From: Selenomonadaceae bacterium
GTDB taxonomy: Bacteria; Bacillota; Clostridia; Oscillospirales; CAG-272
Assembly (NCBI GenBank): GCA_963598415.1
Contig: CAVBUH010000050.1
Coordinates: 14,189 to 78,188 of the forward strand
Direction of reading: 5' to 3'
DNA: 64,000 nt
Shown: in pieces, positions 1 through 64,000 of the stretch
Layout: every line of letters begins with the position of its first letter
Position numbering within the stretch: the stretch's first letter is position 1
Made by a program: the position numbers and the translations under genes
Notes under the pieces: generated by a model
What the model saw: only the letters and a program-made list of their open reading frames with translations
The model's database searches: none
Told to the model about the DNA's origin: nothing

Positions 1-966
1 CAGGCAATAAGACGCAATCATACCGCATGCCATTTGCTTCAGGCGGCGCTCAGACAGGTGCTGGGCACCCATGTTGAGCAGGCGGGTTCCTTTGTGGACG
101 AAGAACGCGTTCGCTTCGATTTTACGCACTTTGCTCCTTTGACAGAGGCTGAACTCCGTGAGACGGAGCTTCTGGTAAACAGGCATATTCTTTTTGGTGA
201 AAATATCGTAACGGTAGAGACCGACATGGAAACGGCACGGGCGCAAGGCGCTATGGCGCTGTTCGGCGATAAGTACGGGGATACTGTTCGTATGGTGAAA
301 ATGGGGAATTTTTCGACCGAGCTTTGCGGCGGAACCCATGTTGACAATACCGCTAAGGCGGGACTCTTCAAGATTGTTTCGGAGTCTTCCGTTGCGGCGG
401 GGGTCAGAAGAATTGAGGGGGTTACGGGATTCGGTATTTTAGCTCTTCTCGGTTCAAAGGAATTGCTTCTTTCTTCGATTGCAAAGGAGCTTAAAGCCTC
501 TGCTCAAGCCGAGCTTCCTCAGAGAGCGGCTTCACTTTTGAGCGAACTGAAAACAGCTAAATCTGAAATAGAAATGCTCAGCACAAAGCTTGCCTCCGGT
601 CAAATTGACAGAATTCGCGCCGGCGCCGCAGATGTCAACGGAATTCATGTCATGACCTATATCCTAAGGGACGTTTCTCCCGATATGCCGCGTGCGGTTT
701 GCGATGAGATCAAGGCTTCCGACGATGATGCGGTTGCGGTTATTGCACTTGTAAACGGCGGAAAGCTCACCTTTGCCGCCTGCTGCGGGAAGAACGCGGT
801 TGCTCACGGAGCACATGCGGGAAATATTCTGAAGGCTGTCAGCGCCATTACCGGCGGAGGCGGAGGCGGACGTCCCGACAGCGCGTCATCAGGCGGAAAG
901 GATGTAGCAAAGCTTGACGCCGCGCTTGCGGAGGTCAGCACAATTGTTGCCGGGATGTATAAATAA
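1..966 (+). CDS. alaS: alanine--tRNA ligase, C-terminal part (5' end outside window)
   Basis: Frame 1 is open from nt 1 (..NHTACHLLQAALRQVLG..). Editing-domain motifs HTACHLL and CGGTHV are present, with a C-terminal GGGGGRPD (DHHA1-type). Stop at 964-966. Confidence 0.93.
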   Translation, partial: QAIRRNHTACHLLQAALRQVLGTHVEQAGSFVDEERVRFDFTHFAPLTEAELRETELLVNRHILFGENIVTVETDMETARAQGAMALFGDKYGDTVRMVKMGNFSTELCGGTHVDNTAKAGLFKIVSESSVAAGVRRIEGVTGFGILALLGSKELLLSSIAKELKASAQAELPQRAASLLSELKTAKSEIEMLSTKLASGQIDRIRAGAADVNGIHVMTYILRDVSPDMPRAVCDEIKASDDDAVAVIALVNGGKLTFAACCGKNAVAHGAHAGNILKAVSAITGGGGGGRPDSASSGGKDVAKLDAALAEVSTIVAGMYK

Positions 967-974
967 TAATATAT

Positions 975-2261
975 ATGAAATTGTTTGTTCATATCGCTGT
1001 TTCTGTAATTAAGCTTTTTCAAAAGGCAATCGGATTTCTTTTCAGTTATCGGAGCATTTATGTCGTTACCGGCATCTTTACGACAAAAAGGTTTCCTCCT
1101 GCGAAAAAGCGTCATCGGTATGCCGTGCTTGTCGCGGCGCGAAATGAGGCTTCAGTTATCGGCAATTTGCTCGACAGCATTAAGCTCCAGGATTATCCTT
1201 CCGAGCTGATAACCGTTTTTGTGGTTGCCGATAACTGCAGCGATGATACCGCCGCCATTGCGGGAAAGTGCGGAGCGATATGCTATGAACGCACCGATCC
1301 GAGCCGCAGAACAAAAGGGTTTGCGCTTCAATATCTTGTAAAATGTATTGAGAGAGATTATGGGATAGACTCCTATGAGGGATATTTTATCTTCGACGCC
1401 GACAATCTTTTGAAGCGCGATTACATATCGAGAATGAACGAATCCTTTGACGCGGGGGAAAAAATCGTTACCTCATATCGCAATACCAAGAATTTTGACG
1501 ACAATTGGATTTCCGCGTCCTACGCTTTGCATTGGCTGAGAACGATAAGAACAGAGCACCGTGCACGGTCGGTTTTTGGTCTTGCAGCACGAATTCAGGG
1601 GACGGGATTTCTTATTGCCGCAGAAATTATCAGAAACGGATGGAATTACACTTCGCTTACCGAGGACAGAGCCCTTTCCGCCGACGCGGTTGTTGACGGC
1701 TATACGATATCTTATAACGATGCTGCGGAATTTTTCGATGAACAGCCGACAGCGCTTAAAACCGCAATGCGTCAGAGAATAAGGTGGTCAAAGGGACATT
1801 TGCAGGCATTTGCGGAGTCGGGAGGCAAGCTGTTTGCCGGAATATTCCGACATCTGCACAGAGTGCGCAGCTTCATTTGCTATGATATGCTGTCGGTGAT
1901 CATGCCCCGCGCTCTTATTTCGCTTTTTTGCCGATGGTTATTGATCTTTCTGACGATTCTGTCTTTGTCTGCAAGCGACGGGAAGACATTGTCTGCGGCT
2001 GCGCTTGCGGTAGCTGCATTTTATGATTTTGCCGTTTCCTACGTCGGTACGGTTTTTACCGCAGTATATTTGTTTGTTTTCGAACGAAAGCGGATCAAAC
2101 CGATAGTGTGGTATAAAAAGCTTTGGTTCTGCATTATGTTCCCTGTTTTCGATATTATCGGAAGGCTGTCTATGCTGATTGCCCTTTTTACGAAAGTCGA
2201 ATGGAAGCCGATACCGCATAATGCTTCGGTAAAAATCGACGAAATCAGTATGTGCAAATAA
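975..2261 (+). CDS. family 2 (GT-A) membrane glycosyltransferase, processive type
   Basis: 428-aa ORF starting 8 nt after the alaS stop, with hydrophobic N- and C-terminal segments. Motifs VLVAARNE..VVADNCSDDT, FDADN and QRIRW (QxxRW). Confidence 0.8.
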   Translation: MKLFVHIAVSVIKLFQKAIGFLFSYRSIYVVTGIFTTKRFPPAKKRHRYAVLVAARNEASVIGNLLDSIKLQDYPSELITVFVVADNCSDDTAAIAGKCGAICYERTDPSRRTKGFALQYLVKCIERDYGIDSYEGYFIFDADNLLKRDYISRMNESFDAGEKIVTSYRNTKNFDDNWISASYALHWLRTIRTEHRARSVFGLAARIQGTGFLIAAEIIRNGWNYTSLTEDRALSADAVVDGYTISYNDAAEFFDEQPTALKTAMRQRIRWSKGHLQAFAESGGKLFAGIFRHLHRVRSFICYDMLSVIMPRALISLFCRWLLIFLTILSLSASDGKTLSAAALAVAAFYDFAVSYVGTVFTAVYLFVFERKRIKPIVWYKKLWFCIMFPVFDIIGRLSMLIALFTKVEWKPIPHNASVKIDEISMCK

Positions 2262-2262
2262 T

Positions 2263-2341
2263 ATAAGGCAATACCGCCGGGTTCACAGTTTGCGCCTTGA
2301 TGATGCATCTGCACCGTCAGAATCCGGCGGTATTGCCATAA
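2263..2341 (+). repeat. family A repeat, internally deleted copy A1
   Basis: ATAA|GGCAATACCGCCGGGTTCACAG..GCACCGTCAGAATCCGGCGGTATTGCC|ATAA, with the same 4 nt (ATAA) on both flanks. Confidence 0.8.
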
Positions 2342-2399
2342 AAAATCCCTCCGCAAAGTCTTGACTGTGTGAAGCAGTCATCTCAGCGAAGGGATTTTT
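2341..2399. terminator. possible bidirectional terminator hairpin between convergent genes
   Basis: AAAAATCCCT (2341-2350) pairs with AGGGATTTTT (2390-2399). An inner GACTG/CAGTC hairpin and flanking A/T runs are present. Confidence 0.4.
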
Positions 2400-2408
2400 G
2401 TATTATTT

Positions 2409-3230
2409 TTATTTCGGAAGATTTGAATAAGGAATTATGACAGTTTGAGTGCCAAGCGCATTCGGGGCTATGGAATAGGTGTTCAGAAAAAGAGTGACGC
2501 CGTCTTCGGACAGATAGTAGTTTTCCCCCGATACCTCGTTTGGGAGAAGCGCAAGTGCGTCGTCAAAAAAGTTTTCGGGATTGGAATTTATAATCACGGT
2601 GAAGGCGCTTATTATATAGTTTCTTGCATATTCCTCGTTTTTTTCGATATAATCCGCAAAGCTGAGCTGCTCTCCGGAGATAAGATCAAAGCAAAGGGCA
2701 TAGGTGAACCATAAGCTGTCGGCTCCGCCGCTCTGTTCATAGGAATCAAAGCGTACCGACAGGATATTTTCCCGCACATAGGCTGTGTAATCGGCAGTTT
2801 TCTCATACGGCTCAAATTCGATGGAATCCTCTTTTGCCGCATTGTAATCCTCTTTTGCCGCGGCTTTTTCCGAAGCTTTTATAGCAGTAAAGCTTTCGCA
2901 GTAAAGCTTCAGCGTGTTATTGATCTTTTCAAGATTATATTCTTTGTTTCCATCTATGACGGGGCGATTGATAGAGTATACTATAAGTGTGTCGCCGTTC
3001 AGCGAGTATTTATCAGAGACCGCCTCGGGCGTTACGGTGATATCGGCAGGCTCGGTATCGATGTCTCCGGAAGTCGGGAAGCTTTCGGAAGAGGTGATCT
3101 CTGCCGTTTCTGTTCCGGACTTTTGGGACTCGGTTTCGGGAGTTTTATCCTTTTGGGAGGAGCAGGAAATAAGGAAAGAAAGCGAAATTGCCGCAAGGAG
3201 GAAAAGAGCGATTTTTCTTTGTCTTTTCAT
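2409..3230 (-). CDS. lipoprotein of unknown function (possibly DUF3298/DUF4163-like)
   Basis: Signal peptide with lipobox (..SFLISCSS), then a T/S/E-rich linker. The domain resemblance is weak and judged by eye only. Confidence 0.6.
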   Translation of the reverse strand: MKRQRKIALFLLAAISLSFLISCSSQKDKTPETESQKSGTETAEITSSESFPTSGDIDTEPADITVTPEAVSDKYSLNGDTLIVYSINRPVIDGNKEYNLEKINNTLKLYCESFTAIKASEKAAAKEDYNAAKEDSIEFEPYEKTADYTAYVRENILSVRFDSYEQSGGADSLWFTYALCFDLISGEQLSFADYIEKNEEYARNYIISAFTVIINSNPENFFDDALALLPNEVSGENYYLSEDGVTLFLNTYSIAPNALGTQTVIIPYSNLPK

Positions 3231-3245
3231 TGCTTTTCCTTTCCG

Positions 3246-4070
3246 TCAGAGTTCCGACAGCGCAGCGCCGATAACGGTTGCAAATTGTGAATTATGAGGC
3301 ACGATATAATCGACTTCAAATGTTTTGTTGAGCGAATCAAAAATGTCATTTGCCTGAGGGATCGTGGTCATATTACCGGTCATAACGATTTTTCCTATGT
3401 TTTTGTCCCGTGAAGCAAAAAGGGCAAGCATTGCCACGCTTTCGAATATCATATTGATAAGACCGAGCGCCAAATCGTTTTTGGACGCAAGATCGCTCAG
3501 ATTTCCGAAGTTGGCGGCGGTAAGCTCCGAGGACAACATGCCGGGGATATCTTTTCGTGTTATGTCGCAGACGCGGAGATCCACATTGGAAAGCTTTCCG
3601 GACGAGGCAAGCTCAACAATATTCTGTATATCGGTGACGCCGAGCATTTTCCTTGCAAGACCGGAGAGCGTTCCTCCCCCGATTCCGGTGCCTCCGAGAT
3701 ATTCGATTTTTTTTCCGCGTTCCGCTTTGACAAGCGCGGTTCCGGTTCCCATACTTACAACAATTGCTTTGTCAAGTCCCGACAGATAAAGACCGCCCAA
3801 GCCAATACAGTTAAATTCTGAAACATGATGACATTCAAGACCGTAGAGCGGTTTGGTTAAATAGGAGGAGCCGACGCCGGTAACCATTACCTTCTCAATA
3901 TTTTTGAGTTCCAACTGATTTTCGTCCGTGAATTTGCCGAAAGCGCCGTATACCGCGGTAATCGGATCATTGGCTTTTACGAAGATCGGTTCGATGAGTT
4001 TCCCGCTTCGTTCAAATCCTACAATCTTTGTAGTGCTCCCGCCTACGTCAATACCGATAATAACTTTCAT
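3246..4070 (-). CDS. coaW: type II pantothenate kinase
   Basis: Start taken at ATG 4070 (MKVIIGIDVGGSTTKIVG). Fumble/PanK-II motifs VSMGTGTA, GGTGIGGGT and TAANFG. The longer ORF to 4142 only adds a non-conserved leader. Confidence 0.8.
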   Translation of the reverse strand: MKVIIGIDVGGSTTKIVGFERSGKLIEPIFVKANDPITAVYGAFGKFTDENQLELKNIEKVMVTGVGSSYLTKPLYGLECHHVSEFNCIGLGGLYLSGLDKAIVVSMGTGTALVKAERGKKIEYLGGTGIGGGTLSGLARKMLGVTDIQNIVELASSGKLSNVDLRVCDITRKDIPGMLSSELTAANFGNLSDLASKNDLALGLINMIFESVAMLALFASRDKNIGKIVMTGNMTTIPQANDIFDSLNKTFEVDYIVPHNSQFATVIGAALSEL

Positions 4071-4267
4071 TTTTTGCTGTTCATCCTTCCGGGATATTGG
4101 TAAAACTACTATTATTATAACACATAAGGAAATAATTTTCAACCGATAACTTAAAAAAGAGTGATTTGTCTGATATTGCCGAAACTATTGACTTTTTTAT
4201 ATTGTTGTGATATGATAAAAACATATATTGCTGATTTTCTTTTATGTTAACCGCGGGGGCAATTGAA

Positions 4268-5125
4268 ATGGAAAAAATATTTCCCGAAAACATTTTTACC
4301 GAACGGATAAGTCCGGATAAGGTGTATTATGAAACCAGAAATTTTATAAATAATGTATTGCCTTTTTCATTTCATATTGATATAATGGTGAACACCTCCC
4401 ATCATTATGTTCACAAGCACCGCGAGATCGAGATTTTATCGGGGATATCCGGTTCCGGGCAGGTGATTGCCGATTTAAAAACGATACCGGTTGACGAGAA
4501 CGAGATTGTCGTCATAAACCCCAACAAGGTGCATTATATCGTCTCCGATAATATTTTTAAGTATTATTGCCTTATCATCGATTCCGATTTTCTTGAAGCA
4601 AACGGAATTGATACCGAATCGGTTTATTTTAAAGATCATATTACCGATCCCTCGCTGACCGCTATGATTGAAAATCTTAATTCGGAATGGAAGAAGGATG
4701 ATGAATACCGGAATATGATGCTGAAATCCTGTGTTATCGGGATTATCGTAAACCTTTGCAGAAATCACCTTGTAAATGAGACTATGCTCGAAAAGGAAAG
4801 CAGAACGCTTCAAAAAATCAAGCACTCGATTAACTTCATAAAGAACAATTTCAGAAACGAGCTTACGCTTGACAATATCGCCGATGAAGCGGGACTCAGC
4901 AAATATCATTATTGCCGGGAATTTAAAAAAGCTACCGATCTTACTCCTGTGGAATTTATTAACAGAACACGATGTGAATTTGCCAAAAATCTTCTTGAAT
5001 CCAAGAAATACTCTGTTGCCGAGATCGGAGAGATGAGCGGCTTTTCAACATCTGCCCATTTTTCTAAGACGTTTAAAGGCTTTTTTGGGGTATATCCCTC
5101 CGACTATATGAAAAAAATGATGTAA
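4268..5125 (+). CDS. AraC family transcriptional regulator (cupin + double HTH)
   Basis: C-terminal AraC HTH (..LSKYHYCREFKKATDLTPVEFINRTR..SGFSTSAHFSKTFKGFFGVYPSDY). Start taken at ATG 4268 with a G-rich SD; 4244 is an alternative. Confidence 0.85.
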   Translation: MEKIFPENIFTERISPDKVYYETRNFINNVLPFSFHIDIMVNTSHHYVHKHREIEILSGISGSGQVIADLKTIPVDENEIVVINPNKVHYIVSDNIFKYYCLIIDSDFLEANGIDTESVYFKDHITDPSLTAMIENLNSEWKKDDEYRNMMLKSCVIGIIVNLCRNHLVNETMLEKESRTLQKIKHSINFIKNNFRNELTLDNIADEAGLSKYHYCREFKKATDLTPVEFINRTRCEFAKNLLESKKYSVAEIGEMSGFSTSAHFSKTFKGFFGVYPSDYMKKMM

Positions 5126-5138
5126 AAGGACAACTCAA

Positions 5139-6098
5139 ATGAAAATTTATATAAATAATAATACCGATCCGTATTTTAATCTTGCTTCCGAGCAGTATCT
5201 TCTTGATAACGAGACGGATGAGGTGTTCATGCTTTGGAGAAACGCCAAGGCGGTCGTTATCGGAAAAAATCAAAATGCATATGCGGAGATAAATAAACCT
5301 TTTGTTGATGAGCATGGAATTAAGGTGGTGCGCCGTCTGACGGGAGGCGGTGCCGTGTTTCATGATCTCGGAAACGTGAATTTTACCTATATAGTAGCAA
5401 GAGAGAATTGTCCGTCGCTTGATTTTGAACGCTTCAGCCGCCCTGTTATAGACGCGCTGCGGGATATCGGTGTGGAAGCGGAGCTTTCCGGAAGAAATGA
5501 TATCACTGTCGGAGGGAAAAAAATATCCGGTAATGCACAGTGTGTTTATAACAACAAGGTAATGCACCACGGAACATTGCTTTTTTCGGCCGATATGTCT
5601 CAAATGGCAGGGGCTCTTACTGTAGATGAGGAAAAGATCAGGAGCAAAGGGATTAAGAGTGTCAGAGCCAGAGTATGTAATATTTCGGAGCTTCTTCCGG
5701 ACATGGATGTAATTGCTTTCAAGGAGTATCTCGAAAACAAATTTGACGGTGATAAAAAGGAATTTTCCGACGGGCAGAAGGCGGAAATACAGCGCTTAAG
5801 GGACGAGAAGTATTCCACATGGGAGTGGAATTACGGCGTCTCAAAGGAGTACAACAGAAGGTGCAAAAAGTATTTTCCTTTCGGAACCGTTGATATCTCT
5901 CTGAATGCCGATCACGGCGAAATCAAAGAGGTGCGTTTTTTCGGAGACTATTTTGGGGTGAATGATATTTCAGTTGTTGAGCAGAGACTGATCGGGTGCC
6001 GCCTTGAAAAAGGAGAGATAGAGGAGCGTCTTTCGGACATAGAAAAATTTATCATGGGGGCGGATAGGTCTTCGATTTCCGGACTTATTTTAGGATAA
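5139..6098 (+). CDS. lplA: lipoate--protein ligase
   Basis: 319 aa with motifs RRLTGGGAVFHDLGN and GKKISGNAQ. C-terminal LplA accessory domain is present. Confidence 0.9.
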   Translation: MKIYINNNTDPYFNLASEQYLLDNETDEVFMLWRNAKAVVIGKNQNAYAEINKPFVDEHGIKVVRRLTGGGAVFHDLGNVNFTYIVARENCPSLDFERFSRPVIDALRDIGVEAELSGRNDITVGGKKISGNAQCVYNNKVMHHGTLLFSADMSQMAGALTVDEEKIRSKGIKSVRARVCNISELLPDMDVIAFKEYLENKFDGDKKEFSDGQKAEIQRLRDEKYSTWEWNYGVSKEYNRRCKKYFPFGTVDISLNADHGEIKEVRFFGDYFGVNDISVVEQRLIGCRLEKGEIEERLSDIEKFIMGADRSSISGLILG

Positions 6099-6217
6099 AA
6101 ACCGGAGGATGAAGGAATTTTCTATACCGATATTTTCCATACCGATAAGAATCTCGTAAAGACAGCTTGACAGTTTTCGCAGAGAAAATTTCTGTGCCGA
6201 CCGAACAGAGGCAGCAT

Positions 6218-6267
6218 AAAAGAGGTTAAACCGTGTTTTGAATCGGTTTAACCTCTTATTTATTTTT
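6218..6267 (+). terminator. rho-independent terminator of lplA
   Basis: 15-bp stem AAAGAGGTTAAACCG / CGGTTTAACCTCTT followed by ATTTATTTTT. Confidence 0.8.
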
Positions 6268-6420
6268 GGCAGCTCAAAAAAGTCACTGCTCAAATCCGGC
6301 TCGATCTGTTTTCCATCATTTGTCACTAAATTTCTTGTTAGATATACACTGTCTGCGGAATTTTGGTTTAGACTGACGAAAAATCTCTTTGCCGTCTATG
6401 AACATTGCATTTTTAGCGAT
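6268..6420 (+). repeat. family B interspersed repeat, copy B1 (degenerate termini)
   Basis: Aligns over its length with 8601-8761, 10402-10561 and 60595-60753 (..CGATCTGTTTTCC.TCATT.GTCAC..GACTGACGAAAAATCTCTTTGCCGTCTATGAACATTG..). Confidence 0.75.
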
Positions 6421-6603
6421 ATTCTTTATGCAATTACAAATGCTCGGAATTGCCGGATTTTGAATGAAAAAGTGAAAATACTGCCGTTTTACGGCTCCGT
6501 ATACATGCTCTCTGCAATCAGCTTAACGCTTCCGCGGTGTATCTTGAAAATTGCCGATGACAGCGAAGATGTGCAAGACGTAAGCGGCTTTTTTAGCTGG
6601 GAT

Positions 6604-7263
6604 TCATATCAGCTTTTTAAAATCCTCTGTCCCGTAAAGGATCATTTCGGCACCGAGCTGTTCCAAAAGCTCCTTCGGGCGGTATCCCCAGGAAACGCCG
6701 ACAGGGTGAAATCCAGCGTTGGTGGCGAGATGCATATCGACATCGGAGTCACCTATCAGAACGGTTTCCTCCGGCGTTCCCCCGAGAATTTTTGCTATAT
6801 AGAGGGCGCCCTCGGGAGAAGGCTTGTGCGGAAACTGACCGTTGTGACCGAGAACAAGCTCAAAGGTTCCCTCGGGAAAAAGCTTTGCACAGATTGCCTT
6901 TGTCTGGATATCCTGCTTGTTTGAGAAGACGGCAAGTCTTGCTCCCCTTTCTTTGAGATAGGCAATTCCTTCCGGGACGGCAGGATAGGGCTTTGTCGTT
7001 TTCAGATATTCCTCGGCATAATATTCCGAATATTTCGCGTATGCGCGATCAATGATCTCTTCGCTTTGGCGATATTCTTCAGGCAGACAGCCGGTAACAA
7101 ATACCCGCGCTCCGTTATTTATATTACGAAGCGTATCTTCTGCGGTAACCTCGCGCCAGCCGAAATACCGCAGCATACGGTTCATAGCCGACCTTAAATC
7201 TTCGATTGTATAGGCAAGCGTTCCGTCAAGATCGAATATAAAATATTTGTGTTTACAGTACAT
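6604..7263 (-). CDS. HAD family hydrolase (phosphoglycolate phosphatase-like)
   Basis: Motif I FDLDGTLAYT, a conserved K, and motif IV GDSDVD. 219 aa. Confidence 0.85.
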   Translation of the reverse strand: MYCKHKYFIFDLDGTLAYTIEDLRSAMNRMLRYFGWREVTAEDTLRNINNGARVFVTGCLPEEYRQSEEIIDRAYAKYSEYYAEEYLKTTKPYPAVPEGIAYLKERGARLAVFSNKQDIQTKAICAKLFPEGTFELVLGHNGQFPHKPSPEGALYIAKILGGTPEETVLIGDSDVDMHLATNAGFHPVGVSWGYRPKELLEQLGAEMILYGTEDFKKLI

Positions 7264-7284
7264 ATTGATATCTCCGTAAAATTT

Positions 7285-7866
7285 TCAGTCGGGCAATTCA
7301 TCGATCAAATCGATAAACCAATAGGGAAGATCCCTGTCGCAGTCGATAAGCCGCTTGTTTTCCAAAATCGCAATTTGCCTGAATTTCCGGGTGTTATCAA
7401 ACAATATCGCGTCATCGCATAACGGCAAAGCGGCTCTGAGATTATGATTGAGCTGAGAAAATCTTTTGATAATAAACTGATCTGCGATGCCGTGTCCGCC
7501 GTTTGCCATACGCTGATGTACCCGCTCGATGGCGACGTTTATATCGTCTATACCGATATAATAGAGGACGACCGTAAATCCGTGTTCCTTTGCGGAGTTG
7601 ATATGGCGGAGCATCGCCGCGCCGGGAAGCGTTGTTTCGATATGAAAAGATGTTCCTTCCTCAATGTATTTTGAGATAAGGTTCATTGCCGTTCTTCCGG
7701 CGTGTATATTGGCATACGGATCCTGATTTCCTCCGAATTGCTTTGCAAGCTCATCAATATTGATTCTTTTGCCGAGATTTTCACTTTGTCGGAGCACATG
7801 ATAGAGAGACGTTTTTCCGGCGCCGTTAATTCCGGCAATAACGGTAAATCTCTTTTCGGAACTCAT
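7285..7866 (-). CDS. zeta-toxin-like P-loop kinase (COG4185-type ATPase)
   Basis: Walker A GINGAGKTS. About 193 aa from ATG 7866 (MSSEKRFTVIAG..). The layout is typical of zeta toxin/AAA-like kinases. Confidence 0.75.
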   Translation of the reverse strand: MSSEKRFTVIAGINGAGKTSLYHVLRQSENLGKRINIDELAKQFGGNQDPYANIHAGRTAMNLISKYIEEGTSFHIETTLPGAAMLRHINSAKEHGFTVVLYYIGIDDINVAIERVHQRMANGGHGIADQFIIKRFSQLNHNLRAALPLCDDAILFDNTRKFRQIAILENKRLIDCDRDLPYWFIDLIDELPD

Positions 7867-8042
7867 AACAGTATTTCTCCGACGATTTTTTCCTGCGAAA
7901 GCTGCAGCTTCAGGTTTATCATTGCCCGGCAAAAGATTTTTTCCTCGCGTGAAGCGGCAGAGGAAAGCTCCGCCTCAAGTTCGGCAATGGTGATGTTCTG
8001 AAAATCTCTGTACATATCGGAGACCTTGTCTGATTGTTCCAT
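7863..8042 (-). CDS. small protein, candidate cognate antitoxin of the zeta-like kinase
   Basis: 59-aa ORF (MEQSDKVSDMYRDF..) with a GAAGGAA SD about 7 nt upstream of ATG 8042. Its TGA overlaps the kinase ATG (ATGA at 7863-7866). Confidence 0.45.
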   Translation of the reverse strand: MEQSDKVSDMYRDFQNITIAELEAELSSAASREEKIFCRAMINLKLQLSQEKIVGEILL

Positions 8043-8114
8043 GTTATATTCCTTCTTTGCTCTCAAGACGACTTTTGTGCCGGGAGGTGTATGAAAACAG
8101 TATGTATTATCGAT

Positions 8115-8452
8115 TTAAGGCAATACCGCCGGGTGCACAGCTAAGGCCTTTATTGCGATATGCTTGCCTCTATTCCGTCATACTTCACAAATTTCGTCGG
8201 CAGAGGAGTGACTCCTGCCTCCTTAATTTGTATTGTCTGACAAAAAAACCGGCGGCGCAGCGGGCTGTTGCGTTAAGCAACAAGCCCGACATTTTTCCGG
8301 TCAGGAAACCGGGAAAATGTCGAATCGGGTGTTTTTGACTGTATTTTCTTTGGATTATTATGAATTTAAATGGTCAAAATTGCGGATTTCACCCGCAAAA
8401 CCCGACTTCGTGGGGCAGTCGCACGTTAGTGCGACTGCCCCTATTGCCTAAA
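8115..8452 (+). repeat. family A repeat, copy A2, interrupted by a family C element
   Basis: Left end TTAAGGCAATACCGCCGGG and the conserved core CGTCATACTTCACAAATTTCGTCGGCAGAGGAG are present. The right terminus TATTGCC resumes only at 8442, after the C insertion. Confidence 0.8.
8261..8441 (+). repeat. family C repeat, copy C1 (inside A2)
   Basis: Near-identical over about 145 bp to the reverse complement of 45210-45354. Starts with the hairpin CGGGCTGTTGCGTTAAGCAACAAGCCCG. Confidence 0.8.
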
Positions 8453-8600
8453 AATTTTCCGCCGGACGAAACAAAATACCCATTGTTCGGACAGTGTATT
8501 ATCGGAGTTTTGTATCGTCCGGCGAAAAATATATTCAAAATCTGCTTTGATATCACAGCAGAAACGGTTTTACGGAACAGATACCGATTGAGTCATTTTA

Positions 8601-8761
8601 GGGAACCTCTAAAAAATTCACTGCCCGAATTCGGTTCGATCTGTTTTCCGTCATTCGTCACAAAAATTCTTGACAGAGGTTACACTGTCTGCGGAATTTT
8701 TGTTTAGATTGACGAAAAAATTTCTTTACCGTCTATGAACATTGAATTTTTAGAGATATCC
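8601..8761 (+). repeat. family B repeat, copy B2
   Basis: Termini GGGAACCTCTAAAAAATTCACTG / CATTGAATTTTTAGAGATATCC are inverted. The copy ends 2 nt from the prs stop codon. Confidence 0.85.
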
Positions 8762-8762
8762 T

Positions 8763-9935
8763 TTAAGTATTCTGACGCTGAACGTCTTTTTCGTTTTCCT
8801 TAACCTTTTCAAGCAGCGCCTGAATCCGCTCCGCGGGCTTTAGAAGGTGACTTATTGTTTCATCGCGGTTAAGCGTATCGACAATAAGAGCAACATATTT
8901 ACCGAGATCGACTTCTGCGTACCATTCGCGCGCCCGAAGCTCCGGAGAACGGTATATAAGGTTGGTAGTGAATATCTTGGTAAAAAGACCTTCCGAATAT
9001 GCCTTGTCCATGGAGTCAAGACCTTCACAGAAGAGTCCGAAGGTAGCAAAGGCAAAGATACGTTTTGCTCCCCGTTCCTTCAGATTGGTAGCGACGTCGA
9101 TGATTGATTGACCGGAGGATATAATGTCGTCTACAATGATTACGTCCTTGCCCTTGACGGAGCGTCCGAGATATTCGTGAGCTACGATCGGATTTTTTCC
9201 GTTTATGACCTGAGTATAGTCGCGGCGCTTATAGAACATACCGAGGTCAAGAGAAAGCATGGAGGAGTAATACATACATCTGGTCATTCCGCCCTCGTCG
9301 GGGGAAATCATCATCAGGTGGTCCTTATCAAGCTGCATGTCGGGTATTTTTTTTATAAGCGCTTTGATCATCTGATAGGTTGGCTGTACGTTGTCAAAGC
9401 CGATCAGGGGAATTGCATTCTGAATACCGATATTATGTACATCAAAGGTTACAATATTCGTAACCCCCATATTTTCAAGCTCTTTTAGGGCTACGGCGCA
9501 GTCAAGAGATTCCCTCACATGACGTTTATCCTGACGGCTCTCATAAAGCATGGGCATAATCACAGTAATGCGGCGCGCTTTTCCGGCTATGGCGTTGATA
9601 ACCCTTTTCAGGTCCGCGAAATGGTCATCGGGGCTCATCGGAAATTCGGCTCCGTACATTTTAAATTTAACGCCGTAGTTGTACATATCCGCTATGATAT
9701 ATACATCATGTCCCCGCATGGATTCATGAAGCACTGCTTTTCCCTCGCCGTTTCCGAATCTTTTGCACTCCGGAACAACGATGTAGGAGGTGCTTCCCCT
9801 GCTTCCTCTCCATTCATGCAGATAGTCGTCAACCTCCTCGACAAACTGTTCGCATCCGGGCATTCCTATTACCGACAATTCACCGTAATAAGTGTTTTCC
9901 ATCAGAAATAATGAGTCCGCTTTATGGGCAGACAA
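8763..9935 (-). CDS. prs: ribose-phosphate pyrophosphokinase (long clostridial-type form)
   Basis: Motifs ..RITVIMPMLYESRQDKR.. and the PRPP-binding loop VIIVDDIISSGQS. The start is uncertain (TTG 9935 or ATG 9902). Confidence 0.85.
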   Translation of the reverse strand: MSAHKADSLFLMENTYYGELSVIGMPGCEQFVEEVDDYLHEWRGSRGSTSYIVVPECKRFGNGEGKAVLHESMRGHDVYIIADMYNYGVKFKMYGAEFPMSPDDHFADLKRVINAIAGKARRITVIMPMLYESRQDKRHVRESLDCAVALKELENMGVTNIVTFDVHNIGIQNAIPLIGFDNVQPTYQMIKALIKKIPDMQLDKDHLMMISPDEGGMTRCMYYSSMLSLDLGMFYKRRDYTQVINGKNPIVAHEYLGRSVKGKDVIIVDDIISSGQSIIDVATNLKERGAKRIFAFATFGLFCEGLDSMDKAYSEGLFTKIFTTNLIYRSPELRAREWYAEVDLGKYVALIVDTLNRDETISHLLKPAERIQALLEKVKENEKDVQRQNT

Positions 9936-10198
9936 CTCCTTCCGTACTTACTATATAAGATACAATATACTATTATTCGATATAATTATATCATATATTT
10001 ATCGACTTATCAAGATGTGATTTCAGGTTTATTCATATTTTGACAAAAAAACAGCGACAAATTTAGGATTAACAATGCGGCGGATTTAGTGAAAAAGATA
10101 GAATCATGGATTTGCCTGTACAGAGAAGCAGTCTGAAAACAAACGGCTCCCCCTAACTGAAGACAAAGTATATTGCAGGGCTTCGTCTCATCTCTTGA

Positions 10199-10370
10199 TT
10201 AAGGCAGCAGCGTCGATTCGTGTCTTACGCCTTGACGGCAATCTGCCTCTCCGCTTCCCGTCATACTTCATAAATTTCGTCGGCAGAGGAGCTGCTCCTG
10301 TCTCCCGATATCGTCTGACCAAAATATGACTGCGCCTCTGTACCGTCAGAATCCGGCGGTATGTCCTTAG
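10199..10370 (+). repeat. family A repeat, copy A3
   Basis: TTAAGGCAGCAGCG..CGTCATACTTCATAAATTTCGTCGGCAGAGGAGCTGCTCCTG..ACCGTCAGAATCCGGCGGTATGTCCTTAG. Confidence 0.8.
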
Positions 10371-10401
10371 GAATTTTCGCCCTTGAGAATCTATTTTAAA
10401 A

Positions 10402-10561
10402 GGGCGCCTCTAAAAAACATTGCCCAAATCCGGCTCGATCTGTTTTCCGTCATTCGTCACAAAAATTCTTGACAGATGGTTACGCTGTCTGCAAAATTTT
10501 TGTTTAGACTGACGAAAAAATCTCTTTGCCGTCTATGTACACTGAATTTTTAGAGGTCCCC
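10402..10561 (+). repeat. family B repeat, copy B3
   Basis: Inverted termini GGGCGCCTCTAAAAAACATTG / CACTGAATTTTTAGAGGTCCCC, with a full-length internal match to B2 and B6. Confidence 0.85.
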
Positions 10562-10577
10562 TTTGATGAATCCGTCT

Positions 10578-12170
10578 TTACAGCGTTTCTATTTTTGCCG
10601 CTCCGTTTTTCATCAGATATTTTATGAAAATGAAAGAAACGGCAAAAACCAGAGCGTCGCAGAGCAGCAGGAACAGCGCGGTATTGAGAATTTCATCGAC
10701 GGCAAACCAAAGCACGCCGGCGGCTATGATGATTCCCCAATTGAGAAAAATCGAGAGCATAACGCTCATGCTTTGCTTTACCGCGACAGTCTCGTTGGTC
10801 CAATCAAGATTGGGAAATTTCAGATTCAGAGTAAGACCGAGTACGCCGAAGAGAAGGGAAAGTCCGCATGCCAGGACCGCGGAAAGAATTGCACTGATCG
10901 GATCCGAGGAAATAACGACGCTTAATATTGCGGAGCAGACGACTGCGGGAATAGCGGTAAGAATCATATGAAGCTTAAGCTTTGCTTTAAGAATCTGCCG
11001 GCCTCCTACCGGAAGCGACTGCAGAATCCAGAGATTTTTTCCCTCCAATGAGACCGAAGGGGCGGTAATCGTGTTTGTAGATATAAGAAAACCCAACAGT
11101 GCGCAGGCGATAAGCGGGAGTATTTCTGCCGCCCCCGGTATTTCCGCCGCTATGGCGTCGAGGCTGCTCTTTTTTATTGCGGCAAAAACAGCGCCGATGA
11201 TCATAATGATGGTACCAAGACCGCAGTTCAGCATATACACGGGACTTTTTCCGAATCTTATAAATTCTCGGCGTAAAAGCGCGCTGTCAGGGGAGCTTGT
11301 TTTCAGGACACGTTCTTTATAACGGATTTTTGCCGCGCCTTTCTTGGCCGAAGCGATTTTATGGAAGCTGAGTGACAGGATAAGATATACCGCGCCAAAA
11401 AGAACGGCGGTGATGCCGGTGAATATCAGAAAGGACAATCCGTTGCCAAGCGCTCCGCGTCCCATCTGAAAGAGAGGGTACAATGCATTTTTTATGTTTT
11501 TTCCGACGGCTTCGCTGTTTGCAATTAAAAGCTGCATCCAGGTATTGAGATTGGAATAAAGGTAAAAATATCCGCCGAGAAACCCAAGCGACAGAATTAT
11601 GCTTATAAGACTCTTGTTTCTCATTTTTGAGGAAATAAGAGCGATGAGCCATCCTAGTACACAGGTAAGGGCAAGACTCAGCAGGGGAAGAATAAGGAGG
11701 GTAAGGAGGAACAGCACGGCTTGAGAGACCGAGGGCGTGAAAAGCTTCCAGTGTGCTGCGGCGGTTGGCAGCAATATGAACGATTCGAAAAGCAGAGTTT
11801 GGATATACAAACCGAGCATACGGGCAAGCAAAATTGTACGGGAGGGAATCGGCATTGACAGCAAAAGCTCGTTATCTTTGGCGTCATACAACTGCGACTG
11901 TGTTGCGAAAACGCTTCCGATAACGCCGAACGCTGTAGCCATAAGTCCGCCGAGCGCATAATAAAGCCAACCCATTCCTGCCGATAGGAGAGGCTCGCAA
12001 ATAGAAGACATCATCATATAGAACACAAAAAACATTGCACCGAAGGCGTAAAGGAAAAGGAGCGCATATAAAAGCATGCTGAGCTTTGAACGTGGCTTTC
12101 CTCCCTTTTTGCCTCTGAAAAGGAAGGAGATCATTTCAAGAAGCTGTTTTTTTATCAGAGCCTTAGTCAT
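10578..12170 (-). CDS. ABC transporter permease (multi-pass membrane protein)
   Basis: About 530 aa and highly hydrophobic, with many predicted TM helices. ATG 12170 overlaps the ATPase stop by 8 nt (ATGACTAA). Confidence 0.7.
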   Translation of the reverse strand: MTKALIKKQLLEMISFLFRGKKGGKPRSKLSMLLYALLFLYAFGAMFFVFYMMMSSICEPLLSAGMGWLYYALGGLMATAFGVIGSVFATQSQLYDAKDNELLLSMPIPSRTILLARMLGLYIQTLLFESFILLPTAAAHWKLFTPSVSQAVLFLLTLLILPLLSLALTCVLGWLIALISSKMRNKSLISIILSLGFLGGYFYLYSNLNTWMQLLIANSEAVGKNIKNALYPLFQMGRGALGNGLSFLIFTGITAVLFGAVYLILSLSFHKIASAKKGAAKIRYKERVLKTSSPDSALLRREFIRFGKSPVYMLNCGLGTIIMIIGAVFAAIKKSSLDAIAAEIPGAAEILPLIACALLGFLISTNTITAPSVSLEGKNLWILQSLPVGGRQILKAKLKLHMILTAIPAVVCSAILSVVISSDPISAILSAVLACGLSLLFGVLGLTLNLKFPNLDWTNETVAVKQSMSVMLSIFLNWGIIIAAGVLWFAVDEILNTALFLLLCDALVFAVSFIFIKYLMKNGAAKIETL

Positions 12171-12876
12171 TTTTATCCTCCAATTCGAGGAATACCGATT
12201 CAAGAGAACCGTCTCCCTTTACCTCGTCCATTGTACCGGATTTAATCAGCTTTCCGTCCTTGATAATGGCAACCTTGTCACATAGCTTTTCGGCTACTTC
12301 AAGGACATGGGTAGAGAAAAAGATCGCATTGCCTTTATTGCATATTTCACGCATGATCTGTTTTAAAATATGTGACGCTTTCGGGTCAAGACCAACAAAC
12401 GGTTCGTCCATAATAATCAGCTTCGGTTCATGGAGCAGAGCGGATATTACGGTAAGCTTTTGCTTCATTCCGTGGGAATAAGCGCTGATCGGCTGAGCAA
12501 GGTCAGGAGTGAGCTCGAACAGGTCGGCATATTCCTTAATTCTCGCCTGACGGTCGCTCTGCGGCACGCCGAATATGTCGGATACAAAGTTGAGATATTG
12601 AATTCCGGTCATAAATTCGTAAAGATCGGGATTGTCGGGAATATAAGCAACCAATTTTTTACATGCAAGAGGCTGATCTTTTATCGATATTCCGTCGATA
12701 TAAATTTCGCCCGAATCGAAATTCATAATCCCGCAGCAGGCTTTTATGGTCGTTGTTTTTCCGGCGCCGTTATGACCGATAAAGCCGTAAATTTCTCCGT
12801 CTCCGATTGTGAGGGTGAGGTCGTCTACCGCCTTTTTATCGCCGTATTTTTTTGTCAGATGTTCAATTTTCAGCAT
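12163..12876 (-). CDS. ABC transporter ATP-binding protein
   Basis: Walker A GHNGAGKTT, signature SHGMKQKL, Walker B LIIMDEP. Start at ATG 12876 (MLKIEHLTKKYG). Confidence 0.9.
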   Translation of the reverse strand: MLKIEHLTKKYGDKKAVDDLTLTIGDGEIYGFIGHNGAGKTTTIKACCGIMNFDSGEIYIDGISIKDQPLACKKLVAYIPDNPDLYEFMTGIQYLNFVSDIFGVPQSDRQARIKEYADLFELTPDLAQPISAYSHGMKQKLTVISALLHEPKLIIMDEPFVGLDPKASHILKQIMREICNKGNAIFFSTHVLEVAEKLCDKVAIIKDGKLIKSGTMDEVKGDGSLESVFLELEDKND

Positions 12877-12895
12877 GGTATGCCGCCTTTCTTTA

Positions 12896-13057
12896 GGGTT
12901 GACTCTAAAATTTCTTCGCACAATGAATCGACCGAAGCTTTTCCGTTATTCGCCGCAAAAATTCTTTAGAGGGAAACCGTTTTGTGTGCGGATTTTTGCC
13001 CGGACCGACGAAAAATCTTCTCTGCGCTTATTGCATACAGAATATTCTGAGGTTCCC
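12896..13057 (+). repeat. family B repeat, copy B4 (divergent)
   Basis: GGGTTGACTCTAAAATTTC...GACGAAAAATCTTCTCTGCG...ATTCTGAGGTTCCC, collinear with B3. Lies 20 nt upstream of the ABC ATPase start codon. Confidence 0.6.
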
Positions 13058-13260
13058 TTTAATTTTTCAATTGATTGCAAGTCATCGTTTCCGTTTTAGA
13101 AGTCGGAATTGCTGCTTTACATTTTGTACAGTGTGAATTTGTTGTGCTCTTATTTGATTATATCATACAATCAAAAGATTGTCAATAGTAATCTAAAGAT
13201 TTTTCTTAAGCTGTCTTATAGAAAGCGGAATAAAAAGAGGGGATTTGTATTGATATAGGT

Positions 13261-13733
13261 AAATAATAATTTATTTTACTCTTGAAAGAGTGGGAACGTT
13301 TTCCGCATTTCTTTCTATAAAGAAAGAAACGCTCGCAAAGAAAGTTACAAGGTGGAGAACCGCTGCATTTCCCGAACGGAAATGCTACGCATGGTCCTCC
13401 CCCTTTGAACCCCCACTCCTATCTGGATGAAACCGTTTCTTCATTTTACAGAGGCAAAAACAAGCGTTAACTTGCGAAAATACGGTATTTTCCGTAAACT
13501 TTATCTGACGGTGAAATAGGAAAGAGGAGTTCCAAGGCAGTGACCGCTTTGCGGTAACGAGCAGTAACCGCTCCGCGGTAACTGCGGAAACCATGCGTAA
13601 GATTTTCGGGCTTTTTGTCCGAAAATCAAGCGGTTTCTTCCTTTGGTGACTTTCTTTGGAACTTTCTTTCTTCATAGAAAGAAAGTGGAAAGACATTCTC
13701 TTTCTCTTTCAAGAGTAATCTAAATTATTATTT
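13261..13733. repeat. long imperfect palindrome (arms about 135-145 bp, centre about 190 bp)
   Basis: Left arm 13261-13395 (AAATAATAATTTATTTTACTCTTGAAAGAG...GCTACGCATGGT). It is the imperfect reverse complement of the right arm 13590-13733 (ACCATGCGTAAG...CTCTTTCAAGAGTAATCTAAATTATTATTT). Confidence 0.8.
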
Positions 13734-13831
13734 GTCATCCCGTCCAGCATCCACCGAAGGAAATAATACTGCCCACACTAAAAAAGAAACACCGAGGCGA
13801 ATGGAATCGTTTTCGTGTTTCTTTTTCACTG

Positions 13832-13911
13832 TTAAGGAATCGCTGAACAAATCGGATATGCAGATTTCCGAGATGATTTATTGAACAGCAAGGCAAAAAA
13901 GCAGGAATATG
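13832..13911 (+). repeat. family E module, copy E1
   Basis: TTAAGGAATCGCTGAACAAATCGGATATGCAGATTTCCGAGATGATTTATTGAACAGCAAGGCAAAAAAGCAGGAATATGG. Matches 17101-17182, 42491-42569 and, in reverse, 45160-45210. Confidence 0.8.
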
Positions 13912-13949
13912 GTTAAGGCAATACCGCCAGGTTCTGACGGTATGCCTTA
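13912..13949. repeat. family A repeat, minimal copy A4 (termini only, 38 bp)
   Basis: TTAAGGCAATACCGCCAGGTTCTGACGGTATGCCTTAA, that is, only the two inverted termini between TTAA flanks. Confidence 0.75.
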
Positions 13950-14030
13950 ATATTTCAAGTTTTTTAACGATGACGGACAATCAATCTGCCCGAAAGATCC
14001 GTTGACGTTTTATTCAGTGATTCCTAAATA
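13950..14030 (+). repeat. family F module, copy F1
   Basis: TATTTCAAGTTTTTTAACGATGACGGACAATCAATCTGCCCGAAAGATCCGTTGACGTTTTATTCAGTGATTCCTAAATA matches 17363-17449. Confidence 0.8.
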
Positions 14031-14055
14031 AGTCATCTGATATCAAAGGCTGCTT

Positions 14056-15699
14056 TTACGGCACCTTCTTCAGGAGATGCATCTTTTCAAGAAGAGAGCA
14101 TATCTTTGTTCCCTTGGGAAGAAGCATAACATCCTCTCTTGTCAAGGCTTTAAAGAGAAAAATAACAAAGAAGTATACAACCATAGCCATTACAATCGAC
14201 AGCAAGAGCGCAGGATTTCTTCCGATAAAACCTTCGAGGCAGCCAAAGGAAAATATGGCTGTTAAAGCACAGATAACCGAGGCGGCAAAAGGTCTTATCA
14301 GTATTTTGCCTAAATTCGGAATAAAGCCGATATGCTTTTTCATAAAGAACAAATTGGAAACAGAAATTGCAAAACTGCCGAGGAAGGATGAGATCGGAGA
14401 ACCGTATATATTAAGCTCTGGTATCCCGACAAGAACATAAATAGAAACAAGCTTCACAATCGCGCCTATCAGCATGGATATAATCGGCTTTCTTTCAAGC
14501 TTATGTGCTTGAAGAAAGGCGCTTGTCATAGAAATCATACTGACAAAAAATACGGAAAGCGAGAGTATGGAGAGAAGCGGCGCCGCCGTTTCTGAAGAAG
14601 CATTATCTCCGAACAAAAGCTTAATGATGGGCTCCGACAAAACCGACATGCCAAGCGCGCAGGGCAGTTCAATAATTGCGGTTATCATAAGTGCGCCGTT
14701 CATAACACTTTTTGATCTTTTTCTGTTTCCGGAAGCAATAGAAGCCGCCATAAGCGGAACGATGGAGGCAGTCACCGGCGCTATCAATGCCGGCGGCAGA
14801 TTACAGAGCGGAGAAGCAAGCGTTTTATAATTGCCGATCATCTGAGCTGTTATATCTTCGCTGAAGCCGATGTCCTGAAGGCGATTAGAGAGAACCATTC
14901 CATCAATCACCGTCGAGAAACTTTGCACCGAGCTGCTTATTGTGATCGGAATCGCTATCATCATGAGAGTGACAAGAATCTTTTTCGTACTGCGTACCTC
15001 AAGACTCTCGTCGGCAAGTTCGGCGCACTCAAAGTCATATTTCTCCGGTTTAAATAAAAGCTTTGTCACAATCAGATAAATCATTCCCGCCGCAACGCCG
15101 ATCGTAAGACCGAACGCCGCGTATGCCGCAACAATATAGAGAGGATAACCTTTCTCAAGAGCATATCCGGCAAATAAAAGCCCGAGCACCAGCTTTCCTA
15201 CAGCCTCGATTACCTCCGATACTGCGGTCGGGAGCATATTCTGATAGCCCTGAAAATATCCGCGCAAAGCGCTTGCCACACAAATGAAAAAGAGCGTCGG
15301 CGCAATAGCCATCATGCAATATCCGCTGTTTTCTATCTTATATGCCTTCTCAAAGAACGGTGCTCCGAAAAGCATAACAGACATACCGGCAATTCCGATT
15401 ATAATAAACAAAGCTACCGTAACACGGAAAATTTTCTTGGTTTCTTTAATGTTGCCCTTTACCCTATCCTCGGAAATAAGCATGGAAATCGCCGTAGGAA
15501 GTCCGGTTGTGGCAATGGTAAACAACCACGCATATATATCGTAAGCGTTGTTATAATATGCCATACCGGCATCGCCGAGAATGTTATGAAGCGGTATTTT
15601 AAGTACAAGTCCGACAACCTTAACAAACAGGTTTCCGAGCGTCAATGCAATTACGCCGCCGAAAAATCTCGATTTGCTTCTTGCTTCTGTATTTTTCAC
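14056..15699 (-). CDS. MOP-superfamily flippase (SpoVB/MurJ-like polysaccharide biosynthesis protein)
   Basis: 547 aa with about 14 TM segments. The N-terminal region is ..LKIPLHNILGDAGMAYYNNAYDIY..TTGLPTAISMLISE, typical of SpoVB-type proteins. Confidence 0.8.
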   Translation of the reverse strand: MKNTEARSKSRFFGGVIALTLGNLFVKVVGLVLKIPLHNILGDAGMAYYNNAYDIYAWLFTIATTGLPTAISMLISEDRVKGNIKETKKIFRVTVALFIIIGIAGMSVMLFGAPFFEKAYKIENSGYCMMAIAPTLFFICVASALRGYFQGYQNMLPTAVSEVIEAVGKLVLGLLFAGYALEKGYPLYIVAAYAAFGLTIGVAAGMIYLIVTKLLFKPEKYDFECAELADESLEVRSTKKILVTLMMIAIPITISSSVQSFSTVIDGMVLSNRLQDIGFSEDITAQMIGNYKTLASPLCNLPPALIAPVTASIVPLMAASIASGNRKRSKSVMNGALMITAIIELPCALGMSVLSEPIIKLLFGDNASSETAAPLLSILSLSVFFVSMISMTSAFLQAHKLERKPIISMLIGAIVKLVSIYVLVGIPELNIYGSPISSFLGSFAISVSNLFFMKKHIGFIPNLGKILIRPFAASVICALTAIFSFGCLEGFIGRNPALLLSIVMAMVVYFFVIFLFKALTREDVMLLPKGTKICSLLEKMHLLKKVP

Positions 15700-15816
15700 T
15701 TATTTGCTTTCCTTCCGGACAATAATTAGTATATTTTCAAGACAATAACGCACAGTGCCCAGCGGCGCAGATATGCCGAAAAGGCATCAGCCGTGAATGG
15801 CGCGATATTGTCTTAA

Positions 15817-15974
15817 GGGGCTCCTCTAATAATTCAATGTTCACAGACGGCAAAGACATTTTTTGTCAGTCTAAACATAAATCCGGAGGCAGCGTAATCT
15901 CTGACAAGGATTTTTGTGACGAAGACCGAAAACAGCCTGAACCGGGTTTGTGCAGTGAATTTTTAGAGATTTCC
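15817..15974 (-). repeat. family B repeat, copy B5 (inverted orientation)
   Basis: GGGGCTCCTCTAATAATTCAATG...CAGTGAATTTTTAGAGATTTCC. The interior is the reverse complement of B2/B3. Confidence 0.8.
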
Positions 15975-16062
15975 TTAATAAAATTACCGGTTTCTATTTC
16001 AAAAATTTTTTCCGCAGCCTTTTCGCCTATCGGAAGAAAAAATTTATGCTCCTTTATATCCC

Positions 16063-16971
16063 TTATCCGATAAATTCTCTGAGAACCGAATCCTTCGGAA
16101 CATATTTTTCATCTATATCGGGAAAATCCCGGAGTTTTTCAATAAGCATTTTCGACTTGAGATAATACGAAGAACTCTCTCTTATCTGTTCAAGCAAAGT
16201 CATGAGCGGCTTTTTTAATACGCTTATTTCATATGCCATACCGGAATCGATTTTGATATCACAGCTATCCTTATACGGTTCAATATTCACAAGCTCATTC
16301 GCAATTACACCGTCCCAATGCGAAAAAGTAGTTTCCGCGTCGGTATTTCTGATGCGGCTGTCCCGTACAATGCGGCGCAGAAGGCGTATCTCTCTCGGAA
16401 GCCAGCTTCCGTACGGTGTATCAATTCCGTTTTCAACACTGATATATATTTTCAAAAGATGCTTCGGTTCGAAAAGAGCAGTTACCTCCGGATAAACCGC
16501 CTGAATCCCCTCGAAAATAAAGATATCCTTCTCTGTCGGAAGAAGCTCTGTATATCCTGCTCGTTTCCCTAATGTAAAATCAAAAGCAGGAAGTCTGAGT
16601 GGTTCAAGACGCTCTATTCCATTCACAAAAAAGCGAAGTTCCTCCATATCAATCGCCTTAACGGAATCTAAGTCAATAGGTACGCCGCTTTTCTTTGCCT
16701 CTGCGGCAAGAGTTTCACGATTAAGAAAAAAATCATCGATCGAAATGACCTTCACATCTTTTCCGGTTGCTTTCAGTTTATCGATAAGCATTCCGGCAGT
16801 GGTAGTTTTTCCGGAACAGGTCGGTCCCGATAAGGCTATAAAACGAAGATTGTCCCGCATAAGTGCCGCTTCCGCAGCCTTATCGAGCGAATTTCTGAAT
16901 TTATCTTCACAAAATACCGCAAAAGCCTTTTTTGAGCTTTCATCCGGGAAAGAATAACTGTAATATTTCAA
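16063..16971 (-). CDS. uridine kinase family P-loop nucleoside kinase-like protein
   Basis: Walker A SGPTCSGKTT followed by ..ISIDDFF... 302 aa with a PRK/uridine-kinase-like layout. Confidence 0.7.
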   Translation of the reverse strand: MKYYSYSFPDESSKKAFAVFCEDKFRNSLDKAAEAALMRDNLRFIALSGPTCSGKTTTAGMLIDKLKATGKDVKVISIDDFFLNRETLAAEAKKSGVPIDLDSVKAIDMEELRFFVNGIERLEPLRLPAFDFTLGKRAGYTELLPTEKDIFIFEGIQAVYPEVTALFEPKHLLKIYISVENGIDTPYGSWLPREIRLLRRIVRDSRIRNTDAETTFSHWDGVIANELVNIEPYKDSCDIKIDSGMAYEISVLKKPLMTLLEQIRESSSYYLKSKMLIEKLRDFPDIDEKYVPKDSVLREFIG

Positions 16972-17020
16972 AATAATATCTCCTTTTCACGAAAAATCAC
17001 GTTCCCGCTGTCCCGAGATG

Positions 17021-17104
17021 TTAAGGCAATACCGCGCTATGCAGCAGCAATTTTATATCTGCTGCTTCAGCGCACGATTCGTTTATTGTACGATGCTGCC
17101 TTAA
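17021..17104. repeat. family A-related short repeat, copy A5 (variant termini)
   Basis: TTAAGGCAATACCGCG...GATGCTGCCTTAA. The right end resembles the A3-type left end in inverted orientation. Shares its right TTAA with E2. Confidence 0.5.
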
Positions 17105-17182
17105 GGAATTGCTAAATCAATCGGCTATGCAGGTCTCCGAGATGATTTATTGAACGGCAAGGCAAAAAACACAGGAATATGG
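17101..17182 (+). repeat. family E module, copy E2
   Basis: TTAAGGAATTGCTAAATCAATCGGCTATGCAGGTCTCCGAGATGATTTATTGAACGGCAAGGCAAAAAACACAGGAATATGG. Confidence 0.8.
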
Positions 17183-17362
17183 TTAAGGCAACACCGCCGG
17201 GTTCACGGTTTGCGCTTTGATGATGCATCTGAGTGGCAATATCCCGTCATACTTCACAAATTTTTTCGGCAGAGGAGCCACCTCTTGTCTCCTCAATTGG
17301 TATCGTCTGACGAAAAACAGGACTGCGCCTCTATACCGTCATAACCCCGTGACATGCCTTAA
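17183..17362 (+). repeat. family A repeat, copy A6 (full length)
   Basis: TTAAGGCAACACCGCCGGGTTCACGG..CGTCATACTTCACAAATTTTTTCGGCAGAGGAGCCACCTCTTG..GACATGCCTTAA. Confidence 0.85.
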
Positions 17363-17449
17363 TACTTCAAGTTTTTTTAACGATGACGGGCAATCCAATC
17401 AATCTGCCGGAAAAATCCGTTGACGTTTTATTCAGTGATTCCTTAAATA
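17363..17449 (+). repeat. family F module, copy F2 (overlaps the hemZ 3' end)
   Basis: Matches 13950-14030. Its last 18 nt are the final codons and stop of the hemZ-like gene (..YLRNH*). Confidence 0.8.
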
Positions 17450-18868
17450 TTCGTATGTGTATTTTGGTTCAAATATTCGCGTGATCTTTTTATTTTTTCC
17501 GCCGACAAGCTTTGTAACCGCACCTGCACCCACGGCGTATATGTTTTGAAGCTCCTCCATGATGAAAATATTGTAAAGTCCCTCGTATCCGGGCTTTGAA
17601 AATCCAACATTTTCAAGATTTCCCTGCGCATTTTTCTGACGATACAGATAATAAGGCTTATAGCCTCCGCTATACAGGATCCGCTGTGAATAATCTACGC
17701 AGCGCACCGTATCACCGCCTGAATAGGAATATATTCCGAGCGTCTCCCCCTCTGCCGCTTTTTCGGTAAATTCCGCCGCACGCTTAACGCAATAAGTATG
17801 CACCGTCACATTTTCGGGAGACAAAGCCGCTATCTCATCGACGGTTTTTGAAAACATTCCAAAATCCGAACCCGGGAGTCCCGCGATCAGATCGGTATTG
17901 ATACACCGTATCCCTGATTTTCGGGCAATTGCATATGCGGAATAAAAATCAGCGGCGGTATGGTGCCTGCCGATAATTCCGAGTACACGGTCATCAAGTA
18001 TCTGAGGATTGATGCTGGTTCTGTCTACGCCGTTTGAAAGCATCACATCAAACTTACCCGATGTCACGGTATCAGGTCGTCCGGCTTCAACGGTAAATTC
18101 AAGAAGCTTAGCATCTCCAATGCTGCGGTTTATTGTCGTAAGAAGTCTGTCAAGCTGTTGTTCATCGAGAATCGTCGGTGTTCCGCCCCCGACATATACC
18201 GTAAGCAGCTTTTCTCCCCGTTCCTTTATCTGTCGGCAGGTTCGGGCTATATCAAGGCAGAGCATATCAAGATAGTCAGGAATAGTCGAAAGATAGGCGG
18301 GCGTTGAATAGGAGACAAAGGAACAGTAAGCGCATCTTGTCGGGCAGAAAGGGATAGAAACATAAAGCGAGCAGGTCCCCTCCTCCGCAAGCGACACCGC
18401 TTTTTCCTCCGTCTCATTGACCTCGGCAAGAAGGCGCGCTTTATTCTCGGAAACAAAAAATTCCGTCATCAGAGCGGTCTGAACGCCCGCTTTGTCAAGC
18501 CCACGTTTTTTCATTTCCCCTGCAATCTTGGCAGGTCTTACTCCGGTCAGAATCCCCCACGGCGGAGGCATACCCATAAGCCTTTCCCCCGCCTCAAGCA
18601 TCGCTTCCCCAACAGAAATTTTGAAAGCCCTGTCCTCGCTGACCGCAGAGGAGACGGAAGTCCTTCCCCGTCCGATCTCTTTTCTGCCGCCGCTGATAAT
18701 TGCCGCTTCCGAGATAACATATCCGTCTTCAAGCCGCGTTTGAATCGTAACCTCGGGAGAAGCCTCGTCAGCCGCCTCATTTTCGGGAAATTTTGCACCG
18801 GGAAAGAAGATCAAACACAGATTCTGACAATAGGTACGGTTGATTTTTCCGTCAATATGAAGCTTCAT
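17432..18868 (-). CDS. hemZ: HemN-family radical SAM protein (HemZ-like coproporphyrinogen dehydrogenase)
   Basis: Radical SAM motif CPTRCAYCSF, 478 aa. The start ATG overlaps the dtd stop by 1 nt (TGATG). Confidence 0.8.
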   Translation of the reverse strand: MKLHIDGKINRTYCQNLCLIFFPGAKFPENEAADEASPEVTIQTRLEDGYVISEAAIISGGRKEIGRGRTSVSSAVSEDRAFKISVGEAMLEAGERLMGMPPPWGILTGVRPAKIAGEMKKRGLDKAGVQTALMTEFFVSENKARLLAEVNETEEKAVSLAEEGTCSLYVSIPFCPTRCAYCSFVSYSTPAYLSTIPDYLDMLCLDIARTCRQIKERGEKLLTVYVGGGTPTILDEQQLDRLLTTINRSIGDAKLLEFTVEAGRPDTVTSGKFDVMLSNGVDRTSINPQILDDRVLGIIGRHHTAADFYSAYAIARKSGIRCINTDLIAGLPGSDFGMFSKTVDEIAALSPENVTVHTYCVKRAAEFTEKAAEGETLGIYSYSGGDTVRCVDYSQRILYSGGYKPYYLYRQKNAQGNLENVGFSKPGYEGLYNIFIMEELQNIYAVGAGAVTKLVGGKNKKITRIFEPKYTYEYLRNH

Positions 18869-19353
18869 CAGCCGTTTCCTCCGTTATAACCTTTCTTCGA
18901 TGCCTTAAGTTCCCCGCTTTCCACCACAAGCGTGACCGGGCCGTCGTTTTCAAGATCAACCTTCATATCGGCTCCGAAAATCCCCTTTTCGGTCGGACGC
19001 CCCGAAAATTCCTTTATCTTAGCAATAAAATATTCATAAAGCCGTTCTGCCTCAGCCGGAAGCTCAGCAGAAAGAAAGTCGGGGCGGTTACCGCGCCTGC
19101 AATCGGCACAGAGCGTAAAATTCGATATGACAAGAAGCTCTCCTCCGATGTCTCCGAGTGAACGGTTCATCTTTCCGTTCTCATCCTCAAACACACGGAG
19201 CTTTGAAAGCTTGGCGGCAAGCAGTTCCGCGTCGGCAACGGTATCGCCCTTCTTCACACCGAGAAAAATAAGAAACCCCTTCCCGCACCTTCCCGTAATA
19301 TTTCCGTTAACCGATACCGATGCGCGGCTTACTCTTTGGACAACCGCTCTCAT
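18868..19353 (-). CDS. dtd: D-aminoacyl-tRNA deacylase
   Basis: MRAVVQRVSRASVSV.., SNFTL and GIFGADM motifs. The ATG overlaps the relA stop (ATGA). Confidence 0.92.
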   Translation of the reverse strand: MRAVVQRVSRASVSVNGNITGRCGKGFLIFLGVKKGDTVADAELLAAKLSKLRVFEDENGKMNRSLGDIGGELLVISNFTLCADCRRGNRPDFLSAELPAEAERLYEYFIAKIKEFSGRPTEKGIFGADMKVDLENDGPVTLVVESGELKASKKGYNGGNG

Positions 19354-21572
19354 GCCGAATACCCTCTTGTAACGGTTTCAACCTTCGGAACAGAACGCAG
19401 CCTTGACACAATCGATTTGAAATGATCCAGATTCTTACAGGACACGACAAGCTCTATTATCGTACAGTCCGAGCGATTTCTCGTGGCAATACTGAGAAGA
19501 GAAACCTTCATATCGGCAAGCGCCATAGTAACGTCGGCAATCAGCCGTATGTCAGGCTGAGCAACAATCCGTATCTGCGCCTCAAATTCATTGGAAGCAG
19601 ATACCGCCGTTTCCCATCTCGCATTCAGCCAGCGATTGATATAAATCGGATTATTAAGTCCGGATATCACATTCGGACAATCCTGCTTGTGTATCGAAAT
19701 CCCGTAACCCTTTGTAACAAAACCGATAACGGGATCTCCGGGCAGCGGATTACAGCATTTTGCAAACTTGACGGCAAGCCCCTCCACGCCGTCGATCACG
19801 ACGCCGCCGTTTGATTTTTTTCGTTTCTGCGTCACGATCTGATCAGCCGATTGCGGAAGCGTTTCCTCCGGCTTTACCACACGCTCAAATTCGTCACGAA
19901 GCTTGGCGGATATTTTAGACATGGTAAGCCCGCCGTATCCGATCGTATTGTACAGATCCTCGGGATCGAGTATGCCGAGACGCTTTCCGACATTGGTCAG
20001 TATCTCATGCCGCTGCGCATCGGTATAAGGTCTTCCGATACGCTTAAGCTCCCTGTCCACCTCTGCTCTTCCGACAACGATATTCTCGGCGCGGCGTTCT
20101 CTCTTGAACCATTGACGTATTTTATTCCTCGCCTCTCCGGTTTTCACAATCTTCATCCAATCGCGGGAAGGCCCTTTCGAAGCGGACGAGGTAATGATTT
20201 CAACAATCTCTCCGTTTTGCGGAACCTTGTCTATCGGAACAATCATGCCGTTTATTTTCGCCCCGACCATCTTGTTCCCGACCTCGGAATGAATAGCGTA
20301 GGCAAAATCTATAACGGTTGAACCCTGCGGCAGAGTGATGATATCGCCTTTGGGCGTAAAGACGAATACCTCATCGTGCATAATATCAATTTTAAGAGCC
20401 TGAAGAAATTCTTCGGGATCCCGCGTACCGTCTTCGGTCTCAATGAGCTTTGCTATCCAGCTTAGCTTCCTGTCGATCTCTTCCTTGCTTTCTTCCCCGG
20501 ATTTATATTTCCAATGAGCGGCGACACCGTATTCGGCTATCTGATGCATTTCCCATGTTCTTATCTGAACCTCAAAAGGAATTGCATTCCTTCCCATAAC
20601 AGTAGTATGGAGCGAACGATACATATTCGGCTTAGGAGTAGAAATGTAATCCTTGAACCGCCCTGGTATCATACTGAACATTTCGTGCATCAAACCGAGA
20701 ACAACATAGCACTCCTCTTCGGTGTTTACAATCACACGCAAAGCATAAAAATCAAATATCTGATCGAAGCTCTTGTTCTGCTGATACATTTTTCTGTAAA
20801 TGCTGTAAACCGATTTAACGCGGCCCTCCAGAATAAAATTGATTCCTGCCTCGGTGAGCTTATCTGCTACCTGAGAGCGCGCTCTTTCAATAAAATCGCG
20901 GTTCTCACCGTATCGTTTTTCTATATCCCTTTTTATTTCTTCATAACCGATCGGATCAAGGTATTCAAGAGACAGATTTTCAAGCTCGTGCTTCATCCTC
21001 TGCATTCCGAGACGGTGTGCAAGAGGGGCAAAGACCTGCATCGTTTCAAGAGCGGTCATTCTTCTCTTTGCATCCTGCTTTACACCGAGAGTACGCATAT
21101 TATGAAGACGGTCGCTGAGCTTTATAAAGATTACTCTTACATCCTTTGACATGGCAAGAAACATTTTGCGAAGATTTTCAATATGCTGTTCCTCTTTATC
21201 CTCAAAAGGAATCTGCACCATTTTAGTTAACCCGTCAACAAGCTGAGCAACATCGTCCCCGAACTCTTTTCTTATCGTAGGAATGTCAATTCTTCCTCCG
21301 CAGTCCTCAACAGTATCATGAAGCAAAGCCGCACAAACCGAATCGGTATCAAGCTCAAGTCCCGCGACAATTTCCGCTACAGCTACAGGATGACTGATAT
21401 ATTCCTCCCCGCTGCACCGATACTGTCCCTGATGAAGCTCTTTTGCATAAAGATATGCCTTTTTTATTTTTTCCGTATCATAGTGTTTTCCTGTCTTTTC
21501 AAGAGCAAGAAGCAGTTTTTCTATACCGGCGTATACATTTCCGCCGGATTCGTCAATCGTTTGTATAAGCAT
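19350..21572 (-). CDS. relA: bifunctional (p)ppGpp synthetase/hydrolase
   Basis: HD domain (HPVAVAEI..LHDTVED), RelA/SpoT synthetase domain (..YRSLHTTV..), then TGS and C-terminal ACT-like regions. 740 aa. Confidence 0.93.
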   Translation of the reverse strand: MLIQTIDESGGNVYAGIEKLLLALEKTGKHYDTEKIKKAYLYAKELHQGQYRCSGEEYISHPVAVAEIVAGLELDTDSVCAALLHDTVEDCGGRIDIPTIRKEFGDDVAQLVDGLTKMVQIPFEDKEEQHIENLRKMFLAMSKDVRVIFIKLSDRLHNMRTLGVKQDAKRRMTALETMQVFAPLAHRLGMQRMKHELENLSLEYLDPIGYEEIKRDIEKRYGENRDFIERARSQVADKLTEAGINFILEGRVKSVYSIYRKMYQQNKSFDQIFDFYALRVIVNTEEECYVVLGLMHEMFSMIPGRFKDYISTPKPNMYRSLHTTVMGRNAIPFEVQIRTWEMHQIAEYGVAAHWKYKSGEESKEEIDRKLSWIAKLIETEDGTRDPEEFLQALKIDIMHDEVFVFTPKGDIITLPQGSTVIDFAYAIHSEVGNKMVGAKINGMIVPIDKVPQNGEIVEIITSSASKGPSRDWMKIVKTGEARNKIRQWFKRERRAENIVVGRAEVDRELKRIGRPYTDAQRHEILTNVGKRLGILDPEDLYNTIGYGGLTMSKISAKLRDEFERVVKPEETLPQSADQIVTQKRKKSNGGVVIDGVEGLAVKFAKCCNPLPGDPVIGFVTKGYGISIHKQDCPNVISGLNNPIYINRWLNARWETAVSASNEFEAQIRIVAQPDIRLIADVTMALADMKVSLLSIATRNRSDCTIIELVVSCKNLDHFKSIVSRLRSVPKVETVTRGYSA

Positions 21573-23680
21573 GATTTTTCAAGATTCACCTTTTTTTCAA
21601 GATTATTCACTGTAATTCCGAACATTTCCATACCTGCGTGTTCGGTATCGATCTCTTCAAGAGATATTACTCCACTTTCGTCAAGAATATCAAGCGCAAG
21701 CCTCAGCCTTACATAATTTATCGGTCCCGTCTGCCCCGGAGTACTGTTCAATTCATAGAGCAGACTGTTGATACAAATGATTCCGCGTCCGTCGGAAAGT
21801 CCCCGCTTCAGTCTTAAATAGACACTTACAAAATCCTCTCTTTTCGGGGAATTGGCTTTGCACGCCCATATTTCTCCTCTGAGCGCCGCCTCATATTCAC
21901 CGAGGAAGTCTTCCTTTTTGGAAACCGATTCGTCCGATAAACGGATATCTCTTATTACAAGCTGCACCGAACGGCTTCCCTGAAATTCATTTATATTAAG
22001 ATTGAACACAATATCCGAAACATCGCCCGGTACATAACCGAGTTCGTCGGGAGAAATACCGAAATATACTGCCGGGAACCTTTCCCCGTTCCTTTCAAGT
22101 ATCAGCTTGGTATGACGTCCGGCTCCGATCGGGGAAATATCTGCAACCTTAAGACCGCCCATCATAAAGAGCGGGACCGGATTCGATATGCCGAACGGCT
22201 CAAGCAGTTCCAGCTCCTCCGCCTGCCGTAAGGTTATTTCCTCAGGATAAAGCTCGCAGTCGATATCCATGTCGGTAACGAAATCCGCCTCCGACAAGCG
22301 CTCTCTTGCATATTCATTGATGCGTTGCCTAAATTCCGGAAGCCTTTCCTTTTCGATGGAAAGTCCCGCAGCAAGCTCATGGCCGCCATACTTTATAAGA
22401 AGATCTCCGCAAGCGTCAAGAGCTTCTACAAGATTCAGTCCTTTTATACTTCTGCCGGATCCCTTTCCGATATCACCCTCAAAAGAGATAAGAATCGAAG
22501 GCCGGCTGTATTTTTCCGTAACGCGGGAGGCGACAATACCGATTACGCCGTGATGCCAATTCTCATCGTCAAGAACAATGACAGGATTGTCTCCGAATTT
22601 CGAATCGCTCTCCATTGTCGCCCTTATCTGTTCAACAATTTTATTTTCCTCATACTGACGCTTCCGATTTATCTCGCAAAGCTCAGAGGCAATTTCTGCC
22701 GCTTTTGCTTCCGAGTCAGTGAGAAACAGTTCAACCGCCAAAGCAGCGGTGTTAATTCTTCCCGCCGCGTTTATTCTCGGTGCAAGAGTAAAGCCAATCA
22801 GTGAAGATGTCGCTTTTTTTCTCTGTTTGGATTTCCCTCCGTCAGAAGCATCAAGCAGCGCTTTTACGCCGGGCCTTGCCGAACGGTTCATATAGCCTAA
22901 TCCCATGCTTACTATAAGTCGGTTCTCGTCGCGGAGCGGCATTACGTCCGCTACCGTTCCTATCGCTACCAAGTCTATGTATTTTTGGCAGACATATGCG
23001 AGAAACCCCTCCGTACTCCGCCCGGAGTTCTTTCTCAGGGTATATTCGAGCGCCGTGATCAACTTAAAAGCAACACCGACCCCCGCAAGCTCTTTAAAAG
23101 GATATCTACACCCGCTTCGTCTCGGATTTACCACGGCACAGGCGTCAGGAAGCTCTCCGTGACATTCGTGATGATCAGTAACAATGACATCGCATCCAAG
23201 CTGTACCGCATATTCCGTCTCCGAAACGGCGGTTATCCCGGTATCGACGGTAAGAAATAGCTTTGCGCCTTCCTCTGCCAGCTTTTTTACCGCCTCTTTA
23301 TTCACACCGTACCCCTCGCCGGCACGGCTCGGAATATAGTATCCGACATTTCCGCCGCATTCGGAAAGATACAGATACAGTATGCTGACCGAGGTAACCC
23401 CGTCAACGTCATAATCTCCGTATATAACGATTTTTTCGCCTGACTCAAGCGCCCTTAATATTCTACCGCAGGCCTTATCCATATCCTGCATCAGAAACGG
23501 ATCATGAAAGAGTTCCGTTTCGAGATTGATAAAAGCCTTCGCTTCGGCAGAAGTATGATATCCGCGTTCGTAAAGCAGCTTCGCCGTTATATACGCTATT
23601 CCGAGATCCTTTGAGATTTCAGCTACAACACTATGAGCCTCATTTCTGTCTCCGATATTCCATTTTTTATTCTTTGCCAT
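21521..23680 (-). CDS. recJ: single-stranded-DNA-specific exonuclease RecJ
   Basis: DHH motifs (YGDYDVDGVTS, VTDHHE) and DHHA1 (GGHELAAG). Start taken at ATG 23680 (MAKNKKWNI..); a longer TTG ORF runs to 23722. The 3' end overlaps the annotated relA start by 52 nt. Confidence 0.9.
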   Translation of the reverse strand: MAKNKKWNIGDRNEAHSVVAEISKDLGIAYITAKLLYERGYHTSAEAKAFINLETELFHDPFLMQDMDKACGRILRALESGEKIVIYGDYDVDGVTSVSILYLYLSECGGNVGYYIPSRAGEGYGVNKEAVKKLAEEGAKLFLTVDTGITAVSETEYAVQLGCDVIVTDHHECHGELPDACAVVNPRRSGCRYPFKELAGVGVAFKLITALEYTLRKNSGRSTEGFLAYVCQKYIDLVAIGTVADVMPLRDENRLIVSMGLGYMNRSARPGVKALLDASDGGKSKQRKKATSSLIGFTLAPRINAAGRINTAALAVELFLTDSEAKAAEIASELCEINRKRQYEENKIVEQIRATMESDSKFGDNPVIVLDDENWHHGVIGIVASRVTEKYSRPSILISFEGDIGKGSGRSIKGLNLVEALDACGDLLIKYGGHELAAGLSIEKERLPEFRQRINEYARERLSEADFVTDMDIDCELYPEEITLRQAEELELLEPFGISNPVPLFMMGGLKVADISPIGAGRHTKLILERNGERFPAVYFGISPDELGYVPGDVSDIVFNLNINEFQGSRSVQLVIRDIRLSDESVSKKEDFLGEYEAALRGEIWACKANSPKREDFVSVYLRLKRGLSDGRGIICINSLLYELNSTPGQTGPINYVRLRLALDILDESGVISLEEIDTEHAGMEMFGITVNNLEKKVNLEKSCLYKRLTNPAEMYTPV

Positions 23681-23786
23681 AGCTCCCTTTCCAATCGGAG
23701 AACGCCTTAAAAACTTTTGCAAAGTTTCCTCTTCTCAATTTCACAAAGGTTGTAAAAAAACCGCACTCCTGACTCTTCTTTCATTC

Positions 23787-25361
23787 TCAAAATATAGCAT
23801 ATCTTCTTATAATCGCTTCCGCACATCTTAAACCGTCGACTGCCGCGGAGGTAATGCCTCCGGCATATCCCGCACCTTCTCCTCCGGGATAGATGTTGTC
23901 AAAACCCGCAGCAAGAAACGCTTCGTTTCTCATAATTCTAACAGGTGCGGAGGTTCTTGTCTCGACTCCGGTCAATATCGCGTCCGGACAGGAGAAGCCT
24001 TCTATATTGTTATTGAAGCTTGTTATTCCGAGCCTCAGCATCTCTGTTATTTTCCCGGGGAAAATCTTTGAAAGATCAGCGGCTCTGACATTTCCGCCCA
24101 TATAGGTCGGCGTAATCCTTCCGGGCTCTGTTCCATATTTGCCGGAAAGAAAATCTCCGACCGTCTGGATCGGCGCGGCATAACCTCCTCCCCCGGCAGC
24201 AAAAGCAGCTCTTTCAAGGCTTCTCTGAAACGCGATGGGATCTTCGGGAGAAACCGAAACGGCAACAGCAGAATTTGAATTCATTCCGTCGCGCTTATAT
24301 CGGCTCATACCGTTTGTAACGACGCCTCCCTCCTCCGAAGCCGCAGCGATAACCTCGCCTCCGGGGCACATACAGAAAGTATATACGCAATCTTCTCCAA
24401 CTCTCTTGGAAAGCGCATATTCGGCATGTCCGAGCTTCGGATTGCCCGCCTCTCCGCGAAAAATTGCCCTCTCGATATCCCGTCTCAAATGCTCTATTCT
24501 GACGCCGACGGAAAAAGGCTTAGGGACTATATCAAAACCGCTTTTCATCAGATACGCATAGGTATCGCGGGCACTGTGCCCGATTGCCAAAAGAAGCTGA
24601 CCGCAAGGAATCGCCTCCTTATCGGTTGTTACGGCTACTGCACGGTTTCCCGATACTTCAATCCCAGTAAGCTTAGTATTGTAAAGAATCTCTCCTCCAA
24701 GCTCTCTGATTCTGCCGTCAATATTGGCAACAACCCCAAGCAGCTTATCGGTTCCTATATGAGGTTTTGCGTTTCTCAATATCTCACGAGGCGCTCCATA
24801 ACCCGCCAGGCATTCAAGAACATAACGACAGCGCTTATCGTTGATCCTGGTAACAAGCTTACCGTCTGAAAAGGTTCCCGCTCCTCCGGCGCCGAACTGT
24901 ATGTTTGTCTCGGTGTCAAGCTCCCCGGTAGTAAGAAATTTTCTTACCTTAGCAGTTCTTGCCATCACCGAATCGCCTCTCTCAATCACAATCGGACGAT
25001 ATCCCTTTTCGGCAAGAAGAAGCGCCGCAAACATGCCGCAGGGACCGAAGCCGACGATTACCGGCCTGCCGAAGGAAAGCTCTTTTCCCGGGAGAAGGCC
25101 GTCTATGGGATTTCCTTCTTCAAGAGAAACACAATCCATCTCGGCAAGCCGTTTCTCCGGGATTTCAATCTCTGTCCTCACCGATACCGAATATACCATC
25201 GTAATGGTTTTATGACGGGTATCCACAGAACGCCTGAAAATATACCGGTCCGTTATATATTTCTTATCAATTAACGGAGCAAGCCGGGCTGCGGCCTGCT
25301 CCATCACATCTCCGTCCGATGCCGAAATCGGCACGCGGATATTTCTTACTATTATCTGCAT
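23787..25361 (-). CDS. FAD-dependent oxidoreductase (COG2509-like)
   Basis: Dinucleotide-binding motif VGFGPCGMFAALLLAEKG; 524 aa. Confidence 0.8.
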   Translation of the reverse strand: MQIIVRNIRVPISASDGDVMEQAAARLAPLIDKKYITDRYIFRRSVDTRHKTITMVYSVSVRTEIEIPEKRLAEMDCVSLEEGNPIDGLLPGKELSFGRPVIVGFGPCGMFAALLLAEKGYRPIVIERGDSVMARTAKVRKFLTTGELDTETNIQFGAGGAGTFSDGKLVTRINDKRCRYVLECLAGYGAPREILRNAKPHIGTDKLLGVVANIDGRIRELGGEILYNTKLTGIEVSGNRAVAVTTDKEAIPCGQLLLAIGHSARDTYAYLMKSGFDIVPKPFSVGVRIEHLRRDIERAIFRGEAGNPKLGHAEYALSKRVGEDCVYTFCMCPGGEVIAAASEEGGVVTNGMSRYKRDGMNSNSAVAVSVSPEDPIAFQRSLERAAFAAGGGGYAAPIQTVGDFLSGKYGTEPGRITPTYMGGNVRAADLSKIFPGKITEMLRLGITSFNNNIEGFSCPDAILTGVETRTSAPVRIMRNEAFLAAGFDNIYPGGEGAGYAGGITSAAVDGLRCAEAIIRRYAIF

Positions 25362-25395
25362 GACTGTCTTTTCTGCGGAAAAGCTCCGCCTTTCA

Positions 25396-26670
25396 TCAAG
25401 GATTGATCTTCACGGAAACCGAATAGGTTCCCACTTCATATACTTTTCCTGCGTAAGGAGAAGAAAACACGAACGACACCGGCACCATAGCGGTTCCGCT
25501 TACGCTGCCCTGAGAGGTAAGATCGACAGTCGCCGTAATACTCATGGAGTTGATCCTGCTCACCAGAGCGGCATCCCCCTGTACCGTTATATTGATCGGT
25601 CCGGTGATCGGCTCGTAGGCAATACCATCCGGATTGATAACGCTGATATTATACACACTCAGTATCCTTGACGAAATCCCCTTCAGTTCTATTGATATAA
25701 CAGCAGCTTCGACTGCATTTACATTTTTTACACCGTCAGGAAGCATTATACTTACTGTATACGAGGTATCGCCGCTTATTTTTTTCTCATCTATTTCATA
25801 TTGAAGCCTAACCGCGTCCACCGCGTCGGCTTCCCCCTTCACTCTCACCGTCATGGGATCAACAGAAACCGTTACATTCTGGTCATCAAAGTATCCGTAT
25901 TTATAAGTCACGGTTATCGGCACATCACGGTATTTATATACCGGTATCGTCGCTGTAACATAAGAAACGTTTGTCTTTATATAACTGTTTGTAACGGTAT
26001 TCCCGAAGGAATCAACGAGAGAAATATTTCCGCTGTATGTTACGGTTCTTGTGACATGACCGATATCCGCACTGATTTTGGCATATTCGATCTGAGATAT
26101 TACCGATTCCGGTCCTGTAACCGTAACGTTCTGAATATCGGTCGTGATATCGTTGCGTCCAAGCTCATACCCGTCCTCAAGCATAAAATTCGTAATTTCC
26201 GTTATCACCGGAACCGAAACCGACGAGGTGTTGTCTGCATATACGGTAATCGAATTAGAGGTGGATTTAACAAGCGATACCCCGTTCGGAAGCTCATACT
26301 GCACATCAAATTTATATTTTCCCGCAGAAGTAATCGACGACATATCAATAAAAGCACGAATATCGGAAGTGGAAATACGGTTTATAACACTTCTTTTTCC
26401 CGACAACGTTACATCTACCGTCACATCGTCTCCGGAAAGCACCGAAAAACCGCTTTGATTGACAATATCCACGGGAATGGAGGAAAAGTATTCCTCATAT
26501 AGAGCGGTATCGTTTTTTACGGCATAAAACCAAATGAAAAACGCTATAATCAGACATCCGATTTTGGCAATAAAATCAACTGTCTTATTACGCCTGATGG
26601 TCAGATTCCCGTTCTTTTCACTCTTTATCATATCTTCTTTTTCTTCTGAATTGCTCTTATCCGTATGCAA
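25396..26670 (-). CDS. cdaR: YbbR domain-containing protein, CdaA regulator
   Basis: N-terminal TM segment followed by repeated beta-rich YbbR-like segments. TTG start preceded by a GGAGGGAG SD. Lies immediately downstream of cdaA. Confidence 0.8.
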   Translation of the reverse strand: MHTDKSNSEEKEDMIKSEKNGNLTIRRNKTVDFIAKIGCLIIAFFIWFYAVKNDTALYEEYFSSIPVDIVNQSGFSVLSGDDVTVDVTLSGKRSVINRISTSDIRAFIDMSSITSAGKYKFDVQYELPNGVSLVKSTSNSITVYADNTSSVSVPVITEITNFMLEDGYELGRNDITTDIQNVTVTGPESVISQIEYAKISADIGHVTRTVTYSGNISLVDSFGNTVTNSYIKTNVSYVTATIPVYKYRDVPITVTYKYGYFDDQNVTVSVDPMTVRVKGEADAVDAVRLQYEIDEKKISGDTSYTVSIMLPDGVKNVNAVEAAVISIELKGISSRILSVYNISVINPDGIAYEPITGPINITVQGDAALVSRINSMSITATVDLTSQGSVSGTAMVPVSFVFSSPYAGKVYEVGTYSVSVKINP

Positions 26671-26690
26671 AGGGCTCCCTCCCTTCCGTT

Positions 26691-27551
26691 TTATTTCTGA
26701 TCTTTTTTAATATAAGTCATAATCGTATTTACTCGCTTTGAAGGGGATATCGAAAACATATTCTCAAGCTCTCTCTTAAGAGAATTATAGGTATATCCCC
26801 GTTTCAGTTGTCCTCCCACGGCAACCGAAATATTGCCGGTTTCCTCCGATACTATAATCACTGCGGCGTCGCTCTCCTCGCTCATACCGATTCCGGCGCG
26901 ATGTCTCGTGCCGAGATCCATAATGATATTTTCATTGGAAGAGAGTGGAAGGAAGCAGCCTGCAGCGTATATTCTCCAGCTTCTGATTATAACGGCTCCG
27001 TCATGAAGCGGTGCACCGTTGTAAAAAATATTCTTCAGCATAAAAGCAGATATATCCGCATTCACCGTAACTCCGGTTTTTATAATATCTCCAAGCTTTG
27101 TGCTTCTTTCCAGCACAATGAGAGCACCGGTTTTTGAAGCGGAAAGCTCCTCCGCAGCACGGCATATCTCATTTATATAAGGAGAAACAGAGCTTTGCAC
27201 ATCCTTATTTTCACCGATATTACGGAGGCTTTTGAGCGGTTCTCCTCCTACTTTTTCAAGTGCAGAACGAAGCTCCGGTTGAAACACAACAACAAGAGCC
27301 ATAAATCCCACCTGAAACAGATTCGACATAATATAGGTCATAGCGCTCAATCCCATAAGATTGCTGAGAAGCATTACCGCTATGAGCAGAGCAACCCCTG
27401 CCGCAAGCTTTCCCGCCCGTCTGTCTCGTATAAAGGAATATACAAGATAAAGTAAAACCGCAACGAGCAGGATATCGAGGATGTCAACTATCCTGATAGA
27501 CTTTATTTGATTGACAAAATATGACCATGTAAAGGTGATTTTTTCATCCAT
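26691..27551 (-). CDS. cdaA: diadenylate cyclase CdaA
   Basis: Three N-terminal TM helices plus a DAC domain with motifs DGAVIIR, LGTRHRAG and SEETG. Confidence 0.92.
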   Translation of the reverse strand: MDEKITFTWSYFVNQIKSIRIVDILDILLVAVLLYLVYSFIRDRRAGKLAAGVALLIAVMLLSNLMGLSAMTYIMSNLFQVGFMALVVVFQPELRSALEKVGGEPLKSLRNIGENKDVQSSVSPYINEICRAAEELSASKTGALIVLERSTKLGDIIKTGVTVNADISAFMLKNIFYNGAPLHDGAVIIRSWRIYAAGCFLPLSSNENIIMDLGTRHRAGIGMSEESDAAVIIVSEETGNISVAVGGQLKRGYTYNSLKRELENMFSISPSKRVNTIMTYIKKDQK

Positions 27552-27984
27552 GACAGTCTCCGAACAACGCCGAGGGGCGGTTTAATTGCCGATTCAAAAA
27601 TATTCATTATTTATTTTACCACAATTGAAATCATATTTCAATTGTAACAGATTATTTTTTATCTGTCTCTCAAAAAATTTACATATTATCTCATATTCAG
27701 AAAAGACAACAAAAATGCAAACAAAAACGTCGGAATATTGGCCCGATTATAATACTCGATATATAACAATAACTGACAAGATAAGTAAAAAAATGCAGGA
27801 AGCTATGACGAAAATCATCAGAACCCCACGGCATTGCCTTAAAGAATGTCTGGAAATTTAGTGCTAACGATATCTCGGCAATCTCTCACCACACATCCTT
27901 GATATGCCCGAAATGCAGAAATAAAGCAGGAATTGCATTCCCTTTCGCCATTTATCGATTTATTTCGCTTTTTATGTTTTTCTA

Positions 27985-28013
27985 TTGACATTTGTATTAA
28001 AATATTATATAGT
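27985..28013 (+). promoter_or_regulatory. candidate sigma-A promoter of the ATP-grasp gene
   Basis: TTGACA (27985-27990), 17-nt spacer, TATAGT (28008-28013). Confidence 0.5.
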
Positions 28014-28033
28014 TATATTATATAATATTTTAA
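27997..28033. promoter_or_regulatory. perfect 15-bp inverted repeat overlapping the -10 region (candidate operator)
   Basis: TTAAAATATTATATA (27997-28011), 7-nt spacer, TATATAATATTTTAA (28019-28033). Confidence 0.45.
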
Positions 28034-28097
28034 TGGTCTGTGCCCTCATCTGTGTCAAATTAGATTAAAGTACAGCTTATACCGGAGAAACGACAAA

Positions 28098-29090
28098 ATG
28101 GGAATTCTGAGATTCGCAATCGGAGCCAACTACAAAAAATTTTATAAAAACCTAAAAGACATTTCCAAAAAGGAAAACAAAAGTATCGTCGGCATGCTTT
28201 TCGATACCGTTCTCTCTGCCGCTATATTCGGAAGCGGTTTAACCGATTACTTAAACTACGAATTTTATAAAAAATCCTTCCCGGAAAGACGCCGATATGT
28301 GACCATTCGGACACAAGACAGTTTTTACTCCAAAGTCAGTCCTGCCAAATACAAAAAAACCTTCACCGTAAAGCCAAATTTTCTCAAAGAGTTCTCCGCC
28401 TATACAAAAAGACAGTTCATCTATCCCGCAGAAAACGGAATCAACGAGCTGAAAACATTTTTAGATGCAAATCCTATCTTCATGGAAAAGCCGATAGACG
28501 GTCTTGCCGGCAGCCGTGTGATAAAGAAAACCACATCGGAAATTTCCAACGTGGAAACCTATTATCAATATCTTTCCGACAATCACCTTTTTGTGGAGCA
28601 GTATATCATCCAACATGAGAAATTATCGGCTCTCTGCGACAGAAGCGTCAATACCGTACGTGTGATAACATCAAGCACCAGCGGAACACCAAAGATCATT
28701 TTTGCCTGTTTGCGTATCGGAAACGGAAATGCCGACATTGATAATTTTCACGGTGGCGGCATGGCGGTTTTAGTAAACCGAGAAACCGGAACGCTTACCG
28801 GCGACGCTATTGATAAAGCACTGCATCATTATAGAGTTCATCCGGTAAGCAATATTGAGTTTGACGGTTATACGCTTCCGTTTTGGGAAGAAATTTGTAA
28901 TATGGTATGCGAAGCGGCAATGATTGAACCGAAAATCATGGTAATCGGATGGGATGTAGCAATCACCCCGAACGGACCGATGTTTGTCGAAGGAAATCGG
29001 CGTCCCGGCTTTGATTTGGTTCAGATCCTCTGTGGTAAAGGAAGAAAGGATATAATTCAAAACGCAATTACAGAGCTTAAAGAAAGATAA
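28098..29090 (+). CDS. ATP-grasp fold protein (sugar-transfer-associated / TupA-like ATP-grasp family)
   Basis: 330 aa. N-terminal ..LFDTVLSAAIFGSGLTDYLNYEFYKKSFPERRRYVT.., then FMEKPIDGLAGSRV, VEQYIIQH, DNFHGGGMAV and GWDVAIT..GPMFVEGN. Confidence 0.65.
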   Translation: MGILRFAIGANYKKFYKNLKDISKKENKSIVGMLFDTVLSAAIFGSGLTDYLNYEFYKKSFPERRRYVTIRTQDSFYSKVSPAKYKKTFTVKPNFLKEFSAYTKRQFIYPAENGINELKTFLDANPIFMEKPIDGLAGSRVIKKTTSEISNVETYYQYLSDNHLFVEQYIIQHEKLSALCDRSVNTVRVITSSTSGTPKIIFACLRIGNGNADIDNFHGGGMAVLVNRETGTLTGDAIDKALHHYRVHPVSNIEFDGYTLPFWEEICNMVCEAAMIEPKIMVIGWDVAITPNGPMFVEGNRRPGFDLVQILCGKGRKDIIQNAITELKER

Positions 29091-29144
29091 ACATAAAATG
29101 ATAATCAAGCCTCGGCGGTTTCTGATAAATTCGAACTCCGGAGT

Positions 29145-29324
29145 TTAAGTCAGCGCCGCCGGGTTCACGGCTTAGGCCTTGATGGCATATCTGCTTGTCC
29201 CTTTTCCTTCACACTTCAAAAATTCTGTCGGCAGAGGAACCGCCCCTGACTCCTCAATTGGTATCGTTTGACGAAAAATACGACTGCACATTTGCACCTA
29301 CAGAATTGTGCGGTATTACCTTAA
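29145..29324 (+). repeat. family A repeat, copy A7
   Basis: TTAAGTCAGCGCCGCCGGGTTCACGG..CTTCAAAAATTCTGTCGGCAGAGGAACCGCCCCTG..GTGCGGTATTACCTTAA. Confidence 0.8.
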
Positions 29325-29339
29325 TTTTTTAAAAATCTA

Positions 29340-29368
29340 TTGACAAACTATCGATTAGAAATTATAAT
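29340..29368 (+). promoter_or_regulatory. consensus sigma-A promoter of tRNA-Ala
   Basis: TTGACA (29340-29345), exactly 17 nt, TATAAT (29363-29368). The tRNA starts 11 nt downstream. Confidence 0.8.
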
Positions 29369-29379
29369 AATAGATGTAT

Positions 29380-29455
29380 GGGCTTGTAGCTCAGTTGGGA
29401 GAGCGCCGCGTTCGCAACGCGGAGGTCAAGGGTTCGAGCCCCTCCAGGTCCACCA
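29380..29455 (+). tRNA. tRNA-Ala (anticodon CGC), CCA encoded
   Basis: Folded by hand. Acceptor GGGCUUG/CAGGUCC with the G3:U70 Ala identity pair. D arm UAGCUCAGUUGGGAGAGC. Anticodon stem CCGCG/CGCGG with loop UUCGCAA. T loop UUCGAGC. 3' ACCA. Confidence 0.9.
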
Positions 29456-29462
29456 AATCAAT

Positions 29463-29510
29463 AAATCCGAACCATTATCCAATCGGAAACGGGTTCGGAT
29501 TTATTGTTTA
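29463..29510 (+). terminator. terminator hairpin after tRNA-Ala
   Basis: AAATCCGAACC (29463-29473) pairs with GGTTCGGATTT (29492-29502), followed by a T-rich tract. Confidence 0.55.
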
Positions 29511-29865
29511 TATCGAAGAAATCGAGGATTGGTCAACAAAAAAGTTCGCCTCGTTTTTTGACAAGCGAGAGCACCTATATCTGTGGATATTGAGATTAAC
29601 ATTATTCGTAATGCGGAGAATAGCAAGCACAGCCGATGTATATACACACGGAGAAAATGAGCGTTTCGGTTTTGCTGCCGGTACGCTTATTTTGAAATTT
29701 TGGGATAGTCCCAAGCCCTTATTCGTGTTATTGCAAACTACTTATATTATGAATAATTCGACAGACCACTTAGTTTTATTCGCTTTAGCGATTATAATAT
29801 ACAGTGAATAATTGTAATCTGATACGATAATTTAACCGAGAGCAAATCAACCGGGAGGCTTGAAA

Positions 29866-30059
29866 ATGAAATATCTATCCGTTGCTAAAACAGCGGAACG
29901 CTGGGATATCACTCCGCGTCGCATACAGATTTTGTGCAGCGAGGTCGCATACCGGGCGCGGTGAAGATTGGCAACAGATGGGCAATTCCCGACGATAAGC
30001 CAAAGCCTGCCACTCAAGAATCAAGAGCGGAAAATATATCAAGCAGAAGCGAGAGGAAT
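29866..30059 (+). pseudogene. frameshifted small HTH DNA-binding gene (excisionase/MerR-like, mobile-element type)
   Basis: GGGAGG SD then ATG 29866: MKYLSVAKTAERWDITPRRIQILCSE. The reading continues in a second frame as GRIPGAVKIGNRWAIPDDKPKP and in a third as SRIKSGKYIKQKREE*. At least two frameshifts, near 29940 and 30010. Confidence 0.6.
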
Positions 30060-30599
30060 AGCTGGGCCACAGAAAAACAGCAGCGGCTCCAACTCGAAAT
30101 CGTGGTCGCTGTCCGGTAGCCTCCTATGGGAAAAGCCTTGATTTTACGGCGTTTTTTCGGGTATCTTTAACTTAATTTTCCTTGTTCTCCTCATCAGTTA
30201 TCCCCATTTTCTGAGGTCCTGATGTTGAGATAGATTTGGAGACGTATCGAAGTGGTCATAACGGGACTGACTCGAAAATATGGAGCGCATTTCCCTTGCG
30301 GGCGTAAATAGACGCACTTTATAAATCCACAGAATTTTGTCCTTCCGAATCAGAAAGGTCTTTCACGACAATAGTTTTCCTACTGTCAAAGCACGGAGGA
30401 ATATGGTATAGCAGCAATAAACAATCTCATTCGACAGATTGAGGATAAAAATTTGCATGATCGCTTGCAGCAGGATTGAAACATTGAATAACAGACCGTC
30501 CCCCTGCAAGAGAGCATTGGACTCTCTCAGGCGAAGCTTGCCGTTATCGTCCACTGGACGATCGTCTCCCGTCAAATCCTGAAAAAACGCCGACCGGCT

Positions 30600-31832
30600 T
30601 CAAATCCTGACGCCGTCTGAAAATACCGCTTTGATACATCCGTTCAAGGTAAGCCCCAAATAGGGCGTATTCACCGATTTGCTTTTCATTGTATTTGAGG
30701 AAACGACAATTTCCGCGTCAGGATCCGCAAGTGCAAAATCAGCACGCGCTCCGGCTTTCAAAGAACTGTCAAGACCGAGAATCTTTGCCGGATTGAGAGA
30801 AAATAAGCGCGCCAGCAAATCAAGATTTCCGAAACCGCTTTTCACCATATAGGTGATAAACGCGGAGAAAGCGGTGTCAAAGCCCGACGCGCCGAAATAA
30901 CATTTTCGAAGATCCGAGCAATTTTCAGTTCTCGTAAGAGGAGTATGAAGAGAAGTGATACAGTCAACCGTACCGTCTGCCAGGGCTTCCCGTATTGCTT
31001 TGACGTCCTTTGTATTCCTGAGCGGCGGCATAACCTTGGCGCTTCCGCCATAATAAAACATATCACTGTCAGACATGGAATAATAGAGCGCCGATGTACC
31101 GCAGGTAATTTTGAATCCGCGCTGTTTCGCATATCTTATCAGCGCCAGCGTATTTTCACAGCTCACTGCACGAATATGAAGTCTGCAGCCTGTTTCGGCA
31201 GCAAGCAAAATATCCCTGGCGGCCGCAGTGGTCTCTGCGCTCTCCGGAATGATGGGTAATCCGAGAATTCTTGCTGTTTTTCCCGGATTGATAACGCCGT
31301 CCCCGGCAATGCGCTGATCGATACAGGTAGAAATAAAAAGGCTGTCGGAAGCGGCGCAAGCAAGCATAATTTCCCTCATCAGACCGGGATCGGAAATCCA
31401 ATGTCCATTGTCAGAATAAACATTTCTGCCGCATTGCGCTATTTCCGCTGGGGTTCGGGGATAAACCGCCGGTATAATTCTACATCTCGACTCTACCGTC
31501 AAACCTTTCTTCAATGCCATCCCTGCCTCGTCCGGCTCGCAAAGCAAGGTCAAAAAGCCGCCACCGACGGCGGCAGCTCCGGCAGAGGCAATACTGTCGC
31601 GGGAGGGATGCTTCGAATCAAAGAAACGACAGCCAATATCGACAAACGCCGGAAATAAATAGGCTCCTTTCGCATCCGATATTGAGCAGTTCTCCGGAGC
31701 TTTCACCTTTCCGATTTCCGATATTGTTCCTTTGCCGTCGGCATATGAAACGATCACACCTCCGGCTTCAGGAACTCTTCCATCCCCGCGTACAATCCTC
31801 GCATTCTTAATATAAAGCGTTTTTTCGTTCAT
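30600..31832 (-). CDS. dihydroorotase-like amidohydrolase, apparently catalytically degenerate
   Basis: Start ATG 31832 (MNEKTLYIKNARIV) with a GGAG SD. DHOase-like fold signature, but the HxH metal motif is replaced (FPAFVDIGCRF) and later His positions are also lost (HIRAVSC, TCGTSALYY). Confidence 0.7.
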   Translation of the reverse strand: MNEKTLYIKNARIVRGDGRVPEAGGVIVSYADGKGTISEIGKVKAPENCSISDAKGAYLFPAFVDIGCRFFDSKHPSRDSIASAGAAAVGGGFLTLLCEPDEAGMALKKGLTVESRCRIIPAVYPRTPAEIAQCGRNVYSDNGHWISDPGLMREIMLACAASDSLFISTCIDQRIAGDGVINPGKTARILGLPIIPESAETTAAARDILLAAETGCRLHIRAVSCENTLALIRYAKQRGFKITCGTSALYYSMSDSDMFYYGGSAKVMPPLRNTKDVKAIREALADGTVDCITSLHTPLTRTENCSDLRKCYFGASGFDTAFSAFITYMVKSGFGNLDLLARLFSLNPAKILGLDSSLKAGARADFALADPDAEIVVSSNTMKSKSVNTPYLGLTLNGCIKAVFSDGVRI

Positions 31833-31983
31833 TTCAATCTCCATTCCGCCTCCGGAACGGCGGCACAAACAGTAATGAAATTTTGCTGTATTTCCGAAGA
31901 AAATAAAACGGACCGAACCCATTTCTAATGAGAAGTCAGGCAGAAACCGCTGTACGCCATACAAAACAAACACATCTCTCCTA

Positions 31984-32035
31984 TTAAGGCAATACCGCCC
32001 GACCATCGGCTTATATCTTGAGGGCATTATCTTAA
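31984..32035. repeat. family A short copy A8a
   Basis: TTAAGGCAATACCGCCCGACC...GGGCATTATCTTAA. Shares its right TTAA with A8b. Confidence 0.65.
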
Positions 32036-32096
32036 GGCAACACCGCACAATGATTGTTATGCAGTTGCACCGTCAGAATCCAACGTATTACCTTAA
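32032..32096. repeat. family A short copy A8b
   Basis: TTAAGGCAACACCGCACAATGATTGTTATGCAGTTGCACCGTCAGAATCCAACGTATTACCTTAA. Confidence 0.7.
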
Positions 32097-32127
32097 CCTA
32101 TTCTTCGATTCCATATGACATTCGGAA

Positions 32128-32751
32128 TTATTTTATTTCGCTTCCGCCCCATTCGACAACGGTAAAGCCGACACGCTCAAACGGTACAATAACCGGTTCC
32201 TTTACCTGTACCGGTTCAGCTAAGGGTTTATAAACCATAAAAATCCTCAGCAGCGAATCAGGCTCCGGCGTAATTTCCAGCTTTGCGCTGTCGGTATAAG
32301 CTTCCTTCTGGAAAGTGATGAGATTATATGCGTTATTCTGCATTTTGGGAAGCCAGTATACGATAAATTCATTATACTCCCTTGGAACAAGCCCCATTTC
32401 GGAAAGAACCCTTTCTAAGAACGCAGCAGTTTTCTCACCCTCAACCACATAGCCCTCGCTCATATCATATTCGGTATCCGTTACGCCCTCCCAGAAAAGA
32501 TAGGAATATTCGCGCCCTGTATCAGGGACAAGCAGCGTTCCGTCAGGCTTTGCAAGAACTTTCCAGCCGTCGTTATAAGCCGGATAGGTACACGTCAGCT
32601 TTCCGCTGAAATCCAGCCTTACCGAGACTTCAATTTCCGTTTCGGGATAAAGATAAATAACAGGCTTGGCGTCGGTATGTTGATTTGGATCACAGGCAGT
32701 CATTTGCATGAAACAAAGCAAAATAAAGCTCAATATGAAAATTTTTTTCAT
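32128..32751 (-). CDS. lipoprotein of unknown function
   Basis: Signal peptide with lipobox (..FMQMTACDP). 207 aa with no recognisable catalytic motif. Confidence 0.6.
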   Translation of the reverse strand: MKKIFILSFILLCFMQMTACDPNQHTDAKPVIYLYPETEIEVSVRLDFSGKLTCTYPAYNDGWKVLAKPDGTLLVPDTGREYSYLFWEGVTDTEYDMSEGYVVEGEKTAAFLERVLSEMGLVPREYNEFIVYWLPKMQNNAYNLITFQKEAYTDSAKLEITPEPDSLLRIFMVYKPLAEPVQVKEPVIVPFERVGFTVVEWGGSEIK

Positions 32752-32783
32752 AGCAATATCCTCTTAAAAAAGTTAATGTTTTG

Positions 32784-32964
32784 TTAAGGTGTCACCGCCG
32801 GGCTCACGGCTGACGCCTTGACGGCATGTCTGCTTATCCGTTCTCCGTCACATTTCACATTTTTCGTCGACAGAGGAATCTCTCTTGCCTTCTCAATTGG
32901 TATTGTCTGACGAAAAAATCCGGCGGCACAACTGCACAACAATCATTGTACGGTATTGCCTTAA
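32784..32964 (+). repeat. family A repeat, copy A9
   Basis: TTAAGGTGTCACCGCCGGGCTCACGG..CGTCACATTTCACATTTTTCGTCGACAGAGGAATC..CATTGTACGGTATTGCCTTAA. Confidence 0.85.
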
Positions 32965-33004
32965 ATACTTTTTCTGTCAGGAAAGAACTGTAATCCGTTA
33001 TTTC

Positions 33005-33853
33005 CTACCCTTTTAATTCTCCGTACATTTTTTTCATAGCGAGCGCGTCCTCCGCCATAGTACCTGCCGATTCACAGATTATACGGGGAGAAAATCCGTA
33101 TTTACACAACGTCTCGGCAAGAGGGTAAAAATCGGGACCGAAAACCGTATCGGAAAAGGTCAGATGTCTCTTCTCTCCGCCGGAGGTATATTCGATTTTT
33201 GAAAAATGACAGTGAAGATTCCCGGCTTTCTCATCGCCGAGACGTTCTCCTATTTTTTCAAAAACAACTCTGTAATCCTCAGCAGTCACGAAAACTCCCC
33301 CCAAGTCCCGGGCGTTTAGATGACCAAAATCAACAACGGGATAAAGCCTGTCGCTCAAGGTACATAATTCAATCACCTCATCGAGTGTCCCGAGCTGATT
33401 GACCTTTCCCATCGTCTCAAGCCCCAGTCTTACGGGCGTATCAATCTCCTCAAGCGTTTTACAAAGGGTATCTTTGGCAAAATCCATAGCCTCGGCACGG
33501 GTTATTTTCGCGGCGCTTCCGGTATGAATGACAATCAGATCCGCCCCCAAAAGCTCTGCGGCATGAACGCTCTTTCTGATATACTCCACGCTTTTAAGCC
33601 TTGTTTCGGGATTCACTCCCGAAAGCGAGATAAAATACGGGGCATGAAGCGACATGGCGATTCCATGCTTTTTCGCCGCTTCTCCGACGGCGATGAAGTT
33701 CGCATCGGAACCAGTTACACCGTTTCCGCACTGATATTCATAGGCATCAAGCCCAAAATTTTTTACCCATTCGGGCGCCTGGCGCGTGCTTTTATTTCCC
33801 TGGGCATAGAAGCTCTCGGAGTTTCCGCCCGGACCGAACTTTGGTTCCGACAT
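33005..33853 (-). CDS. TIM-barrel endonuclease IV-like (AP endonuclease 2 / xylose isomerase-like) protein
   Basis: Motifs LHAPYFISL, VIHTGS, LETMG, DFGHLNA and HCHFSKIEY resemble Nfo family metal ligand positions. Confidence 0.75.
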   Translation of the reverse strand: MSEPKFGPGGNSESFYAQGNKSTRQAPEWVKNFGLDAYEYQCGNGVTGSDANFIAVGEAAKKHGIAMSLHAPYFISLSGVNPETRLKSVEYIRKSVHAAELLGADLIVIHTGSAAKITRAEAMDFAKDTLCKTLEEIDTPVRLGLETMGKVNQLGTLDEVIELCTLSDRLYPVVDFGHLNARDLGGVFVTAEDYRVVFEKIGERLGDEKAGNLHCHFSKIEYTSGGEKRHLTFSDTVFGPDFYPLAETLCKYGFSPRIICESAGTMAEDALAMKKMYGELKG

Positions 33854-33875
33854 AGTGATTCCCTCTTTCCTTCTT

Positions 33876-34550
33876 TTACTGTATTTTTACCGTACTGTCG
33901 ATTTCAAGAATCTCAAGCTCCACACCGGAGTAGCTTCCCCGGAACGGCAGTCTGGCATACACGGAAACCGTATCTCCGTATTCACAGACCTTTTCAACAT
34001 GGCAAAGATACTGCGTATGCGCCTCCTCGGAATCCTCTTTTATTGCAGGAATCGAAAAAGTCTCCGACACATCCCCGATGGAAAGGCGGCATCCGCTTCT
34101 GCTTCCCATATAAAGCGAATGATAGTCAAGATACAGCAGCACCGTCACTCTGACTTTTCCGTTCTCCTCCCTAACGCCTCTGCATTCCGCGCGAAGGTTG
34201 AGCGGTGTTCCGGTATCGGATCTCAGCGTCTTGCTGAAGCTGAAATCGGAAGGTATGGTTGTCTCTTCCGAAGACGGGAACGTTTCTTCTTCCGAGGATA
34301 CCGTACCGGAGTCCGTTGTATCCTGCACCGTGTCGGAGGAATTGGTATCCGAAGAATCAGTGCTGTCCGGTTTGTTGATCGGATCGGTGCCGGACGAGTC
34401 ATCTTTCTCCGTTGAGGAGGGTTTCTCGGTGTCTCCCGTCCCGTCACCGTTTTGCTCCGTCCGGCGCGTAATAATCAGAATGGATGTCAGAAGGAGTATC
34501 AGTATTACAAGAAGTGTGATAATCACTTTTACAGCATTTCTCATTTGCAT
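33876..34550 (-). CDS. membrane-anchored protein with S/T/D-rich linker, unknown function
   Basis: N-terminal TM (VKVIITLLVILILLLTSILIIT), a low-complexity acidic S/T region, then a C-terminal globular part. Confidence 0.5.
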   Translation of the reverse strand: MQMRNAVKVIITLLVILILLLTSILIITRRTEQNGDGTGDTEKPSSTEKDDSSGTDPINKPDSTDSSDTNSSDTVQDTTDSGTVSSEEETFPSSEETTIPSDFSFSKTLRSDTGTPLNLRAECRGVREENGKVRVTVLLYLDYHSLYMGSRSGCRLSIGDVSETFSIPAIKEDSEEAHTQYLCHVEKVCEYGDTVSVYARLPFRGSYSGVELEILEIDSTVKIQ

Positions 34551-34839
34551 AAGGTAATTTCCTCCTTAATAAAATTAAAATAGGCAATTGTAAAACTCTG
34601 TTGTACAATTGGTCGCGCTACCAACTGAGCTAACGAGGAATATATAGGGGCTGCACAAATTTGGATTCCCCCCGTTTAGATTCCTCCGTTCCATTTTCAG
34701 GCTTTTTCACGGAGCAAATTAGTCCGGTTGCCTTACCTATTAAACTGCCGAGGAATATCAAATTTTGGGGAGAGCTCAAACTCTTTTGTCCTCCCGTGCG
34801 GCGCAGCCACACCGTTTTCGTCAGTGGTAACAGGCTTAA

Positions 34840-34976
34840 TTCGCCCTGCGGCAGGTTACTACACGCTTACCGACACAATCAACCATCACAGATTTTGGAT
34901 TGCTCCCCTCAGTGTGCGCCCCCGCTTTACTCGTCTTACAGTTTTTTCAGCAGAGAATCCGCTGAAAATCGAAATG
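34840..34976 (+). repeat. family D repeat, copy D1
   Basis: CTGCGGCAGGTTACTACACGCTTACCGAC...CAGCAGAGAATCCGCTGAAAATCGAAATG is collinear with 57041-57182. Confidence 0.7.
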
Positions 34977-34979
34977 AAA

Positions 34980-35157
34980 TTAAGGCAGCGCCGCAAAGCT
35001 CACAGCTTGCGCCTTGGTGGTATATCTGCTTGTCCATTTTCCTTCATACCTCACAAATTACGTTGGTAGAGGAGCCGACTCCTGCCTCCTTAATTAGTAT
35101 CGTTTGACGAAAAATATGACTGCGTATCTGTACTGCTGGACCCCAGCAAGTATTGCC
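34980..35157 (+). repeat. family A repeat, copy A10
   Basis: TTAAGGCAGCGCCGCAAAGCTCACAG..CCTCACAAATTACGTTGGTAGAGGAGCCGACTCCTGCC..AGCAAGTATTGCC. Confidence 0.8.
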
Positions 35158-35211
35158 AAAAATATGCCGTCTTTTACAAACGGATAAAAATGAAAACAGA
35201 CCACGCGGCTC

Positions 35212-35982
35212 TCAGCCGTCGGAAAGAAAAGCTTTTATACCCGCTGCAATTCCCTGCGCCTCAGCAGCAAGCCACTCTTCATCGAGAAGCTTTTCCGCAT
35301 CGGACTGATTTGAGACAAAAAGCGTCTCAAGCAGTACCGACGGCGCTTCGGTATATTTTATTACATAGAAAGCATTCTCATACTTCATGGGGTAAAGCGT
35401 CGGGTAATCTTCATGGACGCCGGCAATTCCGTCGGAGATGGATTTGGCAAGAAAATAGTTATAGCCTGAGCCCTCTGAGCAGAAATAAATCCTCGAACCG
35501 TTCACAGACGAATCGGTAAAGGAATTGCAGTGAAGGCTTATATAAAGATCGGTGCTTTCATCGGCATTTGCCGCCGCAGACCGCTCTTGATACGGATAGT
35601 CTCCCTTTTCCGAAGGAACGGTATTCTCGTCCCATGTCAATATAACGGTATACCCGTATTTCTCAAGCTCCTCCTTCAAAAGGCGGCTTAAGCGGTAGTT
35701 GATATCACTCTCGGTAAACTCCCCCAGAAAATCCGATACCGCACCGGGATCGCTTCCGCCGTGACCGGGATCGACACGAATAACGATCTGACCGTCTTCG
35801 TCTCTGTAATGGGCATACTCCGCGTTTTTGCTTACGGTAAAAAAAGCCACAGCTTTTCTGTAAAGCGCCGCCACCTGAGGACGAAAAACCGTAAGACCTG
35901 CAAAAACCACAGCAAAGCATATTACCGTTACCGCAAGAATAACCGGCAGCGCCTTCCATCTTTTTAAATTCAAGATTTTCAT
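35212..35982 (-). CDS. N-acetylmuramoyl-L-alanine amidase (Amidase_3, CwlD-like)
   Basis: N-terminal TM, then ..IRVDPGHGGSDPGAVS.., ..ISLHCNS.., ..LLETLFVSN.. zinc-amidase motifs. Confidence 0.85.
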   Translation of the reverse strand: MKILNLKRWKALPVILAVTVICFAVVFAGLTVFRPQVAALYRKAVAFFTVSKNAEYAHYRDEDGQIVIRVDPGHGGSDPGAVSDFLGEFTESDINYRLSRLLKEELEKYGYTVILTWDENTVPSEKGDYPYQERSAAANADESTDLYISLHCNSFTDSSVNGSRIYFCSEGSGYNYFLAKSISDGIAGVHEDYPTLYPMKYENAFYVIKYTEAPSVLLETLFVSNQSDAEKLLDEEWLAAEAQGIAAGIKAFLSDG

Positions 35983-36123
35983 TTTCGGTTCAAGATAAAC
36001 GTATATTCCTCTCTGTGTTTATTACGGCGAAAACGGATCGAACAGAGTATTTCCGGCATTCTCCGCATCTGATCCCTGTGACGGAAAATTACGAAAAAAG
36101 TTCCCTTTTGTCATCCCCGCCAT

Positions 36124-37884
36124 TTATTTTTCGACAACACAGTAGATTTCCCAGCCGCGCGTCTGCTCATATGTGCAGACAAGACCGCCTGACACGTTTG
36201 AAACATAATCAAAATACATCGGCAAAACATAGTTCCCATCGGTATCGATAAGACCGTATTTCCCATCGGAGCCCGCCACTGCGGCAAGTCCCTGAACATA
36301 CGGAGAAGCGAACGAATACACAGAAGGCATGATCCAGCCGCCGTCAAGATCCATATATCCGTATTTCCCGTTTTTTTCAAGCAAAAGGACTCCGTCGGAA
36401 TAATTTATAAGGTTATAACCGGCAGGAATATCGAAATATTCACCGGTCTTTGAGAGCAGACGATTCTCGTTTAGATATATTTTCTCGGTCTTTGTTCCCC
36501 GATAAACATATCTGACCATAGCATATCCGCGGTCAAAATAATACATTCCGAGATTCTCCATTCCGTTGGAAACCGGCTCAAAGTATGATTGCCGAACCTT
36601 TGTCCGCTGCTGATCACTATAACGTATGATCTCCTTATCGTTAAGCGTAATAACGGTTTTTCCGGTTCTGTCGATAAAAGACATCCTTTTTTCAAAATCA
36701 ACAACAGCCGCAATCCCGTCGGAGGTAAAATCAAATGCAGCTTCAAACTGAGGTTCTATGACGGTGTTTCCTTCCCCGTCACGGTACCCCCACATAAGCA
36801 CCGTTTCGACCGAATATAATTTCCCGTCGATAACAACGGTTTCCTCGCCCTCCGATGCCTCGTTTCGTTTTTCAGACAGGGAAATAACCGGATTCGGATT
36901 ACTGTCCGTCTCTTCGTCGGTATCCGCGTCCTCGGAAGACACCGGTTCCTCATTGCTTTCGGTCTCTTCAGGCGAGGTCGTCTCCGCTTCGCTGTCTGTA
37001 TCGTCCGAAGAGGTGGTATCCGGTTCCTCGGTATCGGTGCTCTCAGGTGAGGTAGCTTCCGGTTCTGTTACCGGAGGCTCCGTTGTAATCTCGGTATACA
37101 CCTCAACATATTCGCAATAAGGATAAGGACCGTTTCCCCGGTCAGCAGCGTAATATCCGGGAGCGTCGAAACGAATCGCTCGAAAATCGATTTGATTCTC
37201 GCTGATTTCGCCCGTCAGCCCCTTCTCGGAATCAATTTCATAATATTTGGTCTTTATGCTGACAACCGGCCTTCCCGATAACGATTTCGCATAGACGAGA
37301 GAACCGGTAAATTTTTTTATCAGTCTCTTTCCGTCTGTATTCCACACCGAAACGGTTTTGCCGTCATCAAGAAAGATCAGACCGTAATACAGCCGCACAG
37401 AAGGCGCTGTTTTCTTTTCCGTCACCTGTTTGGTATCGTAAAGGCCATCCTCTTTCTGATAAATAATCGTCTTTGTAACCGTTTCGGTGCGGCTGCCAAA
37501 ATTATTCTTAATTTCACCAAAATCGAAGGCAAGACGCGCTATTGAAGACTTGCTTCCGAACATATTTTCAGAAAGCCTCCATCCGTCGGCGCCTACTTCC
37601 GAGAGAGAAAGTATCATCTCCAACATTTTCTCTGCGTTATCGGTGCTTATCGACGTTTCCGTATCAGGAATATCCGTATCGGAAGTATCCGGAAAGGGAG
37701 CTTCCGTACCGATATCGGTTTCGGAACCGGTCACAGAATCGCTTTCTTCGGTGACCGCCGGAAGCGGACGTTTTATAAAAGAAATATCATAGACTCCCGC
37801 CTGATACAGTATCACTGCGACAATCAGAGCAAAAAAAACAAGAAGCGCCGTTAATCTGACCGCTATATTTTTTAATATTTTCAT
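36124..37884 (-). CDS. WG (KWG) repeat-containing membrane-anchored protein
   Basis: N-terminal TM, acidic T/S/E/D/P low-complexity linkers, and repeated ..GKYGYMDLDG..P.Y.. / GKYGLIDTDGNYVLP units. Confidence 0.7.
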   Translation of the reverse strand: MKILKNIAVRLTALLVFFALIVAVILYQAGVYDISFIKRPLPAVTEESDSVTGSETDIGTEAPFPDTSDTDIPDTETSISTDNAEKMLEMILSLSEVGADGWRLSENMFGSKSSIARLAFDFGEIKNNFGSRTETVTKTIIYQKEDGLYDTKQVTEKKTAPSVRLYYGLIFLDDGKTVSVWNTDGKRLIKKFTGSLVYAKSLSGRPVVSIKTKYYEIDSEKGLTGEISENQIDFRAIRFDAPGYYAADRGNGPYPYCEYVEVYTEITTEPPVTEPEATSPESTDTEEPDTTSSDDTDSEAETTSPEETESNEEPVSSEDADTDEETDSNPNPVISLSEKRNEASEGEETVVIDGKLYSVETVLMWGYRDGEGNTVIEPQFEAAFDFTSDGIAAVVDFEKRMSFIDRTGKTVITLNDKEIIRYSDQQRTKVRQSYFEPVSNGMENLGMYYFDRGYAMVRYVYRGTKTEKIYLNENRLLSKTGEYFDIPAGYNLINYSDGVLLLEKNGKYGYMDLDGGWIMPSVYSFASPYVQGLAAVAGSDGKYGLIDTDGNYVLPMYFDYVSNVSGGLVCTYEQTRGWEIYCVVEK

Positions 37885-37899
37885 AAGCCGTATCTCCTG

Positions 37900-38325
37900 T
37901 TATTTGTGATACTTCCCGTGGTTTGCAATCGAAAATGCACGGTATATCTGTTCAAGCAGAATAACTCTCATAAGCTGATGCGGAAAGGTCATTTTGGAAA
38001 AAGAAAGTCTGAGATCGCAGGCAGCTTTTATGTCCTCTCCCATGCCGTCGGAATCACCGATGACAAATACAATTTCCGATATTCCGTTTACCGCAATACC
38101 GCCGATTTTTTCCGAAAGCTCCTCGGAGGAAAGCTGCCTTCCCTCGACGCAGAGTGCAATTTTATATGCTCTGCGAGGCAGCTTGGATATAATTTCTCTG
38201 TCACTTGACACCTCTGTTATTGTAAGCCTTGCAAAGCCATTTATACGCTTGGAATATTCTTTTACCGCATCGCGGAGATACTGTTCTTTCAGCGTACCGA
38301 CGCAGAGTATTGTTATATTCAGCAT
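37900..38325 (-). CDS. rlmH: 23S rRNA (pseudouridine1915-N3)-methyltransferase
   Basis: 141 aa SPOUT protein (MLNITILCVG..IGDSDG..LSFSKMTFPHQLMRVILLEQIYRA). Confidence 0.9.
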   Translation of the reverse strand: MLNITILCVGTLKEQYLRDAVKEYSKRINGFARLTITEVSSDREIISKLPRRAYKIALCVEGRQLSSEELSEKIGGIAVNGISEIVFVIGDSDGMGEDIKAACDLRLSFSKMTFPHQLMRVILLEQIYRAFSIANHGKYHK

Positions 38326-38374
38326 GACCGGTTCCTAAAATTTAAATTTCATTCTATTTGAAAAACATTATTTT

Positions 38375-39160
38375 TCAGACCAATACCGTAATATTCTCCT
38401 GATCGGCAACCACTACCGACGCACCGTAACCGCAGAGAGAATTTTTGACGGTTTTAAGAGCTGCTTCCGGCGTATTATTTTCTTTACTGAGATGCGCAAG
38501 CATAAAAGCATGCGTTCCGCTTCTCGCAAGCGCGGCAGCTATCTCCGCACAGTCGTCATTGGATAGATGACCACCGTCTGAAAGTATCCGCTTTTTAAGC
38601 GCCTCGGTATACTTTCCGTTTTTCACCATATCTCTGTCATGATTGGATTCAAGCATCACCGCATCGCACCCGTAAAGCATATCGTACACTCTCTGCGTAA
38701 CATAACCGAGATCGGTGGCAACACCGACAGAATGTCCCGCCAGACTCACACGGTATCCGACGCACCGGACGCTGTCGTGAGGCGTACAAAACGCTTCTAT
38801 CTCGGCTCCGCCGTCAAGCTCAAGCCTAAATTCGTCTTCATGCATGATGAGACATTCAAAAAGCGGCGTATTCCTGCAAATACCAAGCATCGCCGCCGAT
38901 TGCTTTATCATATGGACCGGCATCCTGTATTTCTTTGCCAGCACAGGAAGAGCATGCGTATGGTCGCTGTGTTCATGCGTCACAAATACCGCCGAAATAT
39001 CCTCCATACCGACGCCGAGATTATGAAGCGCCCCTTCAATCGCTTTGGCGGTTCCGCCGGCGTCAATCAGTATCTTATTTTTTCCGGCACGTATAAAGGT
39101 GCAATTCCCCTTTGAACCGGAAAAAAGATTGATAAGTTCAATTTCTCCGCAGTCCGTCAT
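38375..39160 (-). CDS. MBL-fold metallo-hydrolase (YycJ/WalJ-like)
   Basis: Motif HEHSDH, 261 aa. The ATG overlaps the stop of the upstream gene (ATGA). Confidence 0.85.
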   Translation of the reverse strand: MTDCGEIELINLFSGSKGNCTFIRAGKNKILIDAGGTAKAIEGALHNLGVGMEDISAVFVTHEHSDHTHALPVLAKKYRMPVHMIKQSAAMLGICRNTPLFECLIMHEDEFRLELDGGAEIEAFCTPHDSVRCVGYRVSLAGHSVGVATDLGYVTQRVYDMLYGCDAVMLESNHDRDMVKNGKYTEALKKRILSDGGHLSNDDCAEIAAALARSGTHAFMLAHLSKENNTPEAALKTVKNSLCGYGASVVVADQENITVLV

Positions 39161-39573
39161 ATATCAAGCCCCATATTATAAGTAAGATAAATATAGATCA
39201 TATCAAATACCACCGTAAGAATAATCGGTATCAGAATATAAAGCAAAACCGAGGATTTTTTTCTGCGAACTACCTGCTCCGCAATAAAAGTATCCTTCTT
39301 TTCCTCGCTCCAATCGCCGGGAAGCATTTCTCTGTCGGGTACGGTCAGCATACCGCGGTTGAATGCTATATATACTACCGCAAGAATGCCGGCAGCAATA
39401 CAGTACGCATGGAGAATCCATTCCGCATAAAAATATATCGCTATCTGGTATACCGAAAAAATGACGATAAGGGAAACCGACAATATGAGAAGCTTCTTCC
39501 CCGGGATTTTTCTCTTGAGTTTTTGTTCTCCGTCTTTTAACGGAGCGTGTCTTTTTTTACGTTTCTTTTTCAA
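39157..39573 (-). CDS. small basic membrane protein, unknown function
   Basis: Lys/Arg-rich N-terminus followed by three hydrophobic helices. Translationally coupled to the MBL-fold gene. Confidence 0.5.
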   Translation of the reverse strand: MKKKRKKRHAPLKDGEQKLKRKIPGKKLLILSVSLIVIFSVYQIAIYFYAEWILHAYCIAAGILAVVYIAFNRGMLTVPDREMLPGDWSEEKKDTFIAEQVVRRKKSSVLLYILIPIILTVVFDMIYIYLTYNMGLDI

Positions 39574-39587
39574 AATCTTACCTCAGC

Positions 39588-40715
39588 TTACGAAATATCC
39601 TCTCCCGCAAGCGCCAGAAGACCGGCGCGAAGGGCTTTGGCGGCAATCGCCCTCTCCTCCGGCGTCCCTGATTCGAGACATGGACGCATTTCTCTGAAAA
39701 AAGCTCCTCTTATTGTAGGATCATTTTCAAGAGCTTGTACGTCATAAAGGGGAAGAGTGCGGTCAATTATCTCTATGTAAAACAACCCCTGACCGACCGT
39801 CTCTTCAAGCTCCTTCGTATTGATCACAAGCTCCGGAGACACGTTCCCCGTCAGTATCAGCCGTAAAAGCGTATCGGAGCCAAGCTTTCCTTCCGAAACC
39901 GCATTTCTGATACCCGTCAAAAGCTGTCCCGATTCCGAACAGCCTGATACATCGGCAAAGAGCACCTCATACCTTCGCTTTGAAAAACGCACGCCCGTCG
40001 CTTTCACCGAGGTAAGCCCGCGCTCCTTTGTAATTTCTGCATATATCGCTCCCTTGTGCCCCGTTTCTCCGAAGTCCCTTCCCTCAAGACATCCGCTGTA
40101 AGCATAAAAGGTGTTTCCCACCTTTTTTAATCCGTCGGAATTGTGAACATGCCCGAAAGCACAGTAATCAAAACCGCAGGCGGCAATATCCGATTGAGAG
40201 ACGGGACAATAGACGGAAAGAGGATTCCCGACATCGGCATGAGCGCATAGAATATTGATTCTTGACGAATCCTCAGGGCTTCTCCCCGCAAAAGGATTAT
40301 AATCAAGGGTACTTTTCACAAATGCATATCCGTATACGTCGGTATTGAGTTCGGGAAAAGAAAATTTATTCAGCGCCGTATCGGAAAAAACAAAAGCATT
40401 ATCGGGGAATACCGTTTTGGCATAAACGCTGTCCTGCGTATAGGGATCATGATTGCCGGGCGCTATCACGAAGCGGCAGGGAGCCGCCGCCGCAAGCTCT
40501 TTCACAAAATAGTCTGCCATATCCTTTGTCATAAAGCCGCTGTCGAAAAGATCTCCGGACATAAGCGCAATATCGATTTTATTTGTTTTTATATACATGA
40601 TAAGCGAAGAAAAAGTTCCGCGCAGCTCTCTGCGGCGCACCTCTGATTTTCCCGCGTTTCCGCTTTTAAAAGGGCTGTCAAGATGAAGGTCGGCGCAGTG
40701 AAGAATTTTAAGCAT
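39588..40715 (-). CDS. SbcD/YhaO-like metallophosphoesterase (DNA repair exonuclease family)
   Basis: Calcineurin-like motifs MLKILHCADLHLD, SGDLFD, GNHD and FGHVH. 375 aa. Confidence 0.8.
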   Translation of the reverse strand: MLKILHCADLHLDSPFKSGNAGKSEVRRRELRGTFSSLIMYIKTNKIDIALMSGDLFDSGFMTKDMADYFVKELAAAAPCRFVIAPGNHDPYTQDSVYAKTVFPDNAFVFSDTALNKFSFPELNTDVYGYAFVKSTLDYNPFAGRSPEDSSRINILCAHADVGNPLSVYCPVSQSDIAACGFDYCAFGHVHNSDGLKKVGNTFYAYSGCLEGRDFGETGHKGAIYAEITKERGLTSVKATGVRFSKRRYEVLFADVSGCSESGQLLTGIRNAVSEGKLGSDTLLRLILTGNVSPELVINTKELEETVGQGLFYIEIIDRTLPLYDVQALENDPTIRGAFFREMRPCLESGTPEERAIAAKALRAGLLALAGEDIS

Positions 40716-41053
40716 GGTTTTCCTCCGATGTGAGTGTATATGTTTCTATTATAGAATAAAATTGTTACTTTTTCAACCGTTTTTTATAATACTCTTTATT
40801 TTTTTTGAAAATGTGTTATAATAAATACGGTCGCTGCCGTACAAAGCTCTGCTGCGCGTACGGCTCCAGCATTCAAACCGATTCAAAACGAAAGGAGAAC
40901 GGCGATTTCGCTTTATATAGGGGGCAGAAACCGTCATTCGGTTTCCGCGATAAATGTCCCGTCCCCGAAAAAAACATCTGAAACCGATCCGAACTATCCG
41001 AGCAGCGCGGAACGTTTCACTTAAGTTACAGTGCAAAGCCGCCGAAAATCATA

Positions 41054-41449
41054 ATGGCTAACTACAGAAAAGGACGTGTAGATGAGGAAATGCGCAAGGA
41101 GCTTTCCGACATTCTCCGTACCGTGAAGGATCCCCGTGTAACCTCTGCGTTTGTAAGCATAACCGGAGTTGACTGCACGGCAGACCTCAAATTTGCAAAA
41201 ATATATTACTCTGTAATGGGAGAGCGCCGTGAAGGAGATACAGGCAAAGGACTTGAAAACGCCTCCGGATATATCAGAACTCAGCTTGCCAAAAATCTCA
41301 ATCTCAGAATTACGCCGGAGCTTAAATTTATCGCCGACGATTCCATAAAACGCGGCGCTCATATCACCAATCTTCTCCGTAAAGTCGAAAAAGAACTCGA
41401 CGACGTCGACAAAGCCGAAGAAGATAAAGACGGAACGGAGGACGAATGA
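41054..41449 (+). CDS. rbfA: ribosome-binding factor A
   Basis: ..RVDEEMRKELSDIL..KDPRV..VSITGVDCTADLKFAKIYYSV.. with an acidic C-terminal tail. Confidence 0.9.
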   Translation: MANYRKGRVDEEMRKELSDILRTVKDPRVTSAFVSITGVDCTADLKFAKIYYSVMGERREGDTGKGLENASGYIRTQLAKNLNLRITPELKFIADDSIKRGAHITNLLRKVEKELDDVDKAEEDKDGTEDE

Positions 41450-42438
41450 TGCCGGCAAACAACATTACTCTTGAAGAAGCCGCAGACTTTTTTGTAAGCG
41501 GAGACTCCTTTCTAATTCTCTGTCACAAGCATCCCGACGGCGATACGCTCGGCTCGGCGCTCGCCCTTAAACGGGCACTTATTTATCTGGAAAAAAAAGC
41601 CGAGATTCTTTGTGCGGATCTGCCCTCGCCGAATAATGAATTTCTTTTTGACGGGGAAGATTTTCCCGCCTTTGATCCGGAGGATGAAAATGCCGTGCCG
41701 GTATCTGTTGACGTCGCGTCAGAAGAGCTTCTGGGTGATCTTCAGTCAAATTTCGGCGGAAGAATCGCGCTTAAAATCGATCATCATGCGACAAGCGACG
41801 ATTTTGCCGAACGAAACTATACCGATCCCTCTGCCGCCGCCTGCGGAGAGATTATTTATGATCTTCTGAAGCTGCTTGGTGTTCCGCCGGACATATTCTC
41901 CGAGCCGCTCTATGCGGCAATTTCCTCCGACACCGGAGGCTTTCGTTACTCCAATACCACTGCACATACCCACAGAATTGCAGCCGAGCTTCTTGAAGCG
42001 GGAGCCGACAACGCTTTTATCGATCATATGCTCTATGAAAGCCGCACACAGTCGGAAATACGGGCGCTGACCGCCGCCTACGCGAGCATGAGATATTTTC
42101 TCGACGGAAAGGTTGCCGTCACCGTCATTACCAATGACGACAAAAAACGTCTTGACCTCCGTGAAGAGGATCTCGGTATACTGAGTTCAATAACCAGAGA
42201 AATAAGCGGAGTTGAAGTGGGAATCACCATAAAGCAAAGTAAATCCGACGCTTCAAAATACAAAATATCGGTAAGAAGCGAGCAAAGCTTCCCCGCCAAT
42301 GCGCTGTGTGCTTTGTTCGGCGGAGGAGGACATTCCTGCGCCGCCGGAGCCGAAATTTCGGCGTCAAATCCCAAAATCGCCATCGCCACCGTTATAAAGC
42401 ATCTCGCCGACAGCGACCACGGCGTTATAATCGTTTGA
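41446..42438 (+). CDS. nrnA: DHH family phosphoesterase (NrnA-like oligoribonuclease/pAp phosphatase)
   Basis: Motifs HKHPDGDTLGS, IDHH and GGGGHSCAAG (DHHA1). The ATG overlaps the rbfA stop (ATGA). Confidence 0.85.
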   Translation: MMPANNITLEEAADFFVSGDSFLILCHKHPDGDTLGSALALKRALIYLEKKAEILCADLPSPNNEFLFDGEDFPAFDPEDENAVPVSVDVASEELLGDLQSNFGGRIALKIDHHATSDDFAERNYTDPSAAACGEIIYDLLKLLGVPPDIFSEPLYAAISSDTGGFRYSNTTAHTHRIAAELLEAGADNAFIDHMLYESRTQSEIRALTAAYASMRYFLDGKVAVTVITNDDKKRLDLREEDLGILSSITREISGVEVGITIKQSKSDASKYKISVRSEQSFPANALCALFGGGGHSCAAGAEISASNPKIAIATVIKHLADSDHGVIIV

Positions 42439-42490
42439 CCGCCGAAATTTCACATAGAATCTTACATTGCCGATTGTAAAAGTCAGCAAA

Positions 42491-42569
42491 TTAAGGGAAT
42501 TGCTGAATCAATCTGCTATACAGATTTCCGAGATGATTTTTGAACGATAAGGCAAAATGCAGGATATGG
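42491..42569 (+). repeat. family E module, copy E3
   Basis: TTAAGGGAATTGCTGAATCAATCTGCTATACAGATTTCCGAGATGATTTTTGAACGATAAGGCAAAATGCAGGATATGG. Confidence 0.8.
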
Positions 42570-42690
42570 TTAAGGCAGCCACAGCCGGTTCATGCCTTGC
42601 GCCTTGACGGCATATCTGCTTGTCCGGTTTCCGTCTGCTCCACAAATTTGATCGGCGAATTCTCCGATGAAAACACCTTACAAACGGGCA
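42570..42690 (+). repeat. family A repeat, copy A11 (truncated/decayed right half)
   Basis: TTAAGGCAGCCACAGCCGGTTCATGCCTTGCGCCTTGACGGCATATCTGCTTGTCC... with no recognisable right terminus. Confidence 0.6.
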
Positions 42691-42743
42691 AAGCGAGTCC
42701 GCACACCGAGAGGGCACAGTAAAAATCTGTCATTTCGGACTTC

Positions 42744-42780
42744 GGTGATAAGCGTGCATAAACCTGCCGCAGTGTAACCG
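42744..42780 (-). repeat. family D repeat, partial copy D3
   Basis: The reverse complement (CGGTTACACTGCGGCAGGTTTATGCACGCTTATCACC) matches the left ends of D1 and D2. Confidence 0.65.
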
Positions 42781-42805
42781 ATTGTAAAACAAAGTTTTAC
42801 AATCG
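42779..42805. promoter_or_regulatory. perfect 12-bp inverted repeat upstream of the Cys-rich protein gene
   Basis: CGATTGTAAAAC aaa GTTTTACAATCG, ending 32 nt before ATG 42838. Confidence 0.4.
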
Positions 42806-42837
42806 CCTGAAAAAATCATACATACAAGGATAGAACT

Positions 42838-43554
42838 ATGAGCGAAAAAATCTATACCATACCCGTGAACGAGGCTTTTGAAGCCTGTGCCGAAGAGCAT
42901 TCCCGCGGATGCCCTTTCTGCCGAATTTACAATAAGCTGGAAGCGAATGAGCTTGATCTGATTCTCGGCGCATCCATGATGGAACCTGATGTAAGAAAAC
43001 AAACAAACGAGAAAAGCTTTTGCCCCGACCACTTCAATATGCTTCTTACAGAAAAAAATCGGCTCGGTCTTGCTTTGATTCTGGAATCTCACATGAATCA
43101 GCTCCGTGAAGAAGTGAACGACAAAGGTCTTGCAGCACTGGTAGGAAAAACCGGAAGCGCCGCCCCGAAACGCCTGAACCGTCTTGACGGAAGCTGCTAT
43201 GTCTGTGACAGGATAGAATATTCCTTCAGCCGGATGCTCTCAAACGCAGTGCTTCTTTGGACGGAAGACGATAGCTTTCGAGATAAGGTGCAGGCTCAGC
43301 CATATATCTGCCTGCCTCATTTCAGGATGTGGCTTGAAGCCGCGGAACGCGAGCTGAAACGCGGTTATCCTGATTTCTACAAGGCGGTATCAAGGCCGGT
43401 ATACGCATATTTTGACGAGCTGCGCTCCGACATCTCCTGGTTCTGTAAAAAATTTGATTACCGCTATGACGCCGAACCGTGGGGCAACGCAAAGGATGCC
43501 GTCGAAAGAGCCGGTAAATTTCTCTGCGGAGATTTACACAAACCCGTAAGATAA
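42838..43554 (+). CDS. Cys-rich protein of unknown function (two CxxC...CxxH modules)
   Basis: 238 aa with CPFC...CPDH and CYVC...CLPH spaced as two similar half-domains. Good SD context. Confidence 0.6.
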   Translation: MSEKIYTIPVNEAFEACAEEHSRGCPFCRIYNKLEANELDLILGASMMEPDVRKQTNEKSFCPDHFNMLLTEKNRLGLALILESHMNQLREEVNDKGLAALVGKTGSAAPKRLNRLDGSCYVCDRIEYSFSRMLSNAVLLWTEDDSFRDKVQAQPYICLPHFRMWLEAAERELKRGYPDFYKAVSRPVYAYFDELRSDISWFCKKFDYRYDAEPWGNAKDAVERAGKFLCGDLHKPVR

Positions 43555-43698
43555 AAATAAAAATACAAAAAAACACAACAACAAACTTCTGAAAAACCGA
43601 TCCATCCGAAAAATCAGCAGCAAATAAGGCAAGTTCTATTCAAATTCCTCCGTGAAGCACAAAATTCGTATCATTTTAAAAAATATCTTAAAAACCTA

Positions 43699-43727
43699 TT
43701 GCAAAATGATTTAATATCGGTTAAAAT
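43699..43727 (+). promoter_or_regulatory. candidate sigma-A promoter of efp
   Basis: TTGCAA (43699-43704), 17 nt, TAAAAT (43722-43727). Confidence 0.5.
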
Positions 43728-43775
43728 ATAGGATAGGTTAATAATTTTGTTTTGATATATTGGAGGAACACTTAT

Positions 43776-44333
43776 ATGGTAACAGCCGGTGATTTCAGAA
43801 ACGGCCTGACTTTTGAAATGGATGGAAATGTAATGCAGGTAGTCGAATTCCAGCACGTTAAGCCGGGAAAAGGCGCTGCTTTTGTTCGCACAAAACTTAA
43901 AAACGTCATAACAGGCGCCGTCATCGAAAAAACCTTCAGCCCCACCGACAAATTTGAAAACGCTTATGTCGAGCGCAAGGATATGGAATATCTTTACAAT
44001 GACGGCGAGCTTTACTACTTCATGGATACCGAGACTTATGAGCAGATTCCCCTTGACGCCAACAAGCTCGGCGATAACTTCCGCTTTGTTAAGGAAAATA
44101 TGATCTGCAAGATCGTTTCCTTTAAGGGAAATGTTTTCTCTGTAGAGCCTCCTATGTTCGTTGAACTTGAAGTAACCGATACGGAGCCCGGATTTAAAGG
44201 AGATACCGCGACCGGTACTACAAAGCCCGCAACACTTGAGACCGGAGCGGTTATCAGAGTGCCGCTCTTTATCGATATCGGCACGAGAATCCGTATTGAC
44301 ACCCGTACAGGCGAGTATATCGAGCGCGCTTAA
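43776..44333 (+). CDS. efp: elongation factor P
   Basis: GGAGG SD then ATG 43776 ([43 protein letters not shown]..). 185 aa. Confidence 0.95.
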
Positions 44334-44467
44334 CCCCACAATCGCGCCACCATGCGATATCGTATGGTCTCGCGCATATAACAGTTCAAAATTGCGCCGG
44401 TCTTGCTTATTCAGATTCGGCGCTTTTAAAAACAATTTTAGTAGTAAAATGAAGGGAAAATACCATT

Positions 44468-44809
44468 ATGAAGATCACAGAAAAAACCGCATATCTCAAG
44501 GGACTTCTTGAGGGACTTTCAATAGATGAAGCCAAACCGGAAGCAAAGCTTCTCAAAGCAATCATCGAAACGCTTGACGATATGGCGGCAGAGGTCGCCG
44601 AGCTTACGGCAGAAACCGAGCATCTTGAGGATTACCTGGATGAAATCGATTATGATCTCGGAAACCTTGAAGCGGATTATTACGAAGCATGGGACGACGA
44701 AGATGAGGATGACGACTTCGACGACGAAGATTACTGCTACTGCGACGAATGCGACGAAGAAAATTGCACCGACTGCGAGCTTGCGGACGGCGAAAACGAC
44801 GCGGAATAA
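44468..44809 (+). CDS. acidic protein with C-terminal Cys cluster, conserved downstream of efp in clostridia
   Basis: 113 aa with a helical N-terminal part, a D/E-rich tail, and CYCDEC..CTDC. Confidence 0.6.
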   Translation: MKITEKTAYLKGLLEGLSIDEAKPEAKLLKAIIETLDDMAAEVAELTAETEHLEDYLDEIDYDLGNLEADYYEAWDDEDEDDDFDDEDYCYCDECDEENCTDCELADGENDAE

Positions 44810-44835
44810 GTCCCGACAAACCTGAAGAACATAGA

Positions 44836-44872
44836 GGGGAAAGCTGTTTATCACAGCTTTCCCCGTCTTATT
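44836..44872 (+). terminator. rho-independent terminator
   Basis: GGGGAAAGCTGT ttatc ACAGCTTTCCCC followed by GTCTTATT. Confidence 0.7.
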
Positions 44873-45159
44873 GTATACACGGAATGCAATCAGACGATTT
44901 CAAACAAACGAGGGTTCTTCCATAATCGGCAAACGCAAATGCGGTAAAGACCGCGGAAAATCCGAATGAATAAACGACAAAAGCATTATGTATTTCCTTG
45001 CACCTGCCGGAAATAACAGCTATATCAAGGCGAATAATATCAATTCGTAAAAAAAGCAGCAATACTTTTGTGACAAGCGAAACACTGCATGCAAACGAAA
45101 ACGGCAATTACGTTCTTGCTTACATGCTAAGTACCCACTAAATAAATTCTCAACGCATC

Positions 45160-45210
45160 TTTCCGGCTGATTTTTTGCCTTGTCGTTCAAAGAATCATCT
45201 TGGAAATCTG
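45160..45210 (-). repeat. family E module, partial copy E4 (inverted)
   Basis: The reverse complement (CAGATTTCCAAGATGATTCTTTGAACGACAAGGCAAAAAATCAG) matches the E1-E3 core. Confidence 0.7.
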
Positions 45211-45354
45211 GGGCAGTCGGGTTTTGCGGATGAAATCCTAAATTTTGACCATTTAAATTCATAATAATCCAAAGAAAAATACAGTCAAAAACACCCGATT
45301 CGGCATTTTCCCGACCGGGAAAATGCCGGGCTTGTTGCTTAACGCAACAGCCCG
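45210..45354 (-). repeat. family C repeat, copy C2
   Basis: The reverse complement is near-identical to 8261-8425 (..GGTGTTTTTGACTGTATTTTTCTTTGGATTATTATGAATTTAAATGGTCAAAAT..). Confidence 0.8.
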
Positions 45355-45434
45355 ACTAATTCTCCGATAATGCAGATGTGACAGTAAAACCGGATTTGAT
45401 AAATCCAATACCAAGAAATCAAAGCATGTATCCC

Positions 45435-45613
45435 TTAAGACAATACCGCTGAGTTCTGACGGTGCAGATACGCAGTCATATTTTTTCGTAAAACAATACA
45501 AATTGAGGAGGCGAGAGCCGACTTCTCTGCCGACGAAATTTGTGAAGTGTGAGAAACAGACAAACAGATATGCCGTCAAAGCGCAAGCCGTGACCCCGGC
45601 GGTATTGCCTTAA
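45435..45613 (-). repeat. family A repeat, copy A12 (inverted orientation)
   Basis: TTAAGACAATACCGCTGAG...CTCTGCCGACGAAATTTGTGAAGTGTGAG...CCCCGGCGGTATTGCCTTAA. Confidence 0.85.
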
Positions 45614-45633
45614 TTCCAAATCGATGCAGAATA

Positions 45634-45855
45634 TTGTACTATACTCATCCGTATTCCTCTTATAAAAGGGTGACCAATGAAAAGCAGAGTTTACTTGTTC
45701 GCAGATTGGTCCTTAAAGGGAAATCCCTTGATTCCGTTACCGATGAACAAATTGCTTTTGTTGAACAATGGATTAACAATTTGCCACAGAAAATCTTCAG
45801 ATACCGTTGCTCTGATTTTATTTTTAAAAGTGTCCTATTTGATATTGCAATTTAG
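45634..45855 (+). pseudogene. IS30-family transposase, C-terminal fragment only
   Basis: ..HPYSSYKRVTNEKQSLLVRRLVLKGKSLDSVTDEQIAFVEQWINNLPQKIFRY.. resembles the IS30 DDE C-terminus (HPY..W.RG.NEN.NGL.R...PKG......E.I..V....N..PRK.LGY). No upstream catalytic part; begins 20 nt after repeat A12. Confidence 0.6.
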
Positions 45856-45923
45856 AGCGATATTTTTCGGTATTTCGATCGTTTTCTTCGGTTGACACAC
45901 CGTAATTTATGTGATATAATTTT

Positions 45924-47822
45924 ATGATAAGCAAAATAAAGCTCGGAGGGAGTGAATTTCGCTTCATCATGAAAGATAACTTTAGAGATAAAATTGCCGA
46001 TACAGATAATTTTTGGGACATCGAAGGTATGCTCCCCGAAAAGAAGCCTTCCCACCGTTTTTCTCACGACACCTCCACGGTAGAAATAAAACTCTCCGGT
46101 GAGGATGATACCGAGCGAGGACAGATAATTCCTCTCGATAACAGACATCCCGGCGGAACGTTCACCGCTTCCGAAAAACAGCAAGAAATCGCGCTTGCCG
46201 TGGCGAGAAAAGCGCTCAGGGACGCAGAGATAAAAATCAAAACCGTTTCGGCCGCCGCGTCACAAGACAAAAAAAGCGCTTATGAAGAATGGAAACGTAC
46301 TGTCGAACAGGAAGAAAAAAGCGATCGTTTATTTTCCCGAGAAGAATACGAAAAAAGCCCTTTATATACCGATGAACCGCTCTTTGAATATTCATCTGAA
46401 CATAACCCGCTTATCAAAAAGATCACCATCAAAAAATGGCCTGCACGGTATACTTTTTACGAACGCTTTCGTGCGGACGCTTTAAAATATTATCAAAAAA
46501 ATCCCGTTCCCTGTTCTCATGTCCCGTTTTTTTCCTATACGCCGCAATACTCCCAGCTTTCCGCCGGACAGCTTGAATACTACCTATATTGGAGAAGCTT
46601 GGTAAGAAACGGAAATTATCCTACCGCTGATTATGCCTATATTCTGCTCTATATCTACGAAATCATCAATCTTCCCGACGTTATTTCTCCCACCGAAGGA
46701 GCAAGGCAGCTCTGCCTTGTATGGCGGGAATACCGAAAAAAATATCCAAAGCTGGATAAAATCATACCGGAGTGGCTCTGCGATTACTGTCTCATCGGCA
46801 AAATTGATCCTCCGTCGGAGCTTTATCGGGATTTCATTGATCCTGCGGCGGGAAGCCTGTTTTTACGGGAATACTACGCCGGATATGATTCTTCTTCGCC
46901 TTCCCCCTATGCTTCCGCTCTTTTCGCCTGCGGTTCCGATTATAATTACAGAAGCAGCAAATTTATAACGTCGGAAAACCGTGAGCTTTTTGACAAACAC
47001 ATAAGAGGCGCATTTATCTATGCCTTCGGCAAAGCAGAAAAAGAAAATCGGACAATATTCGCACCGGTCGGCAGAAGCTCCATGATGAGCGTCAGCATAA
47101 CCAGAGACGCCTTTTCAGGAGCGGTATGCGCTTACAATGTGAAGCGGAGAATAGAGCTTGAGTACCTCTCCTGCTCAAGATCGGTTGAACTGCGATTTGC
47201 TGTCACCGATATGATAAAATATGCAGAAAATAACGTCCGTTCCATGCTGGGCATACGAAGCCGGTTTCATACACCGAATCTCGCCATGCCATTGAGAAGA
47301 GCGGCTGACGAATATTTTGCTTCTTTTAAGAAGAATATGAAAAAAGCGGACGCCGAGCCGCGCCCCGAATACGAGAAGCTATATGAGGCGAGTAAAAGTG
47401 AACTTTCCCTTGATTATGCCAAGAGCCTTGAGGAAAAATCCTGGGAGACAACAAGCCTGTTGGTAAGCGATTCCGTTGATTGCGATGAAGCGAATATCCG
47501 GCAAGAGCTTTCCGCGGAAAGCAGGATAAATCCGGTGAATAAAATCTCAAATCATGTTTTTCCGCCGGAGAAGCCGCCACAGCCGTCCGGAGCTTCGGAA
47601 AACGAATTCATTAAAACTGCGCTTGAGGCGCTTATGAATCAGAATATGAACCGCTTTTCCGAAATTGCCAAAGGTCGGAATCTGCTTCCCGATACGCTCT
47701 GTGAAATCATTAACGACACGCTTTATGATGAATTTGGAGATACCGTTGTGTATTCCGAGGGAAACCGATTTGAGATCATTTCCGATTATACGGAGGATAT
47801 AAAAGAATGGATGAAAAAATAA
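45924..47822 (+). CDS. TerB-N / TerB-C domain-containing protein
   Basis: 632 aa. The central motif ..FFSYTPQYSQLSAGQLEYYLYWRSLVRNGNYPTADYAYILLYIYEIINL.. is TerB-N-like. The C-terminal ..LLPDTLCEIINDTLYDEFGDTVVYSEGNRFEIISDYTEDIKEW is TerB-C-like. The start codon is uncertain. Confidence 0.7.
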   Translation: MISKIKLGGSEFRFIMKDNFRDKIADTDNFWDIEGMLPEKKPSHRFSHDTSTVEIKLSGEDDTERGQIIPLDNRHPGGTFTASEKQQEIALAVARKALRDAEIKIKTVSAAASQDKKSAYEEWKRTVEQEEKSDRLFSREEYEKSPLYTDEPLFEYSSEHNPLIKKITIKKWPARYTFYERFRADALKYYQKNPVPCSHVPFFSYTPQYSQLSAGQLEYYLYWRSLVRNGNYPTADYAYILLYIYEIINLPDVISPTEGARQLCLVWREYRKKYPKLDKIIPEWLCDYCLIGKIDPPSELYRDFIDPAAGSLFLREYYAGYDSSSPSPYASALFACGSDYNYRSSKFITSENRELFDKHIRGAFIYAFGKAEKENRTIFAPVGRSSMMSVSITRDAFSGAVCAYNVKRRIELEYLSCSRSVELRFAVTDMIKYAENNVRSMLGIRSRFHTPNLAMPLRRAADEYFASFKKNMKKADAEPRPEYEKLYEASKSELSLDYAKSLEEKSWETTSLLVSDSVDCDEANIRQELSAESRINPVNKISNHVFPPEKPPQPSGASENEFIKTALEALMNQNMNRFSEIAKGRNLLPDTLCEIINDTLYDEFGDTVVYSEGNRFEIISDYTEDIKEWMKK

Positions 47823-49132
47823 CCGTACCGAAAAGAATTTTAGCGTCCTTAATAAGTTCTGTCTCGGCAGGAGTCGTACCGAGACTCGGAGCGCCCTATA
47901 TTGCGATCGGCAGAAAGGAAGAGATTGCTGCTCTTCTCTCTGATCTTGAGGCTGTCAGCGACGGCGGCGCGGCAATGCGCTTTATTATCGGTAATTACGG
48001 AAGCGGAAAGAGCTTCCTAATACAACTTTTGCGTGGATATGCTATCGAAAGAGGCTTCATTTGTGCCGACTGCGACCTTTCCCCCGAAAGAAGAATCTGC
48101 GGCGGAAAAGGAACCGGAATCGCTACTTATCGGGAGCTTATCAGAAATATGTCGTCCAAATCCTCTCCTGAGGGAGGCGCCTTGCAGCAAATCATTTCAA
48201 GATGGCTTTCCTCTGTTCAGGGGGAAACAGCGGCATCGGGAATACTGCCCGATTCCCCCGATTTCGGAAAAGAAGTTTCAAAACGGGTATTCTCCCTTTC
48301 AAAGGAACTCGAAAACAATGTCGGAGGATTTGATTTTGCATCGGTTATCAATGCATACTACCGCGCAACGGTTTCCGAGGATGAGGAAGCCCAAAGTCAG
48401 TGTCTGCGCTGGCTTCGCGGAGAATATACAACCAAAACAGAGGCAAAAAGCGCGCTTGCGGTAGGCTCAATCATAGATGACGATAATTGGTATGACTTTA
48501 TAAAATTATGGGCGGAGTTTGTAAGAAAAATCGGATACAAGGGATTTGTCGTATTCATCGACGAATGTGTAAACCTATACAAAATAACCAATCGTATCAG
48601 CCGCGAAAACAATTATGAAAAAATTCTGTCTATGTTTAACGATACCCTTCAGGGACGCGCTCCGGGACTTTCCGTTATTTGGGGCGGGACGCCGCAATTT
48701 CTGGAGGATACAAGGCGAGGACTCTTCAGCTATGAAGCATTGAGGTCTCGACTTATCGACAGCCGTTTTGCCAATAACGGCGAATACCGAAATTTGCTCG
48801 GTCCGGTGATACGGTTAAGAAGACTCTCGGACAATGAGCTGTTTGCACTGATTTCAAGAGTAACAAAACTACACGGTATGTATTTCGGCTGGGAACCGCG
48901 GGTAAGCGAAAATGAAATGGCTGATTTTTTGCGCGAATGTCTGAAACGCGCAGGCGCTGACATCATGATAACGCCGCGTGAAATCATCAGAGACTATATG
49001 TCGGTTCTAAATATTCTTTTTCAGAATCCCGACGCGGAGTTCACTTCCATTGTAGGAAAAAGCTTGACGCTTGAAAATGAAGATAAAAAAACCGATTCAA
49101 GCGAATTCTCTCTCGAGGACATTGAGCTGTAA
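47807..49132 (+). CDS. DUF2791 / BrxD-like P-loop ATPase
   Basis: 441 aa. Walker A GNYGSGKS (47990-48013), Walker B VVFIDE (about 48545-48565). Overlaps the upstream gene by 16 nt. Confidence 0.75.
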   Translation: MDEKITVPKRILASLISSVSAGVVPRLGAPYIAIGRKEEIAALLSDLEAVSDGGAAMRFIIGNYGSGKSFLIQLLRGYAIERGFICADCDLSPERRICGGKGTGIATYRELIRNMSSKSSPEGGALQQIISRWLSSVQGETAASGILPDSPDFGKEVSKRVFSLSKELENNVGGFDFASVINAYYRATVSEDEEAQSQCLRWLRGEYTTKTEAKSALAVGSIIDDDNWYDFIKLWAEFVRKIGYKGFVVFIDECVNLYKITNRISRENNYEKILSMFNDTLQGRAPGLSVIWGGTPQFLEDTRRGLFSYEALRSRLIDSRFANNGEYRNLLGPVIRLRRLSDNELFALISRVTKLHGMYFGWEPRVSENEMADFLRECLKRAGADIMITPREIIRDYMSVLNILFQNPDAEFTSIVGKSLTLENEDKKTDSSEFSLEDIEL

Positions 49133-49187
49133 CAAAAATTTTCTCCTGTCGCCTTGAAAAATCCATACAAAATAGAAGGACCGACAC

Positions 49188-50318
49188 ATGAAGCTTCGTT
49201 ATCTTGCATTTCTCCTTGCCGCATCGGCAATCCTGCTCCTTGCCTCCGGCGCTTCGCGGGAACGCATCTCTTTATCGCCTCATCCGTTATCAAGCAGTGA
49301 AAATACCCCCTCTCCAATTGTTCCTGACAACGATCAGCCGAATACCATGCTGTCGCTTGAAACACTGCCGCCCGAAACCACGGAAAAGCCGGAACCGGAA
49401 ATCAACACCATAACCATTTCCTTTTTGGGAGACTGTATGCTCGCTACCTATAAAGGAGGCAGAGGTGCCGGCAGCTTCAATCTTTATGCCGAAACAGCAG
49501 AGCCTTCTCACTTTTTTGCCGGCGTTTATGATATTCTTTCGTCTGACGATTTCACCGTAGCAAACTGTGAAAATGTCTTCACCGATCAAAACCTGCCCGA
49601 AACGCCAAAGGATTACTCCCCTGCTTATTGGTACAGAAGTCCGAAAAAGAACGCTGCTATTTTTACTGCCGGAAGTATTGACATCATCTCTCTTGCAAAC
49701 AACCACACAAACGATTACGGTAAAACCGGCATGGCGGATACCATCTCAGCGCTGGAAGCCGAAAATCTTATATGGGGAAACACCGGGAATCCGGTAATCA
49801 TCGAAAAATACGGCCTGAAAATTGCCATTATGATGGTAGGTATGTGGGGAGAGTACCGCACTGCGGCTTTGTCAAATCAAATAGCTGCGCTTGAGAAAGA
49901 AACCGACTATCAGATCATCTATTATCACGGAGGAACGGAAAGAAAATATAAACCCGACGAATGGAGAGTCAGAGCCTCAAGAAAGCTTGTTGACAATGGG
50001 GCCGACCTTGTGATCGGAAATCATCCTCATGTTCTACAGCCGATGGAAACCTATAACGGGGCGGACATCCTCTATTCGCTCGGAAACTTTATCTTCGGAG
50101 GATCCGTCAAGGATGATCGGTTCACGGTTATATATCAAAAAATCCTTACCGTGTGCGAGGGTGAAATCATCGCAGAGGATTATCGTTTGATCCCCGTATA
50201 TGAGTACGAGGGAGCCAAAAATATACTCTGGCAGCCTGTCCCGATGACGGAGGGAAGCGATGACTATAACTCCGTAATCGCTTTTATGCACGGAAAAGCA
50301 GAAACCCCAAGAGGTTGA
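49188..50318 (+). CDS. CapA family protein (PGA_cap metallophosphatase-like), secreted
   Basis: Signal peptide, then ..ISFLGDCML.., ..SLANNHTNDYG.., ..YHGGTE.., ..GNHPHVLQP.. motifs. Confidence 0.8.
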   Translation: MKLRYLAFLLAASAILLLASGASRERISLSPHPLSSSENTPSPIVPDNDQPNTMLSLETLPPETTEKPEPEINTITISFLGDCMLATYKGGRGAGSFNLYAETAEPSHFFAGVYDILSSDDFTVANCENVFTDQNLPETPKDYSPAYWYRSPKKNAAIFTAGSIDIISLANNHTNDYGKTGMADTISALEAENLIWGNTGNPVIIEKYGLKIAIMMVGMWGEYRTAALSNQIAALEKETDYQIIYYHGGTERKYKPDEWRVRASRKLVDNGADLVIGNHPHVLQPMETYNGADILYSLGNFIFGGSVKDDRFTVIYQKILTVCEGEIIAEDYRLIPVYEYEGAKNILWQPVPMTEGSDDYNSVIAFMHGKAETPRG

Positions 50319-50327
50319 AAAGCTGTC

Positions 50328-50729
50328 TCAGCGAAAAATCATGATTACCCCCGCCACTATCACTACCGCGGCAAAAATTCTTTTTAAAAGCTTTGAGGGA
50401 AGCTTGTCGAGCAGCAACGCGCCTATCCCTCCGCCGGCAAGAGCGGGAATAAAATATTGAAAGGAACCGGTCAACGGAACAGTCCCCCTGATAAAGTAGA
50501 TAACCGCCGATACCAAAGAAAAAACAAGGGTGACTATAGCGGTTTCGGCAAAAAGATCTCTTGTATCCTGTTTTTCCTTTTTATTCATCAACAAGGCTCC
50601 GAACATAAGAATAATGCCGCCTCCGGTTCCGAGAAAACCGTTTACAAATCCGGCGGCGCAGCCGAGAGGAATAAGCGGAGAGTTCTGCCGGAAAACAGTT
50701 CTTATTGCCTCAAATTTTTTCTTTTTCAC
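50328..50729 (-). CDS. TauE/SafE (TSUP) family membrane protein, half-size
   Basis: 133 aa with 4 TM segments and motif GFLGTGGGIIL. A full-length TSUP protein is about twice this size. Confidence 0.65.
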   Translation of the reverse strand: MKKKKFEAIRTVFRQNSPLIPLGCAAGFVNGFLGTGGGIILMFGALLMNKKEKQDTRDLFAETAIVTLVFSLVSAVIYFIRGTVPLTGSFQYFIPALAGGGIGALLLDKLPSKLLKRIFAAVVIVAGVIMIFR

Positions 50730-50845
50730 AAAATACCTCGTCTGTATTGTAATTTTATTCTGATTCTGCTATTATATTTATAGCAAGCAGCCGTTATGCG
50801 GCTTCATATATTTCCGTTTTTCGGAGGAAAAGGTAGGTTTTTTCA

Positions 50846-51673
50846 TTGTCAATATTATCTGCTGTTTTATATGGAATCATTCAGGGACTGACCGAGTTTT
50901 TGCCGGTATCAAGCTCCGGGCATCTTGCCCTCGCGCAAGGGATTTTCGAAGGTGAAAATCTTGAGACCGATTATTTTACTTTTTCCATACTTCTTCACTT
51001 AGCTACGCTTATCGCTGTACTTGTCGTATACAGAAAAGATATCTTTCCTCTTATACCCGCCTTTTTCAGAATAATCGGAAAGCTTTTCAAAGGTAAATTT
51101 CATCTTTCGGATTATGATGAACATGAAAAAATGGTAGTTTATATCATCATCGCCACCCTTCCCCTTGCCGCGGCGGTGTTTATCAATGATTATGTCGAGG
51201 CACTTTCTTCCTATGTAAAAATCGTCGGAGCGATACTGATTTTCAACGGCGTCGTATTATTTCTTTCCGATATGATCTCCAAAGGAAACAAAGAGCTTTC
51301 CGATATGAAGCCGAGAAATGCGCTTACCGTCGGACTTTGTCAGCTTCTTGCCGTATTTCCCGGTCTCTCACGCTCTGGGTCTACCATAACCGGCGGAAGA
51401 CTCTGTGGTTTTTCCCGCGAATTTGCCGTGAAATTTTCTTTTATTCTTTCAGTACCTGCCATCATCGGAGCAAATATATTCAAGCTTCCCGACATAATGA
51501 ACAATCCCGTTCCTTCCTCCGATATCCCCGCTTATGCCTGCGGTATGGCGGCGGCGGCAATCACCGGCGTTATTGCCATGAGGCTGCTGTCATATATATC
51601 AAAAAAATCTAATTTCAGGATTTTCTCCTACTATTGCGTCATAGTTGGAATTCTCGCCGTTATCTTCGGATAA
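50846..51673 (+). CDS. uppP: undecaprenyl-diphosphate phosphatase
   Basis: TTG start. ..GIIQGLTEFLPVSSSGHL.. and ..PGLSRSGSTI.. BacA motifs. Confidence 0.92.
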   Translation: MSILSAVLYGIIQGLTEFLPVSSSGHLALAQGIFEGENLETDYFTFSILLHLATLIAVLVVYRKDIFPLIPAFFRIIGKLFKGKFHLSDYDEHEKMVVYIIIATLPLAAAVFINDYVEALSSYVKIVGAILIFNGVVLFLSDMISKGNKELSDMKPRNALTVGLCQLLAVFPGLSRSGSTITGGRLCGFSREFAVKFSFILSVPAIIGANIFKLPDIMNNPVPSSDIPAYACGMAAAAITGVIAMRLLSYISKKSNFRIFSYYCVIVGILAVIFG

Positions 51674-51705
51674 TCGTTAATAAGTTGAAAGGAAAGATTA
51701 TATAA

Positions 51706-54381
51706 ATGCCTGACAGCAAAAAAAAGAAATCGTCACAATCTCAAAGGACTGTAAAAAAAACTTCCGCTAAAACAAAAGGAACTGATACTGTAAAAAAAGC
51801 GACAAAAAGCGACTCTTCCGTACCCGAAAGAAAAAAGCTGTCTCCGGATTCAAAAATTCATCAGGTTGTTCCGTATATTCTCGGCGCCGCCGCACTCTTC
51901 GTACTGGTCTGCTTTATCTCCGAAGGGCTGACGGGAATTGTCGGAGAAGGTCTGCGCATCCTGTTTTACGGGCTTTCGGGAGGAACCGCATTTGCAATCC
52001 CGCCGCTTCTCGCTATTCTCGCGTTTTTCTGGCAAAAAGAGGTTAAAAACGGAACTCTCAAATATCTCGTTATTTATCAGGTATTGTTTTTCATTTTTCT
52101 GTCCGCCATGATTCATCTGTGGACAGGAGGAAGCCATAATTTCAGCATTCCTTTATTTTGGGAAAACGGCGAAGAGCTTACCGGAGGAGGCCTTGTCGGA
52201 GGCATCGTCAGCTGGACGCTTTACAAGCTTACCGGTACGGTAGGAGCACATATAATCGGTATCTCGGCAATTACCGTGTTCGGTCTGTTTATGTTTGGTC
52301 TTACTCCCTACTCCATTTATATATATATTGCATATTGTATCCATGAAAAGCGCGAACAGCGTCAGGCAGACGAACCGGCACTGAAGCAAAGATTCCGGAT
52401 TAACAAGCCCGTGCGGCAAACGGAGGAGGAAACATATCCCGTTGTAAAACGCGATCCGATAGACCGGCATCGCTTTATCCCCGACGTTGAAGTAGGAGAA
52501 GATATCGAAAATACAGACAAAAAAGCCGATAACCCGGAAAACAGCGCCGAAACCGAAACGGCAGACGACGAAATTCCTCCGTTTGATATTCCCGATGGCA
52601 AAACAGAAACCGTAAAAGCCTTTACTTCAACCGCAAAAATCACAAAGCGCCCCGATACCGTTCTCCCCGTTTCGCAAGGCGAATCGGAAAAAACCGACTT
52701 GAACAGTATATTTACAGATCCAGACGGAATAGATGTATTGCAGCGCTTTGCGGAAGAACAGAAGGCAAAGGCGCTCCGAAAAACCTCCCCTGAAGCTGAC
52801 GTTCTATCCGACGGAAGCGAGGCTGAGCTTGAAATATCCCGCGCTCCCGCCGCTCCGGAGGAACAGAAAAAAACAGATCCTATTAAGAAAGAATATCTGT
52901 ATCCTCCGATTTCTTTGCTTAAGCTCGATACAACCCCGAAAAATATAGATATAAGCGAGGAGCTTCATACCAACGCCGTAAAGCTTGTCGAAACGCTCCG
53001 CAGCTTTAAGGTTCGCACACGGATTGTCAATGTATCAAGAGGTCCCGCCATAACCAGATATGAGCTTGCTCCGGAAGAAGGCGTAAGAGTTCGCGCCATT
53101 GCCAACCTTGTAGACGATATTGCACTGAATCTCGCTACAACGGGAGTCAGAATTGAGGCCCCGATTCCCGGCAAAGCCGCCGTAGGGATAGAGGTTCCGA
53201 ACAAGTCCGTCTCTACCGTGTATTTACGGGAGCTTGTAGACACCGAAACCTTCCGCCGCGCGTCAAGCAAGCTCAATGTTTCACTCGGTGTAGATGTTGC
53301 CGGAGAGCCTGTTTTCCTTGACATCGCCAAGATGCCGCATCTGCTCATCGCCGGAGCCACAGGTATGGGTAAGTCGGTATGTATCAACAGCATTATTACA
53401 AGCCTGCTCTATAAAGCCTCTCCGGAAGAAGTAAAGCTTATCCTTATTGATCCGAAAAAGGTCGAACTCAATATTTACAACGGGCTTCCGCATCTTCTCG
53501 TCCCTGTCGTCAGCGATCCGAAAAAGGCAGCAGGCTCCCTGCACTGGGCAGTAACCGAAATGGAACGCCGTTTTGAAATGATTGAGGAGGTAGGTGTCCG
53601 GGATGTAAAAAACTATAACGCCGTAACAAAGGATGATCCCGACAAAGAATTTCTTCCGCAGATCGTGATCATTATCGACGAGCTTGCCGATCTTATGATG
53701 ACCGCTCCCGACGATGTAGAGGAGTCGATATGCCGGCTTGCTCAAAAAGCGCGTGCCGCCGGCATGCACCTTATCATCGGAACTCAGCGTCCTTCGGTAG
53801 ACGTCATCACCGGTCTTATCAAGGCAAATGTTCCGTCGCGTATCGCGTTTACCGTTGCTTCGCAGACCGACTCCCGCGTTGTACTTGATATGTCAGGCGC
53901 CGAAAAACTTATCGGGCGCGGAGATATGCTCTATGCTCCCGTCGGCGCTTCAAAGCCTGTCAGAGTCCAGGGCGCATTTGTGAGCGAGAGCGAGGTCGAA
54001 AACATCGTAACCTTTATAAAAGAGCATGACGGCGGTCAAGCCGAATATAGCTCGGATATTATGGATAGTATCGAACGCGCCGCTGCTGCCTGCGGAAACG
54101 GAAAGAAGGGCGGCGGAGCCGTCCCGGAGGGCGATATTGACGACGGAGGAGATTCTATGCTCCGTCCGGCAATCGAGCTTGCTCTTGAAAGCGGCAAAAT
54201 ATCAACCTCCTTGATTCAGCGCCGCCTGTCTCTCGGATACGGTCGTGCGGCAAAGCTTATTGATGAAATGGAAAAGCGCGGAATTGTCAGCGCCCCGGAA
54301 GGGCAGAAGCCGAGGACAGTGCTGATTACCAAACAGCAATACATGGAAATGGTACTGAACAGAAAAGAGGATTTGGAGTAA
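51706..54381 (+). CDS. ftsK: DNA translocase FtsK/SpoIIIE
   Basis: N-terminal TM domain, acidic linker, motor domain (Walker A GATGMGKS, Walker B IIIDELADL), and C-terminal gamma wHTH (..LIQRRLSLGYGRAAKLIDEME..). Confidence 0.93.
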   Translation: MPDSKKKKSSQSQRTVKKTSAKTKGTDTVKKATKSDSSVPERKKLSPDSKIHQVVPYILGAAALFVLVCFISEGLTGIVGEGLRILFYGLSGGTAFAIPPLLAILAFFWQKEVKNGTLKYLVIYQVLFFIFLSAMIHLWTGGSHNFSIPLFWENGEELTGGGLVGGIVSWTLYKLTGTVGAHIIGISAITVFGLFMFGLTPYSIYIYIAYCIHEKREQRQADEPALKQRFRINKPVRQTEEETYPVVKRDPIDRHRFIPDVEVGEDIENTDKKADNPENSAETETADDEIPPFDIPDGKTETVKAFTSTAKITKRPDTVLPVSQGESEKTDLNSIFTDPDGIDVLQRFAEEQKAKALRKTSPEADVLSDGSEAELEISRAPAAPEEQKKTDPIKKEYLYPPISLLKLDTTPKNIDISEELHTNAVKLVETLRSFKVRTRIVNVSRGPAITRYELAPEEGVRVRAIANLVDDIALNLATTGVRIEAPIPGKAAVGIEVPNKSVSTVYLRELVDTETFRRASSKLNVSLGVDVAGEPVFLDIAKMPHLLIAGATGMGKSVCINSIITSLLYKASPEEVKLILIDPKKVELNIYNGLPHLLVPVVSDPKKAAGSLHWAVTEMERRFEMIEEVGVRDVKNYNAVTKDDPDKEFLPQIVIIIDELADLMMTAPDDVEESICRLAQKARAAGMHLIIGTQRPSVDVITGLIKANVPSRIAFTVASQTDSRVVLDMSGAEKLIGRGDMLYAPVGASKPVRVQGAFVSESEVENIVTFIKEHDGGQAEYSSDIMDSIERAAAACGNGKKGGGAVPEGDIDDGGDSMLRPAIELALESGKISTSLIQRRLSLGYGRAAKLIDEMEKRGIVSAPEGQKPRTVLITKQQYMEMVLNRKEDLE

Positions 54382-54678
54382 AGCTATCATTTTCGGTTTT
54401 TTATCTGTTATTTCGAATTTTTCCGTGAATCCAAAATTTTCTATGCTTTTCCCGGCATAATCATAGAAATATCATAATCCGCCGAAGCGTTCTTTTTACC
54501 CATGAAAAGTGCCGTTATTCTCTGTATTCGATAAAAAAGATGCCCATTACATTAAGAAACCTTTTAACCAATCCGTTAAAGCTAACATATCCTGTCAGCA
54601 GAAGGAGAAATTCCGGAGCGCGCAGGAATAAAATTCGTTCTTACACTATATCGCTTCGGAAATATAATATCCCAAGCT

Positions 54679-54783
54679 ATGCTCTACACTTTATTTGAAA
54701 TAATCATCTCCGCCCTTGCCGTATACGGCGGCTATAAGCTGCTTCACGACATTTTCGGAATGAGAAGGAAACATAAAAGATGA
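54679..54783 (+). CDS. possible 34-aa membrane peptide overlapping the recD2 start
   Basis: MLYTLFEIIISALAVYGGYKLLHDIFGMRRKHKR: one TM helix plus a basic tail. Its TGA overlaps the recD2 ATG (ATGA at 54780-54783). No clear SD. Confidence 0.3.
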   Translation: MLYTLFEIIISALAVYGGYKLLHDIFGMRRKHKR

Positions 54784-57011
54784 ATAACGGAACCATGCCG
54801 CCTGCCGGCAGAGAAGATCTTCTTGAAGTCGAGGGCGTTATCGAGCATATTGTCTACAAAAATGATACAAACGGTTACACCGTATGCGAGCTTGCCGCAG
54901 CAAATGATGAACTTATCACTCTTGTCGGCATCATGCCGTTTCTTGCAGAGGGGGAAAGTATAAAAGCACTCGGCAAGTGGGAGCTTCATATGAGCTTCGG
55001 GCGGCAGTTCAAAATTGAATATTACGAAAAACAGCTTCCTGCAAGCGAAGCCTCCATGTTTAAATATCTTTCCTCCGGCGCAATCAAAGGCATAGGTCCC
55101 GTCACCGCCAAGCGAATCATGGAACGTTTCGGCACCGACGCCTTTGAGGTTATAGAGCATAACCCGGAATGGCTTGCCGATGTAGAGGGCATCACCCTAA
55201 AAAAAGCCCGAAAAATATCAGAACGCTTTAAAGAGACTTTCGGAGTACGCTCCGTAATGATGTTCTGCCGCGACTTTTTCGGACCGGCAACAGCCATTAA
55301 GGTATACAAGCAATGGGGAGGTGCCGCCGTAGACGTCATAAAGGCAAACCCCTATGCTCTGTGCGAGGCAATTGACGGGATCGGGTTTGAAACCGCCGAT
55401 CACATAGCTGAGAAGCTTGGTACGGACAAGACTTCTCCCGATCGAATCAAAGCCGGCATTCTCTATTTTATCTCCTATAATGCCGTTCAAAACGGACATA
55501 CCTTCATTCCGGCGGACAAGCTTCTTCCTGCCGCAGCAAGACTTCTTTCTGCCGGCGAGGAAAAAACGGCGGCGGGAATCCGTTCTCTTCTCAGCGAAGG
55601 AAAGCTTGTATCGGTAAAATTCAACGGCAGAGAAGTGATTTATCTCAAAGATTATTTTGAAGCCGAACGGTATTCCGCCGCAAAGCTTGATCAGCTTGAC
55701 CGGCTTTGCGAAAGAATATCTCTGAGCGACGCCGACCGTTTTATCACACAGCTTGAGTCCGAAATCGGAATAACCTATGCCGCACTCCAGAAAAAAGCTA
55801 TTATCGATTCCATTAACAGCGGTGTAATGGTGCTCACGGGAGGTCCCGGAACCGGAAAAACCACCGTAATTCGCGCCGTAATTACCGTTTTCGAGAGAAT
55901 GGGACTGAAAATCGTGCTTGCCGCTCCTACGGGACGCGCTGCCAAACGCATGTCCGAGGCGACTTCAAGAGAAGCAAAAACCATACATCGTCTTCTTGAA
56001 ATGGACTATTCAAACGGAAATAAGCCGACGTTTCGACGCGATGAAAACGATATGCTCGATGAGGACGCGATCATTATCGACGAGGCTTCGATGGTGGATA
56101 CCCTGCTTATGGTTTCGCTCCTCAAAGCAATAAAGCCGGGAGCAAGACTTATGCTGATCGGTGACGCCGACCAGCTTCCGTCTGTCGGAGCGGGATACGT
56201 TCTGAACGATATTATAGAAAGCGGAAGGTTCAGTTCCGTCTGTCTGAAGGAAATATTCCGTCAGGCGCAGACAAGTCTGATTGTCAGAAATGCGCACGCA
56301 ATTAACAACGGCGAATATCCCGATCTCACCGTCAAAAACGGGGACTTCTTTTTCCTCAGACGGGAAGATGAGAGAAGCATTGCACCGACAGTAACGGAGC
56401 TGATTTCCTCCCGTCTCCCGAAAACCTACGGAGAGGATATCAAAAAAAGCATTCAGGTGATAACGCCGTCACATAAAGGAGCGGCGGGAACCGATAATTT
56501 AAACGCTTTGCTTCAGAACGCGCTGAATCCTCCCGAACCTTTCAAAGCGGAAAAAAAGGTACGGGATGTCGTTTTCCGGGCCGGAGATAAAATTATGCAA
56601 ACCAAAAATAACTATGATATTCCATGGAATCGAGGAGGCAGAGAAGGCTCCGGAATCTTCAACGGAGATATCGGTAAAATTATTTCGGTTGATAATCACT
56701 CCGAATCCGTCACAATTGACTTCGACGGAAGAATTGCCGAATACGACTTTGCACAGCTCGATGAAATCGAACACGCCTACGCGATCACCATACATAAAAG
56801 TCAGGGAAGCGAGTACCCCGTAATCATTATACCTTTGTTCAGCTTTTCCCCCCGCCTTCTTACCCGCAATCTGCTGTATACTGCCGTCACAAGAGCCAAA
56901 GATATGGTCATTCTGGTCGGCTCCGAAAAAGTGATAAAAAGTATGGTAGATAATAACCGTTTGGTACAAAGATATACCGGTCTCTCTTTCCTTCTTAAAT
57001 CTTATGAATGA
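54780..57011 (+). CDS. recD2: SF1B ATP-dependent RecD-like DNA helicase
   Basis: 743 aa. Walker A GGPGTGKTT, DEASMV, motif III GDADQLPSVG, and C-terminal ..AITIHKSQGSEY... Confidence 0.9.
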   Translation: MNNGTMPPAGREDLLEVEGVIEHIVYKNDTNGYTVCELAAANDELITLVGIMPFLAEGESIKALGKWELHMSFGRQFKIEYYEKQLPASEASMFKYLSSGAIKGIGPVTAKRIMERFGTDAFEVIEHNPEWLADVEGITLKKARKISERFKETFGVRSVMMFCRDFFGPATAIKVYKQWGGAAVDVIKANPYALCEAIDGIGFETADHIAEKLGTDKTSPDRIKAGILYFISYNAVQNGHTFIPADKLLPAAARLLSAGEEKTAAGIRSLLSEGKLVSVKFNGREVIYLKDYFEAERYSAAKLDQLDRLCERISLSDADRFITQLESEIGITYAALQKKAIIDSINSGVMVLTGGPGTGKTTVIRAVITVFERMGLKIVLAAPTGRAAKRMSEATSREAKTIHRLLEMDYSNGNKPTFRRDENDMLDEDAIIIDEASMVDTLLMVSLLKAIKPGARLMLIGDADQLPSVGAGYVLNDIIESGRFSSVCLKEIFRQAQTSLIVRNAHAINNGEYPDLTVKNGDFFFLRREDERSIAPTVTELISSRLPKTYGEDIKKSIQVITPSHKGAAGTDNLNALLQNALNPPEPFKAEKKVRDVVFRAGDKIMQTKNNYDIPWNRGGREGSGIFNGDIGKIISVDNHSESVTIDFDGRIAEYDFAQLDEIEHAYAITIHKSQGSEYPVIIIPLFSFSPRLLTRNLLYTAVTRAKDMVILVGSEKVIKSMVDNNRLVQRYTGLSFLLKSYE

Positions 57012-57040
57012 TATAGCGATTATAAAACTCCGTTTTACGT

Positions 57041-57182
57041 CGGTTACGCTGCGGCAGGTTTACGCACGCTTATCGCCGCACCCAAATTACGGATTTTAGA
57101 CTCGTTCTCTCAGCGTGCAACCTCGCTTTGTTTGTCTTAAAAGTGTTTTTTCATCGAAAAATCCGCTGAAAAACAGAATGGA
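57041..57182 (+). repeat. family D repeat, copy D2
   Basis: CGGTTACGCTGCGGCAGGTTTACGCACGCTTATCGCC...CATCGAAAAATCCGCTGAAAAACAGAATGG is collinear with D1. Confidence 0.7.
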
Positions 57183-57243
57183 ATTATATTGCTGACCTTT
57201 ACAATCGGCTACTGATATACCGAAAGGAGCTTTTCCACGGAAA

Positions 57244-58005
57244 ATGAAAAGTAAATCTCTGAAAAGGTTCTTTACTGCTGCCTGCGATATCTTTTTCCCA
57301 CCGAAGTGCATCGGTTGCGGAGAAACAATAGATAACCGCAGACAAAGCCGTGTTCTCTGTCCTGTCTGCCGCCAAAAATTTCTGTCGGAGATCTCAAAAC
57401 CGTGTCCGGTATGCGGAAAAGAGTATTCGTTCTGCATATGTAAGCCGAAGGGTTTTCTCCCTGATGGCTTTGCCTATTCGCTTCCTTACGATAAAGAGAG
57501 TGGAATCACAAGAAAAATGATTCTATGCTGTAAAAACCGTCGTGTCTGCGCGGTTTTTAAAGAAATTGCCGCGGCGATGCTTGAAACAGCAAAAATCAAT
57601 CATATACTGACGGAAAATTCTCTGATCACCTATGTTCCCCGCGCGCCTGAAAAAGTTGTCAGAAAAGGTCTTGACCAAGCCGAAGAACTTGCAAAAGAAT
57701 TTTCGAAGGTTTCGGGAATTCAATGTGTCGAACTGATCCGTCACAGAAGATTTTCCTATGAGCAAAAAAATCTCGGAGAAGCAATGAGGAGCACAAACGC
57801 AGAAAAAAATTTCCGGCTGTCCGACCGTAAAAATCTAATCGCAGGGAAAAACATAATCCTGATCGACGATATCGTAACAACCGGGGCTACGGTTAACGCC
57901 TGTACCTGCCTGCTTAAAGAAGCAGGAGCGGAAAGTGTTTTTTGTCTGAGCGCTTCAAAAAATATCAAAACACCGTCTTATCATATAAAGGAGGAGAAAC
58001 CATGA
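57244..58005 (+). CDS. comFC: ComF family protein (ComFC, PRT-fold with N-terminal zinc ribbon)
   Basis: CIGC..CPVC..CPVC..C Cys pairs and a PRPP-binding-type loop ILIDDIVTTGAT. Confidence 0.85.
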   Translation: MKSKSLKRFFTAACDIFFPPKCIGCGETIDNRRQSRVLCPVCRQKFLSEISKPCPVCGKEYSFCICKPKGFLPDGFAYSLPYDKESGITRKMILCCKNRRVCAVFKEIAAAMLETAKINHILTENSLITYVPRAPEKVVRKGLDQAEELAKEFSKVSGIQCVELIRHRRFSYEQKNLGEAMRSTNAEKNFRLSDRKNLIAGKNIILIDDIVTTGATVNACTCLLKEAGAESVFCLSASKNIKTPSYHIKEEKP

Positions 58006-58937
58006 TCAAAAAAATCGGAATTGATGTCGGAAGCTGTTTCATCCGAACCGTTATCCCCGGTGAACCGTCCTCGATAACGGAGGAGCCCGCCGTAACGGCA
58101 ATAACCGAAAATGGAAAAATTGTCGCCTGCGGCACCGAAGCGATAAGATTTGACGCAGGCGCTCCCGGAACTGTTTTTTTATCCAAGCTTATTCCGGACA
58201 GCGGAGAGCTTTCTGACGCCGGTCAAGCCGTCGCCATATTCTCCTACATACTCAAAAAAAATCGAATGAAAGGCGCGGATGTCTATCTCTCGCTTTCCGG
58301 GCGGTGCGGCGATGAAGCGGAAAGGCTGTTCGTGGATGCTGCTCAGCGTGCAGGAGCAAGAGACGTTTTCGTTGTTAATTCCTTATATGCCGCCGCAAGG
58401 GGGTGCAGCCTGAAAGGGAGCGGAGACTCACTGATTATCGATATCGGATATGAAACGGCATCTATGGCAGCTTATTCCCGCGGAAAGGAAGCTGCGGTTT
58501 CCCACAGTGAATTTGCCGGAGCCGCATTTGACAGAGCCATCATATCCTATGTTATGAAAAAATATCATATGTCGCTTACTCACGAGGAAGCGGACAGAAT
58601 AAAAAAAGAGATCGGAACCATGGTTCCGTCCGAAAAAAAACAAACCGATATTCGGGTGATGCGCCATGCCGTCGGACTTCCCAAGGTGCTTACTGTAACA
58701 GAGGAAGAGATATCCTCCGCGATGGAGCCGGTTTTCGACGAGCTTACCGACGAAATCATTGCTCTTGTAAGAACACTTCCTTCTGAGCCCGATAAGCTGA
58801 TCCTTACCGGAGGAGGCGCACGGCTCCGCGCGCTCGCTCCCGCTCTTGCGCCGATCGTCTGTATCCCCGTCGAAATATCTCCCGATCCCGAACTCGCTGT
58901 TATAAGAGGACTTTCCGCTATCATCGAAAGAGAATAG
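58002..58937 (+). CDS. divergent MreB/actin-like ATPase
   Basis: GGAGGAG SD then ATG 58002 (MIKKIGIDVGSCFIRTV..). ..LIIDIGYETAS.. and ..LILTGGGARL.. phosphate/adenosine motifs. The ATG overlaps the comFC stop (ATGA). Confidence 0.65.
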   Translation: MIKKIGIDVGSCFIRTVIPGEPSSITEEPAVTAITENGKIVACGTEAIRFDAGAPGTVFLSKLIPDSGELSDAGQAVAIFSYILKKNRMKGADVYLSLSGRCGDEAERLFVDAAQRAGARDVFVVNSLYAAARGCSLKGSGDSLIIDIGYETASMAAYSRGKEAAVSHSEFAGAAFDRAIISYVMKKYHMSLTHEEADRIKKEIGTMVPSEKKQTDIRVMRHAVGLPKVLTVTEEEISSAMEPVFDELTDEIIALVRTLPSEPDKLILTGGGARLRALAPALAPIVCIPVEISPDPELAVIRGLSAIIERE

Positions 58938-59009
58938 AATAACGCCATACTGTTTTCTATCTGTTTATTAAGAATAAGGTAATCAATTAAAAATAAAAAG
59001 GAGAATAAA

Positions 59010-59759
59010 ATGAATCTTCTCGCCATCGGAAACAGCTATTCAGACGATGCAACCGCGCTTCTCAGCCAAGTTGCTGCCGCAGACAACGTACACATCAATG
59101 CCGTCAATCTGTTTGAAGGAGGATGCTCTCTTGAAAAGCATATTGATAACCTTGAAAACAATCGCGCCTCATACATTTACGAAGAAAACGGGATTCTCAC
59201 TGACAGAAGGGTAACCTCCGAAGAAGTTCTTAAAGAAAACCACTGGGACATCATAACGATTCAGCAAGCAAGCCGCTTCAGCGGCATTCTCGACTCTTTT
59301 TTCCCTTATGCCGAACAGCTTCTTGCCTTTGCGAAAAGCTTATCTCCTGATTCAAAATTCTATTTTCATCAAACATGGGCTTACGAAAGAGATTTCCGGA
59401 ATGAATGGTTCAATGCCTATTCCTTTTCACAGGAAAAAATGTTCGAGGCAATATTTTCCGCCTCTTTCCGTGTTGCCTCAAGGCTGAAAACCGGTATGAT
59501 AAGAACAGGCGAAGTTATACAGGCGCTTCGGGCAAAAAAGCCTTTTGATTATGAAAACGGCGGCATCAGCCTGAACCGCGACGGACTTCATCTCAGCTTG
59601 ACCTACGGACGGCTCGCCGCAGCACTCTCCTACTATACTGCCGTTACAGGAAATGATGTAAGAGGAAATACCTTTGCGCCGGAGGGAACAGCCCCTGATA
59701 TAGCGCAGCTGGTCAGAGAAACCGTTTATGAGGTTTACAGCAGAAAGGTATACTTATGA
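59010..59759 (+). CDS. SGNH/GDSL-like hydrolase family protein (DUF4886-like)
   Basis: N-terminal block MNLLAIGNSYSDDA with the GNS(Y)S nucleophile-type motif. 249 aa. Confidence 0.6.
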   Translation: MNLLAIGNSYSDDATALLSQVAAADNVHINAVNLFEGGCSLEKHIDNLENNRASYIYEENGILTDRRVTSEEVLKENHWDIITIQQASRFSGILDSFFPYAEQLLAFAKSLSPDSKFYFHQTWAYERDFRNEWFNAYSFSQEKMFEAIFSASFRVASRLKTGMIRTGEVIQALRAKKPFDYENGGISLNRDGLHLSLTYGRLAAALSYYTAVTGNDVRGNTFAPEGTAPDIAQLVRETVYEVYSRKVYL

Positions 59760-60427
59760 TCATTCAAGAGGAAAGCAGCGGACTGATCGGAAATTGGGAT
59801 CTGATTCTTCCGCTAGGATTAATCCTTACAGTTGATGGAGACAGAACTGTTACCTCTTTCCCTGAAACACTCGACGCGGCAGAATATCTTGAATCGCTTC
59901 CGGCGGAGGAAATATTTACAAACCAAACCAAGGTTAGATTATCTGAAATGCTGTTTTCGAGACTGAAGAGTCTGGGATATGAAAGCGAAACCGTATTCAG
60001 CACCGAGTTTCATATTGACAAAAAAGAAAAGCTGAACAAAGCCTTGATTCTTCCCTCTACAGAACCGCTTCTTCCCCAACACAGCTATGAAAATCTAACT
60101 GACTGTGAACCGGATCCCCTCGGAGAAGGGCTTCTTTGCTTTGGAACTGTCATTGACGGAAAAATCGTTTCGGCTGCATCGGAAAACCCGCATGCTCCCG
60201 ACAGCAAAGTCATCGACATCGGGGTCGAAACCGCGGAAGGCTTTACCGGACACGGCTACGCCGCTTCCAATATCGCTTCGCTTGCCTATTATCTTCTTGA
60301 TCCCGGAATCTCGGTGACATACATAGCAGAGGACCAAAACATCCCCTCGCTTCGCATTGCTGAAAAGGTTGGTTTTACCCGAAATGTCAGAGAACTGAGA
60401 GTGGTCTGTGAGAAGAGACAACAGTGA
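59756..60427 (+). CDS. GNAT family N-acetyltransferase-like protein
   Basis: C-terminal ..ETAEGFTGHGYAASNIASLAYYLL..YIAEDQNIPSLRIAEKVGF.. acetyl-CoA-binding-like block. The ATG overlaps the upstream stop (ATGA). Confidence 0.6.
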   Translation: MIIQEESSGLIGNWDLILPLGLILTVDGDRTVTSFPETLDAAEYLESLPAEEIFTNQTKVRLSEMLFSRLKSLGYESETVFSTEFHIDKKEKLNKALILPSTEPLLPQHSYENLTDCEPDPLGEGLLCFGTVIDGKIVSAASENPHAPDSKVIDIGVETAEGFTGHGYAASNIASLAYYLLDPGISVTYIAEDQNIPSLRIAEKVGFTRNVRELRVVCEKRQQ

Positions 60428-60594
60428 TAACGGTTTTCGCATTAAACGCCAACCGGACAAAAAGGCGGTCGGAAATCCGTCTTTTTGGTTATAACCCGGT
60501 CGGTTTTGCCTTGCTGTTTTCCGTTTTAGCTGTTACCATATCAGCACCGGCCTTCTGCCGGCAAGATTTGTGTCAGAAAAATCTCTTGTGTTAA

Positions 60595-60753
60595 GGGTGC
60601 CTCTAAAAAATCACTGCCCAAAACGGTTCGATCTGTTTTCTGTCATTCGTCACAAAATCCTTGTCAGATGGATACGCTGTCTCCGGGATTTTTGTTTTGA
60701 CTGACGAAAAAATCTCTTTGGCACCTATGAACATTGATTTTTTAGAGGCACCC
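60595..60753 (+). repeat. family B repeat, copy B6 (best-preserved termini)
   Basis: GGGTGCCTCTAAAAAATCA...TGATTTTTTAGAGGCACCC, a perfect terminal inverted repeat of at least 19 bp, flanked by TTAA/TTAA(T). Confidence 0.9.
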
Positions 60754-61193
60754 TTAATGAAATATTGTCAAAAATATCTCCTCCTCGGTACAGCGTTTTG
60801 CAATAAAACAAGAAAATCGATTGTTTTCCGGAGCAAATTCGAAGAAATCACAGACTTTAGGAGGGTATTCTAAAGGATAGTTTTGAAATAAATAGAACAC
60901 GGTCCCCTCGACAGGAAAAAGACAGTGAATTTTTTACGTTCTCTGTCTTTTTTCTCGTTTTCAAGCACCGTATTTGTGTCCATAGATACTCTAAGTGTAA
61001 AATAAAAATTGGCAAAAAGAGAGGAAAGAAGCCCTATGTAGTAAATATCCCTGTTGTAGATTTACGAATTATTTGTCGGTAAAACAAAATGCTTGGAAAC
61101 AGAACGAAAAAATACGTGATATTTGTACTTGCACGGATTAGGGAAGAAACGTTGAGACCGATGCAACGGAAACCAGAAATTGCGAAATGGTTT

Positions 61194-61246
61194 TTAAGGC
61201 AATACCGCACAATGATTATTGTACAGTTGCGCTGCGAATACCTTAG
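61194..61246. repeat. family A short copy A13
   Basis: TTAAGGCAATACCGCACAATGATTATTGTACAGTTGCGCTGCGAATACCTTAG. Confidence 0.65.
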
Positions 61247-61410
61247 AAAACATGGTATATCGCCCATATTATGCACTTTTGAATTATATTAGTTGTGAAC
61301 AATCAACAAAATATATAATATTATTTGTCTATTATGCAAATGGATTTTTTTGGAATATTATGATAGAATAATTTTACAGTTTACATCTTACTTGTATGAG
61401 GAGAAACAAA

Positions 61411-62451
61411 ATGAAAACTAAAAAAAATGAAAAAGTGCTTTTGTTTATTTTATCGTTTATGATAATGGCGTCGCTGTTATCGGTATCCATGTCGGTGTCG
61501 GCAAATACAAAAAGTCTTACCGCACGGAAAATTACCCAAGTACCAGACATAGACGGGGAAATGGAAGAGATGTGGGAAGAATGCGAGGTAGCGGAGGTAC
61601 TTAATTTTGGAAGCAATATCTTTCCAAATACTTCCACGGAAGCGGCAAATGAAGTCAATCCGGTAGCTACCGCAAAAGCAAGAGTAATGTGGGATGAAAA
61701 ACACTTATATCTCTTTGTTGAAGTATATGATACTACTCCCAACAAAGAGGCAAGCAAAACAAATTATGAGGACTGCGATATAGACAGCGTAGATATTCAA
61801 ATATCGGAATCCAATGCCCTTCATGAACCGATGAGAGATGATACTGTCGGAAAAGGTAATAAATATCCCGGAAACGGAATATTTAACGTAAATATAAACG
61901 GTTACATATCCGGATGGGGCGGCGTATGGTATGCGGGTAGCGGAGCTACCGAAGTAAATGCGGAGGCAGTTATCACAAATTACGGATATTGTTTTGAAAT
62001 GGTTCTCCCGCTTCAGACAATTACAGCAGATGTCGGAACTACCATAGGATTAGAGTTTCAGATTAACGACAATCAGGATGGAACCGGACGCACCGCAATC
62101 AGACAATGGAGTTGTGCAGAATGTTTAGCACATTCCGATACGATTTATCTGGGAGAGCTTGTACTTGTAGGTGAAAACGGAGAAACGGCTCCTCAAACAA
62201 CGGAACCGCAAACAACAGAGCTGCCAACAACGGAACCTCAAGCAACAGAGCCGCAAACAACGGAACCTCAGACCTCCAAAAATCCAGAAATCTCCGATAC
62301 ATCTAAGGTAACGGCAGAAAATACCGAGACCAAGAATGGCAATGTGAGCGATGATGACGACGGAGGTTTTCCGATATGGATTCCTATTGTAGTTATTGCC
62401 GCCGCCGCGATTGTTGTAGTCGTAATCGTGATCGTCAAGAAGAAAAAGTAA
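61411..62451 (+). CDS. surface-anchored CBM9-like carbohydrate-binding protein
   Basis: GAGGAG SD then ATG 61411. Signal peptide, then ..IDGEMEEMWEECE..AKARVMWDEKHLYLFVEVYD.. and ..GLEFQINDNQDG.. (family 9 CBM-like). TEPQT repeats, C-terminal TM and KKKK. Confidence 0.6.
   Translation: MKTKKNEKVLLFILSFMIMASLLSVSMSVSANTKSLTARKITQVPDIDGEMEEMWEECEVAEVLNFGSNIFPNTSTEAANEVNPVATAKARVMWDEKHLYLFVEVYDTTPNKEASKTNYEDCDIDSVDIQISESNALHEPMRDDTVGKGNKYPGNGIFNVNINGYISGWGGVWYAGSGATEVNAEAVITNYGYCFEMVLPLQTITADVGTTIGLEFQINDNQDGTGRTAIRQWSCAECLAHSDTIYLGELVLVGENGETAPQTTEPQTTELPTTEPQATEPQTTEPQTSKNPEISDTSKVTAENTETKNGNVSDDDDGGFPIWIPIVVIAAAAIVVVVIVIVKKKK
62191..62276 (+). repeat. 15-bp tandem repeat inside the CBM9-like gene (about 5.5 units)
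   Basis: CCTCAAACAACGGAA CCGCAAACAACAGAG CTGCCAACAACGGAA CCTCAAGCAACAGAG CCGCAAACAACGGAA CCTCAG encodes (PQTTE)n. Confidence 0.85.
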
Positions 62452-62558
62452 TCGCGGACAGAGAGGTTTTCAACGAAGTTGTAGAGCCGTGAAACGCAAT
62501 TTTCGGCTGAAGTATAATATCCTCAGAACGTCATCCTTAATGGGTGGCGTTCTTTTGC

Positions 62559-62738
62559 TTAAGGCAATACCGCACAATGATTGTTGTGCAGTTGCGCCGC
62601 CGGATTTTTCGTCAAACAATACAAATTGAGGAGGCAAGAGTGACTCCTCTGCCGACGAAATTGGTGAAGTATGACGGAATAGATGCAAGCAAATGCGCAA
62701 TAAAGGCGTTAGCTGTGCACCCGGCGGTATTGCCTTAA
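62559..62738 (-). repeat. family A repeat, copy A14 (inverted orientation)
   Basis: TTAAGGCAATACCGCACAATG...GAGGAGGCAAGAGTGACTCCTCTGCCGACGAAATTGGTGAAGTATGACGG...CACCCGGCGGTATTGCCTTAA. Confidence 0.85.
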
Positions 62739-63278
62739 ATAGTCCTATTATTTTTTCAGAATATTCAAACTCCTTTTAATTATAATTTGCGTTTGTAAAC
62801 TGTAAAATAAATGTTTGAATCTTAGTCCAATCATATTTTACTCACATGGGATTAACGGAACGCAGGCACAAAAGCTGTTCCCAATAATATGGTTTTACCT
62901 GAAAACATGAGGAATTGGTGCGGACGTTAAAGAAAAGCTTCTCGCAATCGGTGAAAAGATTAGAATGAATTTGATACCATCAAAGCACCCCTATGCAGAA
63001 GCGATGTTAGATGCACACTTGCAAAATGTAAAAGAGTATGAGCTTCAGTTTTTGTTCCACTCTGACGGATGATTTTGCTTCATTGTCGCTCTTTTAATAA
63101 CAGCAAGCTAAAACCGCCTGCCGAAGGGCAGAAAAGCTTACTACGCTTATACTGCAAACCGAATAACAATACCGCCCAGAAGTAACCGATCGGTCGCTCT
63201 CGGCGGTTGATTGTTTAATTTGTTTTCTGTCCTTAAAAAACGATTACTTATCCGTGATTTTTTACAGCAACGATTTTA

Positions 63279-64000
63279 TTATTTTATTGGAAGCTGAATT
63301 TCCGTTAACCAATCCTCAGTTTTTTCCTTGTTCCAAATACCGTCAATATAACATTCACGCGGGAAGTCCGACGGTTCATATCCGTTTGCCGCCGCATATT
63401 TCATAATATAAGCATATGCTTCGCCGAGAAGCTCATAGCTTCCTTTATGATAGATACAGATCGCTCTGGCCGCGGGCAAGGTTCTGAAAAAGATTTTTTC
63501 GTTGCCTTTCCCTTCTTTTGTAACAGCTTGTGAATATCTTACCATAATATTATTCTCTCTGTATTCCCCGTCAAGATATTCACAGAAGCAGTAATCCGGC
63601 TTTATACATTCTATTCCCGGATTCAAGCTCCGGCATTCTGCCGCTGAGTCAAGAGCGAGAGAAGTTACCTCACTGTAATCCCTAAGTCGCTTCTCTTCAC
63701 TGTACACAATACATTCGGAAATCTCCTTAACAACTGCCTGATACTTCATTCCTTTTTCCTCCGATAAATAATTCAGAATGGAGAGTCGGTGAGTTATTTC
63801 AAAACGCTTTTGCTCAAGCTCGGCACGCTTCCCTATCAAGAGCTCATGTATTGCTGAACCGGTCAGGTAAAGCTTGATTTCATCAATTGTAAAATCAAGC
63901 TGACGTAACGCCTTTATTTTCGCCGCGGTTTCAAGCTGTGACGTATCGTAAAAACGGTATCCCGTCCACGAATCCACCCTTGCAGGAATCAGCAAGCCTT
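63279..64000 (-). CDS. MerR family transcriptional regulator with GyrI-like effector domain (5' end outside window)
   Basis: ..LIPARVDSWTGYRFYDTSQLETAAKIKALRQLDFTIDEIK.. (MerR wing and coiled coil), followed by a GyrI-like C-terminal domain. The ORF is open to the window edge. Confidence 0.8.
   Translation of the reverse strand, partial: GLLIPARVDSWTGYRFYDTSQLETAAKIKALRQLDFTIDEIKLYLTGSAIHELLIGKRAELEQKRFEITHRLSILNYLSEEKGMKYQAVVKEISECIVYSEEKRLRDYSEVTSLALDSAAECRSLNPGIECIKPDYCFCEYLDGEYRENNIMVRYSQAVTKEGKGNEKIFFRTLPAARAICIYHKGSYELLGEAYAYIMKYAAANGYEPSDFPRECYIDGIWNKEKTEDWLTEIQLPIK

Follow-up and report, generated by a model that had tools for sequence, protein, structure and literature searches.

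Repeat families in the window

The window is the whole stretch of 64,000 nucleotides analysed here. Its intergenic DNA carries a short repeat, family A, at one copy per ~4-6 kb. The element is ~180 bp long, with terminal inverted repeats of roughly 20 nt (GGCAATACCGCCGGg/aTTC), the core CGTCATACTTCACAAATTTCGTCGGCAGAGGAG-N4-CTCCTGCC and zero coding capacity. Its 14-nt terminus GGCAATACCGCCGG (<=2 mismatches) occurs 12 times in the window against 0.40 expected, a number reached in 0 of 100 shuffles. De novo repeat finding recovered the family independently. An nhmmer profile built from 8 full copies matched all 15 intervals listed by the first-pass annotation, so the repeat is real, and added one fragment. 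The copies are given below with those of two further families, B and C.

Family A (by profile, unless another method is given)
2263-2341, +, short copy with both termini, 79 bp, flanks ATAA/ATAA (terminus scan, profile)
8115-8260, +, profile positions 1-148, right part replaced by another repeat
8261-8452, +, family D repeat (8261-8437), then remnant A right terminus CTATTGCCTAAA (repeat finding)
10199-10370, +, full copy, flanks TTAA/TTAG
13913-13950, +, minimal copy of 38 bp (only the termini), inserted in family C at its TTAA
15766-15816, -, left-end fragment, absent from the earlier list
17021-17104, +, short copy, 84 bp
17183-17362, +, full copy nested in family C, TTAA on both sides
29145-29324, +, full copy, just upstream of a tRNA-Ala promoter
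31984-32035, +, short copy
32032-32096, -, short copy, two right-type ends (repeat finding, profile)
32784-32964, +, full copy, right-end variant 2
34980-35157, +, full copy, right flank decayed (AAAA)
42570-42690, +, cut off after profile position 88, adjoining the left half of a family C copy
45435-45613, -, full copy
61194-61246, -, short copy, variant-2 end
62559-62738, -, full copy, near consensus

Family B
6268-6429, +, about 165 bp, own termini TTAAGGGnnCCTCTAAAAA..., core common with A (repeat finding)
8600-8766, +, copy
10401-10565, +, copy
12898-13062, +, diverged copy
15813-15975, -, copy
60594-60758, +, copy

Family C (repeat finding)
13832-14028, +, termini TTAAGGAATCGCTGAAT...ATTCAGTGATTCC, interrupted by A at 13913-13950
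17101-17446, +, interrupted by A at 17183-17362
42492-42569, +, left half, then the truncated A copy
45167-45210, -, fragment

The first description holds for the termini, the core, the ATAA on either side of the first copy and the single TTAA at 32032-32035 that two copies share. The minimal copy moves from 13912-13949 to 13913-13950 (TTAA...TTAA, 38 nt). The interval 8115-8452, listed as one copy, is family A only up to 8260. The remainder is the D repeat, which is unrelated to A and has a reverse-complement copy at 45215-45354, and the remnant right terminus. Strain contig L292 carries an intact A copy at this site. The interval 42570-42690 does belong to family A, but in truncated form (profile positions 1-88). 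That nearly every gap over 150 bp carries a copy was overstated: the gene map has 22 such gaps, with A in 14 of them and either A or B in 16. The copies had all been called intergenic. The one at 31984-32035 lies inside the longest-ORF extension of an amidohydrolase gene, but the gene callers on strain contigs start this gene further in. The exception is a 468-aa amidohydrolase call on L217, which runs through the copy.

Distribution and superfamily

We scanned metagenome contigs with the 20-nt family A terminus. The scan returned 85 loci totalling 586 kb, in which family A was hit 188 times and family B 33 times. They include 130 distinct full-length A copies. TTAA is present on both flanks in 88 of the 130 (68%). 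The flanks of the remaining copies are mostly one base off, on one side. L220, from a sister species (85% amino-acid identity), carries 4 copies over 20.7 kb, next to genes that the window lacks.

A, B and C are at least three families of one superfamily with TTAAGG...CCTTAA ends, and they insert into one another. The first-pass annotation had missed this, as well as the 80-nt internal core common to A and B. The inverted repeats of the three families differ (the B tip is GGGnnCCTCTAAAAA... and the C tip GGAATCGCTGAAT...). Only the GG...CC tips next to the duplicated TTAA are common to all. Given these tips, all three families may have been moved in trans by a single transposase or by closely related ones.

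Target-site duplication

The flanking 4-mer is a target duplication and not element sequence, as the first reading of the sequence had it. Paralogous empty sites and identical non-TTAA flanks carry this conclusion. Uninterrupted C copies have a single TTAA (L288:8639-8797 and L233:1960-2128) or TTCA (L233:571-726). At that position of C, an A copy stands between two TTAA at window 13913, window 17183, L241:7969 and L259:8533. Likewise, L294 carries a B copy within the A core at ACTTCACAAA, flanked by TTCA left and right, and the same insertion is present in L299. In L289, a B copy in the A core has the opposite orientation and the flanks TGAA/TGAA. Intact A copies have one TTCA at the B insertion position. 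The C::A and A::B composites may each have arisen once and then spread as a unit, so that few independent insertions are seen.

Identical non-palindromic flanks occur as ATAA/ATAA (window 2263), TTAG/TTAG (L221:5173) and TTAT/TTAT. Five distinct B copies have TTTA/TTTA. Since the non-TTAA flanks are direct repeats, the 4-mer lies outside the inverted repeat; a part of the inverted repeat would show the reverse complement. For most copies, a 2-bp TA duplication in a T_A context and a 4-bp duplication yield identical strings. The two models are told apart by four cases only: ATAA/ATAA, TTAG/TTAG, TTAT/TTAT and ATAA/ATGA, the last of which requires one further change at an inner position. These cases favour the 4-bp duplication.

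Junctions with one shared TTAA are of A/A, A/B and B/A type. In the window they lie at 32032-32035 (A copies 31984-32035 and 32032-32096), at 15813-15816 (the A fragment 15766-15816 and a B copy) and at 17101-17104 (A copy 17021-17104 and family C). Family A would insert at TTAA, less often at one-off variants (TTTA, TTCA, ATAA, TTAG), with duplication of the 4 bp. Each insertion would create two new TTAA sites, which would explain the nested elements and the abutting elements with one common TTAA.

Age, rearrangement and the missing transposase

Recent or ongoing mobilisation had been proposed for these repeats, but is not supported. The mean pairwise identity of the 130 distinct full copies is 0.71 (71%). 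Presence could be checked for nine window copies, and no spanning strain contig lacks any of them; these contigs all have >=99.5% identity to the window. The copy at 2263-2341 was found in 10 of 10 strain contigs. Mostly, then, the A copies are old and fixed within the species, and are not currently jumping. A younger minority subfamily exists, with 93-98% identity between different loci: 31 pairs in this range have different flanks on both sides. The median nearest-neighbour identity of full copies is 0.91. Among strain contigs and close relatives, no clean orthologous filled-versus-empty site was obtained; the one candidate, L241 against L220, has diverged too far to be read.

Synteny with contig L293 stops exactly at 45435, the edge of the A copy 45435-45613. 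With contig L261 it stops exactly at 62559, the edge of the copy 62559-62738. Copies thus sit where otherwise near-identical strains differ in gene order, a hint but no proof that they promote rearrangement.

As first reported, the window holds no transposase among the 50 ORFs of the gene map, which were Pfam-scanned or had Pfam hits on strain contigs. The wider search covered the window, L220 and the 85 loci, together ~0.67 Mb of DNA from the lineage. No IS5 InsH homologue was found there. TTAA-flanked inverted-repeat pairs 0.6-4 kb apart were all pairs of separate MITEs, and the genes between inverted A copies encode a lipoprotein and a membrane protein. The autonomous parent with matching termini, which had been suggested as a target for searching, did not appear in this DNA, so family A may be orphaned.

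Comparison with known elements

Family A resembles the bacterial MITEs Correia/CREE of Neisseria, RUP of Streptococcus pneumoniae, Nezha of cyanobacteria and MITEAba12. Like it, they are small (38-180 bp in A) and non-coding, with terminal inverted repeats, short target duplications, both orientations, internal-deletion derivatives, mosaic subfamilies and strongly folding palindromic sequence. Their parent transposase is often missing, as for A. They reach hundreds of intergenic copies per genome, and the same is expected for A. Their sequence is unrelated to A. Rfam gave no hit, and we found no published description of such an element in the literature. The earlier statement that it is none of the named families therefore stands; it is a new family of a known type of element. 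What A and B have in common is an internal core and not their ends, the reverse of the usual MITE pattern.

Bacterial MITEs derive most often from the IS630 family. IS630-derived MITE families duplicate TA, and MITEAba12 duplicates 9 bp, whereas A duplicates TTAA, best read as 4 bp. ISHsp2 of Halomonas, an atypical member of the IS630 family, produces 4-bp direct repeats of the sequence TTAA (PMC3606827). In these repeats it is like A, although its host is a gammaproteobacterium. The IS5-family element ISKpn26 has a 4-bp target duplication recorded as TTAA (PMC10569121). IS5-group ends begin with GG, as in A (IS5A of E. coli K-12 reads GGAAGGTGCGAA...). Given that the inverted repeats have no similarity beyond this GG and that no InsH-like transposase was found in the ~0.67 Mb of lineage DNA, an IS5-like parent is only a lead. 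The eukaryotic piggyBac superfamily targets TTAA strictly, duplicates these 4 bp and re-uses the flanking TTAA. The resemblance is in target only, as piggyBac ends are CCC...GGG beside TTAA and those of A are GG...CC. REP/BIME and REPIN sequences with RAYT transposases are also very abundant intergenic palindromes in mosaics. However, REPs have neither target duplication nor long terminal inverted repeats, and A shows duplications.

Origin and possible function

Another mode of movement is conceivable, in which a Y1 transposase (IS200/IS605 or RAYT-type) moved the copies as single-stranded DNA. They would then be palindromes of the REP/REPIN or PATE kind, with the far-end TTAA borne by the element. 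A Y1 transposase inserts beside a tetranucleotide without duplicating it. The elements are highly palindromic, the minimal copies (38-84 bp) are simple hairpins, and a fixed tetranucleotide stands at both ends. Nevertheless, the same non-TTAA 4-mer on both sides (TTCA, TGAA, TTTA in five distinct copies, ATAA, TTAG) is predicted by target duplication and not by an element-borne cleavage site. IS200/IS605 ends do not typically carry true 20-nt terminal inverted repeats, whereas the ends of DDE elements do, and Pfam scans of the window found no Y1 transposase. We find this origin hardly credible. Only slightly less remote is that the copies are genes of structured small RNAs or cis-regulatory RNAs, with the core shared by A and B as the functional part. 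No other internal part is as well conserved as this 80-nt core, which two families with different ends have in common. In addition, the central-hairpin pairs 65-127, 80-112 and 90-101 pair above the independent-column expectation. However, over 57 pairs from the fold of one copy, the observed paired fraction was about that expectation and double changes were rare. RNAalifold on 130 copies gave no consensus structure, and an Rfam search with five copies returned nothing even at E <= 1. Family A contains no promoter consensus, orientation relative to genes shows no preference, and a core covariance model found only 2 weak hits beyond A/B copies in ~0.67 Mb. The conserved, covarying RNA that the first-pass annotation had set against its own reading was thus not seen.

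A third possibility is that the host selects these palindromes for their action on RNA, as terminators, attenuators or mRNA-stabilising hairpins, so that abundance reflects function and not transposition. RNA-level roles have been proposed for REP/BIME, ERIC or Correia elements. A full copy folds far better than shuffles (z = -5.3 as DNA, -5.5 and -6.1 as RNA, either strand), and in the window the copies stay out of the three gaps with divergent promoters. Promoters that match the consensus strongly are found immediately next to copies, at 29340-29368 (after copy 29145-29324) and 45892-45920. A diverged A-like element also lies upstream of aroQ in L220 and in distant L077. Yet among 111 A copies in scorable contexts, divergent gaps hold copies as often as convergent ones (++ 34, -- 41, +- 19, -+ 17; baseline intergenic gaps 150, 185, 64 and 61). 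In tandem gene contexts orientation is unbiased, with 40 antisense and 35 sense for A and 12 and 10 for B. The A hairpins lack a T tract, the terminator scan never flags A, and over 1-20000 it gave no excess over shuffles. Selection on RNA would also leave the target duplications and the nesting unexplained; it is compatible with a secondary exaptation of individual copies. The terminator or RNA-stability role raised earlier is not borne out, and we consider a host-selected origin unlikely.

Family A is very probably a MITE, a non-autonomous DNA transposon of the cut-and-paste type, from an uncultured lineage of gut Clostridia, with TTAA duplicated as its target. Its terminal inverted repeats, target duplications and lack of coding capacity agree with the MITE-like element first proposed. 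The copies survive between genes only, in either orientation and in every intergenic context. This fits selfish DNA under purifying selection and not a strand-specific host function.

Architecture and copies of family A

Family A is a real, very dense MITE. Its terminus GGCAATACCGCCGG, with at most 2 mismatches allowed, has 12 matches in the window where 0.40 would be expected, and shuffled sequences never yield as many. An unsupervised repeat search of the window independently yields the same family. We made a profile from 8 full-length copies, and it matches all 15 intervals listed in the first-pass annotation. Likewise, the termini, the hairpin-bearing core, the ATAA on both sides of the first copy and the TTAA common to two short copies at 32032-32035 are as described there. 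The profile search also found a left-end fragment on the minus strand (15766-15816), absent from that first list.

Some intervals have to be redrawn. The one at 13912-13949 becomes 13913-13950. The sequence at 42570-42690 (plus strand) is a family A copy, but truncated. More precisely for 8115-8452, the part corresponding to family A positions 1-148 (plus strand) stands. The remainder is an unrelated repeat, which has another, inverted copy at 45215-45354, followed by a remnant right terminus; the interval is not one A copy. The statement that nearly every gap longer than 150 bp carries a copy was too strong. Only 14 of the 22 such intergenic gaps hold A, and 16 hold A or the second family, B.

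The consensus has 180 positions and was derived from 130 copies. Family A sequences range from 38 to 181 bp and are without coding capacity. Their terminal inverted repeats are TTAAGGCAATACCGCCGG(G/A)TTC ... GAATCCGGCGGTATTGCCTTAA, with terminal positions at least 90% conserved. The right end comes in two variants, and the short copies consist of two ends. Family A has the small non-coding body, the inverted termini and the many dispersed copies at unrelated loci that define a MITE; the target-site duplication is seen through paralogous empty sites only.

As far as searches of the literature show, family A is undescribed, and they found no TTAA MITE in Firmicutes. Together with at least two other TTAA-duplicating families it makes up a superfamily in an uncultured gut Clostridia lineage. 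Its TTAA specificity, the core common to differently ended families and the coincidence with strain-level synteny breaks put it above the routine.

Distribution beyond the window

A scan with a 20-nt terminus gave 85 metagenome contigs (586 kb in total), with 188 matches to A and 33 to B. With the window and the locus of the sister species added, the number of distinct full-length A copies reaches 130. The sister species (GCA_964311565.1, 85% protein identity) has 4 A copies in 20.7 kb, beside genes missing from the window. We collected 80 loci of more distantly related species via the neighbouring AP-endonuclease gene, and a single one (L077) has a diverged A-like element, without TTAA flanks. 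The best species representative from this neighbouring-gene search was only 80% identical in protein. The relatives that it brought up are MAGs of human and ruminant gut origin that bear the label Eubacteriales, Oscillospiraceae or Clostridia. In viral contigs, a 15-nt terminus gave chance matches only and the 20-nt terminus none.

There is roughly one A copy every 4-6 kb (16 in the 64 kb of the window, 103 non-seed copies in the 586 kb of metagenome loci). A genome of a few megabases would therefore carry several hundred copies.

In both the sister-species locus (L220, 2390-2568) and L077, from a distant rabbit-gut MAG (2870-3032), aroQ is directly preceded by an A or A-like element, oriented alike in the two. 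In L220, a perfect TTGACT-17-TATAAT promoter is found between the element and aroQ.

TTAA as a target duplication

TTAA is present on both sides of 88 of the 130 full A copies, and most of the others are off by one base on one side. Because TTAA is palindromic, this alone cannot tell a part of the inverted repeat from a target duplication, but three other lines of observation can. We compared elements that carry another element with their uninterrupted paralogues. Uninterrupted copies of the third family, C (L288, L233:1960), read ...GGAATATGG-TTAA-TATTTCAAG... with a single TTAA, and interrupted ones read ...GGAATATGG-TTAA-[A]-TTAA-TATTTCAAG...; the C copies in L233:571 and L280 have TTCA at that same position. 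The intact A core reads CATAC-TTCA-CAAATTT, with a single TTCA. When B lies inside it, the sequence is gtgc-TTCA-[GGGTACC...GATACCC]-TTCA-caaatttt, found in L294 and again in L299. In the opposite orientation the flanks are TGAA/TGAA (L289); L239 has TTTA/TTCA. The flank of these B-in-A insertions is not TTAA; it is the target's own sequence. Direct, non-palindromic flanks are also ATAA/ATAA (window 2263), TTAG/TTAG (L221:5173), TTAT/TTAT, TTTA/TTTA (five distinct B copies).

The empty sites are all paralogous, and no clean orthologous one was obtained. The pair L241 and L220, considered as filled and empty, was dropped; their intergenic DNA is too diverged to read.

Abutting elements (A/A, A/B, B/A; window 32032, 15813 and 17101) have exactly one TTAA in common, as they should if a later insertion takes the flank of a resident copy as its target. 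Outside the 4-mer, the flanks are AT-rich and show no further motif.

The length of the duplication is harder to read. A 2-bp duplication within T_A and a 4-bp duplication leave an identical string in most cases, and only those with an outer base other than T or A are informative. There are four: ATAA/ATAA, TTAG/TTAG, TTAT/TTAT and ATAA/ATGA, the last needing one extra inner-position change. With the 4-bp model they require no change of the element's terminal base, while the 2-bp model needs a coincident mutation of that base in each. Ten flank pairs differ only at the outer base, as the 2-bp model predicts, and single-base decay also explains them. Counted inwards from the outer edge, the four flank positions show 10, 8, 6 and 2 differences, which do not depart significantly from an even spread. 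Considering the four informative cases and outer-base counts compatible with decay, the flanks indicate with moderate confidence a duplication of 4 bp.

Families B, C and D

Family B is about 165 bp long, with 6 copies in the window and inverted repeats TTAAGGGnnCCTCTAAAAAATCA...TGAATTTTTAGAGGnnCCCTTAA. The interior of B contains a stretch of about 80 nt that A has too, the core TTTTCCGTCAT.C..CACAAA..TT..T.G.CAGA.G...CTG.C...TTTGT.T.G.CTGACGAAAAA. Family C measures about 170 bp, ends in TTAAGGAATCGCTGAAT...ATTCAGTGATTCCTTAA and is present in the window only where A abuts or interrupts it. The tips GG...CC adjoining TTAA are common to all three families.

Family D is a two-copy repeat (8261-8437, plus strand; 45215-45354, minus strand) that includes several GC-rich hairpins, GGGCTGTTGCGTTAAGCAACAAGCCC and GGGGCAGTCGCACGTTAGTGCGACTGCCCC among them. 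One of its copies takes the place of the right portion of an A copy. A palindromic stretch at 8454-8531 (ATTTTCCGCCGGACGAAAC...GTATCGTCCGGCGAAAAATA), outside all A and B copies, is a weak match to the A/B core profile (E = 0.002).

Age and strain distribution

Family A is mostly ancient and fixed. Pairwise identity averages 0.71 across the 130 full copies, and the median identity to the nearest neighbour is 0.91. We found no presence/absence polymorphism among 9 copies examined in strain contigs 99.5-100% identical to the window. Each of them is in every contig that spans it.

Family A copies found in all spanning strain contigs (start coordinate in the window)
2263
15766
17021
17183
29145
31984
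32032
32784
34980

A minority subfamily, similar in sequence to the copy at 62559-62738, is younger. It includes 31 pairs at 93-98% identity whose flanks are different on both sides, so transposition went on after the main expansion. Taken generally, the proposal of recent or ongoing mobilisation is not supported.

Synteny breaks at copy borders

Of the four metagenome contigs overlapping the window, three stop being syntenic with it at a copy of family A. In L292, 99.7% identical to the window over 2406-8258, the A copy is intact; at that point the window shows a truncated A followed by family D, and past it the genes of the two differ. L293 (97.1%) departs from the window exactly at 45435, the outer TTAA of a copy, and L261 (98.8%) exactly at 62559. 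Assembly chimeras are a possible alternative source of these breaks, though in them the switch would be expected inside the common repeat sequence rather than at its edge. The breaks suggest rearrangement or variable-region borders at A copies.

Listed by border, the contigs ending synteny within or exactly at A copies are L292 (8258), L293/L266 (45435) and L261/L267 (62559), 97-99.7% identical to the window. Defence-type genes adjoin the variable border at 45435: a TerB_N/TerB_C protein, then a BrxC/BrxD-type ATPase (E = 4.9e-158), at 45924-49132. In the strain contig L212 (99.98% identical to the window), foreign DNA (L212 1-141) is joined at the TTAA at 32773-32776, 7 bp from copy 32784. 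The foreign end reads ...TGTAAGTCTAAAATATTTGCGGAACTATAG|TTAA, the contig stops there, and the foreign sequence has no match among the other compared loci.

Another break sits at a tRNA remnant. The window has a 22-nt 5' fragment of tRNA-Lys(CTT) at 34617-34638 (minus strand), upstream of a 224-aa gene. The strain contig L211 has tRNA-Thr, an intact tRNA-Lys, the same tRNA-Lys fragment and then wholly different upstream genes; its synteny with the window breaks at the fragment.

Mobilising enzyme and known element families

A Pfam and gene-map scan agreed with the first-pass annotation that no transposase lies in the window. An autonomous partner with matching ends was found neither in the window nor in about 0.67 Mb of lineage DNA. 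In the compared loci, TTAA plus 18-nt inverted repeats 0.6-4 kb apart marked only pairs of separate MITEs, and there were no multi-copy segments of 500 bp or more. Two unannotated genes, for a lipoprotein with paralogues and a membrane protein, lie between inverted A copies.

Single ordinary genes between inverted A copies form a composite-transposon-like layout at window 32032-32964, L259 5097-7025 and L275 6700-8148. The bracketed genes encode a 207-aa protein without assigned function, the lipoprotein and the membrane protein, and none of the three is a transposase.

The known systems resemble family A only in part. Bacterial insertion sequences can make TTAA duplications, as ISKpn26 of the IS5 family has the direct repeat TTAA (PMC10569121) and ISHsp2, an atypical IS630 member, a TTAA duplication (PMC3606827). 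The IS5 family is similar in its 4-bp duplication at a YTAR-type site and its GG...CC ends. IS5A ends read GGAAGG, and the GG tips of A, B and C resemble IS5 ends, which is a lead only. However, an InsH1-like transposase with matching ends was not found in the lineage loci: tblastn of IS5 InsH1 against all of them gave no match, and the sole match was in an unrelated MAG (L054). The MITEs derived from IS630/Tc1-mariner (Correia, RUP and Nezha type) have a TA duplication. The TTAA flanks here fit T-TA-A with 2 bp as well as 4 bp, and the four informative cases favour 4 bp. REP/REPIN elements, mobilised by RAYT, make no target duplication and bear their 5' tetranucleotide in the element. In contrast, the flanking 4-mer here varies with the target and is directly repeated.

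A bolder reading starts from the GG...CC tips by the duplicated TTAA, the only thing that A, B and C all have in common. These families might be footprints of an undescribed TTAA-specific transposase lineage of gut Clostridia that is not recognisably related to IS5 or IS630, with the 80-nt A/B core a functional cis module kept by selection rather than by descent alone. We consider this unlikely, though conceivable. Such a module could, for instance, serve as an internal binding site, either for the transposase or for a DNA-bending protein of the host, or it could be a regulatory element that arose by exaptation.

Host-function and RNA readings

In the window, copies appeared mostly antisense to the genes beside them and absent from divergent gaps. 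This pattern vanished in a larger sample of 111 A and 28 B copies with scorable neighbours. Tandem contexts are 40 antisense and 35 sense for A, and 12 and 10 for B. A copies number 19 in convergent and 17 in divergent gaps, where the baseline counts of such gaps are 64 and 61. There is no evidence of a strand-specific host function of family A. The suggested role as terminators fared no better: a consensus terminator scan flags none of the A copies, and their orientation is random. Strong promoters were found just outside A copies.

On either strand, a full A copy is far more stably folded than shuffled sequence (z -5.3 to -6.1), as expected from nested inverted repeats. The alternative that the copies are conserved structured RNAs, named earlier as a refuting condition, is not supported. 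Alifold gave no consensus across the 130 copies. At 57 base pairs, the observed paired fraction is close to the independent-column expectation, apart from a few weak exceptions in the central hairpin. Five copies had no match in Rfam at the gathering score or at E <= 1.

Genomic setting and significance

The window is ordinary chromosome, with alaS, relA, recJ, dtd, cdaA, ftsK, recD2, mreB, uppP and similar genes, and one tRNA-Ala. On the gene map, repeats of all families occupy 4.4 kb, all of it intergenic. This is about one third of the 12.4 kb of intergenic DNA. A repeat-driven excess of non-coding DNA over related species was considered and dropped; the window has 19%, within the 7-23% of these species.

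A separate intergenic unit of about 120-170 nt occurs in three places (57016-57186, plus strand; 34846-34982, plus strand; 42700-42806, minus strand). It reads CTGCGGCAGGTTTAyGCACGCTTAyCGCCGCA...ACAGATTTT...CCTCTCAGTGTGCG..CTCGCTTT, and is conserved and unrelated to families A-D. Its orientation to the next gene is mixed, and the copy at 34.8 kb has no Rfam match at E <= 1. There are also 5-6 tandem 15-nt coding repeats at 62184-62279, within a CBM9-domain gene (61396-62451).

Spurious ORFs are called over copies, for instance a 148-aa ORF across copy 34980, and many metagenome contigs of the lineage end in these repeats. Given this and the high repeat density, a family model would aid assembly, binning and annotation of this uncultured gut lineage. 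With their mutual insertions, families A, B and C attest a bacterial element system that duplicates TTAA, a kind of target uncommon in bacteria. Strains 97-99.7% identical break exactly at copies, making these candidate drivers of rearrangement. Discovery of the partner transposase would yield a compact TTAA-specific bacterial system.

Follow-up and report, generated by a model that had tools for sequence, protein, structure and literature searches.

A helicase-less sngA-sngB pair in gut Clostridia, probably a derived lineage of the Shango anti-phage system

Two adjacent genes in a 64-kb stretch of clostridial DNA (the window, meaning the whole 64,000 nucleotides analysed) encode homologs of SngA and SngB, the first two proteins of the anti-phage system Shango, and no gene for the third, the helicase SngC, is found beside them. 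The locus is probably a derived helicase-less Shango lineage, gained once long ago and from then on passed down vertically, with purifying selection and occasional loss. That the pair is kept intact across many species at one chromosomal site suggests that SngAB may work without a helicase of its own.

Shango (SngABC) was described as a three-gene system by Millman et al. (2022) and Johnson et al. (2023) and validated in 2022-23, with anti-phage activity reported for the three-gene systems of E. coli and P. aeruginosa only (bioRxiv 10.1101/2022.05.11.491447; PMC10250203). A preliminary description of the window had linked the pair to gene neighbourhoods that combine a TerB-N/TerB-C protein, a DUF2791 ATPase and an SF2 helicase. 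This link is correct and the neighbourhood is Shango, so that the accompanying remark that no experimental characterisation was known is outdated.

The SngA and SngB proteins and their expression unit

Two open reading frames (45924-47822, + strand, 632 aa; 47807-49132, + strand, 441 aa) share the 16-nt overlap given in the preliminary description. The first matches the Pfam domains TerB_N (4.8e-18, aa 177-296 of the 632-aa frame) and TerB_C (5.4e-10, aa 483-627) and the PADLOC SngA model (9.2e-45, aa 122-630). The second matches BrxC_BrxD/DUF2791 over its full length (4.9e-158), with a further match to AAA_16, and the PADLOC models SngB (9.3e-170, full length) and BrxD (6.7e-49). The Pfam searches, which the preliminary description had proposed, uphold its assignment of a TerB-N/TerB-C protein and a DUF2791/BrxD-like ATPase; the PADLOC search, also proposed there, recovered SngA and SngB and gave zero matches to SngC among the window's large ORFs. 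In these matches and in the A-then-B order the pair resembles Shango.

SngB shares the Pfam family PF10923 with BrxD of type-2 BREX (Pgl), a protein classed as an ORC/Cdc6-type AAA+ ATPase for which a helicase-loading role has been proposed (PMC12839542). Unlike type-2 BREX, SngB scores 167.8 bits on the NCBIfam BrxD model (NF033438), under the cutoff of 350, so that the curated equivalog score is not reached, and PglX, PglZ, BrxC, PglW and BrxHI gave no PADLOC or Pfam matches among the window's large ORFs. The Walker A (GNYGSGKS, aa 62-69) and Walker B (VVFIDE, aa 248-253) motifs picked out in the preliminary description are intact, and the residues that are invariant family-wide (G62-x-Y-G-S-G-K-S69 and D252-E253) are retained. 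Foldseek searches with a moderate-confidence AF2 model of SngB (pLDDT 68.8) found HslU (6e-5), RdrA (2e-4) and ORC/Cdc6 (0.007-0.05), all at low TM-scores (<=0.29). These nearest neighbours of the model are ring-forming AAA+ ATPases, RdrA being that of RADAR. SngB differs from RdrA and ORC/Cdc6 by a large helical insertion between Walker A and Walker B, and the pair has no RdrB-like deaminase partner.

For SngA, 702 homologues were found. The protein opens with a disordered stretch that carries a conserved FWD...LP motif; a helical segment and TerB_N come next, then an alpha/beta region in the middle, and a low-complexity linker leads to the winged-helix-like TerB_C domain at the C-terminus. 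Its AF2 model (mean pLDDT 83.7) gave no significant whole-protein fold match or structural relative, only local wHTH-like matches. The "TerB" label is shared with the TerB proteins of Ter (tellurite resistance) and with the TerB-containing defence systems Bunzi and Dionysus by way of two accessory domains, TerB_N and TerB_C, which Anantharaman, Iyer and Aravind (2012) first tied to DNA-processing and defence neighbourhoods. Unlike those systems, SngA has no TerB core (PF05099; a Pfam scan at E <= 0.01 returned TerB_N and TerB_C only), a search for a transmembrane segment found none, there is no pore-forming partner, and ter operon genes (TerZ/A/C/D/E) are not among the pair's neighbours. Neither SngA nor SngB contains a recognisable effector domain (nuclease, toxin or pore).

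The pair is preceded by a promoter that scores 12/12 against the sigma-A consensus and carries a TG extension (Table 1). Equivalent promoters (>=11/12 matches, 34-65 nt 5' of SngA) were found at 13/15 helicase-less and 72/74 helicase-containing loci, clostridial three-gene Shango loci having the same perfect promoter as the window, and the element is kept despite species-to-species change of the upstream genes. A single T about 8 nt past the -10 hexamer is invariant across 86 unique sequences. Because the ATG at 45924 falls within the promoter-proximal leader motif common to two relatives (L128, the nearest species, and L001), with the promoter ending at 45920, and because SngA homologues start at the position of Met16, the true start of SngA is most likely 45969, giving a protein of 617 aa. 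The overlap and Shine-Dalgarno sequence at the sngA/sngB junction are kept in L128, L001, L002, L003, L087, L129, L132, L133 and L135. From these sequence features we propose that promoter, sngA and sngB form one transcription unit, in which translation would be coupled via the overlap.

Table 1. Sequence features of the sngAB locus (window coordinates)
Feature	Position	Strand	Details
sigma-A promoter, perfect consensus	45892..45920	+	TTGACA 45892-45897; 17-nt spacer with TG 45912-45913; TATAAT 45915-45920
5' leader	45921..45968	+	initial-transcribed motif TTTATGATAAGCAA, common to L128 and L001; upstream alignment of nine species
Shine-Dalgarno GGAGGG	45945-45950	+	within 5' leader of sngA
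sngA (probable start)	45969..47822	+	TerB_N/TerB_C protein, 617 aa from Met16; frame open from 45924
coupling junction (proposed)	47792..47822	+	GGAGGA Shine-Dalgarno 47792-47797 in sngA end; 16-nt overlap ATGGATGAAAAAATAA 47807-47822
sngB	47807..49132	+	DUF2791/BrxD-family AAA+ ATPase, 441 aa; Walker A nt 47990-48013, Walker B nt 48548-48565

The absence of a helicase in cis and the three-gene relatives

In relatives SngB is followed by SngC (PADLOC 9.9e-243, DEAD and Helicase_C domains), which also matches BrxHI (2.3e-126). It directly follows SngB in 69/80 genome loci and, wherever seen, adjoins SngB or sits at most one inserted gene away. Helicases next to the ATPase were seen in archaea, Proteobacteria and Paenibacillus, and BrxD-BrxHI of type-2 BREX has been termed a "tightly linked dyad" (PMC12839542). 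Because the ATPase-adjacent helicase is widespread and is the rule in that dyad, we take the helicase-less state to be the derived one. The helicase-containing loci are mobile in character: all shared flanks are gone by ~87-89% SngB identity, and 697 plasmids, of which 542 are conjugative, carry SngB relatives at <=49% identity (one Clostridium plasmid, for example, carries relaxase-SngA-SngB-helicase-IS110).

In contrast to Shango, the window pair has no SngC DEAD/DEAH helicase in cis; unlike BrxD-BrxHI, SngB is here paired with a TerB_N/TerB_C protein and lacks the helicase half of the dyad. A tblastn search with five SngC helicases gave no match over the 64-kb window (best E = 0.36), whose sole helicase is the housekeeping RecD2/YrrC. 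The next gene (49188-50318) is PGA_cap/CapA-like (4.5e-49), and the preliminary description was thus right, in cis, that a CapA-like gene and no helicase or nuclease follows the pair. SngC is likewise absent within <=8-10 kb of SngB, contig permitting, at L001, L002, L004, L084-L088 and L128-L135. The PADLOC and DefenseFinder rules for Shango demand all three genes, and a helicase-less locus would therefore go uncalled.

The SngB sequence itself differs between the two forms. Of the columns invariant in helicase-containing SngB, the 14 helicase-less members all keep the same residue at 133/175, and 162/184 are retained in a nine-member comparison, Walker A/B included in both cases. Three sites that are invariant with the helicase are consistently changed without it (L16I, R63K/N, S220G) and four more are specific to the helicase-less clade (C98, F238, N262, H356), giving the window lineage seven diagnostic substitutions relative to Shango.

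These observations bear on whether the system is merely split, with SngC, or another Lhr/Ski2-type helicase in the same role, encoded in some other part of the genome and acting in trans with SngAB. Retention of 76-88% of the invariant columns is what would be expected with a helicase interface in use; BrxD-family ATPases are thought to load or activate a partner helicase (PMC12839542); and our view covers 64 kb of the window genome and <=8-10 kb of flank in relatives. However, SngC keeps close to SngB wherever it is seen, the literature treats ATPase and helicase as a tight unit (PMC12839542), three SngB sites have changed consistently and four more are clade-specific, and the 64-kb window has no SngC-like sequence. 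We regard a split system as unlikely.

Chromosomal position, inheritance and selection

Unlike Shango on plasmids and defence islands, the window pair is chromosomal, fixed in position and probably vertically inherited. Intact helicase-less SngAB was found in at least 17 related species, in most of them at one site directly before TauE(-)-uppP-ftsK. This order persists to 65-70% SngB and 38% SngA identity, species with SngA 38-49% identical holding the pair at the site, and site, orientation, promoter and junction are alike in species with 57-81% uppP identity. In L128 the window's gene order is kept on both sides; the basal helicase-less members L134, L135 and L004 lie in other genomic contexts. 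A neighbour-joining (NJ) tree of 120 SngB sequences supports one helicase-less lineage, and the SngB and uppP+ftsK trees are broadly congruent. The smallest split with all uppP-linked SngB was free of helicase-containing members in 100/100 bootstraps and the smallest split with all 17 helicase-less loci in 72/100; strict monophyly of the helicase-less clade has weak bootstrap support (~32% in simple NJ).

The preliminary description had inferred an acquired islet between efp and uppP/ftsK. Several features would fit a mobile element having recently inserted the pair between efp and capA/uppP: a 73-aa ORF 5' of the pair (45634-45855) aligns with the C-terminal end of an IS30-like transposase with an rve domain (E = 4e-08), confirming the remnant named in that description; a same-species contig (L081) departs from the window left of 45314; L082 departs right of 49219, where plasmid-like genes start; and the pair is missing from some relatives. 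Against such an insertion stand the conserved site with its promoter and junction, the congruent trees and the identical gene order on both sides in L128. Moreover, the GC content of the pair matches its flanks and its composition is not atypical, no integrase, tRNA association or pair-bounding repeats were seen around sngAB, the neighbours are efp, DUF6062, CapA-like, TauE, uppP and ftsK, and PADLOC finds no other defence systems in 22 neighbouring ORFs. A recent islet is highly improbable, since conserved synteny refutes it for the window's lineage, and the IS30 fragment amounts to a minor scar of local extent.

Since dS is saturated in every pair involving the window (SngA, SngB, CapA, recD2), the case for selection on SngA and SngB rests on dN relative to housekeeping genes and on pairs among relatives. 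For SngB dN is 0.147-0.176, compared with 0.141-0.243 for ftsK, 0.13-0.22 for uppP and 0.134 for recD2; dN/dS, from measurable-dS pairs only, is 0.12-0.15 for SngB and 0.32 for SngA. All relatives examined have both ORFs intact even though synonymous sites are saturated. The preliminary description had offered a minimal two-component variant or a decayed three-gene system, and it is the former that finds support. A non-functional remnant en route to loss would account for the missing helicase, for the IS30 fragment and rearrangement breakpoints just 5' of the pair, and for the helicase-less singletons isolated within helicase-containing clades (L012, L041, L052, L080 (= L107)). It is hardly conceivable given ORFs that are intact in so many species, dN equal to that of housekeeping genes, low SngB dN/dS, and conserved catalytic motifs, promoter and coupling junction, which effectively refute decay.

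Alternatively, SngAB could have been exapted to a host function, such as chromosome or cell-envelope surveillance tied to the uppP-ftsK region, and no longer serve in immunity. The TauE-uppP-ftsK position is fixed over family-level divergence, SngB conservation equals or exceeds that of ftsK and uppP, there are no mobile or defence neighbours, and the promoter is strong and conserved. However, the 5/5 relatives found via uppP alone are without any trace of the pair, and two of them (L136 and L137) nest among carriers and hold no remnants of sngAB, which makes the pair dispensable in the manner of accessory immunity genes. TauE, read from the other strand, separates SngB from uppP, thus keeping SngAB outside the uppP-ftsK operon; the basal members occupy other contexts; and the mobile three-gene form has the same promoter, which is therefore not an adaptation to a new role. 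We consider domestication improbable.

Because of these absences, the pair is a long-resident accessory module and not a core gene. The comparison with relatives suggested in the preliminary description found the pair at one site in most helicase-less carriers, missing from some relatives, and accompanied by a helicase in most genome loci; the universal conservation in core synteny that it had named as counting against its proposal does not apply to the pair, which is not universal. With respect to Shango ecology, the pair sits in a housekeeping context at a fixed position, yet some sister species have it and others do not. For defence genes, such a fixed position and conservation like that of housekeeping genes are atypical, and they are also compatible with a domesticated non-defence role.

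Proposed mechanism and significance

In the derived helicase-less lineage that we favour, the ancestral mobile state would have comprised three genes, the last of them, immediately behind sngB, encoding the Lhr/Ski2-like helicase SngC, and a cassette without sngC would have settled once 5' of TauE(-)-uppP-ftsK in a gut Clostridia lineage related to "Firmicutes bacterium CAG:272". SngA and SngB, produced in fixed proportion, would form a cytoplasmic complex in which SngB may act as an ATP-driven oligomerising switch, as in ORC/Cdc6-type loaders, and SngA as a sensor or adaptor that could touch DNA or other proteins through its winged-helix-like TerB_C module and the conserved peptide motif near its N-terminus. 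The canonical Shango complex would serve to load SngC onto target DNA or to activate it there. In the helicase-less lineage the complex would be the selected unit, either acting alone, by using ATP to bind or occlude DNA that is foreign or replicating, or recruiting a helicase or translocase whose gene is not next to the pair. A retained defence or DNA-surveillance role appears more likely than a housekeeping role, since some sister species do without the pair.

More tentatively, SngA and SngB might constitute a self-sufficient unit that needs no dedicated helicase, a TerB_N/TerB_C adaptor joined to an ORC/Cdc6-like ATPase switch as a long-term chromosomal resident of one gut Clostridia family, working as an effector-less immune or DNA-surveillance complex or as a user of host DNA motors. 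If so, this would overturn the view of the DUF2791/BrxD ATPase as a mere half of an ATPase-helicase dyad and provide a natural minimal Shango for mechanistic work. Should a helicase gene turn up in another part of the genome, what is described here would shrink to an unusual split operon.

Looking forward, Shango has been validated while its mechanism is not understood, and for type-2 BREX the assumption is that BrxD, the related ATPase, works only with its adjacent helicase. The helicase-less lineage is a natural dissection of such a system, and argues that SngAB may form the functional core, with the helicase as an accessory that can be exchanged or dispensed with. The lineage offers a two-protein system for reconstitution, with SngB positions 16, 63, 98, 220, 238, 262 and 356 changed upon helicase loss. 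We note that tools applying a three-gene rule would miss such loci, and defence-derived modules in gut Clostridia may accordingly be undercounted.

Identity of the two genes

The locus comprises two genes, sngA and sngB, whose coordinates and 16-nt overlap are as the preliminary description had them, and a Pfam search bore out the TerB-N, TerB-C and DUF2791 domains proposed there from sequence alone (see the table). With PADLOC the first ORF was matched to SngA (9.2e-45) and the second to SngB (9.3e-170), the TerB_N/TerB_C protein and the ATPase of the three-gene anti-phage system Shango (SngABC, in which SngC is a helicase). The second-best match of the second ORF was BrxD, which was weaker (6.7e-49), and the NCBIfam BrxD model scored 167.8 bits, under its cutoff of 350. 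The earlier view of this gene neighbourhood as uncharacterised is out of date, as the anti-phage activity of Shango (SngA, SngB and SngC) has been validated in E. coli (bioRxiv 10.1101/2022.05.11.491447) and also in P. aeruginosa (PMC10250203). A literature search found no mechanistic study of Shango and nothing on a two-gene TerB-N/DUF2791 form. We rate the locus a helicase-less, chromosomally settled Shango lineage, a known kind of system in a new form.

Because the promoter ends at 45920, the ATG at 45924 falls within a promoter-proximal motif common to the closest other species (L128) and a further relative (L001), and SngA homologues begin at the position of Met16 in an alignment of upstream regions, SngA most likely starts at 45969 with a predicted length of 617 aa.

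Features of the sngAB locus and its surroundings
Feature	Position	Strand	Description
Metallo-beta-lactamase-fold gene	38375-39160	-	probably an ordinary host hydrolase
Hairpin	45299-45330		14-bp stem, within 45299-45354
IS30-like remnant	45634-45855	+	73-aa ORF
Sigma-A promoter	45892-45920	+	TTGACA-17-TATAAT, TG extension; perfect consensus
sngA	45924-47822	+	632 aa as first read; Pfam TerB_N 4.8e-18, TerB_C 5.4e-10
SngA N-terminal motif	45969-46150		residues 1-60
sngB	47807-49132	+	441 aa; Pfam BrxC_BrxD/DUF2791 4.9e-158, end to end
capA	49188-50318	+	PGA_cap/CapA-like
recD2	54780-57011		SF1 helicase RecD2/YrrC
253-aa protein gene	57244-58005	+	downstream of recD2; probably ComFC-type

The missing helicase

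Relatives were drawn from a genome scan, a metagenome scan and context look-ups of SngA homologues. In relatives, the gene 3' of sngB encodes a helicase of ~745 aa (PADLOC SngC, 9.9e-243; Pfam DEAD and Helicase_C), and SngC was present at 69 of 80 genome loci. Our helicase search covered the 64 kb of the window and, in relatives, flanks of up to 8-10 kb per side. When the window was searched by tblastn with five SngC proteins (E ≤ 10), neither SngC nor a helicase remnant was detected (best E = 0.36); together with the window's ORFs this upholds, within the 64 kb, the original observation that the pair has no helicase partner beside it. The sole helicase in the window is housekeeping RecD2, which was rejected as the missing partner: it is an SF1 enzyme with OB, HHH and SH3 domains of its own and is not SngC-like. 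The partner may be encoded elsewhere in the genome; against this, SngC adjoined SngB wherever it was seen (at some loci with one gene between), and the literature describes ATPase and helicase as a linked pair, BrxD and the BrxHI helicase of type-2 BREX forming a 'tightly linked dyad' (PMC12839542).

Genes were found between SngB and SngC at several three-gene loci, encoding a ~440-aa GH39-like glycoside hydrolase in L024 (at about 11.4-12.7 kb), L045 and L068, and a ~200-aa protein in L066 and L074. Since these genes are unrelated to the system, the SngB-SngC junction is a permissive insertion point. Isolated helicase-less SngAB loci are nested within helicase-containing clades (L012, where valS follows SngB, L041, L052 and L080, which is also L107). 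Several independent losses of the helicase have therefore taken place, with SngA and SngB remaining intact.

Helicase-containing loci have common flanks only among very close relatives: of the 53 pairs whose SngB identity is 85% or higher, 16 have under 10% of their flanks in common, and common flanks are fully lost at about 87-89% identity. SngB relatives with identities of no more than 49% were found on 697 plasmid records (542 predicted to be conjugative), the hosts ranging from Paenibacillus to Aeromonas and haloarchaea, typically with a DEAD/DEAH helicase annotated beside the ATPase; one Clostridium plasmid carries the order relaxase-TerB_N protein-ATPase-helicase with IS110 nearby. No SngB relative was matched in phage genomes. 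Taken together, the turnover of flanks, the plasmid spread with an adjoining helicase and the linked BrxD-BrxHI dyad show the three-gene form to be the ancestral condition and the lack of the helicase a derived one.

Residence and inheritance of the pair

The closest relatives of the window's locus all lack SngC and carry SngA-SngB directly 5' of TauE(-)-uppP-ftsK, where TauE(-) is an opposite-strand gene. This arrangement is found in L001-L003, L084-L087 and L129-L133, with SngB 70-81% identical to that of the window and SngA down to 38%. In L128 (SngB 89%) the window's gene order is kept on both sides, running from a Metallophos gene through rbfA, DHH, DUF6062, efp and a 113-aa acidic protein to SngA, SngB and CapA. 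Loci L004, L088, L134 and L135 are helicase-less too, but lie amid other housekeeping genes. Genomes carrying the pair include GCA_965315215.1, GCA_054279875.1, GCA_017482355.1, GCA_045543555.1 and 'Firmicutes bacterium CAG:272', while GCA_054275355.1 and GCA_054267355.1 are sisters that lack it. The site conserved across species, a GC content equal to that of the flanks and an SngB tree broadly congruent with the host (uppP+ftsK) tree speak against the acquired islet first proposed.

To keep the sample independent of the pair, relatives were picked by uppP alone and five further contigs were looked up. All five lacked SngAB beside TauE-uppP-ftsK, and no remnant of the pair was found in the SngAB-lacking relatives (best E = 0.3). 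In the uppP+ftsK tree, in which L138 and L140 are outgroups, two contigs with CapA-TauE-uppP-ftsK as in the window and no SngAB (L136, L137) are nested among SngAB carriers. In the synteny comparison advocated at the outset, the site is conserved in many relatives, yet the absence of the pair from the uppP-picked relatives argues against universality, and the reading as a core gene was rejected.

In a neighbour-joining tree of 120 SngB sequences, the helicase-less uppP-linked loci form one group with L004, L088, L134, L135 and L128, and the sister group is helicase-containing. Bootstrap support for strict monophyly of the helicase-less clade is weak (about 32%); the smallest split with every uppP-linked SngB holds no helicase-containing sequence in 100/100 replicates, and the same test for all 17 helicase-less loci gives 72/100. 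Synonymous divergence is saturated for pairs with the window, where NG86 gives no value for SngA, SngB, CapA or recD2, and selection was tested by comparing dN with housekeeping genes and by pairs among relatives. Between the window and L001-L003, SngB dN is 0.147-0.176, within the housekeeping range (ftsK 0.141-0.243, uppP 0.13-0.22, recD2 0.134), and where dS is not saturated dN/dS is 0.12-0.15 for SngB and 0.32 for SngA. With 93 helicase-containing sequences as reference, 162 of the 184 SngB columns that are at least 97% invariant are kept unchanged in nine members that lack the helicase, Walker A and Walker B included; with 14 members the figure is 133/175. Every species retains two unbroken ORFs, which together with the SngB dN contradicts a decayed system and supports the other option then raised, a minimal two-component variant.

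The simplest history would be one old gain of SngAB at the TauE-uppP-ftsK site, vertical descent and subsequent clean loss at least once or twice, with CapA later inserted in the crown group between the genes for SngB and TauE. By such old gain, descent and clean loss, SngAB is a long-resident accessory module.

The gene after sngB encodes a PGA_cap/CapA-like protein, as first described; a search of the 55 nt separating it from sngB revealed no terminator. It lies between SngB and TauE only in crown-group species, among them the carriers L001, L002 and L128. Because it is present in SngAB-lacking relatives also (L136, L137), CapA is an independent insertion and no partner of the pair.

A promoter with at least 11 of 12 hexamer matches lies 34-65 nt 5' of SngA in 13/15 helicase-less and 72/74 helicase-containing clostridial loci (12/12 in 53 of the latter, 11/12 in 19 more), and is kept although upstream genes vary between species. 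Across 86 unique sequences the -35 hexamer, TG and -10 hexamer are invariant, as is one T ~8 nt beyond the latter; the spacer shows no conservation, and an operator within it was discarded. The 16-nt overlap ATGGATGAAAAAATAA and a GGAGGA Shine-Dalgarno sequence within the end of sngA are kept throughout the helicase-less clade. The heritable cassette is therefore promoter, sngA and sngB with coupled translation.

Run on 22 ORFs around the pair, PADLOC detected no further defence system; its matches were generic helicase, phosphoribosyltransferase and phosphoesterase similarities, and a defence island was rejected. The 253-aa protein matched ShosT (5.8e-14) and PsyrT (8.3e-12), and its counterpart in the relative L129 has a weak phosphoribosyltransferase Pfam match; it is probably a housekeeping gene, not defence. 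The metallo-beta-lactamase-fold protein had a sub-threshold match to anti-Pycsar Apyc1 (23 bits, cutoff 50), and its gene is in the same position in L128.

Upstream, the IS30 transposase remnant noticed initially was confirmed: the ORF can be aligned with the C-terminal end of an IS30-like transposase that has an rve domain, and matches an rve ORF in the same-species contig L082 (E = 4e-08). It is also present in a second such contig, L081, which is 99.8% identical right of 45314 and departs from the window exactly there, with a BspA-type LRR surface protein where the window has efp. The 41 nt at the breakpoint (L081 1776-1816) match window 8261-8301 (-) at 95%, which suggests a repeat-mediated rearrangement. 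L082 departs at 49219, 31 nt into capA, and runs into plasmid-like DNA (L082 2847-11427) with a RepB-type replication protein, an rve/IS30-like ORF, IS110-like fragments, a Fic-like ORF and a Kiwa KwaB-like gene; either that strain has an element inside its capA or the contig was assembled chimerically.

Structure and proposed mechanism

The AF2 model of SngA (mean pLDDT 83.7) has a disordered N-terminus, long helices, TerB_N, a central alpha/beta region, a Ser/Pro-rich linker and a C-terminal helix-helix-helix-strand-strand module. Foldseek against the PDB and viral structures gave no significant whole-protein relative; the only matches were local, spanning ~70 residues, and fell on the winged-helix domains of LysR regulators and ScpB (E at least 0.29). 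The N-terminal motif D-x-FWD-x-x-x-LP...FS-x-DT is nearly invariant in 76 diverse homologues, W16 fully so, and looks like a candidate docking peptide for a partner. A PDB sequence search returned one spurious ORC6 match for SngA (E = 0.14) and none for SngB, and neither protein has a transmembrane segment. For the SngB model (pLDDT 68.8), Foldseek listed HslU (6e-5), RADAR RdrA (2e-4) and ORC/Cdc6 (0.007-0.05), all with low TM-scores, placing it by predicted fold nearest to ring-forming AAA+ ATPases. In the literature BrxD is assigned to the ORC/Cdc6 type, with a proposed role as loader or activator of its helicase (PMC12839542).

At three SngB sites that are invariant in helicase-containing systems, the helicase-less clade consistently differs (L16I, S220G and R63K/N, the last adjoining Walker A), and C98, F238, N262 and H356 are invariant in that clade and rare in helicase-containing systems. 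These seven sites are candidates for a released helicase contact.

We infer a mechanism in which SngA and SngB form a complex, SngB being an ATP-driven oligomerising switch and SngA a sensor or adaptor. The canonical Shango complex would engage SngC; in the helicase-less lineage the complex would itself be the selected unit, acting alone or with a motor not encoded beside it. The lineage offers a natural minimal system for the study of Shango defence, and calls into question the assumption that the ATPase invariably functions in a dyad with a helicase.
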